Part shown: piece after piece, positions 1 to 64,000 of the stretch
Numbering within the stretch: the stretch's first letter is position 1
How the letters are laid out: every line of letters begins with the position of its first letter
Source of the DNA: Candidatus Wallbacteria bacterium
GTDB lineage: Bacteria; Muiribacteriota; JAQTZZ01
Length of the DNA stretch: 64,000 bases
NCBI GenBank assembly: GCA_028687545.1
Contig: JAQTZZ010000012.1
Location: 24,315 to 88,314, forward strand
Direction of reading: 5' to 3'
The notes under the pieces: generated by a model
The model's input: the letters and a program-made list of their open reading frames with translations, nothing else
Database searches by the model: none
What the model was told of the DNA's origin: nothing
Position numbers and translations under genes: made by a program

Positions 1-1718
1 AGCCTGATCTGCAGATTCAGGCTGGGATGATCAGCGTAAAACACGGTCAAAGGCATCCTTGGCACAAAAAACGGTAATTGCCTGATCCCTCTATAAACAG
101 TCAGATGATAGGTATCGCCGCACGAAAGGAAAAGGTGGAAAGCAGCACCCCACCTTCTAACTATTTCATCGGGAAATCCTTCGCTCCAGTAAGTCAGCCC
201 CATTTCCTGTTGAAAGTTCAGGTTCAGACAGCATTCTCCGGTAGATTGGGACACATGATTACGGAAAACCTTAAACGCTCCCCTTACATGAGGCGTATAG
301 CAGGCATATACCTGCGAGATCCCAAATTTCTTTATCAGGAATTCCCTAGCTGCCAGATCCCGCTTCTCGCCTTCTCCGGCCAGTTGGCCGGCATCTCTCC
401 AGATCAGAGTAAGATCCTGATCACTGGACAATCTTTTCTCAAGCAGCACCCCGGCGTTCTCCGGGGTGTATTCAGGGGTTGTCAGGGGAGTGATTTCCGG
501 AGAAATATACATTTTCGCCGTCCCGAGCATGGCGAAAGGCGACTCCAGCAGTGGACCGGGTCTGTTTGAACGCGCTAGAAAATCCCTGACTTCGAGCAGG
601 CTCCGGTCTCGAACTGAAAACTGGCTCAGATCTCCCTGCCATTCAATCAGAAGCAGAACAGCCAGGCACAGGTAACGGACTTTGAGTGGCATCCTGCTCA
701 GGCTGACCGCAAGCAGCAGGATCAGTGCGGGAAGTGCGAACATCGCATGGCTTGGTTCATAGACTGCCGCTGAAAACAGTGCGCTCATCAGATGAGAAAA
801 GCCGAAGAGGAGGAGAAGTGGGAAAAAGAGATAAGCAGCCAGCAGCATGTATTTCCGCCTGATGTCGCCGATTCCCGCTCTGAAGCCATGCAAAAGCAGA
901 ATAATCATGATGATCAGCCCCCAGTAACCTGTCAGCTGGAAATGGCGACCTTCCAGCATGATGCTGAAATTATCCAGAAACTGCATGAAATTGGCAGGTT
1001 TCAGCCACCAGGCATGCAGCGATATCTGATAGGAAAAACCGGGATGGAAGGGCGAGGCTCTGGCACAGACAAGCACCGGAAGTATGCAAACCAGCACAGC
1101 TGCCTGCCAGGCCGCTAAAATTGAGAGCGAACGCAGATTCCGGTGTGTCAGCAGATAGGCTGCGGCCAGGAAGAGAAAAGGAAAAACAAAATAATAATGA
1201 CTGTAAAATCCAAGAACCGATGCCATCACGAGCAGCCAGAAATCCCTTGATTTGCCGGTTTTGTCGAATTTCATCCAGGCCCAGAAGAAAATCACTGAGA
1301 CAAGATACAGCAGAGTGTACATCCTGGCTTCCTGGGAATGGAACATATGCATCGGATTGATCGCGAGTAGGAGAGCCGAAATCACTCCTGCTTCCAATCC
1401 GAACAAGGCGCAGGCAGCCAGGTATGTGACATACACACCGGCTACCCCGAGCAGGGCGGAAGGCAGCCTCAGCGCAAATTCCTGGCTGAGCGGGAGCGAC
1501 AGGAAAGGCCTCAGCATCAGATAATAAAGGGGAGGGTGCACATCGTCTCTAAGGATTTTGACGATGGTCCCGCCAATGCTCCGTCCGGTGTTCCAGTCCC
1601 GGCCGAAAAGTTCATCCCAGAAAAGGCAGAATCCACCCAGATCATGAATTCTGATCCATAATGAAAACAACAGGATAATGTAAATATATTTAGATTTGTG
1701 CTGCCCGATCCTGATCAT
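1..1718 (-). CDS. GT-C family membrane glycosyltransferase (ArnT/PMT_2-like, GT39/GT83 type), 3'-truncated by the window edge
   Basis: Open minus-strand frame runs from the ATG at 1718 past position 1. It is missing from the ORF track because it has no in-window stop. The translation MIRIGQHKSKY...DDVHPPLYYLMLRPF...INPMHMFHSQEARMY...SVLGFYSHYYFVF aligns residue-for-residue with module 1 of the 1765-aa ORF at 8074..13371 (EDTHPPTYYLLERPF...NPFHFYHSQEARMY). The C-terminal soluble part (DLAAREFLIKKFGISQVYACYTPHVRGAFKVF) matches that ORF's module tails. Its ATG overlaps the stop of the upstream ORF in an ATGA arrangement. Confidence 0.6.
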   Translation of the reverse strand, partial: MIRIGQHKSKYIYIILLFSLWIRIHDLGGFCLFWDELFGRDWNTGRSIGGTIVKILRDDVHPPLYYLMLRPFLSLPLSQEFALRLPSALLGVAGVYVTYLAACALFGLEAGVISALLLAINPMHMFHSQEARMYTLLYLVSVIFFWAWMKFDKTGKSRDFWLLVMASVLGFYSHYYFVFPFLFLAAAYLLTHRNLRSLSILAAWQAAVLVCILPVLVCARASPFHPGFSYQISLHAWWLKPANFMQFLDNFSIMLEGRHFQLTGYWGLIIMIILLLHGFRAGIGDIRRKYMLLAAYLFFPLLLLFGFSHLMSALFSAAVYEPSHAMFALPALILLLAVSLSRMPLKVRYLCLAVLLLIEWQGDLSQFSVRDRSLLEVRDFLARSNRPGPLLESPFAMLGTAKMYISPEITPLTTPEYTPENAGVLLEKRLSSDQDLTLIWRDAGQLAGEGEKRDLAAREFLIKKFGISQVYACYTPHVRGAFKVFRNHVSQSTGECCLNLNFQQEMGLTYWSEGFPDEIVRRWGAAFHLFLSCGDTYHLTVYRGIRQLPFFVPRMPLTVFYADHPSLNLQIR

Positions 1719-2125
1719 GCTGCCAGCAGGAAAGTGAATTTAAGGAGCTTTTCCCGGGTCAGGTACTCGATTTTCATTTCCCTGGACATTTTACTAGCCA
1801 TGAAAAGCCCGTATCCGTCAACCGGAAGCTCTTCGATTCTGGGTGGCAGGAGCTTGATTTCAGAATACTCCTGGTCAATGTAGGTTACAATCAGCTGAAG
1901 CTTATCCGCAAAAAGGCTGACTTCATATCTGAAAAGGCTTTCAGCGGGAGAGACGCTGTGCCTGAGAAAATTGGTGAACATTTCATTGAGGATAAAAGTA
2001 AGGTCATTCAGGCGCGAATGGCTGATTCCATCCCCTGATAAAGCCTTCTGCAGATCCTCTCTGAGGATGGAGATGAATTCGACCTTCTTCGGATAGGAAA
2101 AATCGATCTTCCTATTTTCCTTCAT
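1715..2125 (-). CDS. small ATP-binding protein, anti-sigma-factor-like HATPase (RsbW/SpoIIAB type) candidate
   Basis: 136-aa ORF with an N-box-like LNEMFTNFLRHS and a G-box-like VDGYGLFMASKM. It overlaps the yvcK stop by 14 nt and the downstream GT-C start by 4 nt (ATGA). Confidence 0.4.
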   Translation of the reverse strand: MKENRKIDFSYPKKVEFISILREDLQKALSGDGISHSRLNDLTFILNEMFTNFLRHSVSPAESLFRYEVSLFADKLQLIVTYIDQEYSEIKLLPPRIEELPVDGYGLFMASKMSREMKIEYLTREKLLKFTFLLAA

Positions 2126-3371
2126 AGATCCTGTTAACCACCAGGTTGATAATCAGCCGGGCCAGCTTCTTGAAATTATGCCTTAAATAATCCGACTCCT
2201 CCATCAATTCGTCCAGGACAATGTCGGTGTCGAGCCTCGCCAGCTGGTCCCTGTCGACCACAACCGGATACGACTCCTTGAGAGCATATCTGGTGAGCGA
2301 TTCTTCGGATCCCCGCTGGGAATTGATGATGCAATAATCCAGCTTCACTTTAGGCAGATACTCCAGAATAGTCCTGATGTGATCGGAAGCCGTGAAACCG
2401 CTCGTCTCATGTGGCTGAGTCATGATGTTGCAGATGTAAATCTTGAGGGCCGCGCTTTCAGACAGCACAGCCCGGATTTCCGGTATCAGCAGATTCGGGA
2501 TCACGCTGGTGAACAGGCTGCCGGGTCCGAATATGATGCAGTCAGCCTCACTGATGGCCTGGATCACTTTATGATTGACGGCTGTTCCAGGGGGATCCAG
2601 AAAGACCCGCTTGATCTCCTTGCCCTGGGTGATGCCGATTTCGGATTCCCCTGCAGCGATGCTGCCGTTTTTCAATTCTGCCATCAGTGTGTGCGATGAA
2701 CTCATCGCAGGCAGTATTGTACCTTTGATCGCCAGGATTTTGCTGGATTCCTCCACTGCCCGTTCGAAATCTCCGGTGACATTCGTCAGCGCGGCAATGA
2801 AGAGATTTCCGAAACTATGCCCTGAAAGTTCTCCGCTGCCCTCGAATCTGTATTTGAAAAGTTCAGCCATCAGGGTTTCCTCGTTGGCCAGGCTTACAAG
2901 ACAGTTTCTGATGTCGCCTGGAGGCAGGATATGCAGTTCCGCCCTGATGCGGCCTGAACTCCCTCCATCATCCATCACGGTCACTACAGCGGTTACATTC
3001 CGCTCATCGTAGAATCTGGAATAGCGTTTGATTCCACGCAGAAGGGTCGACAATCCCGTTCCGCCGCCGATTACCACTATTTTGGGAGCGATTTCGAAAT
3101 GTCTGGGTGGAAAGAATTTGGCAGCCTCTTTGCTGTCGAATCCCCTCAGCAACTCAAAAATATACCGGATCACCCTGTAATAAGAATAACCGAGCAGGCC
3201 ACAGGCAGGAGTGAAGAAAAGCAGGAAAAAAAACAGCGAGAGTTTCTGCAGACCAAGAAAAACAATCTCCACCGTAATCAGGGCTGAAGACAGTATCAGG
3301 ATAATCAGCCATCTGCGCAGTTCAATGTCCGGCAGCAGGAACCGGAATTTTTCAAACAGTTTTTTACCCAT
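2112..3371 (-). CDS. yvcK: YvcK/GlmR family protein (UPF0052, CofD-like) with an N-terminal transmembrane extension
   Basis: KIVVIGGGTGLSTLLRGIK glycine-rich loop, VMDDGGSSGRIR and the following conserved YvcK blocks. The first roughly 90 aa are hydrophobic (LIILILSSALITVEIVFLGL...FFFLLFFTPACGLLGY). Confidence 0.8.
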   Translation of the reverse strand: MGKKLFEKFRFLLPDIELRRWLIILILSSALITVEIVFLGLQKLSLFFFLLFFTPACGLLGYSYYRVIRYIFELLRGFDSKEAAKFFPPRHFEIAPKIVVIGGGTGLSTLLRGIKRYSRFYDERNVTAVVTVMDDGGSSGRIRAELHILPPGDIRNCLVSLANEETLMAELFKYRFEGSGELSGHSFGNLFIAALTNVTGDFERAVEESSKILAIKGTILPAMSSSHTLMAELKNGSIAAGESEIGITQGKEIKRVFLDPPGTAVNHKVIQAISEADCIIFGPGSLFTSVIPNLLIPEIRAVLSESAALKIYICNIMTQPHETSGFTASDHIRTILEYLPKVKLDYCIINSQRGSEESLTRYALKESYPVVVDRDQLARLDTDIVLDELMEESDYLRHNFKKLARLIINLVVNRIYEGK

Positions 3372-4302
3372 TGCCTTCTCCAGAGGAAGAACCAGGCAGA
3401 AATTCCTGAAGCTTTCTTACCAGGGCATGCGGTTTCTTGACAATCAACTGTTTCACCAGCGCGTTCAAGTACTCGGAGAGAATTCCGATGAAGAAAAAAA
3501 CAAATGAAAATCCGATCATTTCTATGATGATCTCTGAGGGATATCCCGGCGGAGTGCTGTTCAGAAATATTTTTTGATAACAGATCCACAGGGAATATCC
3601 GACCGCGAAAATGAAAAAAGCAAAGGCCCAGACAAAAGAAAGACGCACTATGTTTGGAAAAGCCAGCAGATAGGTTGCTGTAAAAACATCCAGCAGCCTG
3701 GTAAAATCCATTTTACTGTTGCCTGAAATCCGCTCTCTGATCTTCACTCTCACGGATCTTGACCTGGACGAGATCCCGGGTAACGCTCCCTTGAGGGAAA
3801 AAATCGGGCTTAAGTTATAGCGCTCAAGGGACTGCTTGAGGATCCCGGACCGCGCAACCGCAAAATCGCTGATGTTCTTCTCATAACCCTTTACCCTGGT
3901 AAGAAAAGAGAACAGTCTGAAGAGCAGGTTCCAGATCGAGAAATATTCTTCTTTCAGGACATGTACTATGTCATCCCCTGTTTCGGTGAGAGAATTTTTC
4001 AAGCACAGCATGTCTTCAAAAGAAAACTGCTGATCAATGTCCATCAGGGCGGTGAACTCACATTCGGCATGCGAAAGACCAATCAGTGTAGCCCTGTCTT
4101 TGCCCACATTGTTCTGGAGAGTGAGCACCTTGATTTTAAGACCTGTTTCGGATGCAAGAGCCTGCATATCAGGCAGTTCCCCTGGCGAACCATCGTCCAC
4201 CAGGATGATTTCTCCAATCTCACTCTTGAATCTGGCTGCTTCCCTGACGAAAAGAGTGGTCGTCTCGCCTTCATTGAAAACGCAAACCACTATGGATATC
4301 AA
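3364..4302 (-). CDS. GT2 polyprenyl-phosphate sugar synthase (Dpm1/GtrB/ArnC-like)
   Basis: ISIVVCVFNEGE...ILVDDGSPG motifs with two C-terminal TM helices. The ORF track starts at the ATG at 4338, which lies in the centre of a perfect palindrome. The in-frame TTG at 4302, 7 nt after a GGAGGG, is the likelier start. Confidence 0.8.
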   Translation of the reverse strand: MISIVVCVFNEGETTTLFVREAARFKSEIGEIILVDDGSPGELPDMQALASETGLKIKVLTLQNNVGKDRATLIGLSHAECEFTALMDIDQQFSFEDMLCLKNSLTETGDDIVHVLKEEYFSIWNLLFRLFSFLTRVKGYEKNISDFAVARSGILKQSLERYNLSPIFSLKGALPGISSRSRSVRVKIRERISGNSKMDFTRLLDVFTATYLLAFPNIVRLSFVWAFAFFIFAVGYSLWICYQKIFLNSTPPGYPSEIIIEMIGFSFVFFFIGILSEYLNALVKQLIVKKPHALVRKLQEFLPGSSSGEGNG

Positions 4303-4316
4303 AAAAATCCCTCCGG

Positions 4317-4351
4317 AATAAAAGTAGAGACGCGCCATGGCGCGTCTCTAC
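4317..4351 (-). terminator. intrinsic terminator of the cyclophilin gene (perfect 28-bp palindrome plus T-tract on the minus strand)
   Basis: GTAGAGACGCGCCATGGCGCGTCTCTAC at 4324..4351 is a perfect inverted repeat. On the minus strand it is followed by TTTTATT at 4317..4323. Confidence 0.5.
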
Positions 4352-4477
4352 AATGGATTTCAAAACAGATTCCCCTGAGCTTCAACAAAGCACCGGGTAA
4401 GTTTTTCCCGCATGGAAACGCTTCGGGGATAGGCAACTGTAATAAAATTCTCACTGCGTTCGAATTTTATACAGTTG

Positions 4478-5353
4478 CTAATATTTTAACTTTCCGGAGA
4501 CAGTCTTTGGAATATAATCATGTGCTCTCTTGTAGATTATCTCCAGCTTATTCATCTTATCGCCCTGGACGATTTTGTTGACCACATCTTGTCCCAGCAG
4601 CACGCAACCGAATGCTGTATACTGCCCATCAAGATGGGGAACCACAGTATGGGTAATGAAGAACTGTGAACCGTTGGAATTAGGGTCGCTAGTCCTGGCC
4701 ATGGAGAGTACTCCTTCTTCATGCTTCTTGTCTGAGATTTCAAGCCCGAACTCATATCCAGGACCGCCTGAGCCGTTGCCATCAGGATCGCCGCCCTGGA
4801 TCACAAAATTCTTGACTACCCTGTGGAATTTAAGACCATTGTAAAACTGGTGGTCGATCAGGTAGATAAAGGAAGCCACAGTGTTCGGTGCATCATCTTC
4901 ATACAGAGCGGCATAGATATCACCCTTGTCAGTGCTGATCTTGACTACCGGCCAGTCTTTGCTGATGGCTGTTCTGGCGCGGTCAGCCTTAAAATCGCCG
5001 GCAATGCCTTTATCGATCGTGGCGATGGCTTCGGATGTGCTCCTCTTGGCAATCATTCCCCAGATGTCCATTGTTACCTCCCCGGTATTCGCTATTGCTT
5101 CTTGATTGGATTCGGCAGGTTCTTTCACCGTTCCGGATGCAGCGGCTTCAGCAGTGACAGCCGTTTCAGCGGTGACAGCTTTCACTTCCCCGGTCGAAGC
5201 CACTTCGGCAGTGGTCTTCACTTCTCCCGTTGCCGCCGCTTCCTTGGTGGACCCAGGCGTGATCTGACAAACTCCGCCGACGCAGTTGGTCCCTCCATCA
5301 GCGAAAACGCAAACAGTCAGCAGCAGCATCAGCATTGCGATCAATCTAGTCAT
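4478..5353 (-). CDS. ppiB: secreted cyclophilin-type peptidyl-prolyl cis-trans isomerase with a repetitive N-terminal linker
   Basis: Signal peptide MTRLIAMLMLLLTVCVFA and TGEVK-type repeats, then cyclophilin blocks HRVVKNFVIQGGDP, GVLSMARTSDPNSNGSQFFIT and TVVPHLDGQYTAFGCV. A GGAGG RBS lies upstream. Confidence 0.85.
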   Translation of the reverse strand: MTRLIAMLMLLLTVCVFADGGTNCVGGVCQITPGSTKEAAATGEVKTTAEVASTGEVKAVTAETAVTAEAAASGTVKEPAESNQEAIANTGEVTMDIWGMIAKRSTSEAIATIDKGIAGDFKADRARTAISKDWPVVKISTDKGDIYAALYEDDAPNTVASFIYLIDHQFYNGLKFHRVVKNFVIQGGDPDGNGSGGPGYEFGLEISDKKHEEGVLSMARTSDPNSNGSQFFITHTVVPHLDGQYTAFGCVLLGQDVVNKIVQGDKMNKLEIIYKRAHDYIPKTVSGKLKY

Positions 5354-5426
5354 GTTTTCCTCCTTGGTAAATTATTTGTCCAACCTATTCCTGCTGTGGT
5401 AATAGGTCAATCTCGATCTCCTGACT

Positions 5427-5837
5427 TCAGACAATCTCTTTCAGCCTTTTCTCCAACAGGCCCACGTATTTACTTTTCGGGTATGTTTTCAGGAATTCCC
5501 TGATTAATGATGCGGCTTCGGAATACTGTTTTTTCATGTCGCGGCAGACGATCAGACGGAACAGAGAAATCTCCCTGTAATCACTCCCTCCCTTATCCGT
5601 AATCTTCTGATAAAGTTCAGCTGCGTGAAGATAATCATCCTGCTTTTCATACAGGGCACCCTGAAGATAGAGGTATTCGTCTGCTTCCGATTTGTATAAC
5701 CGATCTGTGAGGATTTCGAAGGCTTCCTGATAATTTCCGAGTTTGAGCAGACTGAGGACCTGTTCGACTGAGTCGACAGACACAGCCTGGATAAAGGAGG
5801 CAGCGCTGAAAAAAGCAAGCAGTAATATTTTCTTCAT
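5427..5837 (-). CDS. secreted TPR-repeat protein
   Basis: Signal peptide MKKILLLAFFSAASFIQA followed by TPR-like helices (YQEAFEIL..YLQGALYEKQDDYLHAAELYQKI). Confidence 0.5.
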   Translation of the reverse strand: MKKILLLAFFSAASFIQAVSVDSVEQVLSLLKLGNYQEAFEILTDRLYKSEADEYLYLQGALYEKQDDYLHAAELYQKITDKGGSDYREISLFRLIVCRDMKKQYSEAASLIREFLKTYPKSKYVGLLEKRLKEIV

Positions 5838-5974
5838 GAAATACCGGCATCATTTTAACACAACTTCCTTTTGGAAGCTATCCCGGAATCCGGCACCCGA
5901 TTTTTACTGAAGAAATGTTTGCCAAACCGGCTGAGATCAAATAAAATATGGTCAATTCAGTCAAGGAGATCCAC

Positions 5975-7042
5975 ATGCATAAAGACAGCCTTAAATTCCT
6001 TGAGGCTCTGCACCTCGCCTCCAGTCCCACCGGATCTGAAATACCAGCCAAAAAGGTCTTTCGGGAGTATCTGAAAAATTACGCGGACAGATTCGAGTCC
6101 GACACGATTGGTAATACCATTGCCGTACTCTCAGGATCCAAACCTAAGGGCTCGATCCTGCTCGCCGGGCACATCGACGAGGTCGGAGTGATGGTGAAAT
6201 ACATTGACGAAAAAGGATTCATCTTCTTCTCGGCTGTGGGAGGTATTGATCCTGCAGTTCTGCCCGGCAAGCGCGTGGTCTTTGAAAAGAACGGGAAAAA
6301 AATTGTAGGAGTGCTCGGGAAAAAGCCGATCCATCTGCTGGATGCCAAGGACCGCGACAAAGCAGTTCAGATGGAAGACCTGTTCATAGATATCGGCTGC
6401 AACAGTAAAAAAGAAGCGGCAAAGCTTTTAGAACTAGGCGACACAGGGGTCACCAGTTATGGTCTGGAATATCTCCCGAATGACCTGGCAGTAGCCAGGG
6501 GATTCGACGACAGGATCGGTGCTTTCATCATTGCAGAAACTTTGAAAAATCTTTCCAGCCATAAAAAAAACCTCGCTTACACTGTTTATGCCACAGCCAC
6601 CACCCAGGAAGAAATCGGCCTGCGCGGGGCATCGGTCTGTGCTTTCAATCTCAAACCTGACCTGGCAATTGCCCTGGATGTTACCCATGCCATCGATTAT
6701 CCGAACGTGGAGAAGAAGAAGTTCGGAGACATCAATCTCGGTAAAGGCGGCGTGATACCCAAAGGACCCAATATCCATCCCTGGATTTATACAAACCTTG
6801 TTTCAGTAGCTAAGAAAAGCAAGATCCCCTATCAGGTCAACGCCCTTCCCAGACCGGCAGGCAATGATTCCAACGTGATCCAGATCACCCGGGGAGGCAT
6901 CCCGGTGGGCGTGGTCGCGATTCCACTGCGCTACATGCATACCCCTTCGGAAGTGCTGTCGCTTAAGGATGTAGAAAACATCATCAGGCTGCTGACTGAT
7001 TTCATCCTCGGTCTGAAGGAAAAAGTAAATTTCAACTGGTGA
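5975..7042 (+). CDS. M42 family aminopeptidase (FrvX/CelM-like)
   Basis: ILLAGHIDEVGVMV, DDRIGAF and the C-terminal block GIPVGVVAIPLRYMHTPSEV. The start is set at MHKDS (AGGAG then 6 nt then ATG) rather than the track's 5948. Confidence 0.8.
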   Translation: MHKDSLKFLEALHLASSPTGSEIPAKKVFREYLKNYADRFESDTIGNTIAVLSGSKPKGSILLAGHIDEVGVMVKYIDEKGFIFFSAVGGIDPAVLPGKRVVFEKNGKKIVGVLGKKPIHLLDAKDRDKAVQMEDLFIDIGCNSKKEAAKLLELGDTGVTSYGLEYLPNDLAVARGFDDRIGAFIIAETLKNLSSHKKNLAYTVYATATTQEEIGLRGASVCAFNLKPDLAIALDVTHAIDYPNVEKKKFGDINLGKGGVIPKGPNIHPWIYTNLVSVAKKSKIPYQVNALPRPAGNDSNVIQITRGGIPVGVVAIPLRYMHTPSEVLSLKDVENIIRLLTDFILGLKEKVNFNW

Positions 7043-7080
7043 ACTGATTAACTTGATTTAAAAGACTGGATCACGGCAAT

Positions 7081-7111
7081 AAAAAAAGCTCCCTTTCAGG
7101 AGCTTTTTTTT
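7081..7111. terminator. bidirectional rho-independent terminator
   Basis: A7, then the GCTCC-CTTTCA-GGAGC hairpin, then T8. It sits between the convergent M42 peptidase and flp-pilin genes. Confidence 0.7.
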
Positions 7112-7133
7112 ACTTTTCCGTAATTAGCTGACA

Positions 7134-7297
7134 GATGTGTTGGCAGTGCTCAGTTTGGTTTTAATCGTGTCGAAAATGTCACCGATCGATGAGCCGGTAG
7201 CGGTCAGAGCTGCGATGGCCACGATGGCGATCAGGCCGAGGATCAGTCCGTATTCGACCATTCCCTGTCCAGATTCCTCTCTGAAAAATCTTGTCAT
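7134..7297 (-). CDS. flp: Flp/Fap family type IVb pilin subunit, 54 aa, below the ORF-track length cutoff
   Basis: Minus-strand translation MTRFFREESGQGMVEYGLILGLIAIVAIAALTATGSSIGDIFDTIKTKLSTANTSVS shows the canonical Flp G/xxxxEY processing motif and hydrophobic core. The RBS AGGAGGCGC lies 3 nt upstream and a terminator lies downstream. Confidence 0.75.
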
Positions 7298-7516
7298 GTT
7301 GCGCCTCCTGTTAGAATTATTCTAAAAGATACATAACAATTCCTGTGCCAAAGAACCAAAATGGCTTGAACAACATGTTTTTCCTTCGAAAATAGGCTTT
7401 AGACCACCAATTTTGCTGAAAATAATGTTCACTTTAGTATACATAATTCAAGGGGACTTAGATCAGAGCGGGGAACTGGTGTTCACATTTATATACATCA
7501 GATGCTGTAAAAAAGC

Positions 7517-7771
7517 TCAACTCTCCTGAAGCTCCACCGCCTCCCTGCTGATTTCAGAGGCGAGTCCGAGCAGCAGTTTTTCTTCTGCTTCGAGTTGGTT
7601 CAATTCAGTCCGCTGCTCGTTCAATTTATACTCCAGTCCATCCGGATCGCCGGAAAGCGCTTCCTCGGTCAGGGAAACCAATTCCTTCATCAACAGATCC
7701 AGCCTGACTTCGAGCTCCCGCTGTTCGTTTCTAAGGTTTTTCAGATATGTGATCTTTTCGTAAAGATTCAT
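7517..7771 (-). CDS. hypothetical coiled-coil protein
   Basis: Heptad-rich sequence (LKNLRNEQRELEVRLDLLMKEL..). Coding status is uncertain. Confidence 0.3.
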   Translation of the reverse strand: MNLYEKITYLKNLRNEQRELEVRLDLLMKELVSLTEEALSGDPDGLEYKLNEQRTELNQLEAEEKLLLGLASEISREAVELQES

Positions 7772-8042
7772 CGAGCCCTGCAATTTTCTCTCCCCATCCG
7801 TTGATGATCTTCTTCAGGCATTTGACCCGTTCCCTCTTGATTTCCACCATAAACTCAAGATTTTCCAGTGTTGTCCTCAGATTCTCGGCGATCGGCTTAT
7901 GTCTGGCGCCGGTATGGTTCAGGCTCAGTATTCTCTCTTCCAGATCTGAGATTTCCTTTTTTTTGGACAAGTTGTCAGCTTCTATCAACTGGATGGACTC
8001 GTCAAGCTTTTGAAGTGAGGCGAACAATCCTTTGCTCATGAT
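7731..8042 (-). CDS. hypothetical coiled-coil protein
   Basis: The probable start is MIMSKGLFASLQKL. The track's longer N-terminus overlaps the stop of the giant GT-C ORF. Coding status is uncertain. Confidence 0.3.
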   Translation of the reverse strand: MMSKGLFASLQKLDESIQLIEADNLSKKKEISDLEERILSLNHTGARHKPIAENLRTTLENLEFMVEIKRERVKCLKKIINGWGEKIAGLDESLRKDHISEKP

Positions 8043-8073
8043 CATTGATAATTTTAGCATCAATAGCCTGATT

Positions 8074-11000
8074 TTACAATGCCTGACCCTCAGCACGCTT
8101 TTCCTGCAACTTCCAGGCAAGCTGACTCACCAGTAAGAATGCCGGGCAGCAGAGCGCTGAAATCCAGCAGAGGTTGAGCAGCATTATGTAAAACAGATTG
8201 AAATAAAAAGGCGGGCTGATTTCTATTTGATAATTACCAGGGGAAAGAATCAGGAGCGGAGGAAGAGAGCAGATGGAAAAGTCAAAAGGCCAATGTCTGA
8301 AATCGCGGCACAATTCAAGATTGTAGATTTCGCCGCAGGTCAGGGATAATTCATACTTTCTGCCAAATGGCAGGATTTTTCTCTGAGAAGGTTCATTTTC
8401 TTTGTAAATTTCCAGGCTGAGTTTATCCGGAAAAGTCAGTTCCAGGGCGGCAGTCCCATCCTCCCTGCCCGAGGATTTATCATACAAAATCAGGGACCCT
8501 GGTGCTGAATTCGGAGATAAGAAGGCTCTCACCGGCTGCAGATTGTATTTCTCCGTAAACCTGCTCACCTTCTGATTATCCTGCTCGAAATACTTATCTC
8601 CTGAATGGGATAAATTGCGGACGATTAGGTGATACCTGTCCTGGAGTCCGTTTTCCCATGTTTCCCTGCATTGAGATAGTGCCAGAGCTTTATGAGTCAG
8701 AATTTCCCTCCCTGCTGCCAGATCCCTGTCTGGAGAAATCAGAAATTTATCTGGTTTTTCACAGTCAACTTTTAAACATTGCTTAAGCTGAAAATAACTT
8801 CTGTCTTTATTAGCTAGTGTATTGATGTCCTGCTGAAGAAATATCAGGACTAAGGAGAAAAGCCAGATCCTCCTGGCCATGGCGTTCACACCTGAAACAG
8901 GGTGGCACAGAAGCGCGAGAAAAGGTGGAACAGCCAGCAATGTATCTGCAGTAAATAAAGTGATGAAAAGGTAATACAGCATGGTTCGGCCGGCCTTTGG
9001 CACCATGCGGTATCCCAGGAGCAGCGTCAGAAGCCACATGATCTGAACACTGGTTTCATCTCCGCAGAAGTAAAAACCTCCCAGCAGTTTCTGAAACTGT
9101 CCGACCAATTCAGAATGCCAGGAAACTTGAATTCCAGATTCAATCAATATCAGCAGCCGGTAAAGGATGAACAGTGAAATCCAGGCGGTCTGGAACAATC
9201 CAGGTTTTCTTTCCCATTTGCCTATGAACAGAAGATACAGTATTCCGCCGCTTATCAGCGCCATCCATAACAGATCCGGTTCAAAAAGACCGAGCAGGGC
9301 TGCAGCAGCTGTCAGCAAGGCTTTCCCAAGCGTGAGTGGAAGTACCGCACTCCAGAAAATCAGGGACAGATCGAAGTTGATGATTCTGATCAGATCCTGC
9401 TGGGCATACAGGAAATACAGAGGAATGAGGGGCAGCAGCATTAAAGACAGCCGGGCAGTCCCAGCTCCTGAAACGGATTTCACCAGCCGGTAAGTAAGGA
9501 ATCCTCCGGCAATAGAGGCCAGGATCGAGCAGATCCTGAGCGATCCGTAATCCAGACCAAGTGCTTTGCTCAGGCTGATTTCAGGGTACTCAGGACAGGC
9601 TCCATTGATGTCCACCAGCAGGATGGCAGCTGCGTAAAGAGTAAAAATGGTCAGCGGATGCCTGCAAACAGCTGCGACAGCTCCAGGAGCGGACAGGCAG
9701 CTCCGTAATTCTGCAGCCTGGATTTTCAGTCTGGAGATCAGAGTAAAGGCTCTTTCCGCAGCATAGAAGTAAATCAGTTGAACTGGCGGCTTCAGATAAA
9801 TTTTAAGCTTCCTGCAGGGCAGACAGTTGCCTAGTGCGATTAATAGCAGGACAAACCAGGCGGCATTGATCATCAATATCCACCATTTTCTGAAAATCAG
9901 AGGCAGCCGCAAGTCGAACTCCAGATTGCCCCCACCAGTGGAAACGACCGGAGGAAGTTCCCAGGATGCGTAAAAAAACGGGCAATAGTCGAGCGCTCGG
10001 CTCATCCTGAAATGATTCACTGTTCCTGTAGACAGGGGAACTTTAAAATTGTAGTTCCAGAGCTGTACCTGCGGGTTTCGCCAGTTTTCCTCGGAATAAT
10101 ATTCCAGGATTGTTGAGCAGTCGAATTTGAGTTGCAGCTGCGATTCAGTTTCGCTGACTGTTGATGTGCGTTGCCTGAATGCGACTAAAGAAAATGGGGC
10201 TGAACCAGGAGTATTAAATGCAAAAGCAGGTACCAGGTTGTTTTCCCTTATCAAGCATCGAGTGATCTCTGCTTCCCTCTCGCCGATGCTGCTTACTTGC
10301 TCCGGCGAATTTTCAATAAAAAGTACATTTTCGTGGCCTGGAATCAGTTTCTGATTCAACCTCTCCCTGGCCAGATCCATAGACATCTCTTTTTTTTCAA
10401 GCAGAGGGATCAGGCGGCACATCAAGCGCTGTGCAACCTGGCTGCTTCGCTCAGACGGGGAATACAGAAGATTCGTCCCTTCCCGCAAGTCTTTATCGAG
10501 ATACTGTTTGAGCTGCGACAGGCTGTGGTCGCATTTAAGCAGTGTATCCAGGTCACCCTGCAGGAAGATCAGCATGATTGCCAGGGAAAACAACGCAGCG
10601 AACGGATTCGGAAGCTTTCCTGCAATGTATCCAAACAGGATCAGGATCAGGGGAGCCAGGAAGCCGAACTCAGTGGCTTCTGGATTTACTGCCGGGCCGT
10701 TCGCAAACGGATGGAACATAAAAAGCAGGGTCAGGCTGAGCAGGATTGCCGAACAGATGGACAGGAATTTTCTCAATTCTCCGCATCTGCCGGCAGTGAA
10801 TACTCCTGAAATCAAAGTTATCCCGACCAGCATCGCCGCATACCTGAACTGCACTGAAAAAAGAAATCCATTGGTAAAGCTATAGATAAAGTCATGCAGC
10901 GCCGGGATCTGGTTCCAGTATTGGGTACAGAGAAGATCAAAGCTCTTTGGCCGGAATTTCTGAAGCCCACTCAAAAAATAAATTATCGAGGGGGAAGAGA

Positions 11001-13362
11001 AGATCAGCACTGCAGCCTGCCATTTGAGAAAATGATCCCTGTTCAACTCTTTCTTGTGTATTACTGAAAACAGGATGCTGAAGAGGTAAATCCCCAGAAA
11101 GCCGCCCTGGGAAAAAGTAAACCCGGCCAGGCTCACGCAGGCCAGCAGTTCCCATGAGCAGCCCCCGCGCAGGAATCTCAAAAAAAGAAAAAGGTAGAAC
11201 GCGGTCAGAAAGACAGTTACTGAAGCCTCGGGAAATTGGAGATTAAGGCAGAATAAAAATGGGGAAAGCGAGGCAAAGAGTGCTGAATAGAGTCCTGTTT
11301 TCACTCCAAACAGCTCTTTCCCCAGCAGGTAGATACAATAGATTCCCAGCAGTCCTACTGTCTTCGCGGAAGTCGCGGATATGCCCAGTGAATGCTCGCT
11401 GAAGAGCAAAACAGTAAATGCGAAAACCAGGGTAAAGAAAAGAGGAGGGTTCAGGTGCTCAGACTCCATTTTCTGGCGAAATTCAGATGCAATGCCGGAA
11501 AACCATCCCAGAAGCAATTCCCGGTAATTTCTCAGGTCAGACTGCAGGAGCCCCAGAATCGAGGAAAAAAGCAGAAAGCACCAGGCCAGATCCAGGAGCA
11601 GTATCCAGGGTGTTCTGAAATAAAAAGGTATATTCAGATTTCTGACCTCTTCTCCACGTTTCAGAAACAACAATGGCGGGAGGCAGAGTGAAGGATTGAA
11701 AAGCTGGGAATGGACATTTTCCGACCAGGTGTGCAACCGTCTCCAGGCGTCCAGATGATAGCATTTTCCGGTAGACAAGGTCAGAGAGGCTGTGCCGTTA
11801 TCGTCGGCAATCGTCTGGATTGCCTCAGGTTCGTCTTCAGAGTAAAGATTGTACCCCATGGGCAGCCTGTTTTTCAGTTTCAATGAATATATCTCCCCTG
11901 TAGAGCAAGGTTGGGAGTTGCCATACACAGTAATCGCCTGATAAGGACTCTGGGGAGAAAAAAATACGGCCTGAGGATTCAATGAATATTTCTTTCTGAG
12001 ATAGTCTCTGGCAATCAGGTCCTGTGGCTGGCTTTCTCCTAGGCGCTGCCCGATTTCCCTGAAGACCAGGAATACATTCCCAGTTCCGGTCTGAGCATCG
12101 ATCAAAGTTTCAATGCTGCCTGCAGACAGGCCTTTATACGAAGGCCAGGCCAGGGACCGGGAGCCGGCAATGTATGAGCCGGCCACTTCGCTCAGCGCGA
12201 AAGGGGAGGTGAAAACAGTTCCGCCCAAGCCTTTCAGATAATCCCTGATCTGAAACAGGCTCCTGTCCAGGTTGTCCTGATAGCCGAGAATGCTCTGGAA
12301 AAATATCAGGAGCAGCGCTCCGAGAGCCGGGATCCTGACCATCCCCGGCAGCAGTGTGAAAAACCTGGCCATGAAGATCAGGAGAGCCGGCAGTGCTATG
12401 ATCCCATGCCTCATCCTGTAAACAGCCACTCCTGAAAAATGGAAAAAAAGTTCGGAAGTGAAAAAAAGGAGGAGCAGAGGAATCAATAAATAACCCAGCA
12501 GGAACAGCTCCCCTGAATTCTGCCCGCGATATACCCTGAGCAGCATCGTAGTCAGCACAATCAGCAGAAACAGGGTAATCGCCCACCAGGAATAATAATA
12601 AAAATATCCTTCCAGGAAATGCCTGATGATCTCGATGAATTCGAAGAAATGAGTCGGAGGAAGCCAGCCTGCGCAGGATTTCAGCAAAGTCCCGTACCTG
12701 GAGTTGAGCGGGGAGACGCTTCCGAAAATCAGGACAGGGCTGAGCCCGGCAAAGACAGATAACATCCAGACGAAAAGGCTGCGAAGTCCTGCCTTCTGGT
12801 TCAGGGTGGCCAAAAAATGCAGGGCTGCGAAAGCGAACACAAAGATAAAGTAATAGTCGCTGTAAAATCCGGCAAGCGAGGAAACAACCAGTACCGCCAG
12901 AGACTTTCTGCCCGGATTTTCCCGGAAACGCAGATAATACAGGATGAACTGCGCGCTCGCCCAGTAAAGCATCGAATACATCCGGGCTTCCTGTGAATGA
13001 TAGAAATGGAAAGGATTGAAGGCGCAGAGCAGCGCAGCGAACAGACCTGCGTTCAGTCCGAACATGAAAGAGCCGAGCCTGAAAGTATAATAAATTCCGG
13101 CTACTCCGAAGAAGACAGAAACAAGTCTCAGGCAGGTTTCCAGTGAAAACGGCAGCTTAAGGAAAGGTCTTTCCAGTAAATAATATGTGGGAGGGTGTGT
13201 ATCTTCCTGCAGCACCCGGGAAACAAGGCTCAGAGCTGAACATTCCCGGTTGATCTTTAAACCATAGTGTTCGTCCCAGTCCAGACAGAAATCGGACAGG
13301 CGATAAAGGCGCAGCGCTAGTCCCAGGACCAGAATCAGCAGGATCAGATGCTTTTTTTTCAT
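8074..13362 (-). CDS. roughly 1760-aa fusion of three tandem GT-C (ArnT/PMT_2-like) glycosyltransferase modules
   Basis: Each module has a polytopic membrane domain followed by a roughly 200-aa soluble domain and a C-terminal TM helix. The three soluble domains align with each other and with the 1..1718 paralog. Module 1 carries the HPPTYY and HFYHSQEARMY motifs. The start was moved to MKKKHLILLIL. Confidence 0.7.
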   Translation of the reverse strand: MKKKHLILLILVLGLALRLYRLSDFCLDWDEHYGLKINRECSALSLVSRVLQEDTHPPTYYLLERPFLKLPFSLETCLRLVSVFFGVAGIYYTFRLGSFMFGLNAGLFAALLCAFNPFHFYHSQEARMYSMLYWASAQFILYYLRFRENPGRKSLAVLVVSSLAGFYSDYYFIFVFAFAALHFLATLNQKAGLRSLFVWMLSVFAGLSPVLIFGSVSPLNSRYGTLLKSCAGWLPPTHFFEFIEIIRHFLEGYFYYYSWWAITLFLLIVLTTMLLRVYRGQNSGELFLLGYLLIPLLLLFFTSELFFHFSGVAVYRMRHGIIALPALLIFMARFFTLLPGMVRIPALGALLLIFFQSILGYQDNLDRSLFQIRDYLKGLGGTVFTSPFALSEVAGSYIAGSRSLAWPSYKGLSAGSIETLIDAQTGTGNVFLVFREIGQRLGESQPQDLIARDYLRKKYSLNPQAVFFSPQSPYQAITVYGNSQPCSTGEIYSLKLKNRLPMGYNLYSEDEPEAIQTIADDNGTASLTLSTGKCYHLDAWRRLHTWSENVHSQLFNPSLCLPPLLFLKRGEEVRNLNIPFYFRTPWILLLDLAWCFLLFSSILGLLQSDLRNYRELLLGWFSGIASEFRQKMESEHLNPPLFFTLVFAFTVLLFSEHSLGISATSAKTVGLLGIYCIYLLGKELFGVKTGLYSALFASLSPFLFCLNLQFPEASVTVFLTAFYLFLFLRFLRGGCSWELLACVSLAGFTFSQGGFLGIYLFSILFSVIHKKELNRDHFLKWQAAVLIFSSPSIIYFLSGLQKFRPKSFDLLCTQYWNQIPALHDFIYSFTNGFLFSVQFRYAAMLVGITLISGVFTAGRCGELRKFLSICSAILLSLTLLFMFHPFANGPAVNPEATEFGFLAPLILILFGYIAGKLPNPFAALFSLAIMLIFLQGDLDTLLKCDHSLSQLKQYLDKDLREGTNLLYSPSERSSQVAQRLMCRLIPLLEKKEMSMDLARERLNQKLIPGHENVLFIENSPEQVSSIGEREAEITRCLIRENNLVPAFAFNTPGSAPFSLVAFRQRTSTVSETESQLQLKFDCSTILEYYSEENWRNPQVQLWNYNFKVPLSTGTVNHFRMSRALDYCPFFYASWELPPVVSTGGGNLEFDLRLPLIFRKWWILMINAAWFVLLLIALGNCLPCRKLKIYLKPPVQLIYFYAAERAFTLISRLKIQAAELRSCLSAPGAVAAVCRHPLTIFTLYAAAILLVDINGACPEYPEISLSKALGLDYGSLRICSILASIAGGFLTYRLVKSVSGAGTARLSLMLLPLIPLYFLYAQQDLIRIINFDLSLIFWSAVLPLTLGKALLTAAAALLGLFEPDLLWMALISGGILYLLFIGKWERKPGLFQTAWISLFILYRLLILIESGIQVSWHSELVGQFQKLLGGFYFCGDETSVQIMWLLTLLLGYRMVPKAGRTMLYYLFITLFTADTLLAVPPFLALLCHPVSGVNAMARRIWLFSLVLIFLQQDINTLANKDRSYFQLKQCLKVDCEKPDKFLISPDRDLAAGREILTHKALALSQCRETWENGLQDRYHLIVRNLSHSGDKYFEQDNQKVSRFTEKYNLQPVRAFLSPNSAPGSLILYDKSSGREDGTAALELTFPDKLSLEIYKENEPSQRKILPFGRKYELSLTCGEIYNLELCRDFRHWPFDFSICSLPPLLILSPGNYQIEISPPFYFNLFYIMLLNLCWISALCCPAFLLVSQLAWKLQEKRAEGQAL

Positions 13363-13375
13363 TATAAACACGGAA

Positions 13376-14092
13376 TCACCGTCCGCACACGGAATTCAGA
13401 AGTCCCGGAATTTCTCTGCAGGCGCGGTTGTAGTCCTCCTGAACCCCGATGTCGATGAAATAGCCTTGAGAAACAAATCCGCCGATTTTCAGTTGATCCG
13501 GATTTTTCTGCAGCAGCTCCGTTTCCAGCGAAAATTTCTCAGGCAGCTTTAATCCCTTTAATGATTTCCTGGACATCACATAAACACCGGCATTGATCAA
13601 CCCAGACTGCCGGGATTTTTTTTCAGAAAAAGTTTCCACCATTTTACCCTTGGTCAGGGTAATGCAGCCGTATCTCTCAAAATTCTGCAGCTCACGCAGG
13701 GCAATGGTGATATCACAGCCGTTCTCGACATGCCATTGCAGAAGTTTCCGGGGGTCAAGCTCCAGAAAAGTGTCGCCATTAAAAACAGGAAAACAATCGC
13801 CCTGCATCAGGGGGAGAGCATGCAGGACAGCACCACCGGTACCCAGTGGTGTTTCCTCCTGAGAGTATTCGATGGTTGTCCCGTCAAGCCTGGATCCGAA
13901 AAAGTCACTGATCCGGTCCGCCATGAATCCAGTGGAGATCACCAGTCTCTGGAAGCCACTGACAGAAAGATATTTAAGCAGATACCAGAGAAATGGTTTC
14001 CCCTCAATGGGAAACATAGGTTTCGGAAGCCCCATTGCAGAGCTCTGCAGCCTGGTTCCCATCCCTCCTGCCAAGATCAGACCTTCCATCAT
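13376..14092 (-). CDS. hddC: sugar-1-phosphate nucleotidyltransferase (HddC/mannose-1-P guanylyltransferase-like)
   Basis: LILAGGMGTRL signature, a GTGGA block and PVFNGDTF. Its stop lies 4 nt before the start of the giant GT-C ORF. Confidence 0.65.
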   Translation of the reverse strand: MMEGLILAGGMGTRLQSSAMGLPKPMFPIEGKPFLWYLLKYLSVSGFQRLVISTGFMADRISDFFGSRLDGTTIEYSQEETPLGTGGAVLHALPLMQGDCFPVFNGDTFLELDPRKLLQWHVENGCDITIALRELQNFERYGCITLTKGKMVETFSEKKSRQSGLINAGVYVMSRKSLKGLKLPEKFSLETELLQKNPDQLKIGGFVSQGYFIDIGVQEDYNRACREIPGLLNSVCGR

Positions 14093-14096
14093 CGGG

Positions 14097-15116
14097 TCAG
14101 CTCGCCCAGGTTTCCAGGCCCTTGTCGACGAATTGGAATCTTCTGAACTCCCCTCCGAATTCCTTCAATCTTTCTATTACCGGATGCCGCTTGTTCGCTG
14201 GACAATAAAATATCATGAAACCGCCCCCTCCTGCCCCGGTAAGCTTTCCACCGGTAGCTCCTGCCTTGATCGCTGCATCGTAAATCTCATCGATCATGGG
14301 ATTCGAGATCCCTTCAGCCAGATCTTTCTTATATTTCCAGCCGAAGTTCAGCAGTTCTCCGATCTCATCCAGCTTTCCTTTCAGGATGGCTTCTTTCATC
14401 AGCACTGCCTGCTCCTTGAGCTTGTGCATGGCCTGGACCGCCTTCTCTTCATTTGCAGTCACACTTCTGACCTGGGCTTCGATGATCCTGGAGGACAGCC
14501 TGCTCGTCCCGGTGTAATACAGCACAAGGTTATGCTGGAGTTCATTCAGATAGTCGTCCTTGACTCTCAATGGATTCACCAGTACCCTGTCATTACCGGA
14601 AAATTCAATGAAATTGAATCCGCCAAACGCGGCGGAATAATGGTCCTGCTTCCCGCCGGCCATCAGCATGTCGAGGCGCTCTATCTCGTATGCAAGATGG
14701 GCAATCTCATATTTTCCGAGCGGCAGTTTATGCCATTCTGCGAACGCGCCGACAATCGCCACCACCAGGGTGGATGAAGACCCCAGCCCTGAACCGGGGG
14801 GAGAATCGACGCAGGTCGAAAGTTCAAACGACTGCTTTCCAAGGGAATATCTTTCCACCAGCCTGTTATAAACAGCTTTGATCAAATCCAGCTTTCCATT
14901 CAATTCCAGTTTTTCCAAGGCAGGGAATCTGCTTTTTTCTCCCCTGTCTACTGCATTCAGGGAAATCGTCCCGACCGCCGGTTCGATTGAGGCATAGGCA
15001 TACAGACTGATCGTGGTATTGAGGACAGTTCCCCCGAAAATGTCGGAATAGGGATGCACATCAGTACCGCCACCGGCGAGACCGAGACGAAGCGGAGCCT
15101 TGCTTCTGAAAATCAC
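14097..15116 (-). CDS. hddA: GHMP-family sugar kinase (HddA-like D,D-heptose 7-phosphate kinase candidate)
   Basis: APLRLGLAGGGTD N-terminus and the GHMP motif PPGSGLGSSSTLVVAIVGA. It is adjacent to the nucleotidyltransferase gene. Confidence 0.65.
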   Translation of the reverse strand: MIFRSKAPLRLGLAGGGTDVHPYSDIFGGTVLNTTISLYAYASIEPAVGTISLNAVDRGEKSRFPALEKLELNGKLDLIKAVYNRLVERYSLGKQSFELSTCVDSPPGSGLGSSSTLVVAIVGAFAEWHKLPLGKYEIAHLAYEIERLDMLMAGGKQDHYSAAFGGFNFIEFSGNDRVLVNPLRVKDDYLNELQHNLVLYYTGTSRLSSRIIEAQVRSVTANEEKAVQAMHKLKEQAVLMKEAILKGKLDEIGELLNFGWKYKKDLAEGISNPMIDEIYDAAIKAGATGGKLTGAGGGGFMIFYCPANKRHPVIERLKEFGGEFRRFQFVDKGLETWAS

Positions 15117-15124
15117 TTCACCCC

Positions 15125-15835
15125 CTAAAGTCTTCCAAATGCCTTGAGCAGTATTGTTGCCTTTAAGCAGCGGAACAGTTTGAAAAAGTCAAGTTTGGAT
15201 TTCCCTCCACCTCTGTCGTGGAAATCATACGGCAATTCCATGATCCTGTATTTACTGCGCAGGAAATGATAAAGCAGTTCTTCAGTGATCTCCGGACCAA
15301 GGGAATTAAGATTCGGAAGAATACCGGCGATCACCTCTCTCCGCAAGGCAGCGAACCCGCTGGTGGGATCTTTGATGTCCGTGGAAAAGAGCACTCTGAC
15401 CCAGCCGCTGGAAGCAAAGCTTAACAGCTTTCTCAACAGGCCGCTCCGCAGGTCTCTGCCGTTTCCACTGAAACGGGAAGCGAGCACCACATGATATTTA
15501 TCCAGATAAGAAAGCATCCTGACAATTGTCTCAGGAGGATGGGAAAGATCGCCGTCCATGTAGGCAAGGTAAGGAAAATCCCAGTGGTCCAGGGCGTATC
15601 TGTAGCCTTCGATTGCAGCTGTCCCCCTCCCCCGCCTCTGCTTTCTGACGAGCAGGTGAAGATTGGAGAATCGATCCTGCATTGCAATCACCCGGTCGCC
15701 TGTACCGTCTGGAGAATCATCGTCCACCACCAGCAGAATTTCATCAGGCAGCGCATTGAAGTATTCAGTCACCAGCTGCCCGATGTTTTCCGCTTCATTA
15801 AATGTGAAAACCAGTGTCACCAGCTTTCCGCTCAC
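15125..15835 (-). CDS. GT2 polyprenyl-phosphate sugar synthase (Dpm1-like), soluble catalytic type
   Basis: LVTLVFTFNEAENI..LLVVDDDSPDGTGD..YLAYMDGDLSHPPE are GT-A DxD/DAD motifs typical of dolichyl- or polyprenyl-phosphate mannose/glucose synthases. Confidence 0.8.
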   Translation of the reverse strand: MSGKLVTLVFTFNEAENIGQLVTEYFNALPDEILLVVDDDSPDGTGDRVIAMQDRFSNLHLLVRKQRRGRGTAAIEGYRYALDHWDFPYLAYMDGDLSHPPETIVRMLSYLDKYHVVLASRFSGNGRDLRSGLLRKLLSFASSGWVRVLFSTDIKDPTSGFAALRREVIAGILPNLNSLGPEITEELLYHFLRSKYRIMELPYDFHDRGGGKSKLDFFKLFRCLKATILLKAFGRL

Positions 15836-15943
15836 ATCACTCCCTAACTATCTCAATAAAATGAGGTTCTGAGCCTTAAAAAAGGATAGCATTTTCTGGT
15901 AGCGTCCGCCAGCTGTTCCAAAAAAAATATCCACAAGTTTTGA

Positions 15944-18013
15944 TTATTTCTTCTGATTCAACTGCCCATGAATCGAACAGATCAGGTTTAGACTCCCATT
16001 CGCATTTTTTTCCAGAATGTATTCTCCGCCTGCAGGACATTTCTCGAAAAGTCTGCAGAGCTCAAAATTCCTGAGATCCTGAAAATTTCGAGGTTCTCCC
16101 CTGGTCTGGATGTAAATGGGAATCGTGTTCATAAAATTAGTCAGATTCAATCTGCATTCTTTTAACTTCATCTCTTCAGAAACATCCGGATCTGGTTTTT
16201 CTGAATTTATCGAGGTCTCGGAAGTGGGCAGCGCTTGACTTGGACTTTTCTGCGTCCCGTCTTCGTTGAATTTCTCTGCTTCGATCAATCTGCCTTTCTC
16301 GTATCTGGAAATTATGGCGCAGGCTCTGCCTGGATAAAATTCCTTCTGTTCACCGTTAAGCAAACCGAGAGTATAATTGCGCACAGTGACAGAGCCGGTT
16401 TCTGAAGTAGAAATGTATATTCCGTCAGGTTTTGAATTAAAAAGCGCCACAGCATTGATCACTGAAAATGTCCGGCTCAATCCTCCAGTATCGAGATCTT
16501 TGAGAGATTCAAACTGGCCGTAAACACTGACCAGATTCCCGAACGAGATGTTCTTGTCAGCGAAAACTTCTTCACTGATCCTTACCAGGGCTCCTATTCC
16601 TGTCGCCTCGACTGTTCCGCCATTCGTATCATAGAACGACTGGAACAGGGTAGAAGTGGCAGCAGGACTCTGGGTGGGTTCGATCAGATACAATTCTTCA
16701 GTGCCTGGCAGTTTACGGCTGAGTCGCACGCAGTTCAGATAAACCGGCCTGCCCGAGAGCTTTCTGGCATCGATCGGAGGCCAAAAAGTAATTTTTTCAC
16801 TTGTTACAGAGGCATGGTTTGAGCTGTCAATTTCAATTCCTTTGAGATTCGGCTCCAGTTCACTGAAGCGTGAAATTCCGGTGAAAGCTATTGGTTCCGG
16901 TATTTCTTCTGCAGCCTGGATTTCAATGGAGTTGGCCATCACAATGTTTTCTATAGAATCACCTGACAGGGTATCATTTTCCTTCTTAGTCAGAGATTGA
17001 TTACCAGAATCAATTTTGACTGATTCCTTTTCCTTATTGTTTTGTGCCCGATTCACCCCAATCCAAATATTCCTGAACCCATAGCAGGCATAAATTAATA
17101 AAACCGCCAGCAATAGAACAGGCAGTTTCAAGGAAACGCCTTCCTCAGGTCTTCTCCTTGTCAACACATTGTCTGTACCCGAAAGGTTCACAGTTTCTCT
17201 TTTATCCAGCCTTTTCTTTCTGAAAACAGGGAATAATTTCCAGAATCCGGACGAAAAAGTGCTTTTCCCATGTTCTTTTTTCCGGATCTGGGTTTTCTCC
17301 TGACTGAGCATCTCTTTCTGCCTGCTGACTGCGAATTGGAACAATTTTCTGGCTTCCAGGTCGTCCAGTCCTTTCAAGGCTTCGATTCCGCATACCAGGA
17401 GGTAAGAATCATCGCCGACTACCATCTGTTCAAACGATTCAAGAGCTCTTTTCCGATTCCCCCTGAGCATTGATTCGGCAGTCTTAGCCTTGACCTTACT
17501 GTCCGGGTCTTGCAGAAACGGAGCAATATATTCCATTATCACCGGATTATTTATTAATCCGAATGCCTCAATCGCACTAGCTCTCACTTGAGGATTCTGA
17601 TGTTTCAGCTGTTCAGCGAGCAACGGGATCCCTTCTTCCCCGCCAATTTGTCCAAGCAGGATCAGCAGGCTGGAAAGCACGGCCGGATCTTCTTCAACAG
17701 GGATCAATGACTTCAACAGATCTTTCGGCAGTTTAACACGGCCTGAAATCGCAGCATCCAAAATTCCCTGCTTGGCTTTGGTATCGTTCCCTATCAGGAT
17801 CGTCTCGGGATTCTGAGGATCAGGTGACTTTTCAGACTCGGACAGCAGTCTTCTTGCGTATTGCTGCAGGTCTGGGTTGGGGTCGTTCTGAGCAGACCAG
17901 GATAATATTTTCCTTTTATCCGGGAACTGCATCAGAGCGATTGTGTCGAGAGCCTTTTTCCTTGTTTCAGGTTTGGGATCCGCGAGCAGTTTTTTCAGTT
18001 CTTCCCAGGTCAT
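15944..18013 (-). CDS. HEAT-repeat (PBS-lyase type) membrane protein with an uncharacterised C-terminal domain
   Basis: N-terminal HEAT-like repeats (NPQVRASAIEAFG, DPDSKVKAKTAESML), then one TM helix (LPVLLLAVLLIYACYGF), then a roughly 350-aa Ser/Thr-rich domain. Confidence 0.5.
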   Translation of the reverse strand: MTWEELKKLLADPKPETRKKALDTIALMQFPDKRKILSWSAQNDPNPDLQQYARRLLSESEKSPDPQNPETILIGNDTKAKQGILDAAISGRVKLPKDLLKSLIPVEEDPAVLSSLLILLGQIGGEEGIPLLAEQLKHQNPQVRASAIEAFGLINNPVIMEYIAPFLQDPDSKVKAKTAESMLRGNRKRALESFEQMVVGDDSYLLVCGIEALKGLDDLEARKLFQFAVSRQKEMLSQEKTQIRKKEHGKSTFSSGFWKLFPVFRKKRLDKRETVNLSGTDNVLTRRRPEEGVSLKLPVLLLAVLLIYACYGFRNIWIGVNRAQNNKEKESVKIDSGNQSLTKKENDTLSGDSIENIVMANSIEIQAAEEIPEPIAFTGISRFSELEPNLKGIEIDSSNHASVTSEKITFWPPIDARKLSGRPVYLNCVRLSRKLPGTEELYLIEPTQSPAATSTLFQSFYDTNGGTVEATGIGALVRISEEVFADKNISFGNLVSVYGQFESLKDLDTGGLSRTFSVINAVALFNSKPDGIYISTSETGSVTVRNYTLGLLNGEQKEFYPGRACAIISRYEKGRLIEAEKFNEDGTQKSPSQALPTSETSINSEKPDPDVSEEMKLKECRLNLTNFMNTIPIYIQTRGEPRNFQDLRNFELCRLFEKCPAGGEYILEKNANGSLNLICSIHGQLNQKK

Positions 18014-18166
18014 GAACCAGCCTTATTGTGGAATCTCTAAAACTTTCTGAAATTCTATCAATTTTTGGGATTTTGTCAAAGAAAGGTCCTTTGATCTGTA
18101 AATAAAAAACCGTAGCTGATGCAAAATCCTCTGAAAGGATTTTACAACACTACGGTTTTTAATATT

Positions 18167-18242
18167 TGGTGCCCCCAAGGAGATTCGAACTCCTGTCGCA
18201 GGCTTGAAAGGCCTGTGTCCTAGGCCCCTAGACGATGGGGGC
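18167..18242 (-). tRNA. tRNA-Glu (anticodon TTC)
   Basis: The minus-strand sequence GCCCCCATCGTCTAGGGGCCTAGGACACAGGCCTTTCAAGCCTGCGACAGGAGTTCGAATCTCCTTGGGGGCACCA folds as a cloverleaf. The anticodon loop is CTTTCAA and the 3' end is CCA. Confidence 0.85.
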
Positions 18243-18495
18243 TCAGTCTGCTGAAAAAAGCCTGTCTGCTTCGTTGCCCTCGAACTCAGTCGGTCGCTGT
18301 ACGTTTAGTACAGCTCCCTCCATCGTTCTCGCGCGCCTCGCATCCAGACTTTTTTGAGCAGACTGGTGGAAAACGCATTGGGCATCATCAACAATTCTGA
18401 GTCTTTTGCTTACCTTTTCGCATCCAGGTATTTGTGACAACCTGGAACCAACGATATGGCAATGCTCACCTTACTGAGCTTTGGCTTGGTTAACC

Positions 18496-18571
18496 TGGTG
18501 GGCCCACCAGGGGTCGAACCTGGGACCACCCGGTTATGAGCCGGGAGCTCTGCCAACTGAGCTATGGGCCC
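18496..18571 (-). tRNA. tRNA-Met (anticodon CAT); elongator Met or tRNA-Ile2 type, not initiator
   Basis: Minus-strand sequence GGGCCCATAGCTCAGTTGGCAGAGCTCCCGGCTCATAACCGGGTGGTCCCAGGTTCGACCCCTGGTGGGCCCACCA. The 1-72 pair is G-C, which excludes initiator tRNA. Confidence 0.8.
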
Positions 18572-18752
18572 TATGGCATGAGCTATTTTATTAAAGCTAG
18601 CTAGCCATGTCAAGAAATTTTGCGAATAATCAGGGACTAATAGACTGTATTCAGTATCTAATACGAATTCTCCAACATACCAACTTACAAACATACTAAC
18701 ATACCAACTTCTTGCAGTGCATATGCGATTAAATGAAACTGATTAATGTCAG

Positions 18753-19520
18753 TTAAATTTCAAAGTACTGCATTACGAACAGAAACGCAGGCAGAACAAG
18801 AATCGCCCCGTCGATGCGGTCCCAGACCCCGCCATGTCCTGGAAGGATACTGGATGAGTCTTTGAGATTCGCCCGCCGCTTCCAGGCTGATTCGAAGATG
18901 TCGCCTGTATGCCCGATCACAGAAGCGATTATCGCTAGAACTGAAACAGTGAAAACGCCTGTGCCAAAAAAATGACTGGCAACCGCGAATTCCACAATGA
19001 AAGTTCCGGATAGCCCGGCGATAAATCCTTCCCATGATTTCTTGGGCGAGATCCTCGGGCAGATCTTGTGTCGTCCAAAGGAGCAGCCGAAATAAAATGC
19101 AAAGATGTCATAGCACCAGAGGAAGGAAAACAGCCAGATAAATTTTGCGGCTCCCAGCCTGTAATACAATTCGCTTCCGCAACTCATCAGGGAAAAGTAC
19201 ATCAGCAGGAAGAAACCCAGGCTGAGCCTCTCCAGGGCTGGAAAAAGGTCATTTTTATTGAGTGCGATCAGGATGGCACCGATGATCACCAGATAGCGGA
19301 TCTCGGCATTCACGAAAACCGCTTCTGCCGTGTAGAGAAGAAAAAAACCGGAGAACAGAAAATAGATTCTTTCGATCCCGGATAGCCCTGCCACAGTCAA
19401 TCCTTCAGTTAGGGCCAGCAGGAAAATTGCAGCCCAGAGCCATTCGAATCCTGTCGGGAGGAAAGAGGCTATCCCGATGAAAACAACTGCGCAGAAAAGA
19501 CCGGTGAGCAGTCGTTTCAT
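18753..19520 (-). CDS. cdsA: phosphatidate cytidylyltransferase (CDP-diglyceride synthase)
   Basis: C-terminal signature KDSSSILPGHGGVWDRIDGAIL and a multi-TM body. The start was set at MKRLLTGLF, immediately after the uppS stop. Confidence 0.8.
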   Translation of the reverse strand: MKRLLTGLFCAVVFIGIASFLPTGFEWLWAAIFLLALTEGLTVAGLSGIERIYFLFSGFFLLYTAEAVFVNAEIRYLVIIGAILIALNKNDLFPALERLSLGFFLLMYFSLMSCGSELYYRLGAAKFIWLFSFLWCYDIFAFYFGCSFGRHKICPRISPKKSWEGFIAGLSGTFIVEFAVASHFFGTGVFTVSVLAIIASVIGHTGDIFESAWKRRANLKDSSSILPGHGGVWDRIDGAILVLPAFLFVMQYFEI

Positions 19521-19521
19521 C

Positions 19522-20250
19522 TCAGACCCCGCCGTAGCGGCGTTCGCGCTTGGTGTACTCCTGGATCGCGCGCAGAAAATCGATTTTCCTGAATTCAGGC
19601 CAGAATCGCGGCGTGACATAGATTTCGCTGTAGGCGCACTGCCAGAGCATGAAATTGGAGATGCGCATCTCGCCGCTCGTGCGGATCAGCAGGTCCACAT
19701 CCGGAAGTTCAGGCAGGTAGAAGAAGCTCTTGAATTTAGACTCAGAAAGTGGCCCGGCAGTGACCTGCTCCAGTGCTTTGTTTACTGCGTCGAGGATTTC
19801 AGTCTTGCCGCTGTAATTCAGCGCCAGCACCAGATTCAGCCCTCCGCAATCCCTGGTTTCCGCAATCGCTTTTCTAAGCTCTTTTTCCGACTCAGCGGGT
19901 AATTCATGGGTTCTGCCGACAGCGGACAACCTGACATTGTTTTTCTTCAGCTTTTTCACTTCTCGACGCAGATAATCCCTTAGCAAAGTCATCAGACCAT
20001 TGACTTCATCCTTAGGACGTGACCAGTTTTCTGTGGAGAAGGCATAAAGGGAGAGATACTGGATTCCAAGCTTGCCGGCTGTTTCCACCGCCATCCGGAC
20101 GGACTTGACTCCCTCCTGATGTCCCACGATGCGCGGCAGGAAGCGCTTTTTGGCCCAGCGGCCATTACCATCCATGATAATGGCGATATGGCGGGGCAGG
20201 TTGGTCCCTGCCCGGCTCAGTTCGCTCATCAATTCGTTTTCAGTTCCCAT
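19522..20250 (-). CDS. uppS: undecaprenyl-diphosphate synthase (isoprenyl transferase)
   Basis: HIAIIMDGNGRWA, YLSLYAFSTENWSRP, RTSGEMRISNFMLWQ. Confidence 0.9.
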   Translation of the reverse strand: MGTENELMSELSRAGTNLPRHIAIIMDGNGRWAKKRFLPRIVGHQEGVKSVRMAVETAGKLGIQYLSLYAFSTENWSRPKDEVNGLMTLLRDYLRREVKKLKKNNVRLSAVGRTHELPAESEKELRKAIAETRDCGGLNLVLALNYSGKTEILDAVNKALEQVTAGPLSESKFKSFFYLPELPDVDLLIRTSGEMRISNFMLWQCAYSEIYVTPRFWPEFRKIDFLRAIQEYTKRERRYGGV

Positions 20251-20269
20251 GGAACCTCAGTCAAATGGA

Positions 20270-20827
20270 TCAGAATTCCATGATTTCCTTTTTCTTGTTT
20301 TCGCATACAGACTCGAGCACTGCAATGTATTTATCCGTCAGTTTCTGGATCTCGTCGGTACCCTTTTTCTGATCGTCTTCAGTAATCTCTGATTTTTTTT
20401 CCAGGTCCTTGATCTTCTCGATATAAGTACGCCTGATGTTACGGATGCCCACCTTGGCTTCCTCATTCTTCTTGGAAACCTGCTTCACCAGGTCTTTTCT
20501 GCGCTCTTCGGTCAGGGCAGGAATCGACACTCTGATCGTCTTCCCGTCTGAAGCCGGAGTCACACCGAGATTGGCGGCTGTGATCGCTTTTTCAATCTCC
20601 TTGATTATCCCTTTATCGTATGGATTGACTACTAAGAGTCTCGGTTCGGGAGCTCCGATGCCGGCGAGCTGGTTGATCGGAGTGGGACTGCCGTAATAAT
20701 CCACCTTCACCTGATGCAGGAGCGCCGGATTTGCTCGTCCGGTCCTGATGTTCATATATTCCTTTTCGATTGCTTCCACTGTTTTCTTGGATTTGTCTTC
20801 CATTTCATGATAGATACCTTTCAACAT
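20270..20827 (-). CDS. frr: ribosome recycling factor
   Basis: IRTGRANPALL and VTPASDGKTIRVSIPALTEERR blocks; 185 aa. Confidence 0.9.
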   Translation of the reverse strand: MLKGIYHEMEDKSKKTVEAIEKEYMNIRTGRANPALLHQVKVDYYGSPTPINQLAGIGAPEPRLLVVNPYDKGIIKEIEKAITAANLGVTPASDGKTIRVSIPALTEERRKDLVKQVSKKNEEAKVGIRNIRRTYIEKIKDLEKKSEITEDDQKKGTDEIQKLTDKYIAVLESVCENKKKEIMEF

Positions 20828-20829
20828 GA

Positions 20830-21534
20830 CTACCTCCTTACAATACTGCCGATTTTTTCACCGGATATTATCCTGAGAATGTTGCCTTTCTTGAGATTGA
20901 ACACCACTATGGGCAGGCTGTTCTCCTGGCAGAGAGTGAACGCGGTGGTGTCCATGACTTTAAGCTTTCTGTCGATTGCTTCCTGGAAGGTCAGTTCCGA
21001 ATACATCTTTGCTTCCTTGAACTTGAGAGGGTCCATGTCATAGACGCCTTCCACCTTGGTGGCTTTGAGAATGCCGTCAGCCTTGATTTCGATGGCACGC
21101 AGCACAGCTGCAGTATCGGTGGTAAAATACGGTGAGCCCAGGCCACAGGCGAAGATGCAGACTATCCCTTTTTCAAGGTAACTGAGCGCTTTGCGCCTGA
21201 TATAGGGTTCACAGACTTTATTGACTTCGATCGCAGTCATCACCCTGGTTGACATGTCGTATCGTTCCAGGGTTTCCTGCAGAGCCAGGGAATTCATGAG
21301 TGTGGCCAGCATTCCGATATGGTCTGCTACAACGCGGTCCATTCCTGAAGATTCGGCGCATGCTCCACGCCAGAAATTGCCGCCTCCAACGACGATCCCG
21401 ACCTGAATGCCCCTCTTCACAACTTCCGAAATCTCCTGAGCCAGCTGATTCAAAAAAAGAGGGGAGATTCCCTCCCCTCTTTCTGCTCCCAGCGCTTCTC
21501 CGCTGATCTTTAAAAGGATTCGCTTCAGTTCCAT
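20830..21534 (-). CDS. pyrH: uridylate kinase
   Basis: ILLKISGEAL, VVGGGNFWRG, LEKGIVCIFACGLGSPYFTTDTAA. Confidence 0.9.
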   Translation of the reverse strand: MELKRILLKISGEALGAERGEGISPLFLNQLAQEISEVVKRGIQVGIVVGGGNFWRGACAESSGMDRVVADHIGMLATLMNSLALQETLERYDMSTRVMTAIEVNKVCEPYIRRKALSYLEKGIVCIFACGLGSPYFTTDTAAVLRAIEIKADGILKATKVEGVYDMDPLKFKEAKMYSELTFQEAIDRKLKVMDTTAFTLCQENSLPIVVFNLKKGNILRIISGEKIGSIVRR

Positions 21535-22136
21535 CAGCGGTTCCCGATCTGGATCCTGGTGAACCTTCCGATTTTAATATTCTCGCCGACTTTGGCCACT
21601 TTTTCAAAAATCAGGTCCTTGACCTTCTTTTCCGGCTCTTTCACAAACGGCTGTTCCAGGAGACAGATTTCCTCGAAATATTTCGTGATCTTGCCTTCCA
21701 CGATCTTATCGATGATGTTGGCCGGTTTCTTGTTGTCCTGGAGCTGGGCCCGGAAAATTTCCTTCTCCTTTTCCAGAACATCGACCGGGATTTCGTCGGA
21801 ACTCACGAATTTCGGGTTGGAGGCTGCGATGTGCATCGCAATGTCCTTGGCCAGAGCCCTGAATTCATCGGTGCGTGCCACAAAATCCGTCTCACAGTTG
21901 ATCTCCACCATCACGCCGATCTTTCCGTCGAGATGGATATACGATCCCACGAAACCTTCGTTGGCGGCCCTGTCGGCTCTCTTTTCAGCCTTGGCAATGC
22001 CCTTTTTTCTCAATATTTCGATCGCTTTTTCGACATCTCCATCGGACTCGACGAGGGCTTTCTTGCAATCCATGAAACCGACACCGGTTTTTTCACGGAG
22101 TTCTTTTACAGCATTGGCTTCGATCGCCTTACCCAT
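21534..22136 (-). CDS. tsf: elongation factor Ts
   Basis: [20 protein letters not shown]-terminal UBA-like motif and a [18 protein letters not shown] block. The start was set at MGKAIE. Confidence 0.9.
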
Positions 22137-22868
22137 TTTCACCCTCCCTCTCGTTCTCGCCATCCTCGGTATCCTCGCCGCCTTTTCCTTCGCGTCCTTC
22201 GATGCAGGCGTCCGCGATATAGCCGGTGATCAGCTTCACTGCTCTGATGGCGTCGTCATTACCAGGAATCACATAATCGACTTTATCCGGCTCGCAATTG
22301 GTGTCCACAATGGCGATCACAGGTATGCCGATTTTCCTGGCTTCCATCACCGCGTTTTCTTCGCGCTTGATGTCAACGACAAAAATTGCCTGCGGCAGAC
22401 CGGAGAGACTCTTGATGCCTCCGAAGAACTTGCGCAGCCTGAAGAGCTCTTTTCTGACGACAGCCTGCTGCTTCTTGTGCATCTGATCAATGCCACCGCT
22501 CTTCTCAGCATCGTCAAGCTTATTGTAGTATTCGATTCTTTTTTTGATGGTCTTGAAATTAGTGAGCGTTCCACCCAGCCAGCGCTGCTCAACAAAAGGC
22601 ATCCCTGCCCTGTTGGCTTCTTCTGTGATGGAGCTCTTGGCCTGCTTCTTGGTGCCCACGAACAGGACTTTGCCTCCGTCGTGGGTGATGTCACGCACGA
22701 ATTTGAGAGCTTTCTGCAGGTTCTTTACGGTCTTCTGCAGGTCGATGATGTGAATGCCGTTGCGTTCAGTGAAAATGTAGCGGCTCATTTTGGGATGCCA
22801 GCGCCTCGTCTGGTGCCCGAAATGCACGCCCGCTTCGAGCAGATGCTTCATCAGTACATTGGATGCCA
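22129..22868 (-). CDS. rpsB: 30S ribosomal protein S2
   Basis: [31 protein letters not shown] and an acidic C-terminal tail. The start was set at MASNVLMK, which has a GGAGGAAC RBS. Confidence 0.9.
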
Positions 22869-23393
22869 TTCTGTTCCTCCGGGTTTGGTTTTTTTCCTCC
22901 ATTTCCATCATCTTTGCCTCGTATACCTGCTTAGCAGTCAAAACAGGGCACCTACGAGGAAATCCGGAAATGTGTGAAATTCTGTTATAAGGTAATGGAT
23001 TCAGGCTGCAATTACAAGGAATTCATCTCGGACCGGTAACCACTTTGTTTGATAAATTCTAATTTCCAAAACCATCTTTCGAGGATCCCGTAGAAATCTT
23101 CTCTTTTGTCGATATTAAAATCAACACTTGTCGTTATCCGGTTTTTCTGTCTGAGCTGACGAGGCAGTATCGATATTGATCCTTCCATTGCTGGAAGCGG
23201 AGGGGCTGTTGATAAATCCCCAGCCGAACAGCATGAGGACTAAAGCTCCGGCAGCTTTGAAAAGTATAATAATGATATTTACCATTATTCCCAGCCTTCC
23301 CGAAATCACTTTATTTTAACCCAAGCCTGACAACACTTCAATTTTCCCCTGATTTTCTTGAATCAAACTCTCCTGAAATATTATAATCAATGA

Positions 23394-25052
23394 ATGTACT
23401 TCAGACTTATTGCAATCCCGCTTTTCCTGTTCCTGATCTCAGGCTGCGGAAACCGGAAAATTGTTTCAGATAACGTTTCCCTTTCACTACCTGCAGCAGT
23501 GCCCCCGCCGACTACAGAGGAAGTCGAAAGTGTGGATTACGGCGATACAATCGTCTTCCACATGGATGCCGATGCAGTAGTGCTCAATCCGCTGATCTGC
23601 GATGATCTCTATTCCCGGCTGGTCTGCCTCTGGATTTTCAATGGTCTGGTGAATTTAGACGAGCGGCTTGAGCTTAAACCCTCTCTGGCTGAAACCTTTG
23701 AAGTCAGCTCAGACGGGAAGCAGGCGTCTTTCCATCTCAGAAAAGACGTCAAATGGCATGACGGAGAGGAATTCACCACTGACGACGTTGTTTTCACCTA
23801 TCAGAAGATCATGGACCCAGACACTCGCTCCAGACTGCGTTTCAGCTTTTCAATGGTGGATACGATCGAAGTTCAAGGTAAATTTGATTTAAAAGTCAAA
23901 TACAAGCTGCCGAATCCGGACGCCATCTCCCTCTGGACTAATGCGATCGTAGCCAGACACGTCTATGACAACAGGAGCCTGGACCCGAATCTGCAGCCTG
24001 TAGGCACCGGCCCGTTCCGTTTCGTGGAATGGCTGCCACATGACCATATCCTGCTCGAAGCGAACATGCAGCATTTCAGGGGCCGTCCTTTTGTGGACCG
24101 TTTTCTGTTCAAATACGTGGCTGACTTCACCATGGCTTTCCAGATGGTTAAACAGGGCGAGATCGACATCATGGAACTTACTGCCGACCAGTATTTGAAT
24201 CAGGCCGAAGAGCCTGATTTTCTGAACAAGTACACAATCCATCAATACAACACCTATTTCAATTCCCTCTGCTATAACTGCCGCAATCCACTTTTTAAAA
24301 GTCCGCGGGTCAGAAGGGCGCTTACTATGGCCATCGACCGTCAGGCGATCGTCAACGACATTTTCCATGGCTATGCCTATGTCCCTGCGCGACCCGTCTC
24401 CCCCCCATATGTAAAATACGAAAAAAAACTTGACCCCTGGCCGTATTCACCCGACACTGCCCGGAGGCTGCTCGAATCGGAAGGATGGCGGGATACAGAC
24501 AATGACGGGATTCTGGAGCAGGAAGGCCGGAAATTCTCATTCGAGGTCAGCGTGGTCCATGGCACAAAAAATCGCTACCTGGCACTGGACATCGCTGCAG
24601 CCAATCTCAAAAAAATCGGAGTCATCGCAGATTGTAAGTATTACGAACTGGGGCAGTTCATGAGACTGCTGTATACAGGAAGTTTCGCAGCCATAGATAC
24701 CGGATTGCTGCTGCAGGACGACCCGTATCAGTATTTCCATTCTTCCCAGATCTTCGACCTCCAGACAGGCAACACAGGCCTTAACCTGGTCGGATACCGG
24801 AACCCGGAAGTGGACAGTTTGCTGGACCTCATGCGCTCTGAGCTCAACCCGGCTGAACGGATGCGCCTGATCCAGAGATTTCACGAGCTGGTCAGCGACG
24901 ATCAGCCTGCTACATTCATGTATTCAGACACGACACTGCTCGCTGTCAGCAAGCGCATCCGGGGCATAAAACCTGGACCGGACTGGATCTTCCACAACAT
25001 GGAAAACTGGTATGTGCCCAGGCAGTTGCAGAAATATGTGGAAGGCAACTAG
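23394..25052 (+). CDS. ABC transporter substrate-binding lipoprotein, family 5 (oligopeptide/nickel type)
   Basis: Lipoprotein signal LFLFLISGCG. SBP_bac_5-like blocks are present (LVNLDERLELKPSLAETFEVSSDGKQASFHLRKDVKWHDGEEFTTDDVVFTYQ). Confidence 0.75.
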   Translation: MYFRLIAIPLFLFLISGCGNRKIVSDNVSLSLPAAVPPPTTEEVESVDYGDTIVFHMDADAVVLNPLICDDLYSRLVCLWIFNGLVNLDERLELKPSLAETFEVSSDGKQASFHLRKDVKWHDGEEFTTDDVVFTYQKIMDPDTRSRLRFSFSMVDTIEVQGKFDLKVKYKLPNPDAISLWTNAIVARHVYDNRSLDPNLQPVGTGPFRFVEWLPHDHILLEANMQHFRGRPFVDRFLFKYVADFTMAFQMVKQGEIDIMELTADQYLNQAEEPDFLNKYTIHQYNTYFNSLCYNCRNPLFKSPRVRRALTMAIDRQAIVNDIFHGYAYVPARPVSPPYVKYEKKLDPWPYSPDTARRLLESEGWRDTDNDGILEQEGRKFSFEVSVVHGTKNRYLALDIAAANLKKIGVIADCKYYELGQFMRLLYTGSFAAIDTGLLLQDDPYQYFHSSQIFDLQTGNTGLNLVGYRNPEVDSLLDLMRSELNPAERMRLIQRFHELVSDDQPATFMYSDTTLLAVSKRIRGIKPGPDWIFHNMENWYVPRQLQKYVEGN

Positions 25053-25072
25053 GGATAAGAATCCAGTCAGAT

Positions 25073-25100
25073 TGACTTTACTGCCTTTTTTCGGTATAAT
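25073..25100 (+). promoter_or_regulatory. sigma70-type promoter (TTGACT, 16 nt spacer, TATAAT) upstream of the C11 peptidase gene
   Basis: Near-consensus -35 box at 25073..25078 and -10 box at 25095..25100, read directly from the sequence. Confidence 0.5.
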
Positions 25101-25174
25101 AGAAATAGGCATACTGTAATAGTATATAAGTTACTGAAGTCTTTTTCGGCCAATGTATGGATTATGGAGGGAAT

Positions 25175-26491
25175 ATGGCTGAAAAGATTTTCTTTTTATT
25201 TATTTTTATTGTCTTGCTAAACTTCTCTTCTCAAACCGCTCAGGCTTCTGAAACAAACAGACCTGAGAAACCGGACAGCCCCAAAGCCTGGACCTTCATG
25301 TTCTACTTCGCTGCCACTTCAGACCTGGTGGAATTCACCAACTATACGATCAATGAAATGGAAAAAACCGGAAGCGGCGATAACATAGCCATTGCAGTGC
25401 AGTATGACGGCCCAGAACAGGGCGACAGTGTAAGATATATAGTCCAAAAAGACAATGACACCTCAAACATCACTTCACCAAAAGAAGAGCTTGGGGAAAT
25501 TAACACCGGAGATCTTGCCAGTCTCACATCCTTTGTGGACTGGACCCTGGATAATGCACCGGCCGAGCATTACTGCTTTGTCTTCAACGGGCATGGATCT
25601 GGAAGTATTGATATGATGAAAAGCATCAAAAACTGCAGGCTGGACAGTAAAAACATGTGCTATGATCCGGAAAGCAACTATTCCTCTTCGATAGATGCTG
25701 CCGAAATGAATCAGTTTGCCAAGTATCTTTCCAAGAACTCAGGCAGAGGAAAAGTCAGTTTAATAGTTCTAAACGCCTGCCTGATGGGTAATGTGGAAGC
25801 CATCAACCAGTTTTCTCGCAATGTAGAGTATATCGTAGCCTCCGAAGCTGTCGTACGCGGAGGGCTTTCATTTTTACTGGCCCAGCAATTCCCTGACATC
25901 AACAAAAATCCTCAGATCACAGGCGCAGAGATCGGGAAGCGGATCGTCGACGGTTACTTTGAATTAGTAACCAGCCAGTCTATGACTAACGATTCCTTGA
26001 ATGGTGTGACTAGCTATGCTCCCGGCTTTATCGTCAGCCTGATCGATTGTTCCCGCTTCTATCTCGGCGGGGAATCTTCACTCGTAGGGTCACTTAATGT
26101 TCTCTCACATGCACTCCGTGTAGACCTGAAAACCGATCTGGCAGCAATCAGCAAAGCCATGAAGGAGGCTCAGAACTATACCAGTTATGCTCAGCCGATG
26201 TATGCTGATATTGATGACTTGTGCGGGCTTTTTTACAATAACGCTGCTTCCAGCAACATCAGAACTGCGGCCTGGAATGTTCGGACTGCTCTGGAAAGAA
26301 CCGTTGTGTATTTTAAGACTTCTCAGGACGCTGGAAAAGAGGCTAATGTCGGTCACGGACTCAGCATTTTCACTAAATGTGATAAATCCTCACTTCTCAA
26401 GGATTATCTGAATACAGATTTCGCTGCCGAGACAGAGTGGGACGAATTTCTGAAGGATTTCCTCACTGCATCAAACTGTCAGCAGCAATAA
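25175..26491 (+). CDS. secreted clostripain-like cysteine peptidase (family C11)
   Basis: Signal peptide. The catalytic dyad sits in its usual contexts: FVFNGHGSG (His) and SLIVLNACLMGN (Cys). The start was set at MAEKIFF, which follows a GGAGGG. Confidence 0.65.
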   Translation: MAEKIFFLFIFIVLLNFSSQTAQASETNRPEKPDSPKAWTFMFYFAATSDLVEFTNYTINEMEKTGSGDNIAIAVQYDGPEQGDSVRYIVQKDNDTSNITSPKEELGEINTGDLASLTSFVDWTLDNAPAEHYCFVFNGHGSGSIDMMKSIKNCRLDSKNMCYDPESNYSSSIDAAEMNQFAKYLSKNSGRGKVSLIVLNACLMGNVEAINQFSRNVEYIVASEAVVRGGLSFLLAQQFPDINKNPQITGAEIGKRIVDGYFELVTSQSMTNDSLNGVTSYAPGFIVSLIDCSRFYLGGESSLVGSLNVLSHALRVDLKTDLAAISKAMKEAQNYTSYAQPMYADIDDLCGLFYNNAASSNIRTAAWNVRTALERTVVYFKTSQDAGKEANVGHGLSIFTKCDKSSLLKDYLNTDFAAETEWDEFLKDFLTASNCQQQ

Positions 26492-26632
26492 ATTAGCTTC
26501 AGTCTCACAATTCAATCGGAATGATTTTTTGATGAATCATTTTCCTGGAATCAGGAATTTTTCTTGAACATCCACCTGTTCCGGCTATAATTGAATTATT
26601 AATCTTGCCTGAAAATCCTGAGAGGTAGATTC

Positions 26633-28381
26633 ATGAAACAGATTCTGCTTTTTTTCCTGCTGCCAGCCTTCGCGATTTCCGCCACTCAGTTCCAGGACAT
26701 GCTGTCTGAGTATAGAACCCTGTATTACGAATCAATCTCATCTCTGGAAAATCTGCAATGGCAAGACCAGAATACGCCCCGTTCGAGCGACGCAGTCGCC
26801 GGAATGCTCGAACAGAAAGGCCAGGAATTAGTAGAATTCATCTCAGCGAACAATGGAAATTTCGAAGTGCTCAAGGACTTTCTGCGCGAAACTTCAGCTT
26901 CCAATCTAGGCTATCTCAAAACCCCGCTTGAAAATCTGATCGTCAAACTCGCCACATCTGACTTTCCGGACAAGTTCAATAAAATAGCTTTTTTGAGGTC
27001 CAGCCTGAAAAAGATCGATGTTTCTGCAGTCGATGGCCGTTATCTGCCGCCAGTCGAGCAGGAAAAATTCGTGAACATGATCAAAGCATTATACGGGCTG
27101 GCAGACAGAAGCTTTATGCCGAAAAAAAGGGGCAAGGATGCCACCGAATATTTCGCTGCAGTCTCAGCGGTCTGGAACAATCTCTCGCCGGAAACCCAGT
27201 CTAATATTATCGCCCTGCAGAAAGGTAATACATATCGCCTTACACGCGAAGGGAACACAGTGGAGATCCAGGAATTCCAGTATACCACCGAAAATTTCGT
27301 GATCAATTACACGATCGGCGGCAGGCATTCCATTTTTCAGCCTGATGTCACTGAAAAAGCCCCGGACGGGAAGAACTATCCAAAATACGCGGTCACAGTG
27401 GGAAAATGCCTGGAAAACTCTCTTAACGTGCTCAGAAACACCCTGGTTATGAAATCGCCAAAATTGCCGTATACGGTCTATCTCAAAGAGCTGGGCGAAC
27501 AGAATTATGGAGCTACCACTCCGGATTTCAGCGTTCCAGGCGAGGACAAGTATTACACCACCTTCATGGAAATCGAGAATGACTTTGCCGGAAATTACAC
27601 TGACAATGACCTGCAGGATAAACAACTCGGACGGATCGAGGTCACAGCTGCCCATGAACTCTTTCATGCCAGCTGCGCCATGTATGGCGGTTTCAAATTC
27701 AATTCACCGCTCTGGTTCGCCGAATCTACGGCTGTCTGGGCTGAAGACTTCTTCTACACTGAAGTCAATGATTACATCCATTACCTGCAGGAAACAGACT
27801 CGCCTTTCCTGAATCCCCATTACGGCCTGATCAAGTACAGTTACGGCGGCTGTGTTTTCGACAGGTTCCTGTCTGAACAGCGCGGAGCTGCAGCTGTGCG
27901 CAAGTTGTGGGAGCAGTTCGCGGTTGATCATGACCCGGTTACTGCACTTGCCAATTCCATCGGTGAGAATTTCAAGATATTTTTTGGAGATTATGTAACT
28001 GCGCTATATCTGAAGGACGAAAAATTCACGGAAGGTAAACGCTATCCCGCCATGTTTCCCACCAATAAATTTTCCTCGTACCCGGTGAATTATCAGTTCC
28101 AGGTAGGGCAGCCTAACTATCTCGGCGCAAGTTATGTCCTGTTCGAACCGGTCAGGGTGAAGACCCTTAATCTCAAATGGAGTTCAATCTATAAATACCC
28201 GGTGAAAATAATCCTGATCAGCAGAAACGGCTCCAGCTCTGTCGAACAGAAATCCGGAACCGGCTGGAGTGTTGCGATCCCGGAATTCGGAAAAAACGTG
28301 GTCAAGCTGATCATCGCGCCATACCGCCTTGATGCTGAAGTGGAAAACGGGGACTTCCAGATCCAGGCGGAACTGAACTAA
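26633..28381 (+). CDS. secreted HExxH-motif protein, putative zinc metallopeptidase
   Basis: Signal peptide MKQILLFFLLPAFAISA, then IEVTAAHELFHASCAMYGG. The family was not recognised. Confidence 0.4.
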   Translation: MKQILLFFLLPAFAISATQFQDMLSEYRTLYYESISSLENLQWQDQNTPRSSDAVAGMLEQKGQELVEFISANNGNFEVLKDFLRETSASNLGYLKTPLENLIVKLATSDFPDKFNKIAFLRSSLKKIDVSAVDGRYLPPVEQEKFVNMIKALYGLADRSFMPKKRGKDATEYFAAVSAVWNNLSPETQSNIIALQKGNTYRLTREGNTVEIQEFQYTTENFVINYTIGGRHSIFQPDVTEKAPDGKNYPKYAVTVGKCLENSLNVLRNTLVMKSPKLPYTVYLKELGEQNYGATTPDFSVPGEDKYYTTFMEIENDFAGNYTDNDLQDKQLGRIEVTAAHELFHASCAMYGGFKFNSPLWFAESTAVWAEDFFYTEVNDYIHYLQETDSPFLNPHYGLIKYSYGGCVFDRFLSEQRGAAAVRKLWEQFAVDHDPVTALANSIGENFKIFFGDYVTALYLKDEKFTEGKRYPAMFPTNKFSSYPVNYQFQVGQPNYLGASYVLFEPVRVKTLNLKWSSIYKYPVKIILISRNGSSSVEQKSGTGWSVAIPEFGKNVVKLIIAPYRLDAEVENGDFQIQAELN

Positions 28382-28417
28382 AAAGAAAAGACACCCGCAA
28401 GCCTGTCTGCGGGTGTC
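28381..28417 (-). terminator. rho-independent terminator for the small minus-strand gene (10-bp GC-rich stem plus T-tract on minus)
   Basis: GACACCCGCA-agcctgtc-TGCGGGTGTC, preceded on plus by AAAAGAAAA, which reads as a T-tract on minus. Confidence 0.5.
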
Positions 28418-28438
28418 TATCGGATGGGTTCATTTTTC

Positions 28439-28645
28439 TTACTCGAACAGCCTGTGCAGAAGTATCTTCTTGATTTCATAGGCATCCCGGCCCGGCAGAT
28501 TGTTGCAGAGTTCCGCCACATATTCTTCGCGGTTATGGTCTCCGTCTTCAGGCAGACTTTTGAGATGATCAAACAGTTTCTGGAGATCGGGTTCGTTGAG
28601 GTTCAGGTAGCGCATCAGGAAATTCTTGTCTTTGTCAGTGATTTT
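28439..28645 (-). CDS. small hypothetical protein (about 69 aa)
   Basis: ORF MKITDKDKNFLMRYLNLNEPDLQKLFDHLKSL..., preceded by GGGGGAG and followed by a terminator. There is no recognisable family. Confidence 0.35.
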   Translation of the reverse strand, partial: KITDKDKNFLMRYLNLNEPDLQKLFDHLKSLPEDGDHNREEYVAELCNNLPGRDAYEIKKILLHRLFE

Positions 28646-28806
28646 CATTGCTCCCCCGTTACTAAGTTCAAACCCCACTCGGCTTCGCCTCTGGGGTTAA
28701 GAAGCTGTAACAAATCCTCGCTTCGCTTAGAAGCTCTTACATGCCTGCCATGTTAGAGTTTCTTGTCCCGCCATAACTTTCCGCGGGGCTCGGATTTTAA
28801 CAGCTT

Positions 28807-30933
28807 CTAAATTATGTTTTTAAGTTTCAATACCTTGCAGTCGTCAATTAATTCATAAGCGCTCTGGTAGCGTTTGTCAACTTCTTTTTCAATTGCCTTC
28901 ATCACGATCCGGTCCAGTTCAGGTGGAAGTTCAGGTACGATTTTGGACGGCGGCGGCGGCAGTGTGTTGAAAATCTTGTACATCACCTGCTCAGGATTGT
29001 TACCCTTGAAAGGCAAAGTTCCAGTCAGGAATTCGTAGAGCGTCACTCCCAGCGCATAGATGTCTGTACCTTCAGTGATTTCGCCTCCTCTCAGCTGCTC
29101 TGGAGGCATATAATATAGAGTGCCGAACACCTCGCCTGTTTCGGTCATTGAGGAAACATCCAGAATCTTGGCCAGGCCGAAATCCATGATTTTGATGATG
29201 CGGTTCTGATGCAGCATGATGTTGTCGGGTTTGATATCCCTGTGGATGATGTTGTTGCTGTGGGCATATGCCAGTGCTTCACCCACCTGGAGCGCAATCC
29301 GCTTGACATACAGCGGCTGGATCCGGCCAAGGCGGTCCAGGATCTTTCTGAAGCTTTCACCCTCGACATATTCCATCACAATGTAGGGCATGTCGCCTTC
29401 CACCACCTCGAAGACCTTGACGATGCCGGGATGGTCGAGCCTTTTGGCAGCCAGACCGTCGCGCTTGATGAAGCGGCGGATGGTCTTCTGATTGTTCCTG
29501 TACTTCTCAGCGATCACCTTGATGGCTACTGTCTGATTGCGTGCGAGGTCAAGAGCCTTGTATACGATTCCCATTCCCCCGATGCCTATCTTCTGGAAAT
29601 TTTTGAACTTCTTATTCAGGCCTTCGGACAGATTCATGTTTTTATATTCCATCTGGATGGCCAGCAAATCGCGCAGTCTGTTGAGCTTCTTCGGGATGTC
29701 GCGGTAGTTGGGGTCGATCTTCATGATCGCTTCATAGATCTCAATCGCTCCATCATACATTTCATTCTCTTCGTATGTTTTCCCGATCTTGTACATTTTC
29801 TCTTTTTTGACTTCAGGGTCCTCGATCTTGTCAAAGGGCTGGTCAGCCATGGTCAGGGATTTTTCGTGGAAGGTGGCGTTCTGGATGGCGAGAGAAGCTA
29901 CGTCCGTAAGAATTCCGATCATGCGCAGGTCGTCTTCAGAAAGTTCAGGTTCAGGTCCGGAATCTCCTTTTTTCAATTCTTTCTTCTTCTCTGCCTGAGG
30001 TTCCTCTGAAACTGCCTTGACGCGTTCAAAGGCCAGAATGCCCCCCACTTTGTCCTTGCCGAAAAACAGAGGTGAGCAGACAGTCATCGGGAACTTGTCG
30101 GCCTTGAGCAGGTCAGCCAGCTGGTAATTCCGGCGGATATCATCTGTGGTGACCATCTTTTTATTCTCAATTACCCATTTCACCATACCCTGATTCTTAT
30201 CGATGAATTTGATCCTGCCTGGCTCATATCCAAAGCAGTCTCCGAGTTCCAGGGCATTGGCATTTTTAGCTTCGAGGAATACTGCAGCCTTGTCAGCCGC
30301 CAACAGAGACTTGCAGGCATTCAATACCTGGGTGATTACTTCCGGAGTGTTTAGTGATTTGACAATGCTGGTAGTGATGTTTTTCAGATTCTCAATCCTG
30401 ACAGTCAGCTTGACTCTGGCGTTCTTGGCGTCGTCGGACAAGACCTTGATCTGCCCGGCAATCTGTTTGTTGACATCCTCCAGTTTCTGCATCTCGCTTT
30501 TGAGGAGTCTTTCGCTGGAGGCCTTGCTGTTGGACGACAAGCGGTTTTCCTCAGCTTCGACAGCCACGCGGTAAGTGATGTATCCGACAGCGAAGAAGAT
30601 GATGTAAATCGTCAGCAGACCAGGTTTTTCCAGCCAGATTTCCTTTTTAGCCAGACACTGGAATGAATTGTACCAGACCGTGTCACCTGTACCGGTTTTA
30701 TCAAAGGAAAAATAAATCGTAATCGCATTCAGCGAAATCAATGCATTGATGATGAGCGCGTTGCTGAAACCTTTTCTATGGAAGTATCTGGAGCACAAAA
30801 CAAGGGGAATGATCAGGAAAAAATACAGCAATGGGGAAACAGCGATGTCCGAGTTGAGGAAAGCCATCAAAAGCAGGAATCCCCCGAATGCGAGGTAAGT
30901 AGAAATACAGGCAGAAAGCTTCTTGCTGTCCAT
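28807..30933 (-). CDS. Hanks-type Ser/Thr protein kinase with an N-terminal multi-TM region, a GAF-like domain and TPR
   Basis: C-terminal kinase subdomains are present. The glycine loop (IGIGGMGIVYKA) has one glycine more than the GxGxxG consensus. The other subdomains are VAIK, HRDIKPDN, DFGLA and GTLYYMPPE. Upstream are four TM helices and a GAF-like segment. Confidence 0.85.
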   Translation of the reverse strand: MDSKKLSACISTYLAFGGFLLLMAFLNSDIAVSPLLYFFLIIPLVLCSRYFHRKGFSNALIINALISLNAITIYFSFDKTGTGDTVWYNSFQCLAKKEIWLEKPGLLTIYIIFFAVGYITYRVAVEAEENRLSSNSKASSERLLKSEMQKLEDVNKQIAGQIKVLSDDAKNARVKLTVRIENLKNITTSIVKSLNTPEVITQVLNACKSLLAADKAAVFLEAKNANALELGDCFGYEPGRIKFIDKNQGMVKWVIENKKMVTTDDIRRNYQLADLLKADKFPMTVCSPLFFGKDKVGGILAFERVKAVSEEPQAEKKKELKKGDSGPEPELSEDDLRMIGILTDVASLAIQNATFHEKSLTMADQPFDKIEDPEVKKEKMYKIGKTYEENEMYDGAIEIYEAIMKIDPNYRDIPKKLNRLRDLLAIQMEYKNMNLSEGLNKKFKNFQKIGIGGMGIVYKALDLARNQTVAIKVIAEKYRNNQKTIRRFIKRDGLAAKRLDHPGIVKVFEVVEGDMPYIVMEYVEGESFRKILDRLGRIQPLYVKRIALQVGEALAYAHSNNIIHRDIKPDNIMLHQNRIIKIMDFGLAKILDVSSMTETGEVFGTLYYMPPEQLRGGEITEGTDIYALGVTLYEFLTGTLPFKGNNPEQVMYKIFNTLPPPPSKIVPELPPELDRIVMKAIEKEVDKRYQSAYELIDDCKVLKLKNII

Positions 30934-31039
30934 TAAAACAAGTTAGCATTTTTCCTGGACGGCGTCAATTTTAAGGTTCTGTGACCTGATGGCTGTGACA
31001 CTTGATATTCTCACAATCAGAAATCCGTGCAAATTTTTC

Positions 31040-31068
31040 TTGATTTATTTTTCGCAGCCGGATATAAT
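31040..31068 (+). promoter_or_regulatory. sigma70-type promoter (TTGATT, 17 nt spacer, TATAAT)
   Basis: Upstream of the 31134 gene, which has a GGAGG RBS. Confidence 0.45.
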
Positions 31069-31133
31069 TTTAATTGAACCGCAGTGTATAAGATGTATTA
31101 GTAGTATTTTGTGTTGCAGTATGGAGGATAAGG

Positions 31134-31940
31134 ATGAACAAGGCTACGGTTCTGCTCTTAGCAGTCATTTTTCTTTTTACCCCGGTTTTTTCAGCAGACA
31201 GCACACTAGACACTAAAGTATTCACTTTTATCGATCATTGTTTCGGCTACACGGAAATGCTGTACCAGCAGAAGCCGCAGGCTGAGATCGAGAAAACCCT
31301 CGATTCCCTCAACGCAGAAGCAGACTCGATCTCCGGCGCAATCATCTCAGACCTGGAAAAAGGGGATTCCTCAACCTACGATCAATTCGTGAGCTTTTAC
31401 AACAGGCCTGACATCCACGAATGCCTTGAAAAGCGCGCACCGCTCAACCTGATCGCTGACCGGATCATCGAATTCAAAAAAGCCGGCCGTGAACAGACAG
31501 GCACTCTGTTCCCTGGCTATGGATATGCCGATTCAGGCTATGTCTATCGAAAGGGTGAAGAGCTTTCCAGAGAAGTGGTCAATACTTTCTGGAAACAGAT
31601 CGAAGAGACTTTCGAAAAGAGTACTCGTTACTACATGATGATGGAAGTTTCCCTGACTGCCAATTTCAAAAGCGGAACTGTAAAAAAAGTAGGTTCACCT
31701 GTGAGCATGAATGTCGGCGGCAACATCAAGGAAGTAGTGGAATGCGAAGTCACAATGAAGGAAACCATCCGCACCACCTGCCGCGTGAAATACGAAAACG
31801 ACAAAGTCTGGTTCAGGCTTTACAGGGCAGCCAAGTACCTCGGCGGCCTCTGGATAGGCGACTGGGAAGAATGCGGCCGGACATATGAAATGAAAGAAGA
31901 GCCGACCGGCCTGCCTGTGCTGGAGAATACGACTACATAG
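31134..31940 (+). CDS. secreted hypothetical protein
   Basis: Signal peptide MNKATVLLLAVIFLFTPVFSA. No recognisable domain. Confidence 0.5.
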   Translation: MNKATVLLLAVIFLFTPVFSADSTLDTKVFTFIDHCFGYTEMLYQQKPQAEIEKTLDSLNAEADSISGAIISDLEKGDSSTYDQFVSFYNRPDIHECLEKRAPLNLIADRIIEFKKAGREQTGTLFPGYGYADSGYVYRKGEELSREVVNTFWKQIEETFEKSTRYYMMMEVSLTANFKSGTVKKVGSPVSMNVGGNIKEVVECEVTMKETIRTTCRVKYENDKVWFRLYRAAKYLGGLWIGDWEECGRTYEMKEEPTGLPVLENTTT

Positions 31941-31997
31941 CCATTCTGGATATTTGTTCGGGTTGAATCAAACACCTTTAAATGCTATCTTCTCCTA

Positions 31998-34268
31998 ATG
32001 AAATTACAGGTACTTCCCAACCTGCAGATCGGCATCACTGACCGCTGCAACCTGACCTGCTACATGTGCAGGCCTTCAGTGCTGCAGGACAGGGAAGCCT
32101 GCGGCGTGCCTCTGGCAGGGGACATGCCCAGGCAGGTCTTTGAAGACATCCTGCAGAATTGCCAAGACCAGGATTTCGACAACCTGATGCTCTGCTGGGT
32201 CGGAGAGCCGCTCCTGCATCCTGATTTCCTGCATTTCATAGAAACCATCAGGAATTTTGACAGGAAGCGTAATTTTTTCAGGGTGCTCACTTTCAACACC
32301 AATGGAGTGCTGTTCGATCAGCAGAAAATAGACAGATTCATGGAAATAATCAGGGACTGGAAGAAGAAAGTTTCTGTAGTCTTCTCTCTGGACGCCATGA
32401 GCCAGGAAACATATCTGAGCATCAAAAAGGCCGATCATTTCAAGGCTGCCTTTGACAATGCGAAATATTTCCTGAAGCGCAAAGCTGAACTGGCCATAGG
32501 GCCCAGGCTGCATGCTGCTTTCCAGTTCCTGGTGCTCCCGGAAAACGAGCAGCAAGTCCCTGATTTCTATTTCCATTTCAGAAGCTATCTGGAAAAGCTG
32601 AAGCAGAACTGGTCGCTTGGATTCGAAATCAATCACTCCAGCGACAATTCCATCATAGTCAGGGAAGCCAGGCTTTCGCCTCAGGAGCAGTCCAGCCGCC
32701 GCTTCAATTCAGCCAGGGATCTGCTGTCCAGATTTCCGGCTGACAGGCAGTTTTACCCCGAATCATACGAGATTCTTCCTGATCATGAAATCGTTGATCT
32801 CCCCTTTTACAAAAAAGTCAGGACTGATCTTTATTTATACAGGAACCGGCCCCCCTGCATTTCGCCATTTCTTTATCCCACAGTGCATGTGGACGGCAGC
32901 CTGACTGTCTGCTGCAGGGACAATGGGCTGACATTGCAGCTGGGGAACCTCAGCAGGGATTCGTTTGCCTCCCTCTGGCACGGGGAAGCTGCGGAACGGC
33001 TCAGAATGGCGCATCTGGAGTCTGATCCATCAGGATATCCGCTCTGCTTTTTCTGCGACAATTTCTCCACTTCATTTTTCAGGGACGAATCAGTGGAATC
33101 CGCCTTTGAGAAAAAATTTTCCTATCAGTCTGATCCTGAAAAACTGACTGACAGTGAATATCACCTGCGCCTGGAGAGGGTGTTTGAACTTGCCCCGACT
33201 CTTGCACTTGCCCTTAGATTGCAGGAGTATTATCTGAGCCTGCATCAGGAAGACAGGGTGGAAGCCCTGTATTCCCACCTTCTTTCCCGAAGTTCGGACC
33301 AGAAAGCAATTTCCATCCTGGCAGGTCTCAGATTTAAATCCGGAAAATATGAGGAGACAGTGACTCTGCTGCAGCAGGCAGGGGAACTGAGTGCAGAAGA
33401 CGTGAAAATCCTGACTGAAAGCCTTACCAGGCTGGGAAGGCTTAAGGAAGCCTGCGGAATCGGAGAATGGTTTCTGGAAAACGGATCTGACTCCAGCCTG
33501 CTCATGACACTTGCCGAAATATACAGGCAGCTTGGAGAAACAGACAAGCTGAAACTGGCCTGGTCTGAACTCAGCATGGACGAGACTCTACCGGCTGAAC
33601 TCAGGGAGAGTTTCAAACTGCGCCTGCAGGAATACCTCTCCCTTCAACATCAGAATCTTGGAAATTACGCAGAAGCCCTGCTTCATCTGAAAAAATTGAA
33701 TAAAAGTGATTTTCAGCTCAGGGCTGCTGATATCCTGGAAGCTGCAGGCAAATTTTACCAGGCATACAGGCATCTGAAAAAAATCCAGGACCCGGAAAAT
33801 TTTGAGAGGCGGGCTTCCCTGCTTCTGAAATCAGGCCGCCTGGAAGAGCTGATCGCGCTTTACGAGGGTTTCGGCCAGGCCGGTGAGTATGGCCAGATCA
33901 GGCCGCTGCTTTCGGCTTTATGGCTGACAGGAAAAATTTTCGTTGCAGCCAGGTTCCTCTCCTCACAGCCGGAATTTACGGACGAAGACTACTGCAGAGA
34001 GGCAGGCGGGATATTCCTGAAAGCAGGGCACTTCGCCAGAGCGAGATCCTGTTACCTGCTCCTGGAAAAAAGCAGGGACCTGGAAAAGAAAAGAGAAGCG
34101 CTCAATTCCCAGGTTTTCCTCTACCGAAGCTATGGCAGGAAATTTTCCGAACTGTGCTCAGGGTTAAGGCTGCTTTACCTGCAGCCTCTGGATTGGAACT
34201 CTATCCGTACAGTTCTGTATTCCTTCAGCTCGATTTTCATGAGAAAAAAACTACGCCATGATTCCTAA
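31998..34268 (+). CDS. radical SAM / SPASM-domain enzyme fused to a C-terminal TPR region
   Basis: CNLTCYMC (a CX3CX2C motif) near the N-terminus, then a Cys-rich SPASM/twitch region (CISPFLYPTVHVDGSLTVCC...CFFCDNF), then roughly 350 aa of TPR-like helices. Confidence 0.8.
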   Translation: MKLQVLPNLQIGITDRCNLTCYMCRPSVLQDREACGVPLAGDMPRQVFEDILQNCQDQDFDNLMLCWVGEPLLHPDFLHFIETIRNFDRKRNFFRVLTFNTNGVLFDQQKIDRFMEIIRDWKKKVSVVFSLDAMSQETYLSIKKADHFKAAFDNAKYFLKRKAELAIGPRLHAAFQFLVLPENEQQVPDFYFHFRSYLEKLKQNWSLGFEINHSSDNSIIVREARLSPQEQSSRRFNSARDLLSRFPADRQFYPESYEILPDHEIVDLPFYKKVRTDLYLYRNRPPCISPFLYPTVHVDGSLTVCCRDNGLTLQLGNLSRDSFASLWHGEAAERLRMAHLESDPSGYPLCFFCDNFSTSFFRDESVESAFEKKFSYQSDPEKLTDSEYHLRLERVFELAPTLALALRLQEYYLSLHQEDRVEALYSHLLSRSSDQKAISILAGLRFKSGKYEETVTLLQQAGELSAEDVKILTESLTRLGRLKEACGIGEWFLENGSDSSLLMTLAEIYRQLGETDKLKLAWSELSMDETLPAELRESFKLRLQEYLSLQHQNLGNYAEALLHLKKLNKSDFQLRAADILEAAGKFYQAYRHLKKIQDPENFERRASLLLKSGRLEELIALYEGFGQAGEYGQIRPLLSALWLTGKIFVAARFLSSQPEFTDEDYCREAGGIFLKAGHFARARSCYLLLEKSRDLEKKREALNSQVFLYRSYGRKFSELCSGLRLLYLQPLDWNSIRTVLYSFSSIFMRKKLRHDS

Positions 34269-35396
34269 GGCGCTCTATATTCATTTTCCTTTCTGTGCCA
34301 GAAAATGCCCTTACTGCGACTTTTTCTCAATTCCCAGGCATACCCTGCCCAGGACATAATCCCCAGGTATCTGGAGGCATTGTCAGAAGAGCTTATCCTG
34401 TTCGAGCATACTGCGGTGAATACGGTTTATCTTGGCGGCGGCACCCCCACTCAGCTTTCTCCTGCTGAGCTCAATTCATTGCTCGCATCTGTCCGCAACC
34501 GCCTGCGCGTGGCCGAAGACGCGGAAGTGACTCTGGAAGCCAATCCAGAACATCTGGTCAAGTTCCAGCCTGAAATACTCAGTTCAACTGGAATCAACAG
34601 GCTGTCCCTGGGTCTGCAGCGCAGGGCTCCGGAGATGCTGAAAACCCTGGGCAGAAATGAAAATTCCTTCCAGCTCTGGACAGACAAGTATCATGACCTG
34701 CGCAGCACGGGAATTTCCCTGAGCCTTGACTTCATTTACGGAATCCCGGGTGACACAGTGGAAAAGTCGGTCAGGGAAATCACTGAAATCATCGGCTCCA
34801 CTCCTCCAGACCATTTTTCCCTCTATCTTCTGGAAATCAAGCCAGGTACAGTTTTCCAGGAGAAAATGAACAGTGGGGAACTTAAATTGCCAATAGACGA
34901 AATTCAGGCGGAAATCTATCATGCTCTTAGAGGTCTGCTGGCCTCGCACGGATATCAGCAGTATGAAATCTCCAATTTCGCGAGCCCTGGTCATGAATCA
35001 CGGCATAATCTGGTCTATTTCAACAACGGAGAATATCTGGGCATCGGCTCCGGCGCTTTTGGCCGCATCGACAACCTGCGCTATAAAAACAGTTCAGACC
35101 TCAGCCGCTATCTGTCGTGCCTGCAGGAAGGCAGAAGAGCAATGGAGTTTTCCGAGACTCTGGATGAGACACTGAATGCCAGGGAAACTCTGATGATGGG
35201 ACTGAGAAAGAACGAAGGTGTGTCCCTGAGAGTGCTTTCCACAATAAAGGACAGTCAAAAAGAGTATGTGCTGGAAAGGATTTCCTATTGGAATAAAATG
35301 GGAGTGATCGTGGAAGACGGGGAAAGGATCAGGCTGAATCCTGATTACTTCTTCACCAGCAACGAAGTGATCGGGGATATAATTGACCTCAATTGA
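34257..35396 (+). CDS. hemW: HemW/HemN-like radical SAM protein with an apparent frameshift after the Fe-S motif
   Basis: Frame A (34257..34343) encodes MIPKALYIHFPFCARKCPYCDFFSIPR, the canonical HemW CX3CX2C motif. The rest of the protein (GGGTP, HemN_C-like tail) reads in the -1 frame from 34305. The junction lies in a CCCAGG x3 repeat. Confidence 0.6.
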
Positions 35397-36189
35397 ATCC
35401 TTTTGGAGCGTATTCCACCCGTAATCCATTGAGAAAATAGCAGAAACCTGGAAGATTGCTGAAACGGCAGGCGCTGCCTAAAAGTTCTTCTTCCTGTGTG
35501 AAGCTGGAACCGCCTCTGAGCACTTTTTTCTTCCCTGGAGTCACATTTATCGGATTAAGGACCGGCCTGTTCGTATTCACGATTCTCTGATAATAACTCT
35601 CATCATACCAGTCCTGGCACCATTCATAAACATTCCCGATCATGTCATACAGTCCCCAGGAATTGGGTTTCTTCAACCCCACCTCATGACTGCGTTGCCC
35701 GCTGTTTCCGGCGTACCACATGTATTCCCCATCCATGAACCTGCCCCAGAAAAAACGGAGATCACTGCCTGCTCGGCAGGCGTATTCCCATTCAGCCTCT
35801 GTAGGCAGCCTGAATCTGATCGGCCCCTTGTCATTCAATTTTCCCAGGAACACCTGGCATTCATCCCAGGATACGGTATCCACGGGCAATTTTGGAGACT
35901 TGATCTTGGAAGGGTTGTCTCCCATCACGGCTTGCCATTGTTCCTGGTTAACTTCGTGTTTTCCGAGATAAAATCCCTTGCCGATTCTCACTCTGACCTG
36001 AGGGTGCTCATCAGGAATGCCCTGAAAATCAGGTGAACCCATCGTGAATTCTCCAGGCGGCACATAGACGAACTCCATTTTCACGCTTCCTCCGATAGTG
36101 ATCGAAATAATTTCTCCTGTGGAAGCGGCAAAAGATACTGTTTCAGCTAAAATCAGTCCCAGAAATAAAAACACGCATTTTCCATTCAT
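35389..36189 (-). CDS. secreted FGE-sulfatase (SUMF1/formylglycine-generating-enzyme fold) domain protein
   Basis: Signal peptide, then FRLPTEAEWEYACRAG, GNVYEWCQDWY and VLRGGS motifs. Confidence 0.8.
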   Translation of the reverse strand: MNGKCVFLFLGLILAETVSFAASTGEIISITIGGSVKMEFVYVPPGEFTMGSPDFQGIPDEHPQVRVRIGKGFYLGKHEVNQEQWQAVMGDNPSKIKSPKLPVDTVSWDECQVFLGKLNDKGPIRFRLPTEAEWEYACRAGSDLRFFWGRFMDGEYMWYAGNSGQRSHEVGLKKPNSWGLYDMIGNVYEWCQDWYDESYYQRIVNTNRPVLNPINVTPGKKKVLRGGSSFTQEEELLGSACRFSNLPGFCYFLNGLRVEYAPKGFN

Positions 36190-36330
36190 CACATCAACAT
36201 TATGACCGAGATTCCGCTGCAGAGCAAATGAAGTGCGCAAAGTGCTTGAATTTTGAACGAATTTTATAATCCCGCAATATCTGATATAATCATATCCAGT
36301 AAAAGCAGGACTAAATACAGGGAGCTGACC

Positions 36331-39300
36331 ATGTGTTTCATATCTAGAATTTCAATCGTTCTTCTGATGATCATGCTTACTTCAGTGATGGCAGGTGTGT
36401 CTGTCTCAGGTTCTGCAGGCGGTCTTGCCGGAGCCAGGGTTAAGCTCTGGAAAACGAGTTCAATCATCAAGGAAGCAACTGCGGATTCCAATGGGAATTT
36501 CACTCTAACCGGCATTTCTTCAGGCATTTATATGCTCATGGCTTACAAAGGCGGATATTATCCTGGATCGTTGCAGCTCATTGTAAATGATCAAGACCAG
36601 AACGGAATAATGATCCCAGTCTCCCCGATTCCGCAAACCAGATTGTCCAATCTTGGTATGAATATCTACGGTACTGCAGAAGTCGACCACGACGGAGACG
36701 GCACGCTGGAAGCTGTGATCCCTGGAGATGTGGTAACTGCCAAAGACCCGCAGGGCATACTTTGCGGGCAATTCACTGTTAATCAAGCCGGACGTTACGG
36801 CACAATGCCGATTGTAGGTGACGACCCTGAAACAGCCACAGACGAAGGATGCAACAATGCTGATAATGTCGCTTTATTCGTAAACGGTGCTCATGTTTCA
36901 GGGACTTTGCCCTTCAGTAATATGGAAATCCTGGAAAAGAACATCTCCGCAGCAGCCGGGATGACCAGGTCGATTCCCTTGAAAACCGGCTGGAACCTGG
37001 TGAGCCTTGGACTGATCCCTGATACTGATTCAATTGAAACACTTTTTTCAGGCATTGACAGAATGAGATATGTGATGGGTTTCTTTCGCAATCCTGCCGA
37101 CAACGGCAGTGAGGGATTCCGTACTTTTATGAATCTGCCCGGATTAAAAGCTTACAGTACTCTGACTGATCTTGATGCTTATCATGGATACTGGGTCTAT
37201 ATGACCGGAGATGATACCCTTGAATTGAGCGGAATAAGGGTGGCAGACAACTCGTCTCGCACCATGAGCCAGGGCTGGAACCTGGTGGGTTACTGGCTGG
37301 ATTCCACGAACGCCCTTCCAACGTATCAAGGCCAGGCAAATACGACCATTGATTCCATCTTTGGAAGCACCGCTGTCAGTGGTGAAGTGAAATATGTGAT
37401 GGGATTCTATCGTTTCCCGCCGGACGGAGGAACAGAAGGGTTCCGGACGTTTATGAACACCAGCGCTCTCAACTTCAGTACATTGAAAGAACTGACCCCT
37501 AAATTGGGATACTGGATGTATATGCTGAATGAAGGCCTGCTGCAATACGGACTTACCGCGTCAGCCCTTGCCGCGCCGAGCTGGATAAATGCCAGCGACG
37601 CTGCCTACACCACTGAAGTCAGGGTAACCTGGAATATTGTTACTGGAGCAGCCTGTTACCAGGTTTTCCGTGCGGACTCGTCCACAGGAACATATCTGGC
37701 TCTCTCACCCCAGCTGACTGAAACCAGATATGACGATCCAACCGTGGGGGCAGGGATTTTATATTTTTACAAGGTAAAAGCCATCAATAATTCCGGTGAA
37801 ACAAGCCTGCTCAGTGATTGCGATTCGGGTTACGCGGCTTTGACAACAGCCAACAATCCCCCCTGGATCGCGAGTGTGGAAGTTACCGGTACTTCAGGCG
37901 GGATCACGATCAGTTACAGTCTTTCTGATCCTGACAACGACACCTGCAGCGTGCGGGTTTTTTATTCCATAGACGACGGTTATTCCTATACAGGTTCAGT
38001 GCATGTGGATGGAACTCTGGAAGGGATCCTGCCCGGATCAGGTAAAACAGTTACCTGGAATTCCAATCAAGACATCGCAGACACCCAGAACAGGGTAAGG
38101 GTGAAAATTATCCCGAACGACGGAAAAAATGAAGGCAGTGCCGGGGAATCAGGAATGTTTACAGTCAACAATGGAAAAGAATTGACTTCCATTGTTCTTA
38201 CACCATCCATGATTTATCTGGACCCTGGACATTCCTATGATTTGACTGGCCTCAAGGTAATTGCAGCATATTCGGATGGAAGCAGCAGAGAAGTCACAGG
38301 TGAAACCTGGATTAAAAGCTCAGGTAGAGGCACAATCGAAAATAATATCTATACATCTCCCTCAGATACCGGCAATGTAATGCTGACAGCAAGTTACATG
38401 GAAGGCGCTGTATCAAAAACCTCTGAACTTAGCGTGACCGTAGGGATAAAACCCAGTTCAGGAGCAGTCAAAACAGTGACGCTGACTGGCGAAGTGACTA
38501 TGGATTTCGTCTGGATCCCTGCAGGCAGCTTCAACATGGGCAGCCCGGTGAGTGAAACACTCAGACATTCCGACGAAGGACCGCAGCATACAGTGAACAT
38601 CACAGGTTTCTGGATGAGCAGATATGAGGTTACCCAAGCTCAATGGCAGGGAATCATGGGGAGCAATCCCAGTAATTTTTCAGGTCCCAGTCGTCCAGTA
38701 GATGGACTTTCCTGGAACGACTGCCAGGGTTTTATTACAGCACTCAACAGCAAGGAAATAGGCAGCTTCAGGCTTCCCACCGAAGCGGAATGGGAATATG
38801 CCTGCAGAGCAGGGACAACAACAGCATATTACTGGGGCGGCAGCATGGACATTGATTACTGCTGGTATTATTACGAAACCAGCGGCTATCAGACGCATGA
38901 TGTAGGCCTGAAACTTCCGAATGCCTGGGGTTTATATGACATGAGCGGAAATGTCTGGGAATGGTGCAATGACTGGTATTCTTCCAGTTATTACAGTACA
39001 TCCCCTGCAGACGACCCTCCAGGCCCGGCAAGCGGTCAATTCGGCTACAGGGTTGTGCGGGGTGGCTCATGGAGCTGCTCAGATTTCATCGAGCGTTCTG
39101 CGAATCGGGATTACGTCAGCTTCGACTACCAGGGTCATGACTTCGGAATGAGGCTGTGCTTAAACTACGATGGAACAGGTGCCGCATTACCTTCTTCCCC
39201 TACTGGTCTTACCGCTAGCGGCAAGACAAACAGCAGCTTTACTCTTGCCTGGAATTCAGTGGGCTGTGCAGCCGGTTACAATGTTTTTAAAGGCGGCACT

Positions 39301-41637
39301 TTGTACGCTACGACTGAAACAACCTCAAAGGTAATCACCGGCTTGAGCGCAAATACAAGCTATACTATGGAAGTAACGGCTGTGAATGTAACTGGAGAAA
39401 GCGAAAAGTCTACTGCTCTGATCGTGACCACTAATCCGGACTTACCCGCAGCTCCCAGTGGGCTTTCCTCGAGCAGCATGACAAGCAACAGCTTTACTCT
39501 TGCCTGGAATTCAGTGGACTGTGCTGCCTGTTACAATGTTTATAAAGGCGGCACTTTGTACGCCACGACTGAAACAACCTCAAAGAGCATCACCGGCTTG
39601 AGCGCAAGTACCAGCTATACCATGGAAGTGTCTGCAGTGAATGTGACCGGAGAAGGTGCAAAGTCCCCTGGATTAAGCTTGACCACTAATCCGGACTTAC
39701 CCGCGACTCCTGCCGGTCTTTCCATCTCTGACATGACAACCACGGGTTTCACACTCTCCTGGAATCCAGTTCCCTATGCCGCCGGTTACAAGATATACAT
39801 GGGCGGAACCTTGCATGGTACAACCGAAGCATGCCTTACGAACTTCACAGGACTTTCGGCAGGAACAGGCTATACCATGGAAGTATCTGCTGTGAATTCT
39901 GCTGGTGAAGGTGCAAAGTCTGCAGCGCTCTTCTGGATCACAAATAAAAATGTAGTTTTAAGCGGTGAAGTGAGCATGGAGTTCGTCTGGATTCCGTCCG
40001 GCAGCTTTACAATGGGCAGCCCTGTCTCTGATACGAATAGCTGGACTGACGAACGCCCCCAGCATACAGTGAATATCACACGCGGTTTCTGGCTGGGAAA
40101 ATATAAAGTAACCCAATCACAGTGGCAGGCATTGACCGGCAACAATCCCAGTTGTTACCAGGGTACAAACTACCCGAATTCCGGCAATCGGCCGGTGGAA
40201 CAAGTGTCCTGGACCGACTGCCAGGCTTTCATTGCAACTCTTAACAGCAAAGGAGTCGGAACTTTCCGACTGCCCACTGAGGCTGAATGGGAATACGCCT
40301 GCCGGGCTAAGATGACAACAATCTATTACTGGGGTGCAAATTTTAATGGGAATTACATGTGGTACTCCGAAAACTCCGGTAATCAGACCCACGATGTGGG
40401 CCTGAAACTGCCCAATGCCTGGGGTTTGTATGACATGATCGGAAATCTCTGGGAACTGTGCAATGACTGGTACGACGGTTGTTATTACACCAGTTCTGCT
40501 GCCACTGATCCACAGGGACCAGCAAGTGGAACTACCAGAGTGATGCGGGGAGGTTCGTGGGGTGCAGGAATTGCTGACTGCCGCTCTGCAGCTCGCTGCG
40601 ACAATACTGTTGACGGTAAAACCGTTGACATCGGATTCCGGCTTGCAGGAGACCTGTCAGGTATCCCTGCTCCCACCGGTCTTTTGTCCAGCGACAAGAC
40701 AACCACCAGTTTCACGCTCAACTGGAGTGCAGTGAGTGACGCTGCCAGTTATGTGATATGCAAAGACGGAAGTTTCTATGGCACTTCAGAAACTAACTCC
40801 AAGCTCATTTCCGGACTTACTGCTGGAACAAGTTATTCAATGGAGGTATCTGCCGTGGACGCAGCAGGTAAGGGCTTGAAATCAACGGCACTGAATATAA
40901 CCACGAATAAAATTCTGAATTTGACTGGCGAAGTAAGCATGGAATTTGTCTGGATCCCTGCCGGGAGCTTTGCGATGGGCAGTCCTACTTCTGAGACTGA
41001 CAGCTGCGGTGACGAACGCCCGCAGCACACTGTGAACATTAATCATGGTTACTGGCTGGGAAAATATGAAATCACTCAATCCCAGTGGCAGGCTGTCAGA
41101 GGAAGCAACCCCAGTTATTTTCAGGGAACAAGCTTCCCGAACTCGGGTAACCGGCCAGTAGAACAGGTATCCTGGACTGACTGCCAGACCCTCATTACAT
41201 TACTCAACAGCAAAGGTAGCGGGACCTTCAGATTACCTACTGAAGCGGAATGGGAATATGCCTGCAGGGCTGGTACTGCCAGTGCTTATTACTGGGGGGG
41301 AACTTTGAGCATGAATTACGGCTGGATTGACGATAACAGCAGCTCTCAAACTCATGATGTAGGTCTGAAACTTCCAAATGCCTGGGGTTTGTATGACATG
41401 ATCGGAAATATCCTGGAATGGTGCAATGACTGGTATGGTGATAATTATAAAGACATGCCTGAGATTGTGGATGACCCGCAGGGGGAAACCAGCGGGGGCT
41501 CCCATGTAATGCGTGGCAATTCCTGGTATGATCTCCTCAGTACCAGTCATAGCCGCTCTGCTTATCGATACTATAACTCTGATAATACACATAAAAGTTA
41601 CGGAGCGAGGCTGGTTTACGTTGAAGCTCCCAATTAA
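36331..41637 (+). CDS. giant (1769-aa) secreted multidomain protein with CarbopepD_reg-like, Big_2, four Fn3 and three FGE-sulfatase domains
   Basis: Signal peptide MCFISRISIVLLMIMLTSVMA. Three copies of the FGE hallmarks (FVWIPxGSFxMGSP, RLPTEAEWEYACRA, WEWCNDWY, RGGSW) lie at about 38470..39170, 39950..40650 and 40915..41637. Fn3 repeats separate them. Confidence 0.85.
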   Translation: MCFISRISIVLLMIMLTSVMAGVSVSGSAGGLAGARVKLWKTSSIIKEATADSNGNFTLTGISSGIYMLMAYKGGYYPGSLQLIVNDQDQNGIMIPVSPIPQTRLSNLGMNIYGTAEVDHDGDGTLEAVIPGDVVTAKDPQGILCGQFTVNQAGRYGTMPIVGDDPETATDEGCNNADNVALFVNGAHVSGTLPFSNMEILEKNISAAAGMTRSIPLKTGWNLVSLGLIPDTDSIETLFSGIDRMRYVMGFFRNPADNGSEGFRTFMNLPGLKAYSTLTDLDAYHGYWVYMTGDDTLELSGIRVADNSSRTMSQGWNLVGYWLDSTNALPTYQGQANTTIDSIFGSTAVSGEVKYVMGFYRFPPDGGTEGFRTFMNTSALNFSTLKELTPKLGYWMYMLNEGLLQYGLTASALAAPSWINASDAAYTTEVRVTWNIVTGAACYQVFRADSSTGTYLALSPQLTETRYDDPTVGAGILYFYKVKAINNSGETSLLSDCDSGYAALTTANNPPWIASVEVTGTSGGITISYSLSDPDNDTCSVRVFYSIDDGYSYTGSVHVDGTLEGILPGSGKTVTWNSNQDIADTQNRVRVKIIPNDGKNEGSAGESGMFTVNNGKELTSIVLTPSMIYLDPGHSYDLTGLKVIAAYSDGSSREVTGETWIKSSGRGTIENNIYTSPSDTGNVMLTASYMEGAVSKTSELSVTVGIKPSSGAVKTVTLTGEVTMDFVWIPAGSFNMGSPVSETLRHSDEGPQHTVNITGFWMSRYEVTQAQWQGIMGSNPSNFSGPSRPVDGLSWNDCQGFITALNSKEIGSFRLPTEAEWEYACRAGTTTAYYWGGSMDIDYCWYYYETSGYQTHDVGLKLPNAWGLYDMSGNVWEWCNDWYSSSYYSTSPADDPPGPASGQFGYRVVRGGSWSCSDFIERSANRDYVSFDYQGHDFGMRLCLNYDGTGAALPSSPTGLTASGKTNSSFTLAWNSVGCAAGYNVFKGGTLYATTETTSKVITGLSANTSYTMEVTAVNVTGESEKSTALIVTTNPDLPAAPSGLSSSSMTSNSFTLAWNSVDCAACYNVYKGGTLYATTETTSKSITGLSASTSYTMEVSAVNVTGEGAKSPGLSLTTNPDLPATPAGLSISDMTTTGFTLSWNPVPYAAGYKIYMGGTLHGTTEACLTNFTGLSAGTGYTMEVSAVNSAGEGAKSAALFWITNKNVVLSGEVSMEFVWIPSGSFTMGSPVSDTNSWTDERPQHTVNITRGFWLGKYKVTQSQWQALTGNNPSCYQGTNYPNSGNRPVEQVSWTDCQAFIATLNSKGVGTFRLPTEAEWEYACRAKMTTIYYWGANFNGNYMWYSENSGNQTHDVGLKLPNAWGLYDMIGNLWELCNDWYDGCYYTSSAATDPQGPASGTTRVMRGGSWGAGIADCRSAARCDNTVDGKTVDIGFRLAGDLSGIPAPTGLLSSDKTTTSFTLNWSAVSDAASYVICKDGSFYGTSETNSKLISGLTAGTSYSMEVSAVDAAGKGLKSTALNITTNKILNLTGEVSMEFVWIPAGSFAMGSPTSETDSCGDERPQHTVNINHGYWLGKYEITQSQWQAVRGSNPSYFQGTSFPNSGNRPVEQVSWTDCQTLITLLNSKGSGTFRLPTEAEWEYACRAGTASAYYWGGTLSMNYGWIDDNSSSQTHDVGLKLPNAWGLYDMIGNILEWCNDWYGDNYKDMPEIVDDPQGETSGGSHVMRGNSWYDLLSTSHSRSAYRYYNSDNTHKSYGARLVYVEAPN
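39190..39950 (+). repeat. three tandem 255-nt (85-aa Fn3) repeats inside the giant ORF; copies 1 and 2 are nearly identical at nucleotide level
   Basis: AGCTTTACTCTTGCCTGGAATTCAGTGG..CTGTGC.GCC.GTTACAATGTTT.TAAAGGCGGCACTTTGTACGC.ACGACTGAAACAACCTCAAAG starts at 39235 and again at 39490. A third, diverged copy starts at about 39745. Confidence 0.8.
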
Positions 41638-41656
41638 GTTCTCTTCTGTTATTTAT

Positions 41657-42724
41657 TCAGTGCTCATGCCTGTGATGGTCATCAGGCGTATGAGGATGAG
41701 AATGTTCGTTTTCTGAGTGCTGATGCTGATGCGAATGTTCCAGGTCACCGGTTTCGACCCCTTCATGCTGGTGGTCGTGATGCCCGTCGTCATGCCTGTG
41801 TCTGTGATCGTGCGACATCCACTTGTGATGATGGCTGTGCCCGTGTGATTCCAAAAGCAGCATGTATGTTCCTGCCAGCATGACAGGAAGGGACACCCAG
41901 AACAGCAGATTGAGAGGGTCATTGAACAGGGCGAATGAAATCAGGGCTCCGGCGAAAGGGGCGATTCCGAAAACAGCAGATGTGCGGGCAGCTCCAAGAT
42001 TCCGCAGCGCCAGAATGAAGAGAATGATTGAAAATCCATAGGACAGAAATCCCAGCGTCAGGGAACAGGCAATCATCCCTATCTGAGGCATTTTGAATCC
42101 GGCAGCAGCCAGATAAATCACCATAGAGGTGCTGCCTGCTGCTAAACCCTTCCAGATTACAGTCAGAAGGGGATCTTTGGCGGAAATGTTCCGGGTGAAG
42201 TTGTTGTCCAGACCCCATAAGCTGCAGGCGATGATGATCCCAAGCGCACCAGGCGAAAAACCCCATTCCCCGGAAAAATTCAGAGTTAAAAGAATTCCTG
42301 ACAGAGTGATCAGAAAAAGTCCTGCCCAGATTCGGCTGCCGACAGCTTCATGGAAAATCAGAAATGCCAGGATTGAAGTTGCCACGCATTCAAAATTGAG
42401 CAGAAGTGAAGCGGTCGCAGCTGGAGTGGATTTCAGACTGTACATCAGGATAATGGGAGCAGCGACTCCACCGGCCAGAATTGAACCAAGCAGCCAGGGC
42501 AGATCTTTCGCAGATAATCCGGCTTCGATTTCCTGTTTGGGAATCGCTATTCCACGTATCAGTTTAAAGATCAGCACCCCGATTCCACAACCAAGATACA
42601 GAAGCGCTGCCAGCAATATTGTATCTACTTCTCCCAGAAGCAGTTTTGAAAGAGGTGCCGATGCCCCGAACAGGGCAGCTGCCAGCAGTGCCTGGAGATA
42701 AGGTATCAGAATTTTATTCTTCAA
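41657..42724 (-). CDS. EamA/DMT-superfamily transporter with a roughly 60-aa C-terminal His-rich tail
   Basis: Ten TM helices in the two-EamA-repeat layout, ending in SHGHSHHHKWMSHDHRHRHDDGHHDHQHEGVETGDLEHSHQHQHSENEHSHPHTPDDHHRHEH. Confidence 0.75.
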   Translation of the reverse strand: MKNKILIPYLQALLAAALFGASAPLSKLLLGEVDTILLAALLYLGCGIGVLIFKLIRGIAIPKQEIEAGLSAKDLPWLLGSILAGGVAAPIILMYSLKSTPAATASLLLNFECVATSILAFLIFHEAVGSRIWAGLFLITLSGILLTLNFSGEWGFSPGALGIIIACSLWGLDNNFTRNISAKDPLLTVIWKGLAAGSTSMVIYLAAAGFKMPQIGMIACSLTLGFLSYGFSIILFILALRNLGAARTSAVFGIAPFAGALISFALFNDPLNLLFWVSLPVMLAGTYMLLLESHGHSHHHKWMSHDHRHRHDDGHHDHQHEGVETGDLEHSHQHQHSENEHSHPHTPDDHHRHEH

Positions 42725-42879
42725 GGGTTATTGTATTCCTGTAAAGTCTTACTGCAGCATTTCTCACATATCAACCTACCAACATACTAACATACTAACT
42801 TCCGGCATAACATTCTTGAAATAGTTATCGTCAATATACTCAGCCGATGCCGCATTCCGCCGCAAAAATAAAGCTTGAA

Positions 42880-42908
42880 TTACACGCATTTTCGGATATT
42901 ATTATAAT
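42880..42908 (+). promoter_or_regulatory. sigma70-type promoter (TTACAC, 17 nt spacer, TATAAT) for the C25 peptidase gene
   Basis: Read directly from the sequence. A GAGGAGGAG RBS precedes the ATG at 42941. Confidence 0.5.
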
Positions 42909-42940
42909 GTAAGTATCAAAAATATCATGAGGAGGAGAGT

Positions 42941-44914
42941 ATGAAACTGTTGGGGATTTTGCTACTGGTTGCTTTCATTACAACCAGCGCATTCGCCACT
43001 GAATGGATTGCCCTGGATAAAGGGGTAAAAAGTAATTCAGCTTCTAAATCAGTAATCAAGGACACTGAGACAGAAATCATCATCACAGTCAATGTGCCGG
43101 GTTACGCTGCAACTGACCGCAGCATCGACGGCCAGGACTGCATTTCCTTATCTCTTGAGGGCACTTCACCCACGATGACCAAAGGCGACCCGGAATTGAG
43201 AAAAGTCACAGCTTTCGTGGCGCTTCCCGCCTGTTCCTCAGCTACAGCCAGGGTGGTTGACTCCAGTTTTGTAATCAAAGACTCTAATACAATAGTACCC
43301 TCCAGGGGTACGATCATGAGAAATCAGGATCCCAGCAGCGTACCTTACGAGTTTGGTCCTTCCTATAAAGTCAGAGGCTGGTACCCACTCGACAGCGAAC
43401 TCGTAACTGTTTCCGCGCCTTTCATTTTCAGGGATCAGTATGGTGTAAGACTGGAAGTAACTCCATTCCAATATGACAATCAGAAGAAAAAGCTGAAGGT
43501 CTATTCCAATTTTAAGATCGCCATCACTCCAATTGGCATTTCCAAAGGTTTCTTCCGCTCCCAGTCGACATCCGGCGATTTTGAAGGCCTCTATTCCAAG
43601 GTATTCATGAATTACACGGCACCTGTAAGAGTTGCCAAAGGTGCATCAGTCCCAGCGGTGAAGAAGAATCTTCTGATCATTGCCGGCGACACCATGCTCG
43701 ACTCAGTCAAAGCCCTGAAGGACTGGAAAGTCAAATGCGGCTATACAGTCGATGTCGTAAAAGCTTCTGATGCCGGGAAAACCGGTGATGAACTCAAGAC
43801 TTTCCTTCAGAAACAATACGACGCTGGAAAGCTCTGCTTCGTGATCCTGGTCGGCGATGCCGAGCAGATCCCCACCCTTAAGGGTAAACAGGAAAGTGCC
43901 GATTCAGATGCATGCCTGGTCAAACTTGCCGGCAACGACAATGTGCAGGATGCCTTCATCTCCAGAATTTCAGTTGAAAACAAAGATCAGGCAGACTATG
44001 TCATTGCCAAGTCTATAGCCTATGAGCAGAATCCGATGCAGGGAGCAGACGGGGCATGGTACAAGCAGGCTCTCGGTATCGCTTCCTCCCAGGCCGGCGG
44101 CGACGACAACATGATCGACTATGACAGGATTAAGTCTTATAACAAGGAACTGCAGGGCAAACTTGGATTCACCACTATTTTCGAATGCTACGACGGCAGC
44201 GGAGCCAGCACACAGAAAATCTTCGACGCCTGCAAGAGCGGCGTTAGCATCATCAACTACTGCGGCCACGGCGGTGACACTGAGTGGGTCACCACAGGCT
44301 TTTCCAATGACGACTGCGCCAATCTCCAGAACGGTATGAAACTGCCTGTGATCTGGGATGTCGCCTGCGTGAATGGAGCTTTTGTAGGCCAGACCTGCTT
44401 CGCCGAAGCCTGGCTGCGCACAGGCACCAAAGCCAAGCCGGCAGGCACGATCGGCATGGCTGCGGCCACCACCAACATGGCCTGGTATCCACCCTGCATC
44501 TGGCAGAAGGAAATCGTCAATGAACAGATCTGCGGTAAGAAGAACCAGATCGCCCAGGTGATCAACCTGTTCGGAATTCTCAAGACCATGGAGCAGTTCG
44601 GAGTCGAGGATTCCAGCAAAGGCAACCAGGTCAATGAGCAGGTGGTTTACTTCGGCGATGGTACAGTTGCTCTGAGATTTGCCCCTGCCAGAGAAATCCA
44701 GGTGCAGAAATCAAGTGACGCAAACAACGCTCAGATCCAGATCCTGGGCGGCGGAACCGAAGACATTACAGTAACCCTGTATGACGACAAGGGCGAGAAC
44801 ATCGTCACAGTGAAACCGGACGAAACAGGAGTGGTCAGAACCTCCCTGCGCGGTCAGACCATGTTCACAGTGTATGGCCCTGGCATTGTCCCGCTGATCG
44901 ACGAACAGCTGTAA
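42941..44914 (+). CDS. secreted gingipain-like cysteine peptidase (family C25)
   Basis: Signal peptide. LLIIAGD and VILVGDAEQIP blocks are present. The catalytic His and Cys sit in C25 contexts: INYCGHGGDTEW and VIWDVACVNGAF. Confidence 0.75.
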   Translation: MKLLGILLLVAFITTSAFATEWIALDKGVKSNSASKSVIKDTETEIIITVNVPGYAATDRSIDGQDCISLSLEGTSPTMTKGDPELRKVTAFVALPACSSATARVVDSSFVIKDSNTIVPSRGTIMRNQDPSSVPYEFGPSYKVRGWYPLDSELVTVSAPFIFRDQYGVRLEVTPFQYDNQKKKLKVYSNFKIAITPIGISKGFFRSQSTSGDFEGLYSKVFMNYTAPVRVAKGASVPAVKKNLLIIAGDTMLDSVKALKDWKVKCGYTVDVVKASDAGKTGDELKTFLQKQYDAGKLCFVILVGDAEQIPTLKGKQESADSDACLVKLAGNDNVQDAFISRISVENKDQADYVIAKSIAYEQNPMQGADGAWYKQALGIASSQAGGDDNMIDYDRIKSYNKELQGKLGFTTIFECYDGSGASTQKIFDACKSGVSIINYCGHGGDTEWVTTGFSNDDCANLQNGMKLPVIWDVACVNGAFVGQTCFAEAWLRTGTKAKPAGTIGMAAATTNMAWYPPCIWQKEIVNEQICGKKNQIAQVINLFGILKTMEQFGVEDSSKGNQVNEQVVYFGDGTVALRFAPAREIQVQKSSDANNAQIQILGGGTEDITVTLYDDKGENIVTVKPDETGVVRTSLRGQTMFTVYGPGIVPLIDEQL

Positions 44915-44957
44915 TTATCAGAGACATGCTTAGGCATGTCGTCAGCTAAATTAAAAA

Positions 44958-44991
44958 AGGGGCTGTCCCAAAAGGACAGTCCCTTTTATTT
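44958..44991 (+). terminator. rho-independent terminator after the C25 peptidase gene
   Basis: GGGGCTGTCC-caaaa-GGACAGTCCC hairpin, then TTTTATTT, with A6 upstream. Confidence 0.6.
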
Positions 44992-45151
44992 AACCAGCAA
45001 AAATCATCCGGATGGTTATATTTATATCAATGCCAACAGATTCTACTGGATGTGGTTCGACGTGTTCTATTTCGGCAAGACGACCTGGCTGACCATGATC
45101 GCTGCCAGGCAGACAATAAAGAAACAGCCTTGAATCAAAGATACCCATCTG

Positions 45152-48100
45152 CTATGGAGTGAAGACCAGCCTCAATCCCAGTCCGCTGTATCGGTCACTA
45201 GGTATGGTATTGCTGCGACCCGCGGACCGGCAGAAAAATACACCGAGGCTCCAGCAGCCACCACGAACCACGCGGAGCGAGCCGGTTACTGGTCCAGTCG
45301 GGTCATTTGCGGGTGATAAACTGTAAAAATCATCTGCATACCAATCCTGACACCACTCCATGACATTTCCGCTCATGTCATACAACTCCCAGGTATTGGG
45401 CAGAATCCCACCCACAACGTTCGTTTGAGCTCCACTATTACTGTCATACCAGCAGTATGAGCCATCAATGATTTCCCCCCAGTAGTAAGCAGAAGTGTTG
45501 CCGGCCCGGCAAGCGTATTCCCATTCCGCTTCAGTGGGTAATCTGAAGGTTCCTATTCCCATGCTGTTGAGAGATGCAATGTATATCTGACAATCATTCC
45601 AGGAAACCTGTTCCACCGGGCGGTTACCGGAATTGGGATAACTCGCGCCTTGAAAATAACTGGGATTGCTGCTGGAGACAGCCAGCCACTGGGCTTGGGT
45701 AACTTCATATTTTCCAAGCCAAAACCCCTGTGTGATGCTTACTGAGTGCTGAGGATTCTCGTCGTAATATCTATACTGCTCTGAATCGGGACTGCTCATT
45801 GTAAAACTGCCTGCTGGAATCCATTTGAATTCCATGGTCACACTACCGGGCAGAGTTAAAGTCATGCTGTCACCTGCGTTATGAACGCCAATTCCTGTTA
45901 TCGTAAGATTTATCTCAGCGGTTTTTGTCACCCCGTTTTCCGTGAAGCTGCAGCCGAGCACTGCGTTTCCTGCGCTGACTGGGGCTGTGTAGGTCAACCC
46001 GCTCAGGCTTCCGCTGCCGCTCTTTATGGACCAGGATGCATTGTTTGTTTTGATGCAGCTGCCGTCACTGTAATAAGCGTTGACAGCCAGATTGCTGAGG
46101 TCATAACTCTGGGAAGCACCCACTGTGATACTGCCAGGGTTAGTGCAGATATACACCGGACCTGAGATTGTCCTTTTTACAGCGATCCCGAGCCAGTCGC
46201 CAGTGCCGGAATGTGTGTAACTGGTGCTGCTGCCTGTCATGACAATCATCTTTTTATCAGAGGACATGACTCCATGAATCGATGGAATTCCTGGTGCTGT
46301 TATGATGCCTTGTGGCGAGATGACAAGGCTGCTTGAGATCTGGCCTGAGTAATTATAATCGTCACTGCCGAGGAGCGAGAGATTGATAAGATTCCCGTAG
46401 CCGTCGATCAGCGCTTGCCCATAATACCATGCAGACCAGCCTGTCGTGAGAACAGCATGGAGCTGCCATGCACCGGCTAAATCTTCTTTGTCGAAACTTC
46501 CCCCGCCTTTCAAGATGGCGCAGAATCCTCTGCTGCTGTCCGAATTGTCAAAAGTGCCTGTCAGCAAAGATTTATCGCCTGACATGACTCCATGAAAAGA
46601 CGGCATATCGCTGCTTGTGACTATTCCGCTCGCGGAAATCCCCATGTTGTAAATACCAACTGGTGTGGTCATTCTACCGGTCGAATCGACTTCATCTGTT
46701 GCATAATAGCAGCCTGTTTCCTGTTGCGGAGTTCCTGTGATAATACCTTGCTCATACCATGTCCCCTGAAGATCTGATAATGAGAATGAAGCTTCTTTCA
46801 GAAATGATATCCACATGCCGTAGCAGTCATCACCGCCACCCTGGGTCTGCACTACAGTCTTCCCGTCCCCTGAGAGAACTCCGTGAACATCGGAATCAGG
46901 ATCTGGAGTAGTGATGTCCCCTGAGCTGTCTAGATTACATATGCCTAACTCTTGATTTGTATAAACGTTCCCATTACTGTCTCGGCCGTCGGTTACTGTG
47001 GCAATACCGCTGCTGGCGAATGACATTGAGCCATAAACCCACATACACTGGTCGGATGCAACTCCAGAGTATATACCAGAGAGATTCCAGTTCCCCTGCA
47101 GGGAACTATTTGAGACCGCCTGAGCAGTGGTTACAGCTAGTGTAGTTGTTTTAGGGCTTGTGCCTCCGCTGTTGACTGCTTCCACTTGAATCGTATACTG
47201 AGTGTGCGGGACGAGTCCGCTGATAAAGGCCAAAAGTCCTGTAATTCCAGTGTGGATAAGAGTCCCGTTTTTATAAATATTGTAAGTGCTTGCATTCTCT
47301 TCAGTATCCCAGCTTACTATGAATCCGCTGCTGGAAATGTTGCGCGATTTCAGATTGACAGGAGCCTGTGGCGCTCCTTCCTCAATCGTCACCGCTACTT
47401 CTGCTGTTCTTGTCACAATGTTCTTGGTGAAGCTGCAGACAAGAGTGGCAGATCCGGAACTGGATGGCGCGGTATAGGTGCTGCCGTTCACACTCCCTTC
47501 TCCGCTTTTCACTGACCAGGATGGATTGTAAGCACCTGCTTCGATGCTTCCGGTGTAGTATGCGGTTACAACGATTGCGGCCAGATTGTAGTTTGCTCCG
47601 ATAGGCACGCTGATAGATGAAGGAAAAACTGTGATGTGATCCAGCACCTTGTCACACCAGTACGCATCCTGTCCGTACTTCAGTATGCCCTGGCCCTGCA
47701 TATAGACCCAGTAGCCATGATTGGGAACGAGCGAGGATAATGTGCTGAAACTGATCGCTGAATTGTTCATGAATGTCCTGAATCCCTCGTTCCCTCCATC
47801 TCCAGGATTACGATAAAATCCCATGATGTATTTCACGATTCCGCTGACTGCGTTCTGATTGAAGACAGAGTCGATCATTGTGCTGGCTTGTGTTTCACTG
47901 GTAGGCAGGCTTATCTGATCATTCAGCCAGTAGCTCACCAGATTCCAGCCAGTGCTGACTGTTGCTTCCTTAGTTGAGGAAATTTCAGTTCCTGAAACTT
48001 CCAGAGTGGCGACATTGTTCATATACACCCAATAGCCGTGATATCCGTCCATGGTCAAGAGAGTGGAGAAGTCCCGTACATTATCGATATTCATATAGGT

Positions 48101-58300: not shown

Positions 58301-58862
58301 ACTGTCCATCCAAAGCGGCAGCAGCAGGCTTGAGTATTTCCACTTTCTCGTGCTCGGACTGGAGCGGCTTGGCCGCAAAGCGGAACTGGCCCTGAACCTG
58401 CCGCGATATCTCGAAAATATCTCAGGAACCGGTAAGTTGGAACTTCTGATCCAGGCCGAAGAATTTGAAAGAGCGGCCCGCGAATGCGGCAACCTGCATG
58501 CTTCAGGCTATCAGGATCACGATTACCTGTTCCGCAAGCTGTCTGAAATCAGATTCAAGAAGTATCTCAAAACCAAAAAAGAAGACCCTGAATTCTCGCT
58601 TTACATGGCGCGGATTCTCAAGTCTCGCGGAGAGCTGCAAAAGTCGGTGGCGGAATATGAAAACTACCTGGTCAACTATCCACAGGATGAGCAGGCTACA
58701 TACGAACTCCTGAAACTCTGCCGGGAGCTGAAATACATGGAAAAGCTCCCGGAGCTCGCCAGGAAGCTCAATAAATTCAAGCCGGATTCACAGGAATACC
58801 TGCTGCTTTTAGACGAGATCACAGGGGACGTGAAGCTGAAACGGATGTATGGGCTGCATTGA
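55365..58862 (+). CDS. 1165-aa TPR/alpha-solenoid protein, translationally coupled to the upstream HEAT/TPR gene
   Basis: ATGA stop/start overlap at 55365..55368. The body is an all-helical repeat protein with a Glu/Lys/Pro-rich linker (EPKPAKKEIPEIDL...). Confidence 0.5.
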   Translation: MRNPKKFNSQDLDFHLHFLIDDISDPEPFIPELRKILEEGIWKILFQCLYKSCEAQLKNPIIPKDTWEALILLKVLANRTGVAYSEEDFNAAATNFEEKALLLRHLAGCRRISEQPWLDTYWNLYLKTKKISLHPDLPAVILLGGTLLEILGLSKEELSQELQQSRKILERDILMRGMDCFLPNPSEILKKRPEPKPAKKEIPEIDLASRVEIKAQEVKPAETVELEIKIPEIQLEKEPSLSVEISSEPPVPKPQILIQEVAAELSKEQKIKKTDAGSKIPSLPDNATEIKTESVELQAERLLEERDIPGLEDVLHRNRSQLAGESLHRFHEWIFRQKKDQQSFKLMLDSCLESLDDSRTIEILKDLLSSFSQPMIAEELLKLLEKHGDFQEMLELFTRLGHPSGNQLKAKLNQLIQLAEIRNSLSGMMSLLEFYLEKWPDDCNKQSQYLEVLVNQGNQKQIIVQAENLLESGQLPRLEGLLERVENAGISTLQLKSLKLQLLKQKGETAAYFSLAREIVRETDDHKLAISTLKHYFSTGDGENLSLILEALPAKGKYLHLLMELASRVQDAGIFLILSRKICEIDKDKAVHLSRLAEKFAEKLMEKPDGMLRELADFFSPLLFSLTEPWYQHLWRKKCLSPDEYEKILSEHNRIDQLLSFWKETGCSGKKLQEKLRLLERSLLPEKSPFLPVVYRELATLSPDQENYRSLLQSLFDFGIYNEIPDLLWFVFRNHQDSGFCESLILQLKKNRFFPHDLKRLLILSLLKNNTSDKYAKEMTEWGTLLLREAAQLEKLSAELLEMELSEAFITATIKIEPQETLEIACLLYHEADRAGKKLLQSHLGIFLLEHGKDSFIHETLGLLMEFGEWTRALEIIESRPEKSSYLGEIKTLTRIGNERAILLLFTAFCESADFENLEKEGCLFFRGTENLLVFLKKNGFHLPYLHVLLKQQSVPDLSELFSEMVRNEDWKTLVEAAELSIQSGSSRLEYFHFLVLGLERLGRKAELALNLPRYLENISGTGKLELLIQAEEFERAARECGNLHASGYQDHDYLFRKLSEIRFKKYLKTKKEDPEFSLYMARILKSRGELQKSVAEYENYLVNYPQDEQATYELLKLCRELKYMEKLPELARKLNKFKPDSQEYLLLLDEITGDVKLKRMYGLH

Positions 58863-58886
58863 CCTGGATGGCGGCCGGAAGTTGAT

Positions 58887-58918
58887 TAAAAAGGGCTGAA
58901 ACTAATCAGCCCTTTTTT
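58887..58918. terminator. bidirectional rho-independent terminator between convergent genes
   Basis: A6, then the GGGCTGA-aactaa-TCAGCCC hairpin, then T6. Confidence 0.6.
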
Positions 58919-58941
58919 AATGATAAGCAGTTTTCAACCCG

Positions 58942-60933
58942 TTAAGGGATATACTTAACCCAGCCGTTGATTGTGTTGAACGGAATTCCCCCCAGGAGGA
59001 AAGTGCTGCCCGGGAAGGACATTGCATAAGAGTAAGTCGTTCCGCTCGTCAGATTGACATTGCCGCTTGCATAGACAGCACTGGCCATTTTTGAGGTCAG
59101 GTTGATCGTTAAGATGCCTGAACTCACAGTGAAAGTGTTGGAAGCTGCATTGGTGTAAGACAGGGTGCTGGAGGAAACGGTTGCGGTCAACGAACTGTAT
59201 CCATTGATTGTAGCTATGGCTCCGGCAGGGACACTGAATCCGCCGGCTGAAGTGTAATTAAGTGCAGAAAGAGCGACTTCTGCTTTCTTGGTCGCACTCT
59301 GGATAGTAATCGAAACCGGGACTGAGAGGCTGGTCTGCGAAGTCGGCATGGTTACTGCCATCTCAGCGCTGAACACCGCTGTAGTGGTATCAGAAGTCGA
59401 GAGAGGAAGCTTGAAAGCGGGTGTGACACCTGAAATTATGGCTGCAGTGTTGCTCGACGGGGTGGACATGGTCACTGCAGTTCCGTTGATTCTGGTAATG
59501 GATACTGTAGCATACCAGGCCTGGAGATTGCTGTATCTGACAGAGCCTGTCACTGTGTTGAAGATATTCGCATCCGTTGTACCCCCATAAAGAAAATTGA
59601 TTGAGGGGAAGGACAATGTGTAGGTGTAAGTTGCGCCCTCTGTCAGATCACTGCCGGCACCTGCATAGATCGCATTGGCCATGGCAGGGGTCAGGTTGAC
59701 AGTCACCACGCTGCCGCTTACTGTGAAGGTATTGGAAGCGACATTGGTGTAAGTCAGACTGGTAGAGGGATAGGTTGCGGTCAATGAGTTGAAGATATTG
59801 ATCGTGGCAACAGCTGTGGCCGGGATACTGAAACCTCCGGTTGCATTGTAGCTGATCGAGGAGAGGTTGAGCACCGCTCGCTTGGCTGCACTCCGGATTG
59901 TAAGATTGACCGGGCTTGAAATGGAGGTCACCGAGGTCGAGGCCGGCATGGTGATCGAGATTTCGGCGCTGAACACCGCAGTGGCGGTATCAGAGGTCGA
60001 AAGCGGCAGCTTGAAAGTAGGAGGGGTCGTTGAGGCCGCCGCCACGCTCCCGCCGGCCGGAGATCCCATGGTGATTGCAGTGCCGTTAATCCTGGTGACA
60101 GCAGCAGTAGCATAGAGGTAGGTGTTGGTCATCGGCGTGGTAGTAGTGATGGTAGTATTAAGGGTATTGGCAGTGATTCCAGTTGCAGTTGATAGAGCGT
60201 TGATATCAACTGTGGCAGTTTTATCTGCGATCTTGATCACCTCAGACATCACATTATTCGCTGACAGAATCGTAGGTTTCATGATCTCGCCAAGATTGGA
60301 GTAGGCTCCGCTCACGCTGGCGACATCCAGGTCGTCGATGTCGCCGCTTCCCATGCGGGTGGCAACTGTGGCTTTGGCATCAGTGATAGCTGCAGCGAAA
60401 GCCATAATTGTAAGATTTGCTGATTTGTCGGTCAGGGCGGCCTGGATCTTGGTGCTGATCAGATCGGCAGTGATGTCAGTGACAGAAATGCTGGGGCCAA
60501 GCACCTGGAGTGTAGCAATCGTGGTGGCTGGAGTCATGGGCATGTTTCCATCGGCTGAAACCGAGGATTTGACGTTGAGCATGAGCTTCTCGGCGGAGTT
60601 TTCGGTGAATTTGAACATGAACACATGCGGGAGACTGTTGTAAATGCTGCTGTCAAGAATGTAAGCCTTGTATTTCCCGTTGGTCACAGCATTGGAATCC
60701 CAGTCGATCCTGCTGGCAATGTTTATATTTTGACCATAGTATCTGACCCAGCAATAAAAGCTTACATTGTTGGCGGAGCTGAGAAAAGCGTCATTAGCAA
60801 CCCCGTTTAAAGCAAGTTCTGCCGGAGCGGCTCCACCACCGCTGTCACCACCACCGCCGCCACAGCCCATCACAGGTACTAATGCGATCGCGATTGCTGC
60901 AACCAGGACAAATCCTAAAATTCTTTTTCCCAC
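58942..60933 (-). CDS. Ser/Thr-rich surface lipoprotein with an internal tandem duplication of about 190 aa
   Basis: Lipobox LVPVMGCGGGGGDSGGG. Two homologous segments begin YATAAVTRINGTAITMGSP... and YATVSITRINGTAVTMSTP... and share KLPLSTSDTxTAVFSAE. Confidence 0.5.
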   Translation of the reverse strand: MGKRILGFVLVAAIAIALVPVMGCGGGGGDSGGGAAPAELALNGVANDAFLSSANNVSFYCWVRYYGQNINIASRIDWDSNAVTNGKYKAYILDSSIYNSLPHVFMFKFTENSAEKLMLNVKSSVSADGNMPMTPATTIATLQVLGPSISVTDITADLISTKIQAALTDKSANLTIMAFAAAITDAKATVATRMGSGDIDDLDVASVSGAYSNLGEIMKPTILSANNVMSEVIKIADKTATVDINALSTATGITANTLNTTITTTTPMTNTYLYATAAVTRINGTAITMGSPAGGSVAAASTTPPTFKLPLSTSDTATAVFSAEISITMPASTSVTSISSPVNLTIRSAAKRAVLNLSSISYNATGGFSIPATAVATINIFNSLTATYPSTSLTYTNVASNTFTVSGSVVTVNLTPAMANAIYAGAGSDLTEGATYTYTLSFPSINFLYGGTTDANIFNTVTGSVRYSNLQAWYATVSITRINGTAVTMSTPSSNTAAIISGVTPAFKLPLSTSDTTTAVFSAEMAVTMPTSQTSLSVPVSITIQSATKKAEVALSALNYTSAGGFSVPAGAIATINGYSSLTATVSSSTLSYTNAASNTFTVSSGILTINLTSKMASAVYASGNVNLTSGTTYSYAMSFPGSTFLLGGIPFNTINGWVKYIP

Positions 60934-60997
60934 TTTTTCTCCTTGTGAAACTCAAAAAATTCTAACATCTTGATAAAGTTATGTCAGCAGTAGGGTA

Positions 60998-61819
60998 TTA
61001 TGATATGGGGTATAACCCTACAAATTGTTCTTTTGCCAGTTCAAAGAGCTTGTAAAGCTGCTCTGGTTTCAGTTCCTGAGCTCTTGATTTCAGGCTGATT
61101 CCAAGCTCAGTCAGAGATTTTTCCACTCTCCCCCTTTCTTCTTCGCTGTAGTTATTGCAGAGCATCTTTCTCCGGCAGGAGAATGCTTTTTTTACAAATT
61201 CTCTGAAGCTGTCGAAATCCTTTGGATCACGACGGCGCGGAGTGAAACTGAGGAGCAGGGAGCTGACTTTCGGGGCAGGATAAAAATTTTCAGGACCAAC
61301 CGGGAAAAGCTTTTTCACTTCATAGTAGTATCCAGTGAGAGCGGTAAAAAAACTGTAATTTTTTGAGCCTACCAATGCCTGCAGCCTGTCGCCGACCTCC
61401 TTCTGCAGCATGAACACCATCGGAAACTGGTAGGGAATCAGCTTAAAGATGATCTGGCTGGCAATACTGAATGGTAGATTTCCGACCACTGACAGGTCGC
61501 TGCCACAAAATTCGCTCAGATCTGCCTCCAGAAAATCAGCCTGAATCAGGGTGACGTTTTCCAGAGCGGACAATCGCTCAACCGAAATCCGATACAGTCC
61601 TTCGTCGATCTCATATCCGATTACTCTTGAAAACCGGTTTGCCAGAGTCTCTGTGAGCCCACCTGGCCCTGTTCCGATCTCAATCACAGTCGCCGCGTCA
61701 GGTACAATTTTTGAGATACGTTCGAAGATGGCGTCCTGCCAGAGAAAATTCTGACCTTTGCTTCTGGAGGGGCGGATTGCCAGACGCTCAAGGGTTGACA
61801 TCAGTTCGCTTTTTTTCAT
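60998..61819 (-). CDS. rsmA: 16S rRNA (adenine1518/1519-N6)-dimethyltransferase
   Basis: KGQNFLWQ, VIEIGTGPGGLT, VVGNLPF; AGGAG RBS. Confidence 0.85.
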   Translation of the reverse strand: MKKSELMSTLERLAIRPSRSKGQNFLWQDAIFERISKIVPDAATVIEIGTGPGGLTETLANRFSRVIGYEIDEGLYRISVERLSALENVTLIQADFLEADLSEFCGSDLSVVGNLPFSIASQIIFKLIPYQFPMVFMLQKEVGDRLQALVGSKNYSFFTALTGYYYEVKKLFPVGPENFYPAPKVSSLLLSFTPRRRDPKDFDSFREFVKKAFSCRRKMLCNNYSEEERGRVEKSLTELGISLKSRAQELKPEQLYKLFELAKEQFVGLYPIS

Positions 61820-63008
61820 CTGAGGCTCCTAACTCATACAGCAGGATCAATTCGCCAGACCCTTCATAACGATAAGCGCTGTTCTTGATGTTTTTGCGCT
61901 TGAATTTTGTGAGCGCACTGAAATACAGTTTCTCCAGCTGCCCTAATTCTTGTCGATCCAGCACTGCTGAAGAAAACACAAATACAATCATCTTGGCCCA
62001 GTCTTTCTGAAGCTTGCAATGTTTTTCGGGGGCAGCAGCCCAGTCCTGTACCGCTTTCAGCACCCGCTCGATGCAGCTGTCGACAGTTGCAGGATTTACT
62101 CTTGCCACCAGAGTCGTATCAGTCAGATGCCCAAGAAAAGCGTCAGGCTGAATCAGATGAAGGATTTCCTGAAGTTCAGTCACCAGCTCTTCCAGAAATC
62201 GATATCCTTCTATGAAACCGCTGCTTACGCTGACCAGATTCAAACCTATCAAGTGAAGCACGAGATATTCGTGTGTTCCGCTTTTCAGATCCCTGGTTAA
62301 CTTTGCCTGTGTGTAATAATATCCCGGCAGGCCGGTGATCGGATGACTGAGTCCGGCTTCTCCCACCTTAACTGTGATCCTGCGCAGAAGAATGGCGAGC
62401 TGTGATTTGAGCCTGTTCCATAGAAAAAAAAGCTTCAGGTCCTCTGTTTCAGAAGCCCTCGCTGGATCGATCTCTCCCAGTAACCTGGCAAATATGCGTT
62501 CAGGCCGAAGGAAAGCGAAATAAAAATAGTTCAGCACAAGCAGGAAAACCAGGAAGTAAAGCAGAGAAAGATAAAAAGTCAGCTTGAATTTCACACTCAA
62601 GCAGTAATGCCTGTAATTTCCGAGAAAGACTGAAATGCGGCAGTTCCCCTTTTTTTTCCCGGCTTTCAGGATGTCTCTGGAAAACTCCAGATTGTCCGAA
62701 ACCTCAACCGTTACTTCCCCGACCTGCATTACGATCCCGCCATCCGAACCGGTCAATGTGAATGAGGAAAAGTACGGATCATCCTTTAAAAGCCGTTCCA
62801 GGCTTTTTTTCAGAAAAAAGAAATTCTGCTCATCTTTGACGTTTTCGACCTGATAAACGATAAGTTCCAGCAGAGTTTCGTATCTTCCAATGATTTCATT
62901 TTTAAATCGGGCTGTCTGGTCTATGAAAAAAAAGTATCCGCAGCCGAAAAACAATGCTCCTTCGAGAAGCAGGAAGGAAAAAAGGAAAATGACCTGCTTG
63001 AATTTCAT
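61788..63008 (-). CDS. membrane protein with a degenerate GGDEF-like domain
   Basis: Two N-terminal TM segments. HPITGLPGYYY resembles the DPLTGLPNR start of GGDEF, but the GG(D/E)EF position reads FLGHLTDTTL, so it is probably catalytically inactive. Confidence 0.45.
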   Translation of the reverse strand: MKFKQVIFLFSFLLLEGALFFGCGYFFFIDQTARFKNEIIGRYETLLELIVYQVENVKDEQNFFFLKKSLERLLKDDPYFSSFTLTGSDGGIVMQVGEVTVEVSDNLEFSRDILKAGKKKGNCRISVFLGNYRHYCLSVKFKLTFYLSLLYFLVFLLVLNYFYFAFLRPERIFARLLGEIDPARASETEDLKLFFLWNRLKSQLAILLRRITVKVGEAGLSHPITGLPGYYYTQAKLTRDLKSGTHEYLVLHLIGLNLVSVSSGFIEGYRFLEELVTELQEILHLIQPDAFLGHLTDTTLVARVNPATVDSCIERVLKAVQDWAAAPEKHCKLQKDWAKMIVFVFSSAVLDRQELGQLEKLYFSALTKFKRKNIKNSAYRYEGSGELILLYELGASDEKKRTDVNP

Positions 63009-63014
63009 CGAGGT

Positions 63015-63674
63015 TCAGGAGAATCTGCCGATTTTGTCCGGAATGATCAGTTCAGCCCCTGTCAGACGGCGCACTTCTTCCAGAGTGGTGCCTTCCCAGA
63101 TCTCGCGGAGCAGAAGCCCCTTGTCCGTAACTTCCATCACTGCCAATTCTGAAACGATCAGGTTGACTTCGCGTTTCGCGGTAAGCGGCAAAGTGCATTT
63201 TTTAAGGATTTTCGGATCGCCGTTCTTCGTGACATGTTCAGTGGAAATGATTACGCGCCGGGCTCCGACTGTCAGGTCCATCGCTCCACCCATACCGGGT
63301 GTAAGTTTTCCAGGGACCATATAATTGGCAAGGTTTCCTTCCTGGTCCACTTCCAGCGATCCGAGGACCGTGGCGTCCACATGGCCGCCCCTGATAATTG
63401 CAAAGGAAGTGGCGCTGTCGAAAAAGGAACCTCCCGGCAGAACCGTGACAGGCTGGGAGCCGGCATTGGTCACATCCGGATCTTCCTTGCCAGGTTCCGG
63501 AGACGGGCCGAGACCCATCATGCCGTTTTCAGACTGCAGGATTATATTCACGCATTTCGGCACGTAATTTCCGACCAGTGTCGGCATGCCGATTCCCAGA
63601 TTGACCACATCGCCGTCCTTGAATTCCTGGGCTATTCTTTTCGCGATTCTTTCCCTTTCAGGTGCTACTGCCAT
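63015..63674 (-). CDS. 3-oxoacid CoA-transferase subunit B
   Basis: RIAQEFKDGDVVNLGIGMPT, the active-site Glu context SENG and GMGGAMDL. Confidence 0.85.
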   Translation of the reverse strand: MAVAPERERIAKRIAQEFKDGDVVNLGIGMPTLVGNYVPKCVNIILQSENGMMGLGPSPEPGKEDPDVTNAGSQPVTVLPGGSFFDSATSFAIIRGGHVDATVLGSLEVDQEGNLANYMVPGKLTPGMGGAMDLTVGARRVIISTEHVTKNGDPKILKKCTLPLTAKREVNLIVSELAVMEVTDKGLLLREIWEGTTLEEVRRLTGAELIIPDKIGRFS

Positions 63675-63675
63675 C

Positions 63676-64000
63676 TCACTCCTCCTCGCTGTAGATGTGG
63701 TCGACAACTATTCCCGGAGTCATCACCTGGTCCGGGTCGATGGAACCTGTTTCCACCAGATGCTCGGCCTGCACGATCACGACATCCGCGGCCATGGCCA
63801 TCAGCGGGTTGAAGTTCCTGGCTGTGCCGCGGAACACGAGGTTCCCGGCCCTGTCTGCGAGATGTGCTTTCAGTAACGCCACATCAGCGCGCAGAGGCGT
63901 TTCCAGTAAAAATGTTTTGCCTTTGACGTCCACTTTCTGTTTGCCCTCTTCAACCGCGGTGCCGAGCCCGGTTGGAGTAAGCACTCCACCCAGGCCTGCT
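63676..64000 (-). CDS. 3-oxoacid CoA-transferase subunit A (C-terminal part; the 5' end lies beyond the window)
   Basis: GTARNFNPLMAMAADVVIVQAEHLVETGSIDPDQVMTPGIVVDHIY is the typical subunit-A C-terminus. Confidence 0.8.
   Translation of the reverse strand, partial: AGLGGVLTPTGLGTAVEEGKQKVDVKGKTFLLETPLRADVALLKAHLADRAGNLVFRGTARNFNPLMAMAADVVIVQAEHLVETGSIDPDQVMTPGIVVDHIYSEEE

Follow-up and report, generated by a model that had tools for sequence, protein, structure and literature searches.

Two putative lipid-carrier glycosylation pathways sharing a rare family of PMT-like GT-C transferases in a Candidatus Wallbacteria locus

Which sugars are loaded onto lipid carriers by a Wallbacteria gene region that combines two polyprenyl-phosphate glycosyltransferases with sugar-activating enzymes and GT-C modules, and do its two gene strings belong to one system? 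The region lies at the left end of the window, the whole 64-kb stretch of DNA that was analyzed. A preliminary description had presented it as a complete-looking polyprenyl-phosphate-sugar glycosylation locus, and ORF listing, profile searches and tblastn recovered all the genes it had named, at or very near their proposed positions. Our main reading, to which we give a probability of about one half, is that two lipid-carrier glycosylation pathways are encoded here side by side, both relying on one rare family of PMT-like GT-C transferases. The sugar on the lipid carrier would probably be a heptose in one string and possibly GlcNAc in the other.

Both strings are located on the minus strand. 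String A (4338 to beyond position 1) runs GT2, YvcK, RsbW-like protein and GT-C, with neighbors overlapping by 8, 14 and 4 nt. String B (15835 to 8074) runs GT2, HddA, HddC and a triple GT-C gene, separated by gaps of 8, 4 and 4 nt without any overlap. The start/stop overlaps first ascribed to both strings are hence found in string A only. The 4–8 nt gaps nevertheless suggest translational coupling of the GT2, HddA, HddC and GT-C genes, and the GT2 is the sole Leloir glycosyltransferase within this unit. String B may start at 18013 and end at 7124. Located 108 nt upstream of its GT2, a gene for a 689-aa HEAT-repeat protein (15944..18013, minus strand; PF13646, one TM helix at residues 292–310) is possibly the first of the transcription unit, and the same order is repeated on the Logan contig L001. 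The best promoter candidate upstream of string B, a consensus match only, is a sigma-70-like TTGACA-16-TAGAAT with a TG element (18052..18079, minus strand). At the other end, a strong, bidirectional terminator-like hairpin with a 12-bp stem between A and T runs (7081..7110) closes both the minus-strand unit, after a flp gene, and a plus-strand M42 peptidase gene. Paralogy supports the earlier view that the two strings form one system, since their GT-C genes stem from one rare family, and so does the recurrence, described below, of YvcK, RsbW-like and GT-C genes together in two other lineages.

Judged from their sequences, the kinase and nucleotidyltransferase of string B are the HddA and HddC enzymes that lead to GDP-D-glycero-alpha-D-manno-heptose. 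The GHMP kinase (14097..15116, minus strand) scores 379 bits with the NCBIfam HddA model, under its cut-off of 600, and matches PDB entries 3k85 (E 8e-108), WcbL 4usk (8e-105) and C. jejuni HddA 4n3o (4e-90). For the D-glycero-alpha-D-manno-heptose-1-phosphate guanylyltransferase (13376..14092, minus strand), the top NCBIfam model is HddC (202 bits, under the cut-off of 300) and the Yersinia HddC structures 6jq8/5xhw are matched with an E-value of 3e-44. A Chitinophaga HddA/HddC pair from a complete heptose cluster likewise falls under the NCBI equivalog cut-offs. The catalytic R and D are kept, and homologs of the kinase with 59–69% identity sit inside full GmhA/HddC/GmhB clusters. The subfamily check proposed at the outset therefore returned HddA/HddC by family models, PDB matches and catalytic residues, and Fkp, NahK/GlmU and Arn identities were dropped.

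The GT2 that opens string B (15125..15835, minus strand) is a soluble protein of the Dpm1/Ppm1 type devoid of TM segments, a predicted polyprenyl-phosphate glycosyltransferase for a GDP-linked manno-type sugar. Its sole PDB match is the P. furiosus DPMS 5mlz (E 8e-27), and it shares 35–43% identity with thousands of proteins of ~235 aa, many of them named polyprenol monophosphomannose synthase. Equivalents of PfDPMS D39, D89, D91, H94, R117, R131 and S135 are retained, including the guanine-binding Asp, the DxD motif, the His contacting mannosyl O3 and the lipid-phosphate ligands R117, R131 and S135, while the F177-K178 pair is replaced by P-E. The residues checked do not discriminate mannose from heptose. 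Since none of 80 metagenome loci with a related Ppm1-like GT2 carries HddA or HddC, and none of 80 HddA loci carries a GT-C of the family found here, the combination of Ppm1-like GT2, HddA/HddC and GT-C has been seen only once.

The four GT-C modules, all of which were recovered as initially described, form one PMT-like family. This family is very rare (four cluster representatives among 1.84 billion) and limited to Wallbacteria and one other lineage. Among known structures, Pmt4 matches it best. The last gene of string A (1..1718, minus strand) runs past the left window edge and encodes P0210, a single-module GT-C of 611 aa named by NCBI "GT family 39 protein, Ca. Wallbacteria". By tblastn, the window holds its residues 1–572, identical (100% over 572 aa) to P0210 of the same MAG. 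It overlaps the gene before it at an ATGA and retains the family motifs FCLFWDE, DVHPPLYY and HSQEARMY. The three other modules, related by 20–25% pairwise identity (E 1e-12 to 1e-19), are fused in a 1765-aa ORF (8074..13371, minus strand). Module 1 (aa 1–608, 11548..13371) adopts the GT-C_A fold, has intact motifs (LDWDE, THPPTYY, HSQEARMYS) and carries in addition a periplasmic domain, alpha/beta plus beta-sandwich, followed by a terminal TM helix.

P0210 and module 1 thus possess the invariant family motifs WDE, HPPxYY and SQEARMY, which modules 2 and 3 have lost. The same holds for the DE motif and further near-invariant residues, which P0208 and P0209 also keep. Module 2 (aa 609–1184, 9820..11547) is degenerate: the DE loop and SQEARMY are gone, and it scores 55 bits with the family HMM in a match that begins only at position 68. 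Its TM domain is 20–23% identical to the other members and modules, versus 37–43% among the four motif-bearing copies. Module 3 (aa 1185–1765, 8074..9819) is strongly degenerate, with −9.7 bits. Both retain the periplasmic domain (that of module 3 shows 23–25% identity with the other two, at E 1e-15 to 1e-19, and module 3 also keeps the terminal TM helix), and in both the TM domain is far more diverged than the periplasmic one. Their hydropathy and charge are compatible with a remodeled topology placing the former catalytic loop off the periplasmic side; acidic residues still occur in nearby loops. On this count two of the four modules, module 1 and P0210, look catalytic, and modules 2 and 3 are likely inactive, as suggested by motif loss and predicted topology.

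In string A, the GT2 (3364..4338, minus strand, or 3364..4302 from an internal start) is of the GtrB/ArnC polyprenyl-phosphate type (PF00535). It matches GtrB 5ekp and ArnC 9bhc/8vxh over its full length (E about 1e-10) and ends with two TM helices (residues 235–253 and 270–288). The adjacent YvcK/GlmR-family protein (2112..3371, minus strand; TIGR01826, 354 bits for a cut-off of 196) carries ~96 extra N-terminal residues as a membrane anchor, with TM segments at residues 16–54. It matches PDB 2hzb/2o2z with an E-value of 2e-87, with DDGGSSG and GPGSLxTSVxPNLL conserved, and its YvcK domain is ~50% identical to B. halodurans YvcK, as read by eye from the alignment, with the proposed catalytic motifs retained. 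It is followed by an RsbW-like HATPase_c_2 protein of 136 aa (1715..2125, minus strand; PF13581, 33.9 bits for a cut-off of 27.4), in which the N-box can be read and the G1 box looks degenerate (DQEYS). A synteny check, also suggested initially, showed that the triad of TM-YvcK, RsbW-like protein and GT-C recurs in two further lineages, another Wallbacteria MAG and one other lineage (L087 and L088-90), with identities of 62–68% for YvcK and 36–38% for the RsbW-like protein. In Firmicutes, YvcK/GlmR binds UDP-GlcNAc and acts as an accessory uridyltransferase. GlmR is reported to be a uridyltransferase linked to UDP-GlcNAc, and cells lacking it to recover when the pathway decorating wall teichoic acid with GlcNAc is blocked (PMC10128056). 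Because the YvcK/GlmR protein of string A would supply or sense a UDP-sugar, GlcNAc is the best guess for the sugar of this string.

Taken together, the scheme first put forward, from NDP-sugar to polyprenyl-phosphate-sugar by a GT2 and then to a periplasmic GT-C, is consistent with every family assignment and with the tight operon spacing. In string B, HddA and HddC would make GDP-D-glycero-alpha-D-manno-heptose, with GmhA and GmhB needed from elsewhere, and the soluble GT2 would move this manno-configured sugar onto polyprenyl phosphate at the cytoplasmic face. After flipping of the polyprenyl-phosphate-sugar, module 1 would pass its sugar moiety to an acceptor on the extracytoplasmic side. 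Modules 2 and 3 may be copies that have lost catalysis and been retained for the sake of their periplasmic domains, which perhaps bind the acceptor or serve as a scaffold. In string A, a second sugar would be loaded by the GtrB/ArnC-type GT2 and transferred by P0210, the RsbW-like protein being a putative partner of YvcK. Since HddA/HddC have no glycosyltransferase beside them other than a polyprenyl-phosphate GT2, with a GT-C coming next, the gene set of string B implies a lipid-phosphate-heptose intermediate. A search of a literature library found no report of polyprenyl-phosphate-heptose. "Complete-looking" was an overstatement: neither GmhA nor GmhB is encoded in the 64-kb window, and the supply of heptose-1-phosphate would depend on copies outside it. 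Likewise, no flippase-type family occurs among the locus genes or larger window ORFs, except a distant EamA transporter. Moreover, half of the GT-C modules lack the invariant residues.

The leading acceptor candidates would be the Flp pilin, secreted Ser/Thr-rich proteins and the LPS core. The 57-aa Flp/Fap pilin (7124..7297, minus strand; PF04964, 38.8 bits for a cut-off of 32.2) had been noted before; it carries a G/MVEYGLILGL motif and a Ser/Thr-rich C-terminal tail, KLSTANTSVS, and no second Flp motif was seen in the window. Its gene comes last on the strand, with 776 nt and two small ORFs between it and the triple GT-C gene. Because string B closes with flp just before the strong terminator, this position makes the pilin a better-placed candidate than was first implied. 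The secreted cyclophilin proposed alongside it is also real (4478..5353, minus strand; PF00160, E 6e-44). Encoded between the two strings, with a hydrophobic, signal-peptide-like N-terminal segment and a T/A/E/V-rich linker, it is likewise a candidate acceptor.

The sugar of string B could also be ordinary mannose, which we regard as the most serious alternative, at roughly one chance in four. The soluble GT2 would then make plain polyprenyl-phosphate-mannose, and the GT-C proteins would be (protein) mannosyltransferases of the PMT type. HddA and HddC would be mere operon companions, supplying GDP-heptose to cytoplasmic glycosyltransferases encoded elsewhere. The identity of this GT2 to annotated mannose synthases and the retention of every checkable mannose-contacting DPMS residue speak for this. 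To our knowledge, GDP-heptose has so far been documented as a donor for cytoplasmic Leloir enzymes only. However, no GDP-mannose gene was found among the scanned window ORFs, and the unit, whose spacing suggests coupling of the GT2 with HddA/HddC, has no second glycosyltransferase. Furthermore, GT9 (heptosyltransferase-family) genes adjoin the nearest relatives of the soluble GT2 in 9/9 contexts with enough flank, and Bacteroidota HddA/HddC clusters habitually adjoin a polyprenyl-phosphate-type GT2.

Those GT9 neighbors also fit an LPS acceptor (lipid A or core rather than protein), decorated in the periplasm in an Arn-like or Rgt-like manner with heptose and a second sugar, a somewhat less probable but still sizable alternative. 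The LPS core classically contains heptose, the membrane GT2 fits ArnC as well as GtrB, and Wallbacteria are placed among diderm phyla (bioRxiv 10.1101/2021.05.31.446380). Against this, the ArnC model, with a cut-off of 529, gives scores of 40 bits (membrane GT2) and 20 bits. Among the scanned window ORFs no lipid A, LPS core or wzx/wzy family appears, in line with the preliminary description, and no ArnA/B/D or other Arn-pathway family either. An ordinary ArnC/ArnT pathway, which that description had named as counter-evidence, is hence not supported. The distribution of the GT-C family does not track LPS, and the only plausible substrates nearby are the pilin and the secreted protein with its Thr-rich linker. 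Far less credible is that the 1765-aa ORF represents a decaying or mis-assembled tandem duplication with functionless modules 2 and 3. It is true that both have lost all invariant catalytic residues and that the protein has no counterpart, forming one cluster in 1.84 billion representatives. Its two copies, in the NCBI MAG contig and the Logan assembly of run SRR22315507, both derive from this organism and may not be independent. Yet the frame remains open over 5.3 kb at 48% G+C, and the modules differ by 75–80% at the protein level, so an assembly repeat collapse is not the explanation. In addition, the ten columns invariant in all seven sequences are confined to the stretch that begins with the last TM helices (module-1 positions 328–585), and periplasmic-domain identity in modules 2 and 3 (17–25%) is near that of motif-bearing members (24–32%). 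A terminal TM helix with the pattern W-x-L-L-x-N-x-x-W, needed for a consistent topology, is found in every module.

The two pathways proposed here, one for heptose and one for a second sugar, share features with several known systems. As in actinobacterial Ppm1/Pmt O-mannosylation and eukaryotic Dpm1/PMT (GT39), a Dpm1-type GT2, polyprenyl phosphate and a GDP-linked manno sugar would be combined with a PMT_2-domain GT-C bearing a DE motif in its first outer loop. In contrast to these systems, the operon encodes GDP-heptose rather than GDP-mannose enzymes, the periplasmic domain with its terminal TM helix replaces MIR, two degenerate modules are part of a triple fusion, and a second GT-C copy is linked to YvcK and an RsbW-like protein. 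Regarding the GDP-heptose pathway (GmhA, HddA, GmhB, HddC; Burkholderia WcbL, Campylobacter, Yersinia), sequence and catalytic residues clearly place HddA and HddC in it, whereas GmhA and GmhB are not adjacent and the sole neighboring glycosyltransferase, ahead of a GT-C, is predicted to act on polyprenyl phosphate. String A recalls the GtrB/GtrC, CsbB/YfhO and GtcA systems decorating teichoic acid or O-antigen, in which a GtrB-type membrane GT2 and a GT-C add a single sugar outside the membrane. In Listeria, such decoration is functionally linked to GlmR (YvcK) through UDP-GlcNAc supply, tying both to the same sugar pool (PMC10128056). Here, however, the GT-C is PMT_2-like rather than YfhO or GtrC, there is no GtrA/GtcA flippase, and YvcK is membrane-anchored, in the same operon and followed by the RsbW-like protein. 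The ArnC/ArnT system modifying lipid A with aminoarabinose has the same two-step logic, a membrane GT2 that aligns over its whole length with ArnC structures and, in ArnT, a good fold match, but the scores are far under the ArnC cut-off, ArnA, ArnB, ArnD and ArnE/F are missing and the sugar-activating genes are of another kind. Finally, TfpW is a GT-C arabinosyltransferase encoded beside the type IV pilin gene of Pseudomonas aeruginosa group IV strains (bioRxiv 10.1101/2020.04.19.049825). Both are known or predicted polyprenyl-phosphate-sugar GT-C proteins encoded near a pilin, which TfpW modifies and for which the Flp protein is a candidate here by position, but the pilin is of the short Flp type, lies at some distance from the GT-C gene and would receive another sugar.

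The genes considered here are all encoded on the minus strand, in two strings. In string A, a membrane GT2 with two C-terminal transmembrane (TM) helices (3364..4338) is followed by a YvcK protein with an N-terminal membrane anchor (2112..3371), a RsbW-like HATPase_c_2 protein (1715..2125) and the GT-C gene P0210, which starts at 1718 and leaves the window at its left edge. String B consists of a soluble GT2 (15125..15835), a GHMP kinase (14097..15116), a nucleotidyltransferase (13376..14092) and a 1765-aa ORF (8074..13371) with three consecutive GT-C modules. Every gene listed in the preliminary description was found in the window, while the start/stop overlaps it had reported for both strings are confined to string A, in which neighbouring genes overlap by 8, 14 and 4 nt in order (ATGA where the start codon of P0210 meets the preceding stop); string B has intergenic gaps of 8, 4 and 4 nt instead. 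It had also counted four GT-C modules, and this number is right: in addition to the three of the 1765-aa ORF, an exhaustive profile search returned P0210, and tblastn matched its residues 1-572 to 1718..3 at 100% identity, so that the fourth module occupies 1..1718.

A HEAT-repeat protein with one TM helix (15944-18013, minus strand) is encoded 108 nt before the start of string B; its 370-aa extracytoplasmic part has no family match, and its gene is preceded by the best promoter-like site of the area (TTGACA-16-TAGAAT, 18079..18052, minus strand). Downstream of the triple GT-C gene, two small overlapping, coiled-coil-like ORFs of 88 and 129 aa (7517-8120, minus strand) gave no meaningful family match, and gene callers also predict both on the Logan contig L001. 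They are followed by a 57-aa Flp pilin gene (7124..7297, minus strand) and by a strong hairpin terminator (7081..7110). The stretch separating the two strings encodes a cyclophilin, a small TPR protein and, on the plus strand, an M42 aminopeptidase. Apart from tRNA-Glu and tRNA-Met, both located upstream of string B, Rfam and tRNA scans revealed no RNA feature. Further along, the window encodes a clostripain-like C11 peptidase (25157-26491, +), a Ser/Thr protein kinase with GAF and TPR parts (28807-30933, -), a 756-aa fusion of a radical SAM/SPASM protein with TPR-like repeats (31998-34268, +) and, next to it, a HemN-like radical SAM protein (34305-35396, +), a gingipain-like C25 peptidase with its propeptide (42941-44914, +) and a second HEAT-repeat protein, fused to TPR repeats (51889-55368, +). 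It also encodes three proteins with FGE-sulfatase (formylglycine-generating-enzyme-like) domains (35389-36240, -; 36253-41637, +; 45152-48340, -), one of which, 1794 aa long, combines three of these domains with four fibronectin type III domains. The source is a metagenome-assembled genome (MAG) of an uncultured phylum, and one 88-kb NCBI contig carries the records, under the name Candidatus Wallbacteria, of the 1765-aa protein, both GT2, YvcK and the small HATPase protein. Wallbacteria have been grouped with diderm phyla (bioRxiv 10.1101/2021.05.31.446380).

The kinase of string B aligns over its full length (residues 2-337) with the Bacteroides structure 3k85 (E 8e-108), and likewise with Burkholderia WcbL (4usk, E 8e-105) and Campylobacter HddA (4n3o, E 4e-90). 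The catalytic residues of WcbL, R13 and D163 (PMC4691232), are both retained, APLRLGL and GGKQDHY aligning with APLRLGL and GGRQDQY of WcbL. Against the NCBIfam HddA model, the kinase scores 379 bits, under the 600-bit equivalog cut-off; this threshold is strict rather than diagnostic here, since the HddA of Chitinophaga fulva, which belongs to a complete HddA-GmhA-HddC-GmhB string, also fails it with 414 bits. Assignment as a fucokinase of the Fkp type was rejected (138 bits, compared with 379 for HddA, and E 2e-27, compared with 1e-108), and NahK/GlmU, galactokinase and mevalonate kinase were likewise discarded in favour of HddA. For the nucleotidyltransferase, the best NCBIfam model is HddC (202 bits, the next model reaching 150), again under the equivalog cut-off of 300 bits, to be compared with 235 bits for the Chitinophaga HddC. 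Its best structural matches are the Yersinia HddC structures (E 3e-44, the next structure being at 4e-27). The pair, which had been described as a sugar kinase and a sugar-1-phosphate nucleotidyltransferase without a subfamily, is assigned to HddA and HddC.

Kinases 59-69% identical to this HddA were retrieved from 80 genome loci (L002-L081), mostly from Bacteroidota and mostly with GmhA and HddC adjoining. Their conserved string runs DUF4199 (52 of the 80), an ArnC/GtrB-like membrane GT2 (55), a GT4 (60), HddA (80), GmhA (53) and HddC (55), often with GmhB next, as exemplified by Chitinophaga fulva (L060, 7338-12841). Because the two enzymes match HddA and HddC, and because homologues adjoin GmhA and HddC, their product is most likely GDP-D-glycero-alpha-D-manno-heptose. 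The weak point of this assignment is that tblastn with Chitinophaga and Persephonella queries found neither GmhA nor GmhB in the 64-kb window, in which HddA therefore does not co-occur with them; nor was a flippase seen at the locus. The Bacteroidota string indicates that there, too, the GDP-heptose pathway habitually adjoins a GT2 of the polyprenyl-phosphate type, and lipid-linked heptose may on these sequence grounds be commoner than has been recognised.

The sole PDB match of the soluble GT2 is the Pyrococcus dolichyl-phosphate-mannose synthase (5mlz, E 8e-27), and it shares 35-43% identity with thousands of proteins of ~235 aa, many of them named polyprenol monophosphomannose synthase. In the Pyrococcus enzyme, D39 binds guanine, D89 and D91 form the DxD motif, H94 contacts the mannosyl O3 and R117, R131 and S135 bind the lipid phosphate (PMC5526996). 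All seven equivalents are kept in the alignment to 5mlz and are invariant in 30 relatives of the soluble GT2, while the gate and mannosyl contact F177-K178 is replaced by P-E in the soluble GT2 and by P-x in the relatives. Since the contact residues are kept, this enzyme very probably moves a GDP-linked manno-type sugar onto polyprenyl phosphate. Whether this sugar is mannose or heptose is a question on which these residues do not discriminate, being common to both readings. If the enzyme merely made polyprenyl-phosphate-mannose, as the names of its relatives would have it, the locus would be an ordinary, though lineage-specific, PMT-type system. The operon context points to GDP-heptose as the donor, as the soluble GT2 is the only glycosyltransferase of a unit whose other soluble enzymes would make GDP-heptose.

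The neighbourhood of related genes bears on the same question. The nearest relatives of the soluble GT2 (36-43% identity) have a GT9 (heptosyltransferase-family) gene immediately upstream in nine of the nine contexts with enough flank (L082, L084, L086, L093, L095, L096, L098, L099 and L100), and the GT9 proteins score only 74-86 bits against LPS heptosyltransferase I-III models. This association of GT9 with Ppm1-like GT2 genes in several phyla hints that lipid-linked heptose is possibly widespread and has been overlooked. On the other hand, 80 metagenome loci with a Ppm1-like GT2 gene contain neither HddA nor HddC, and none of the 80 genome loci around HddA homologues carries a GT-C of the family described here. 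In L082, the GT9 and Ppm1-like GT2 genes are followed by a YfhO-type GT-C and a PMT_2-TPR protein.

The membrane GT2 of string A has a different architecture, with a GT-A domain and two C-terminal TM helices (residues 235-253 and 270-288), and aligns over residues 3-310 with GtrB (5ekp) and ArnC (9bhc), both at E ~1e-10. A lipid A modification of the ArnC/ArnT type, which the preliminary description had named as an outcome that would overturn its proposal, was rejected: the ArnC equivalog model gives 40 bits for the membrane GT2 and 20 bits for the soluble one, for a cut-off of 529, and no Arn-pathway family (ArnA/B/D/E/F) was detected among the window ORFs scanned.

The remaining genes of string A form a conserved unit. 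YvcK reaches 354 bits against TIGR01826 (cut-off 196), and its YvcK domain (residues 97-408) is ~50% identical, as judged by eye from the 2hzb alignment, to that of Bacillus halodurans YvcK, with the DDGGSSG and PNLL stretches kept. It is not the soluble cytoplasmic form known from the yvcJ-glmR-whiA context: it has a 96-aa N-terminal extension bearing TM segments, and its neighbours are the GT2, the RsbW-like protein and the GT-C. The same order is observed in a second Wallbacteria MAG (L087), with the C-terminus of a GT2 (34% identical to the membrane GT2), YvcK (68%), a HATPase protein (38%) and the GT-C P0208, and in L088-L090, with TM-YvcK (62%), a HATPase protein (37%) and the GT-C P0209, where stops and starts overlap as well. 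The TM-YvcK/RsbW-like/GT-C triad is therefore conserved as a unit. The RsbW-like protein, which adjoins TM-YvcK in three lineages, keeps the N-box (E-x-x-x-N-x-x-x-H) and carries DQEYS at the site of the G1 box, where D-x-G-x-G is expected; from these motifs, it may serve as a binding partner and not act as a kinase.

The role of YvcK/GlmR is still debated, and its occurrence in a glycosylation operon may help to decide between an enzyme and a sensor. In Listeria, mutation of GlmR residues D40, D41 and N198 abolished its UDP-GlcNAc-forming uridyltransferase activity, and the loss of GlmR was relieved by blocking the pathway that decorates wall teichoic acid with GlcNAc (PMC10128056). The DDGGSSG and PNLL stretches correspond to the positions mutated in that study. 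In addition, Bacillus YvcK/GlmR has been shown to bind UDP-GlcNAc (PMC7525490). By analogy with these two proteins, string A may mirror string B in three steps: YvcK would supply or sense a nucleotide sugar, the membrane GT2 would load the lipid and P0210 would perform the transfer. Our best guess for the sugar of string A would be GlcNAc.

The GT-C proteins belong to a narrow family. When a profile built from the three modules was run against 1.84 billion cluster representatives, just four proteins scored at E < 1e-30, together with one fragment: from the MAG studied here, P0001, which is the triple protein (1762-1765 aa, depending on the start codon), and P0210 (611 aa), P0208 (611 aa) from the second Wallbacteria MAG and P0209 (620 aa) from one other lineage. 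The family is thus restricted to Wallbacteria plus one other lineage. Both known copies of the triple ORF come from the same single organism; P0210 has no record as a gene product, and the sole contig carrying YvcK spans 4.4 kb. Remoter relatives are ordinary PMT_2 proteins of ~500 aa. Seven residues are near-invariant in ~60 relatives (D33, E34, P61, R82, E128, R130 and Y132, module 1 numbering), and all are retained in module 1, P0210, P0208 and P0209, within the motifs F-x-L-x-WDE, D-x-HPP-x-YY, LRL-x-S and HSQEARMY. The GT-C_A transmembrane fold is present, and P0210, module 1, P0208 and P0209 bear the signature of PMT_2 (GT39/GT83-like) enzymes, namely the DE of the first outer loop, HPP, R and E-x-R-x-Y.

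Modules 2 and 3 lack both the DE and the SQEARMY stretch. With a family HMM built leaving out the Wallbacteria modules, module 1 scores 225 bits, module 2 scores 55 and module 3 scores -9.7. Modules 2 and 3 have diverged mainly in the membrane domain, in which identity is 37-43% among the four motif-bearing copies and 20-23% between modules 2 or 3 and any other copy, compared with 24-32% and 17-25%, respectively, in the periplasmic domain. Ten columns are invariant across all seven sequences, all of them from the last TM helices onward (module-1 positions 328-585). An AlphaFold model of module 1, obtained with close relatives in the alignment (pLDDT 92), comprises a membrane domain of the GT-C_A type together with an alpha/beta subdomain and a beta-sandwich; it replaced a model from an alignment without close family members, which left the final 100 residues unresolved. 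All family members end in a TM helix with W-x-L-L-x-N-x-x-W, which brings the chain back to the cytoplasm and makes a head-to-tail fusion topologically possible. Since the equivalent of the HPP helix is strongly hydrophobic and uncharged in modules 2 and 3 (KD 1.95 and 1.65, versus 0.11 in module 1), and since the loop preceding it in module 3 is basic (8 K+R versus 2 D+E), the former catalytic loop is predicted to be cytoplasmic in both modules, consistent with their loss of catalytic residues. The 1765-aa protein is a triplicated paralogue of the triad GT-C, moved behind the heptose genes, and this paralogy supports treating strings A and B as one system, as had been proposed.

As regards acceptors, the most concrete candidate is the Flp pilin (PF04964, 38.8 bits, cut-off 32.2), in which GQG-MVEYGL fits the G/xxxxEY processing motif. 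It carries a Ser/Thr-rich tail, and its gene, the single Flp gene of the window, sits on the strand of string B immediately ahead of the terminator; no tad/cpa assembly genes were detected among the window ORFs scanned. A precedent is TfpW from Pseudomonas, a GT-C encoded beside its pilin substrate (bioRxiv 10.1101/2020.04.19.049825). The Caulobacter Tad pilus structure shows no glycan density, and the literature searched held nothing relevant on glycosylation of Flp pilins. A second candidate is the secreted cyclophilin (4478-5353, minus strand), which has a hydrophobic, signal-peptide-like N-terminal segment and a linker of ~70 aa ahead of the isomerase domain, rich in Thr/Ala/Glu/Val, with repeated TGEV(K) units. 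Such Thr-rich linkers are typical targets of O-glycosylation. The LPS core or lipid A is another candidate, as the envelope is diderm and related GT2 genes are associated with GT9.

In the boldest reading compatible with these data, string B would make polyprenyl-phosphate-D-glycero-D-manno-heptose, from which a new kind of GT-C, with one active and two pseudo-enzyme modules, would heptosylate a target at the cell surface, beyond the cytoplasmic membrane, possibly the Flp pilin, with a membrane-anchored YvcK/GlmR built into the sister pathway. We infer the donor and acceptor identities for both strings, and the reading as a whole is tentative, with a probability of roughly one in three. If true, polyprenyl-phosphate-heptose and its GT-C would extend the range of lipid-linked sugars and open a new route for heptose onto surface molecules. 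The triple GT-C would place pseudo-enzyme modules within a membrane glycosyltransferase and could reveal the role of non-catalytic parts, such as acceptor capture or oligomer mimicry.

To our knowledge, every known case of bacterial heptosylation draws on soluble ADP- or GDP-heptose in the cell, whether for the LPS core, capsules, S-layer glycans or autotransporters, and no description of a lipid-linked heptose was found in the literature searched. The locus shares its logic with Ppm1/Pmt, GtrB/GtrC, CsbB/YfhO and ArnC/ArnT. What is new is the coupling of GDP-heptose enzymes to a Dpm1-type GT2 and a GT-C, a combination unseen in 160 related loci, which implies a lipid-phosphate-heptose. Equally new are the membrane-anchored YvcK and the RsbW-like protein as fixed partners of a GT-C, and a single GT-C polypeptide with one intact and two degenerate modules, unique among the 1.84 billion representatives. 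The narrowly distributed GT-C family is itself a further novelty. Finally, while eukaryotic PMT (GT39 proper) has a luminal MIR domain, the GT-C proteins described here have no MIR match, and their periplasmic domain combines an alpha/beta part with an Ig-like beta-sandwich.

Follow-up and report, generated by a model that had tools for sequence, protein, structure and literature searches.

A head-to-tail triple GT-C glycosyltransferase fusion with one probable active module in an uncultured Candidatus Wallbacteria bacterium

GT-C glycosyltransferases are single-module enzymes, often acting as homo- or heterodimers, and ArnT likewise consists of one module. Such dimers were also found among the structural matches in this analysis (the Pmt4 homodimer, Pmt1-Pmt2, EmbA-EmbB and EmbC2). 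Three-component systems (GtrA/GtrB/Gtr* and PPPRS/MATE/GT136) combine a cytoplasmic GT2-type polyprenyl-phosphate sugar synthase with an adjacently encoded GT-C enzyme that acts on the lipid-linked monosaccharide outside the cytoplasm, and they normally need a flippase (PMC11127046). Here we describe a Candidatus Wallbacteria gene, located in a 64,000-nucleotide stretch of metagenome-assembled DNA (the window), whose product carries three GT-C modules in tandem. The triple fusion is, as far as we know, new; single-module PMT_2-type GT-C enzymes are known. The gene, its modules and an unfused paralog are as follows.

8074..13371, minus strand: triple GT-C gene, a single 1765-aa ORF with three tandem modules and about 36 predicted TM helices
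11527..13371, minus strand: module 1 (M1, residues 1-615), probable active GT-C enzyme
9802..11526, minus strand: module 2 (M2, residues 616-1190), a degenerate GT-C module
8077..9801, minus strand: module 3 (M3, residues 1191-1765), the most degenerate module
1..1718, minus strand: unfused paralog, 572 aa inside the window; the full protein, P0067 (MDD2715731.1), has 611 aa

As an earlier sequence-only reading of this DNA had reported, the frame is open over 1765 codons if it begins at a GTG codon. The ATG at 13362 is the likely start and gives a protein of 1762 aa identical to MDD2715741.1, which NCBI names 'MAG: glycosyltransferase family 39 protein [Candidatus Wallbacteria bacterium]'. Each module consists of a polytopic membrane domain followed by a soluble domain of about 215 aa and a C-terminal TM helix. 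When the intact protein was compared with itself by BLAST, the identity match alone was returned, and homology became visible only after the protein was split into thirds, which now share roughly 20-25% identity and match one another by phmmer at 1e-22 (M1-M2), 6e-24 (M2-M3) and 3e-19 (M1-M3). The sequence-only reading was correct in proposing a head-to-tail fusion of three GT-C modules accompanied by an unfused paralog. The motifs that it quoted were also found (WDE, HPPTYY and HSQEARMY in M1; HPPLYY and HSQEARMY in the paralog), and the three soluble tails, which it had listed in the order M1, M3, M2, can be aligned, with LPPLL or LPPVV segments and the terminal TM helix present in all three. 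Its expectation that each third would match a GT-C family in Pfam held for two of them: PMT_2 (PF13231, gathering score 26.1 bits) matched M1 at 33.2 bits and M2 at 37.3 bits, as it did the paralog at 48.1 bits, and M3 gave no GT-C match.

The parent type is a rare GT-C of 611-620 aa with a PMT_2-type GT-C_A fold, in which 11 TM helices are followed by an extracytoplasmic domain (alpha/beta plus beta-sandwich) and a last TM helix at the C-terminus. The arrangement that defines the GT-C fold, a bundle of TM helices whose first outer loop carries juxtamembrane helices, is present in M1. Its single-module members are the paralog P0067 (611 aa), P0068 (611 aa, from another Wallbacteria MAG) and two metagenomic proteins, P0069 (620 aa) and P0006 (617 aa). 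These members share 32-34% identity with M1 and resemble it in TM1, the WDE loop, HPPxYY, SQEARMY, the 11 TM helices, the alpha/beta and beta-sandwich domain and the C-terminal TM helix. In phmmer the paralog, which retains WDE, HPPLYY, HSQEARMY and the C-terminal TM helix, matches M1 at 1e-94 with 36% identity. Unlike the triple protein, all close relatives comprise one module of 611-620 aa. Where contexts were readable (the paralog, P0068 and P0069), the GT-C gene belongs to a conserved trio with a CofD/YvcK-like gene and an HATPase_c_2 gene; the triple protein, in contrast, is encoded behind an HddA/HddC/GT2 donor-supply operon and has two extra degenerate modules.

No second protein carrying the module profile in three stretches was present among 1.84 billion representative proteins, and the search for further fusions proposed in the sequence-only reading recovered no other protein of triple architecture from protein collections. 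A word-indexed search with the whole protein as query returned the protein itself and four weak matches only. A scan of genome contigs, a collection in which the source genome and its close relatives are not represented, gave distant PMT_2 proteins only, aligned over the first 150-460 residues. The triple architecture is thus a singleton from one uncultured Candidatus Wallbacteria MAG. In the literature searched we found no description of a tandem, fused or duplicated GT-C of this architecture, in agreement with the earlier statement that none was known to have been described.

Evidence for catalytic competence is concentrated in M1, which has 11 TM helices, three juxtamembrane helices and, after the extracytoplasmic domain, a final C-terminal TM helix. 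Its landmarks are as follows.

13270..13278, minus strand: W32-D33-E34, catalytic acidic motif of external loop 1, in M1 only
13180..13197, minus strand: HPPTYY, third juxtamembrane helix of M1
12976..12999, minus strand: HSQEARMY, extracytoplasmic turn TM3/TM4 of M1
11614..12273, minus strand: soluble domain 1 (residues 367-586), an alpha/beta subdomain, then a beta-sandwich
11533..11613, minus strand: C-terminal TM helix of M1, predicted out-to-in

The W32-D33-E34 motif is equivalent to D55/E56 of ArnT and D77/E78 of Pmt1 (PMC7801869). Among 65 PMT_2 homologs, the Asp of this motif was conserved in 62 and the Glu in 63, and HPP, R82, Q-E-x-R-x-Y, H172 and R321 were each conserved in 44-61. 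M1 retains every family-conserved residue but H172, which is replaced by Asp, and the DE/DD pair expected of the PMT_2 class in the outer loop between TM1 and TM2 is present in M1 (D33/E34) and in the paralog. No Pfam family matched soluble domain 1. Judged by its motifs, M1 is the only module predicted to belong with the active enzymes of the PMT_2/GT-C_A class.

M2 and M3 have lost most of these features. Their soluble domains and the junction between M1 and M2 lie at the following positions.

9889..10536, minus strand: soluble domain 2 (residues 946-1161)
8197..8832, minus strand: soluble domain 3 (residues 1514-1725)
11404..11532, minus strand: M1/M2 junction, loop RNYRELLLGWFSGIASEFRQKMESEH, then the uniformly hydrophobic helix NPPLFFTLVFAFTVLL

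Homology of M2 begins at NPPLFF, the counterpart of the HPP motif, with TM1 and the DE motif absent. Replacements in M1 numbering are R82S, Q127L, E128Q, R130P and Y132A, and of the conserved motif residues only PP is retained. The N-terminal membrane half of M3 is not significant against the active-family profile; the C-terminal TM helices, soluble domain and final TM helix of this module are clearly homologous to those of M1 and M2. M3 keeps H59, P60, R82 and Q127, to which MAFFT alignments add a Glu in the E34 column. The Asp of the DE motif occurs in neither module: in M2, which lacks the segment, FS or gaps stand in its place, and in M3 four different alignments place IS, AE or gaps there. 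Overall, 6-9 conserved active-site positions are replaced in M2 and M3, besides the missing TM1 and DE segment. A profile of active N-terminal domains scored M1 at 302 bits, M2 at 73.7 bits (from HMM position 60, the HPP motif, onward) and M3 at -7 bits. Among active members the N-terminal TM part is best conserved (40-48% identity) and the beta subdomain worst (16-28%). In M2 and M3 identity of the N-terminal TM part is down to 19-25%, while that of the beta subdomain is still 20-32%. Loss of constraint is thus concentrated in the catalytic half.

An AF2 model of M3 is of medium confidence (pLDDT 73, pTM 0.77). Its best Foldseek matches are GT-C enzymes, but at E >= 2e-3 and for a fold biased by an input alignment that consisted of GT-C homologs. 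Acidic residues persist in the short loops that M2 (FSEHS) and M3 (VDINGACPEYPE) present on the extracytoplasmic side, and a non-canonical active site in these modules is conceivable on that account.

Hydropathy, TM parity and K/R bias predict about 36 TM helices for the triple protein. With helices defined by their hydrophobic cores (a count on raw DSSP helix ends is uninformative), K+R density in this model is 43/217 on the predicted cytoplasmic side versus 29/363 outside. M3 contributes 18 cytoplasmic and 4 outside residues, and M1 taken alone shows no bias (11 in, 16 out). A K/R-containing loop devoid of the DE motif follows the C-terminal TM helix of M1, and the same three lines of evidence suggest that the subsequent helix, NPPLFFTLVFAFTVLL, spans the membrane instead of lying along it as a juxtamembrane helix. 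The C-terminal TM helix of each preceding module would return the chain to the cytoplasm, and the former HPP juxtamembrane helix would now be hydrophobic enough to cross the membrane, a conversion that would leave the other ten TM helices of M2 and M3, and their soluble domains, oriented as in the ancestor. Such a change would represent a topology rescue after head-to-tail fusion of even-helix membrane proteins, in which TM1 was lost and a juxtamembrane helix became a TM helix.

The triple gene follows a set of genes suggestive of donor synthesis.

18052-18079: promoter-like site
15944..18013, minus strand: first operon gene, whose 689-aa product starts with HEAT repeats, has a single TM helix and ends in an uncharacterised domain
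15125..15835, minus strand: short GT2 of 236 aa that resembles polyprenyl/dolichyl-phosphate sugar synthases
14097..15116, minus strand: HddA-like GHMP sugar kinase (NF049969, 379.4 bits, cut-off 600)
13376..14092, minus strand: HddC-like sugar-1-phosphate nucleotidyltransferase (NF049965, 201.7 bits, cut-off 300)

The stop of the HddC-like gene lies 13 nt upstream of the triple-gene ATG. By sequence, the HddA-like and HddC-like proteins are related to the HddA/HddC pathway. Both fall below equivalog level and no GmhA/GmhB-type gene occurs among the annotated window genes (1-28,381 and 36,253-41,637), a combination that falls short of a GDP-D-glycero-alpha-D-manno-heptose pathway and leaves the sugar uncertain. 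The GT2 scored 33-54 bits against AglJ, PgfS, Dol-P-hexose transferase and PpgS, far below equivalog cut-offs. The kinase and nucleotidyltransferase would yield an NDP-sugar, heptose- or mannose-like, that the GT2 could then load onto polyprenyl phosphate. Given the resemblance of the adjacent GT2 to Dol-P/polyprenyl-P sugar synthases, the same operon probably supplies a polyprenyl-phosphate-linked donor. No dedicated flippase of the GtrA, SMR or MATE type was found among the operon genes or the neighbours examined.

We favor, with a probability of about 0.6, a protein made of one polyprenyl-phosphate-sugar-dependent transferase (M1) and two retained pseudo-glycosyltransferase partner modules, with the donor coming from the same operon. 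M1 would take sugar from the polyprenyl-phosphate-sugar on the outer side of the cytoplasmic membrane using D33/E34 and pass it to an acceptor. M2 and M3, their ancestral TM1 and DE-bearing loop gone, would be kept as partner protomers within one covalent chain, a built-in pseudo-trimer analogous to Pmt1-Pmt2 or EmbA-EmbB. M2 and M3 would also display the extracytoplasmic domain twice more, with acceptor binding as the probable purpose.

An unlikely alternative is that all three modules are active GT-C enzymes that carry out three sequential or alternative sugar transfers per polypeptide, as the sequence-only reading had suggested. All three keep the overall architecture, the frame is open throughout, M2 exceeds the PMT_2 gathering score and some acidic residues persist in the short outer loops of M2 and M3. 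Yet only M1 combines the Asp-Glu motif with the other family-invariant residues, and the suggestion is unsupported on that ground. The nearly universal motif and TM1 are missing from M2 and M3, and parity places their corresponding loop in the cytoplasm. Moreover, the QEARMY residues (apart from Q127 in M3), H172 and the Arg before TM10 are replaced, about half of the N-terminal catalytic conservation is lost with the soluble beta subdomain unaffected, and the operon holds one donor-supply line only.

M2 and M3 might instead be repurposed lipid-groove modules that bind, flip or channel donor to M1, or recycle polyprenyl phosphate, a proposal that we consider improbable. M2 and M3 would then stand in for the separate flippase of classical three-component systems. 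The lack of a flippase gene in and around the operon, set against the usual need for one, agrees with this proposal, as do R82 in M3 and the TM bundle kept in both modules. However, the argument is purely inferential, a flippase gene could sit elsewhere in the genome, and M2 has lost both R82 and the Arg before TM10, the candidate phosphate binders. To our knowledge, no GT-C module acts as a flippase. More broadly, it is doubtful that M2 and M3 are GT-C folds repurposed for carrier-lipid flipping, channelling or recycling, or are non-canonical transferases. If they are, one polypeptide of 36 TM helices would form a complete machine for glycosylation outside the cytoplasm, perhaps with polyprenyl-phosphate-heptose as its donor; we know of no description of such a donor.

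That M2 and M3 are functionless, the decaying remains of a duplication and under no selection for any role, strikes us as very unlikely. Catalytic motifs are indeed lost, branches are long and there are no orthologs to show purifying selection, but about 1150 codons have stayed open in spite of 20-25% identity, where the two remaining same-strand frames across the triple gene contain 101 and 48 stops. The number of TM helices, the K/R bias and the fold of the soluble domain are also preserved, and an unselected 24-TM tail would be costly to make and quickly truncated.

Two assemblies were compared, the 88-kb NCBI MAG contig and an 11-kb Logan contig of run SRR22315507. Repeat-driven collapse was rejected as an issue because the modules share no DNA similarity (blastn, word size 7), and three adjacent genes minus their stop codons were rejected because M2 and M3 lack a TM1 and start region of their own. 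Although only one sample has yielded the protein, a sequencing or assembly error joining three neighbouring genes, or a chimeric contig, is barely credible on these grounds, given that the two contigs agree over window positions 7273-18543 with 0 mismatches (11,271 bp, 100%) and that GC and GC3 are alike across the three modules. The triple protein is the product of a genuine single gene.

The favored pseudo-glycosyltransferase arrangement, in which three protomers are covalently joined and a single catalytic site survives, would offer a ready-made case of pseudo-enzyme partners in the GT-C fold, and about 36 TM helices would rank the protein among the largest polytopic bacterial proteins. The weight of these points is limited by its singleton status.

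With the module profile and the paralog as queries, no PDB chain matched at E <= 10, and similarity of M1 to ArnT (GT83, PDB 5EZM/5F15) is at fold level only. The NCBIfam ArnT equivalog gave no match, which sets the protein outside GT83 ArnT. M1 has 11 TM helices versus 13 in ArnT, and adds a beta-sandwich and a terminal TM helix. In the GT39 enzymes Pmt1-Pmt2 and Pmt4, PMT protomers are separate polypeptides, both with the DE motif, and possess a luminal MIR domain and Pfam matches to PMT and PMT_4TMC. The triple protein has none of these (PF02366, MIR and PMT_4TMC, no match at E <= 10) and does not group with GT39 O-mannosyltransferases; with PMT_2 as the only match, the NCBI name 'family 39' is generic. 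Its operon would follow the logic of the three-component systems, with a GT2 gene for a putative polyprenyl-phosphate sugar synthase close to the GT-C gene. Unlike those systems, the operon contains no recognized flippase gene, brings its own kinase and nucleotidyltransferase, and encodes a GT-C component that is triplicated, with two of the copies degenerate.

The triple GT-C gene and its three modules are almost certainly real. The frame is open for 1765 codons from a GTG, and the remaining two frames of the same strand hold 101 and 48 stops. An alternative ATG at 13362, three codons inside the GTG ORF and 13 nt past the stop codon of the upstream gene, gives a product of 1762 aa.

8074..13371 (-), triple GT-C gene, 1765 codons
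Residues 1-615 of its product, module 1 (M1)
Residues 616-1190, module 2 (M2)
Residues 1191-1765, module 3 (M3)
1..1718 (-), unfused single-module paralog (P0067), running off the window; full length 611 aa

As the sequence-only reading had proposed, this single ORF encodes three mutually homologous GT-C modules (phmmer E-values of 1e-22 for M1-M2, 6e-24 for M2-M3 and 3e-19 for M1-M3), each made up of a polytopic membrane region, about 215 aa of soluble domain and a closing hydrophobic helix; the motifs it quoted are all present, and the separate paralog is indeed related to M1 (E = 1e-94, 36% identity). Its expectation of Pfam matches in every module held for M1 (33.2 bits) and M2 (37.3 bits), as for the paralog (48.1 bits), all above the gathering score of PMT_2 (PF13231), and failed for M3, which had no such match. 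No Pfam family matched the soluble domains. The AlphaFold2 model of M1 (pLDDT 87.9, pTM 0.91, alignment of 61 sequences) shows TM1, three short juxtamembrane helices, ten more TM helices, an alpha/beta subdomain, a beta-sandwich and a long final helix. M3 was modelled less confidently (pLDDT 73, pTM 0.77), and the best Foldseek matches of its model, none at E <= 1e-3, are GT-C enzymes, a resemblance that is soft evidence because the alignment consisted of GT-C homologs.

NCBI lists an identical protein under MDD2715741.1 ('MAG: glycosyltransferase family 39 protein [Candidatus Wallbacteria bacterium]') from the 88-kb contig, and window 7273-18543 matches an 11,271-bp Logan contig of run SRR22315507, a separate assembly possibly of the same sample, with 0 mismatches. 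No DNA similarity between modules was detected (blastn, word size 7); therefore, repeat collapse or mis-joining can be set aside. GC and GC3 are alike in all modules. M2 and M3 as complete stand-alone genes were ruled out: they resemble the family from the HPP motif onward only, lacking the N-terminal helix of single-module proteins and the loop behind it.

Among 65 PMT_2-type homologs collected in this analysis, the D-E pair of external loop 1, after TM1, is kept almost throughout (D in 62, E in 63). Each of the following is found in 44-61: HPP-Y, an Arg opening TM2, Q-E-x-R-x-Y following TM3, a TM5/6 His and an Arg preceding TM10. W-D-E, H-P-P, Q-E-A-R-M-Y and others are invariant in the six closest relatives. 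The same acidic pair lies in the active site of ArnT (D55/E56), Pmt1 (D77/E78) and EmbA/B (PMC7801869).

State of the catalytic signature (M1 numbering)
M1: kept, except Asp at the conserved His position
Paralog: kept, except Ser at the Arg position before TM10
M2: nothing corresponding to the D-E segment; H59N, R82S, Q127L, E128Q, R130P, Y132A; depending on the alignment, H172 to F/S and R321 to E/T
M3: Asp missing from the D-E position in all four alignments; E128Q, R130L, Y132R, H172P

Scored with a profile built on the N-terminal membrane domains of active homologs, M1 reaches 302 bits, M2 74 bits, from profile position 60 (the HPP motif) onward, and M3 -7 bits. Identity among active members is 40-48% in the catalytic N-terminal TM part and 16-28% in the beta subdomain; when M2 or M3 is compared with any of the others the pattern is inverted, at 19-25% and 20-32%. 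By this sequence measure, loss of constraint in M2 and M3 is specific to the catalytic half. We consider M2 and M3 catalytically inactive with a probability of about 0.75. The triple protein would thus be one active GT-C module (M1) covalently joined to two pseudo-enzyme modules; the three transfer steps in one polypeptide first proposed are unsupported, given that D-E and other conserved positions are lost in M2 and M3. The paralog reads YEPSHAMF at residues ~318-325 (EERHSMF or EHRHSMF in orthologs, YRMRHGII in M1) and lacks the Arg before TM10 that M1 and 50 of 65 homologs keep, so its donor binding may be altered.

With 11 TM helices ahead of the soluble domain in the M1 model, the WDE loop and soluble domain should share the extracytoplasmic side, with the terminal helix leading the chain back into the cytoplasm; the loop after the preceding module's terminal helix would then be cytoplasmic. 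The loop entering M2 has 23 residues, four of them K/R, and that entering M3 has 42, six of them K/R and none Asp. The helix that comes next is amphipathic, juxtamembrane and 10 residues long in M1 (HPPTYYLLERPF), hydrophobic throughout in M2 (NPPLFFTLVFAFTVLL) and a kinked 22-residue helix in M3 (AVAAVCRHPLTIFTLYAAAILLV). We infer that it spans the membrane in M2 and M3, such that the ten later helices and the soluble domain would keep their ancestral orientation; each module would then have 12 helices, 36 in total. Under this model K+R density is 43/217 in cytoplasmic versus 29/363 in outside segments. The bias, strongest in M3 (18 inside versus 4 outside), present in M2 (14 versus 9) and absent from M1 (11 versus 16), is supportive, not decisive.

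When 1.84 billion representative proteins were searched exhaustively with a profile, six reached E <= 1e-30, and only the triple protein was matched in three stretches; the search for the same fusion elsewhere thus found none. The other five are the paralog, two more single-module proteins (611 and 620 aa), an 845-aa relative and a fragment of 306 aa; a further member, of 617 aa, came from a word-indexed search. None of the protein collections searched contains an ortholog of the triple protein. The conserved setting of single-module proteins is a trio of overlapping CofD/YvcK-like, HATPase_c_2 and GT-C genes, found in the window (3371..1), another Wallbacteria MAG and marine metagenomes.

Trio loci, three different organisms
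Window 1..3371 (-)
Locus L082, 296-3774
Locus L083, 8468-11863

The paralog sits in this trio and is therefore the ancestral ortholog, the triple gene being a lineage-specific derivative. Recurrence in three organisms suggests a regulated envelope-glycosylation unit. The trio encodes a member of a UDP-GlcNAc-binding family (CofD/YvcK-like), an anti-sigma-factor-type kinase of 133-137 aa (HATPase_c_2) and a GT-C protein of 611-620 aa; in the window, an ArnC/PgfS-like GT2 gene (3364-4338) lies directly upstream. A neighbour-joining tree groups M1 with the clade of single-module proteins and makes sisters of M2 and M3, both on long branches, which fits duplication of an apparently already degenerate module; long-branch attraction is possible.

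The triple gene closes a predicted operon.

18079-18052, strong sigma-70-like site (TTGACA-16-TAGAAT) ahead of five co-directional, tightly spaced genes
15944..18013 (-), gene 1, protein of 689 aa with HEAT repeats and a single TM helix; C-terminal domain uncharacterised
Gene 2, 236-aa GT2 like polyprenyl/dolichyl-phosphate sugar synthases (AglJ, PgfS, Dol-P-hexose transferase, PpgS)
Gene 3, HddA-like GHMP kinase (379 bits, cut-off 600)
Gene 4, HddC-like nucleotidyltransferase (202 bits, cut-off 300)
Gene 5, triple GT-C gene

From this content we somewhat favor a route in which sugar phosphate would be converted to NDP-sugar, then polyprenyl-P-sugar, and passed to the GT-C protein; the sugar is, as a best guess, heptose- or mannose-like. 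Three-component extracytoplasmic glycosylation follows the same logic (PMC11127046), but the operon genes include no flippase gene. The gene 1 product, with predicted cytoplasmic HEAT repeats and a ~370-aa extracytoplasmic domain matching no family, may be a partner or acceptor.

The triple gene is directly followed on its own strand (7517..8039, -) by two genes, also called in the Logan contig, for small proteins (102 and 84-88 aa) that are predicted coiled coils and for which no family was found. Just downstream of the operon, a 57-aa ORF (7124..7297, -; MTRFFREESGQGMVEYGLILGLIAIV...) resembles a Flp-type pilin in its G/xxxxEY processing motif, hydrophobic helix and Ser/Thr-rich C-terminus, and could encode a glycosylation acceptor; it is just upstream of a hairpin (7081-7110) called on the + strand but palindromic. 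Immediately upstream of the operon is a housekeeping cluster (18167..22941, -; rpsB-tsf-pyrH-frr-uppS-cdsA, then tRNA-Met and tRNA-Glu). The adjacency of uppS, the undecaprenyl-diphosphate synthase gene, is probably ordinary synteny. The same genome encodes another internally repeated multi-module protein of 1794 aa (36253..41637, +), with three FGE-sulfatase (formylglycine-generating-enzyme-like) and four fn3 domains.

M2 and M3 might serve as built-in partner protomers and display additional extracytoplasmic domains, a scaffold role to which we give even odds. The triple architecture seems not to have been described before, as the sequence-only reading supposed: tandem GT-C modules are mentioned in no paper of the library searched. 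The triple protein is of interest as a curiosity of membrane-protein evolution, but is a singleton in one uncultured genome. Pmt1-Pmt2, Pmt4 and EmbA-EmbB are known dimers of separate chains, whereas here the modules are fused in one chain.

Follow-up and report, generated by a model that had tools for sequence, protein, structure and literature searches.

Organization of the tri-FGE locus

The DNA analyzed here is a 64-kb stretch (the window) from Candidatus Wallbacteria bacterium, in which a gene on the forward strand encodes a protein with three FGE-like domains, referred to below as the tri-FGE protein (Table 1). The product of the ORF at 36331-41637 matched an nr entry (P0001) at 100% identity and 100% coverage; this entry is named 'SUMF1/EgtB/PvdO family nonheme iron enzyme [Candidatus Wallbacteria bacterium]'. 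The ORF agrees with the first-pass annotation, although its true size is 1768 aa rather than 1769 aa, the stop codon having been counted in the latter figure. The tri-FGE gene is probably monocistronic, since it is flanked by one divergent and one convergent gene. The promoter-like site upstream is a consensus match only and was not enriched over shuffles. The signal peptide has no lipobox and no Cys at the cleavage region.

Table 1. Features of the tri-FGE gene, its product and its FGE-like paralogues, in window coordinates
Feature	Position	Strand	Basis or remark
Small exported single-domain FGE-like paralogue, divergent	35389..36240	-	Cu-ligand positions Q / L
Promoter-like site TTTATA-16-TATAAT with TG	36263..36290	+	~40 nt upstream of tri-FGE gene start codon
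Shine-Dalgarno-like GGGAG	36320..36324	+	6 nt 5' of ATG; read from sequence
Coding sequence	36331..41637	+	1768 aa + stop; ATG 36331, stop 41635-41637
Sec-type signal peptide MCFISRISIVLLMIMLTSVMA/GV	36331..36393	+	By eye from translation
Prealbumin/CarboxypepD_reg-like beta-sandwich, aa 31-89	36421..36597	+	Pfam E 4.8e-7, sub-threshold
Segment aa 105-205, part of mobile N-terminal cassette	36643..36945	+	Co-conservation with flanking modules
U1, first 'GWNLVS...HGYWVYM' module, aa 211-300	36961..37230	+	Tandem repeat with U2
U2, second 'GWNLVG...GYWMYM' module, aa 305-410	37243..37560	+	Tandem repeat with U1
Divergent Fn3-like domain, aa 416-491	37576..37803	+	HMM of the protein's four Fn3 copies
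Beta-sandwich domain, aa ~510-612	37858..38166	+	AF2 all-beta, low confidence; homologous segment in P0005
Ig-like beta-sandwich, aa ~617-707 (earlier 'Big_2')	38179..38451	+	AF2 pLDDT 92-97
FGE-like (CLec-fold) domain 1, aa 717-948	38479..39174	+	Pfam; Cu-ligand positions C / E
Copy 1 VR-equivalent segment (YRVVRGGSW...GMRL), predicted ligand-binding face	39046..39159	+	Comparison with DGR relatives
Three tandem Fn3, aa 956-1036, 1041-1121, 1126-1206	39196..39948	+	Pfam
FGE-like domain 2, aa 1209-1445	39955..40665	+	Pfam; Cu-ligand positions A / C
Copy 2 VR-equivalent segment (TRVMRGGSW...GFRLA)	40534..40647	+	Comparison with DGR relatives
Fourth Fn3, aa 1447-1528	40669..40914	+	Pfam
FGE-like domain 3, aa 1530-1767, extreme C-terminus	40918..41631	+	Pfam; Cu-ligand positions L / S
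Copy 3 VR-equivalent segment (SHVMRGNSW...GARLVY)	41500..41619	+	Comparison with DGR relatives
Paralogue P0004, 1062 aa, one FGE-like domain (L / C)	45152..48340	-	

The Pfam scan assigned PF03781 (FGE-sulfatase) to three stretches of the protein (E 1.4e-138, 461 bits vs a cut-off of 23.3), in accordance with the three domains recognized from motifs in the first-pass annotation. Each of the motifs quoted there is present three times in the translation, starting at aa 726, 1218, and 1539 for FVWIP, at aa 814, 1313, and 1634 for RLPTEAEWEYACRA, at aa 868, 1366, and 1687 for LYDMxGN, and at aa 910, 1406, and 1728 for RG[GN]SW. The three copies are 60-64% identical in pairwise comparison. Four fn3 stretches were found (E 8.3e-37), and the layout described earlier was recovered, with three Fn3 domains separating FGE copies 1 and 2 and a single one separating copies 2 and 3. 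The first two tandem Fn3 domains share 83% identity at the DNA level.

N-terminal stalk and paralogous proteins

The part of the protein that precedes the first FGE-like domain is a string of smaller modules. The CarbopepD_reg-like domain proposed at its start was seen as a match (30.5 bits, E 4.8e-7) but falls short of the Pfam gathering cut-off of 32.3 bits. The following segment (aa 105-205) had no Pfam match at E ≤ 1 and is co-conserved with its flanking modules in P0005, P0011, P0012, and P0014. The two GWNLV...GYW[VM]YM modules, U1 and U2, proved to be a genuine tandem repeat, again with no Pfam match even at E ≤ 1; the U1-U2 tandem may represent a new domain fold and a common attachment or targeting cassette. 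Two domains were absent from the earlier domain list, namely a fifth, Fn3-like domain at aa 416-491, which aligns with the four Fn3 copies and has an all-beta, low-confidence AF2 model, and the beta-sandwich at aa ~510-612, for which Pfam matches were weak only. The Big_2 domain (PF02368) suggested for aa ~610-705 was not recovered by Pfam at E ≤ 1, and Big_3 appeared instead at E 0.065. A Foldseek search with the whole aa 408-715 model matched tandem FnIII/Ig chains. The Ig-like unit (aa ~617-707) occurs as many repeats in P0003 and as a linker in P0002, and the N-terminal cassette is common to the tri-FGE protein and the secreted M6 metalloproteases P0005 and P0006.

Two FGE-like paralogues are encoded in the window itself. 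In P0004, a signal peptide is followed by U1-U2, an Ig-like domain, Fn3, unassigned repeats, a second Ig-like domain, and one FGE-like domain. Copy-by-copy orthology between P0001 and P0002 was rejected, all pairs of their FGE-like copies being 58-70% identical. The tri-FGE protein is best read as a member of a Wallbacteria-specific paralogous family. Neither the tri-FGE protein nor the two FGE-like paralogues in the window had a defence-system match in PADLOC, and membership in a known anti-phage defence or conflict system was rejected on this basis; the generic kinase domain of an upstream Ser/Thr kinase alone matches kinase-containing PADLOC models.

Distribution of the multi-FGE architecture

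An exhaustive profile search retrieved 220,523 cluster representatives at E ≤ 1e-3, and the best 150 of these all had at least 3 matched stretches, with up to 11. Near-full-length copies, counted for 149 of the best 150, numbered 3 in 73 proteins, 4 in 38, 5 in 15, 6 in 10, and 7-11 in 5, and Pfam independently placed 4-6 PF03781 copies in seven of the best 150. Three-domain proteins of the CLec/FGE type are also already present in the DGR literature, which describes one DGR target in which three FGE-sulfatase domains stand in tandem (Wu et al., 2018, PMC5758913) and, as the DGR 4/5 targets of Thiohalocapsa PB-PSB1, vWA proteins that carry three CLec domains in tandem (PMC10907252). The tri-FGE architecture, which the first-pass annotation had called unusual, is ordinary, because hundreds of similar multi-copy proteins exist. 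With a common architecture and precedent in the literature, the tri-FGE protein alone opens no new question.

The multi-FGE arrays from metagenomes, such as P0025 (9 copies), P0026 (11 copies), P0030 from Gemmatimonadota (6 copies), and the P0029 cluster from Verrucomicrobiota (6 copies), resemble the tri-FGE protein in having at least 3 PF03781 copies, all without the Cys pair of FGE, and in bearing the same generic annotation; the last copy lies at the extreme C-terminus in 97 of the 149 proteins, as it does here. In contrast to the tri-FGE protein, they are mostly near-pure arrays in which the linkers are short (median 55 aa). Fn3 domains between copies were detected in 0 of the 149 with an HMM built from the tri-FGE protein's own Fn3 copies, and the U1-U2 cassette was found in only one, the Wallbacteria paralogue P0002. 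The multi-VR DGR targets (PMC5758913, PMC10907252) likewise carry three FGE-type CLec domains per polypeptide, and one PB-PSB1 target has a signal peptide, as the tri-FGE protein has (PMC10907252). However, these targets are diversified by a linked DGR, for which no counterpart was found in the 64 kb around the tri-FGE gene, and the spacing of the domains by Fn3 is a feature of the tri-FGE protein. The PB-PSB1 targets, moreover, have an N-terminal vWA domain and belong to MoxR ternary conflict systems, whereas the tri-FGE protein is without vWA, MoxR, or STAND.

Copper-ligand positions of the FGE-like domains

Genuine FGE was recognized by the presence of both Cu(I)-ligand cysteines (C336/C341 in the human enzyme and C269/C274 in T. 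curvata, within the motif GGSxxCxxxxC). When these columns were read out from HMMER alignments, the full pair, whose conservation in each copy the first-pass annotation had proposed to check, was found in 0 of the 3 copies (C/E, A/C, and L/S in copies 1 to 3 vs C/C in the T. curvata FGE). Among 721 domain instances, comprising the multi-FGE proteins, the Wallbacteria paralogues, and three reference fragments, both cysteines occurred in only 2, one of which is the FGE reference. The human (SUMF1), T. curvata, and S. coelicolor FGEs belong to the same PF03781 fold family and share the core motifs RLPTEAEWE and GNVWEW with the tri-FGE copies. The Cys pair is incomplete in every tri-FGE copy, however, and the tri-FGE protein differs from these enzymes further in being exported and multi-domain. 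In agreement with the earlier statement that no sulfatase genes are nearby, PF00884 was absent from the ~45 ORFs scanned across the 64-kb window.

Relationship to DGR variable proteins

The best PDB match of the FGE-like domains was TvpA from Treponema denticola (2y3c), a DGR variable protein that binds ligands and is non-catalytic, with E 5.8e-32 for copy 1 vs about 4e-26 for true FGEs. TvpA has the scaffold motifs RGGSW ... C ... GFRLA in common with the tri-FGE copies and also lacks the first Cu-ligand Cys (G/C). By similarity to DGR targets, the FGE-type CLec domains are the closest to known variable proteins. In DGR relatives, the variable positions correspond to the segment in which the three copies diverge, and the last tri-FGE copy, as in TvpA-type variable proteins, stands at the C-terminus of the ORF. 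One related locus, L013, is a complete DGR in which a GH10 xylanase, whose FGE-like domain contains the VR, is followed by bAvd, RT, and TR; the FGE-like domain sits where a substrate-binding module would be. The scaffold of this target is 55-62% identical to the Wallbacteria copies, the range among the Wallbacteria copies themselves being 58-70%.

The VR footprint of L013 and of a second related locus with a TR/VR pair, L059, coincides with a hypervariable segment among eight Wallbacteria copies, in which the majority-residue fraction is 0.44 inside and 0.64 outside the footprint. At the nucleotide level, the three tri-FGE copies are 41-47% identical in the footprint vs 70-71% before it. Fast divergence of a surface loop region would also be expected under simple relaxed constraint.

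A DGR acting in cis was rejected. Neither an RT (RVT_1) nor an Avd (bAvd) was detected in the ORFs scanned across the 64 kb, while both were detected in the control L013. A template repeat (TR), which differs from its VR almost only at template adenines, was found within the 64 kb neither by a repeat search, nor by blastn-short with five FGE C-termini, nor by an adenine-mismatch self-blast scan; in an 'identical-or-A' scan of the 64 kb, the best non-self site was at most 72% compatible vs 99% for positive controls. The TR/VR searches did return L013, L022, and L059, which served as DGR positive controls.

Predicted function of the tri-FGE protein

Based on these patterns of homology and variability, we consider the tri-FGE gene product to be, with a probability of about 0.6, an exported, non-enzymatic, multivalent binding protein. 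A three-headed binder is the most likely reading because the FGE-fold domains are without the copper-binding cysteines of the enzyme, and it is further supported by the signal peptide and the beads-on-a-string run of Ig/Fn3-like domains. Of the binding or oxidizing function put forward in the first-pass annotation, binding is accordingly the better supported by homology and variability. The three paralogous TvpA-type FGE-fold (C-type-lectin-like) domains would act as ligand-binding heads, which the Fn3 spacers would keep apart and which would be borne on the N-terminal beta-sandwich stalk, with modules also present in the secreted M6 metalloproteases of Wallbacteria. Every head retains the scaffold (RLPTEAEWEYACRA, WGLYDMxGNxWEWCNDWY, RGGSW, RSAxR, GxRL) and would expose its own set of residues on the face that DGRs hypermutate in related proteins. 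Since these residues differ from head to head, the protein is predicted to recognize as many as three different ligands, or a single one with high avidity. We infer the nature of the ligands, for which glycans, particles, and surface molecules of other cells are candidates, as well as the final localization. The diversity of the heads would be hard-wired through gene and domain duplication and divergence, rather than generated by an active DGR in the window.

Precedents for the FGE fold as a binding scaffold are TvpA (PMC5758913) and the T6SS immunity protein Tsi3 (bioRxiv 10.1101/2021.05.21.445229). Tsi3 and pFGE/SUMF2 are likewise examples of the fold as a non-enzymatic protein-binding scaffold, and SUMF2 is a weak PDB match to the tri-FGE copies; in contrast to these single-domain proteins, the tri-FGE protein is multi-domain and has no T6SS context. 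In many bacteria, non-catalytic FGE-fold domains rank among the modules that have expanded the most and are understood the least; more than 100 copies, of unclear function, were reported for Ca. Thiomargarita magnifica (bioRxiv 10.1101/2022.02.16.480423). The tri-FGE protein adds a clear-cut case from a diderm phylum without cultured members, with three domains arrayed on an exported stalk, and the fact that its copies differ exactly at the sites mutated by DGRs in its relatives supports the general view that this subfamily is not enzymatic but a programmable scaffold for binding.

Alternative interpretations

According to one alternative, the tri-FGE protein is a multi-domain redox enzyme, either PvdO-like or with a novel metal site, that oxidizes an extracellular substrate, as its NCBI name and the oxidizing function suggested earlier would imply. 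PvdO was the top NCBIfam match (E 2.4e-78), and PvdO itself is without the FGE Cys pair, although NCBIfam calls it a dehydrogenase, so loss of the pair is no proof of the loss of all catalysis. However, the PvdO score of 263 bits, summed over 4 stretches, is far under the cut-off of 500, and there are no pyoverdine genes among the ORFs scanned in the 64-kb window; membership in the PvdO family was rejected. The EgtB, SenA, and OvoA families were rejected as well, with scores of 145.6 vs a cut-off of 360, 92.3 vs 420, and 48.5 vs 400, respectively, and with no DinB-type iron-binding domain in the Pfam scan of the tri-FGE protein. Both copper ligands never occur together in any copy, and among the paralogues conservation of the domain is lowest at the would-be active-site residues, contrary to what would be predicted for a shared catalytic site. 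An oxidizing function is thus not upheld, and we regard a redox enzyme as unlikely.

A second alternative is that the protein is a structural component of the envelope (PorK/GldK/GldJ-like, S-layer, or sheath) that self-assembles through its FGE-fold domains. GldK/PorK was the second NCBIfam match (E 4.2e-64), PorK structures were matched in the PDB, S-layer assembly domains were among the Foldseek matches of the Ig-like string (ranks 29 and 34), and 1.3 kb downstream of the tri-FGE gene there is a Peptidase_C25 gene whose product weakly resembles PorU. Against this, the GldK score was 217.4 bits vs a cut-off of 350, the GldJ score 47.9 vs 458, and the PorU similarity 47 bits vs 420; the PorK match in the PDB (about E 1e-14) was weaker than those of TvpA or FGE, and a self-assembling lattice is not expected to have hypervariable heads. 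PorK/GldK and GldJ membership was rejected given these sub-threshold scores and a signal peptide that is not of the lipoprotein type, with no lipoprotein Cys after it. An envelope component is consequently improbable. As to the cell-surface location claimed earlier, the Sec signal peptide bears out export, whereas a recognizable surface-anchor or outer-membrane translocation signal was not seen. Wallbacteria are reported as diderms (bioRxiv 10.1101/2021.05.31.446380), and in a diderm host the tri-FGE protein, with no such anchor or export signal, might stay periplasmic.

The variability of the heads could also be explained if the tri-FGE protein were an active DGR target whose template(s) and RT lie elsewhere in the genome, its loops being rewritten by mutagenic retrohoming. 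TvpA as the best PDB match and the described multi-VR targets with three FGE/CLec domains (PMC5758913, PMC10907252) are consistent with this, remote targets are known (PMC5758913), and copy 3 terminates the ORF, the usual place of VRs. Clean TR/VR pairs at exactly the equivalent position were found in 3 of 80 related genome loci, and L013 is a complete DGR; no Wallbacteria genome was present in these best 80 loci of the genome-contig scan. At the variable sites, pyrimidine-ending codons were found at 22 of 26 informative sites vs an expectation of 16.5 (p = 0.017), and 4 of 58 sites had a residue from outside the NNC repertoire vs a 15% background (p = 0.047), both signals being marginal and uncorrected for multiple testing. 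In contrast to the loci of TvpA-type DGR proteins, the 64-kb window has no RT or Avd among its scanned ORFs and no TR-like copy by four methods. The three VR-equivalent segments differ by indels and by synonymous codons in the scaffold, which sets them apart from TvpA-type proteins, and where their amino acids are identical the codon is shared in only 31-40% of cases; one TR therefore cannot serve all three segments, and three separate templates would be needed. TvpA is, in addition, a single-domain lipoprotein, whereas the tri-FGE protein is a 1768-aa array with Fn3 spacers. An active remote DGR is very unlikely in our view. The broader proposition that all three heads serve, or served until recently, as DGR variable regions with templates elsewhere in the Wallbacteria genome is likewise unlikely. 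If it were true, the Wallbacteria family (at least four proteins and eight domains with a shared cassette) would amount to a repertoire of antibody-like heads fixed in the germline, which would descend from an ancestor diversified by a DGR and would have been put to new use on secreted proteins.

The reading as a genuine formylglycine-generating enzyme acting in sulfatase maturation, despite the very high score at which PF03781 was assigned, is effectively refuted by the missing copper ligands in all three copies of this exported, multi-domain protein and by the window without a sulfatase gene, as the first-pass annotation had anticipated. 'Nonheme iron enzyme', the name given by NCBI, is likely to mislead when applied to the whole class of such FGE-fold proteins.

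Organization of the tri-FGE protein

On the plus strand, a single long open reading frame spans window positions 36253-41637. The likely start of the tri-FGE gene is the ATG at 36331, with GGGAG six bases before it, and the product has 1768 aa; the 1769 aa of the first-pass annotation had included the stop codon. A sigma-70-like site at 36263-36290, a consensus match only, lies upstream. As the neighboring genes run divergently on the upstream side and convergently on the downstream side, the tri-FGE gene is probably monocistronic.

Pfam assigned PF03781 (FGE-sulfatase) to three stretches of the protein (E = 1.4e-138, 461 bits versus a cut-off of 23.3), so the three FGE domains originally proposed stand, and each of the hallmark motifs quoted for them is present three times. 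The copies share 60-64% pairwise identity. Four fn3 stretches (E = 8.3e-37) follow the described layout, with three Fn3 domains between copies 1 and 2 and one between copies 2 and 3. In the DNA, the Fn3 units are a family of 255-nt repeats; the 83% identity of units 1 and 2 (window 39187-39696), versus about 70% for the FGE copies, points to a recent duplication within the spacer.

The N-terminal assignments fared unevenly. The CarboxypepD_reg-like domain gave a weak match (E = 4.8e-7) that fell below the Pfam cut-off (30.5 bits versus 32.3). The two modules of unknown fold, U1 and U2 (aa 211-300 and 305-410), form a true tandem repeat (GWNLV...GYWxYM) with no Pfam match. No Big_2 domain was assigned by Pfam at E <= 1; in the AlphaFold2 model, aa 408-715 fold as three beta-sandwiches in succession, the last of them (aa ~617-707) very confident (pLDDT 92-97), and Foldseek matched this model to tandem FnIII/Ig strings.

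The prealbumin-like domain, an unassigned segment, U1, and U2 make up an N-terminal cassette (residues ~24-442). The block recurs, internally or at the C-terminus, in two Wallbacteria M6 metalloproteases (P0005 and P0006) and, in more distant versions, in large proteins with T9SS C-terminal domains (P0011 and P0014). U1-U2 are found without the rest of the cassette in the proteins P0003 and P0004 and in the small cohesin-domain protein P0021.

Coordinates, copper-ligand positions, and variable residues of FGE-like domains and of the L013 retroelement
Feature	Sequence	Position	Strand	Cu-ligand positions 1/2	Variable residues
FGE-like copy 1	tri-FGE protein	aa 717-948		C / E	SCSDFIE / DYVSFDYQGHDF
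FGE-like copy 2	tri-FGE protein	aa 1209-1445		A / C	GAGIADC / CDNTVDGKTVDI
FGE-like copy 3	tri-FGE protein	aa 1530-1767		L / S	YDLLSTSHS / YYNSDNTHKSY
Small exported single-domain FGE-like protein, divergent neighbor of tri-FGE gene	window	35389-36240	minus	Q / L	
P0004, 1062-aa paralogue (U1-U2, Ig-like, Fn3, one FGE-like domain)	window	45152-48340	minus	L / C	
TvpA	PDB 2y3c			G / C	
Target gene, GH10 xylanase with C-terminal FGE-like CLec domain	L013	8207-10747			
VR	L013	10624-10742			
bAvd	L013	10847-11194			
RT	L013	11191-12324			
TR	L013	12262-12380			

Loss of the copper site

The positions of the Cu(I)-ligand cysteines of FGE (C269/C274 in the T. curvata enzyme and C336/C341 in the human enzyme) were located by HMMER alignments to both enzymes and by a column read-out covering all domains. 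The complete pair, whose conservation the first-pass annotation had marked for checking, is present in none of the three copies. Among 721 domain instances from multi-FGE proteins, Wallbacteria paralogues, and three reference fragments, both cysteines were found in two, one of which is the FGE reference itself. Judged by these residues, the three copies are very probably not FGEs. Pfam detected no DinB-type iron domain in the tri-FGE protein, and the NCBIfam scores were all well below cut-off for PvdO (263 bits versus 500), GldK (217 versus 350), EgtB (146 versus 360), SenA (92 versus 420), OvoA (48 versus 400), and GldJ (48 versus 458), and these identities were rejected. NCBI nr contains an identical protein, from a Candidatus Wallbacteria MAG (88,314-nt contig), under the name 'SUMF1/EgtB/PvdO family nonheme iron enzyme', a label that is probably misleading.

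Relationship to TvpA and to DGR-diversified modules

Among relatives of solved structure, the best match is TvpA (2y3c), the variable protein of the Treponema denticola diversity-generating retroelement (DGR), which serves in binding and not in catalysis; it matched copy 1 with E = 5.8e-32 compared to about 4e-26 for true FGEs. The window and 80 related genome loci were searched by self-blast for template repeat/variable region (TR/VR) pairs whose mismatches fall on the adenines of one copy in at least 80% of cases. Clean pairs were obtained in three of the 80 loci (L013, L022, and L059), and each time the VR lies at the C-terminal end of an FGE-like domain. Locus L013 (CAXXMV010000001.1, bacterium MAG) holds a complete DGR at 8207-12380 in the order target, bAvd, RT, TR; its TR and VR differ by 25 mismatches, 96% on template adenines, and the variable sites in the TR are AAC codons. 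The FGE-like module of its target occupies the position of a carbohydrate-binding module on a secreted glycoside hydrolase, and such a hypermutable 'binding module' is noteworthy by itself. Scaffold identity between L013 and the Wallbacteria copies is 55-62%, against only 58-70% among those copies themselves, which places the Wallbacteria domains in the same subfamily as a genuine binding module diversified by a DGR.

In L013 and L059, the VR footprint (YRVLRGGSW - x6 - C - RSAxR - x11 - GFRL) falls on the very segment that is hypervariable across eight Wallbacteria copies, in which the RGGSW, RSAxR, and GxRL scaffold residues are constant. The majority-residue fraction in these copies is 0.44 within the footprint and 0.64 outside, and nucleotide identity among copies 1-3 is 41-47% after RGGSW versus 70-71% before. 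The variable residues of the three heads are unlike in character, consistent with a difference in specificity.

No DGR acts within the window or through one shared template. Neither RT nor Avd was found in any open reading frame scanned there, and no TR for copies 1-3 was found in the window by repeat search, blastn-short, or adenine-mismatch scan. A sliding 'identical-or-A' compatibility scan, which scored 118/119 and 135/137 on positive controls, gave a best non-self window site at most 72% compatible, within the random tail. Homogenization by one TR is excluded, since indels distinguish the three VR-equivalent segments, and their identical amino acids are encoded by the same codon in only 31-40% of cases. 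The heads might instead be variable regions of a remote or fossil DGR, preserved as a germline-fixed repertoire, which we consider improbable. Pyrimidine-ending codons occupy 22 of 26 informative variable sites versus 16.5 expected (p = 0.017), and residues outside the NNC repertoire 4 of 58 sites versus a 15% background (p = 0.047); these signals are regarded as marginal and too weak for claiming a DGR imprint. Duplication and divergence, rather than retrohoming, would be the source of head diversity.

Distribution of multi-FGE arrays

A profile of the three copies, searched against 1.84 billion cluster representatives, matched 220,523 proteins at E <= 1e-3 and 67,588 at E <= 1e-30. The best 150 of the 220,523 all had at least three matched stretches, with a maximum of 11 in a 4448-aa protein. 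When 149 of these 150 were re-annotated with the same profile, three near-full-length copies were counted in 73, four in 38, five in 15, six in 10, and 7-11 in five; in seven re-annotated proteins, Pfam independently gave 4-6 PF03781 copies. The named multi-FGE proteins belong to MAGs of Verrucomicrobiota and Gemmatimonadota and bear the same generic annotation as the tri-FGE protein; among the phyla with close relatives, single- or multi-copy, are Planctomycetota, Bacteroidota, Lentisphaerota, Cloacimonadota, and Desulfobacterota. Precedents have been published: a DGR target in which three FGE-sulfatase domains stand in tandem (PMC5758913), and vWA proteins, one with a signal peptide, that have three CLec domains in tandem (PMC10907252). 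The architecture, real and correctly located in the first-pass annotation, is thus common rather than unusual as stated there.

The 1607-aa Wallbacteria protein P0002 has the same N-terminal cassette and three FGE-like copies, but these are separated by Ig-like domains instead of Fn3. An HMM built from the tri-FGE protein's own Fn3 copies found no Fn3 between FGE copies in any of the 149 proteins, whose median linker is 55 aa. By these comparisons, the Fn3 spacing and the Wallbacteria-specific N-terminal cassette are what is peculiar to the tri-FGE protein. Based on these results, we concluded that it belongs to a known, functionally uncharacterized class of non-catalytic, TvpA-type FGE-fold arrays.

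Proposed role and localization

The signal peptide (MCFISRISIVLLMIMLTSVMA|GV, no lipobox) suggests Sec export. A stalk of beta-sandwich modules would bear three lectin-like heads, with the Fn3 domains as spacers. As each head retains the FGE/CLec scaffold but exposes a different loop surface, we infer a multivalent or multispecific binder, with glycans, particles, or foreign cell surfaces as candidate ligands. According to a published report (bioRxiv 10.1101/2021.05.31.446380), Wallbacteria are diderm Terrabacteria that possess OmpM, and the protein has no recognizable signal for outer-membrane export or anchoring; it may therefore be retained in the periplasm.

Genomic surroundings

The presence of the rpsB-tsf-pyrH-frr-uppS-cdsA cluster marks the window as chromosomal. 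Other neighbors of the tri-FGE gene encode a Peptidase_C25, an EamA transporter, two radical-SAM proteins, and a GAF-TPR-Ser/Thr kinase. Sulfatase PF00884 was absent from every open reading frame scanned in the window, in agreement with the earlier remark that no sulfatase genes are nearby, and PADLOC defence models matched neither the tri-FGE protein nor its FGE-like neighbors.

Window proteases include an M42 aminopeptidase (5948-7042), a C11 clostripain-like protease (25157-26491), an MXAN_6640-family HExxH metalloprotease (26633-28381), and a C25 gingipain-like protease with propeptide (42941-44914). This protease-rich neighborhood and the M6 proteases sharing modules with the tri-FGE protein hint at a proteolytic lifestyle. 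An 8-nt periodic motif, AACATAC(C/T)AAC, forms two intergenic arrays of three units each (18674-18708 and 42773-42799), one upstream of the Peptidase_C25 gene and the other between cdsA and a HEAT-repeat gene; its six matches in the window compare with 0.84 expected, and six were reached in 0 of 100 shuffles. The arrays may bind a regulator.

The 756-aa radical-SAM/SPASM protein (within 31134-34268), with a TPR-like C-terminal part, is flanked by a 268-aa open reading frame without family match before it and a HemW-like radical-SAM protein after it. Its best NCBIfam models, spiro-SPASM and metalloenzyme maturases, all scored far below cut-off, and an anaerobic sulfatase maturase was ruled out by score; the protein is a possible maturase of peptides or cofactors. 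A 1765-aa open reading frame (8074-13371, minus), whose sole Pfam match is PMT_2 (dolichyl-phosphate-mannose-type glycosyltransferase domain) in two stretches, lies directly downstream of nucleotidyl transferase, GHMP kinase, and GT2 genes (13376-15835) and has the appearance of a giant membrane glycosyltransferase belonging to a cluster for glycan synthesis. Two successive ~1160-aa open reading frames with a 4-nt overlap (51889-58862), the first HEAT/TPR-repeat-rich and the second nearly without annotation (one weak TPR match), probably form an operon encoding giant repeat proteins. Within the open reading frame 58942-60933 (minus; 663 aa, no Pfam or NCBIfam match), an 80-nt direct repeat (59338-59417 and 59938-60017, 80% identity at a distance of 600 nt) points to internal duplication of a ~200-aa domain of unassigned family.
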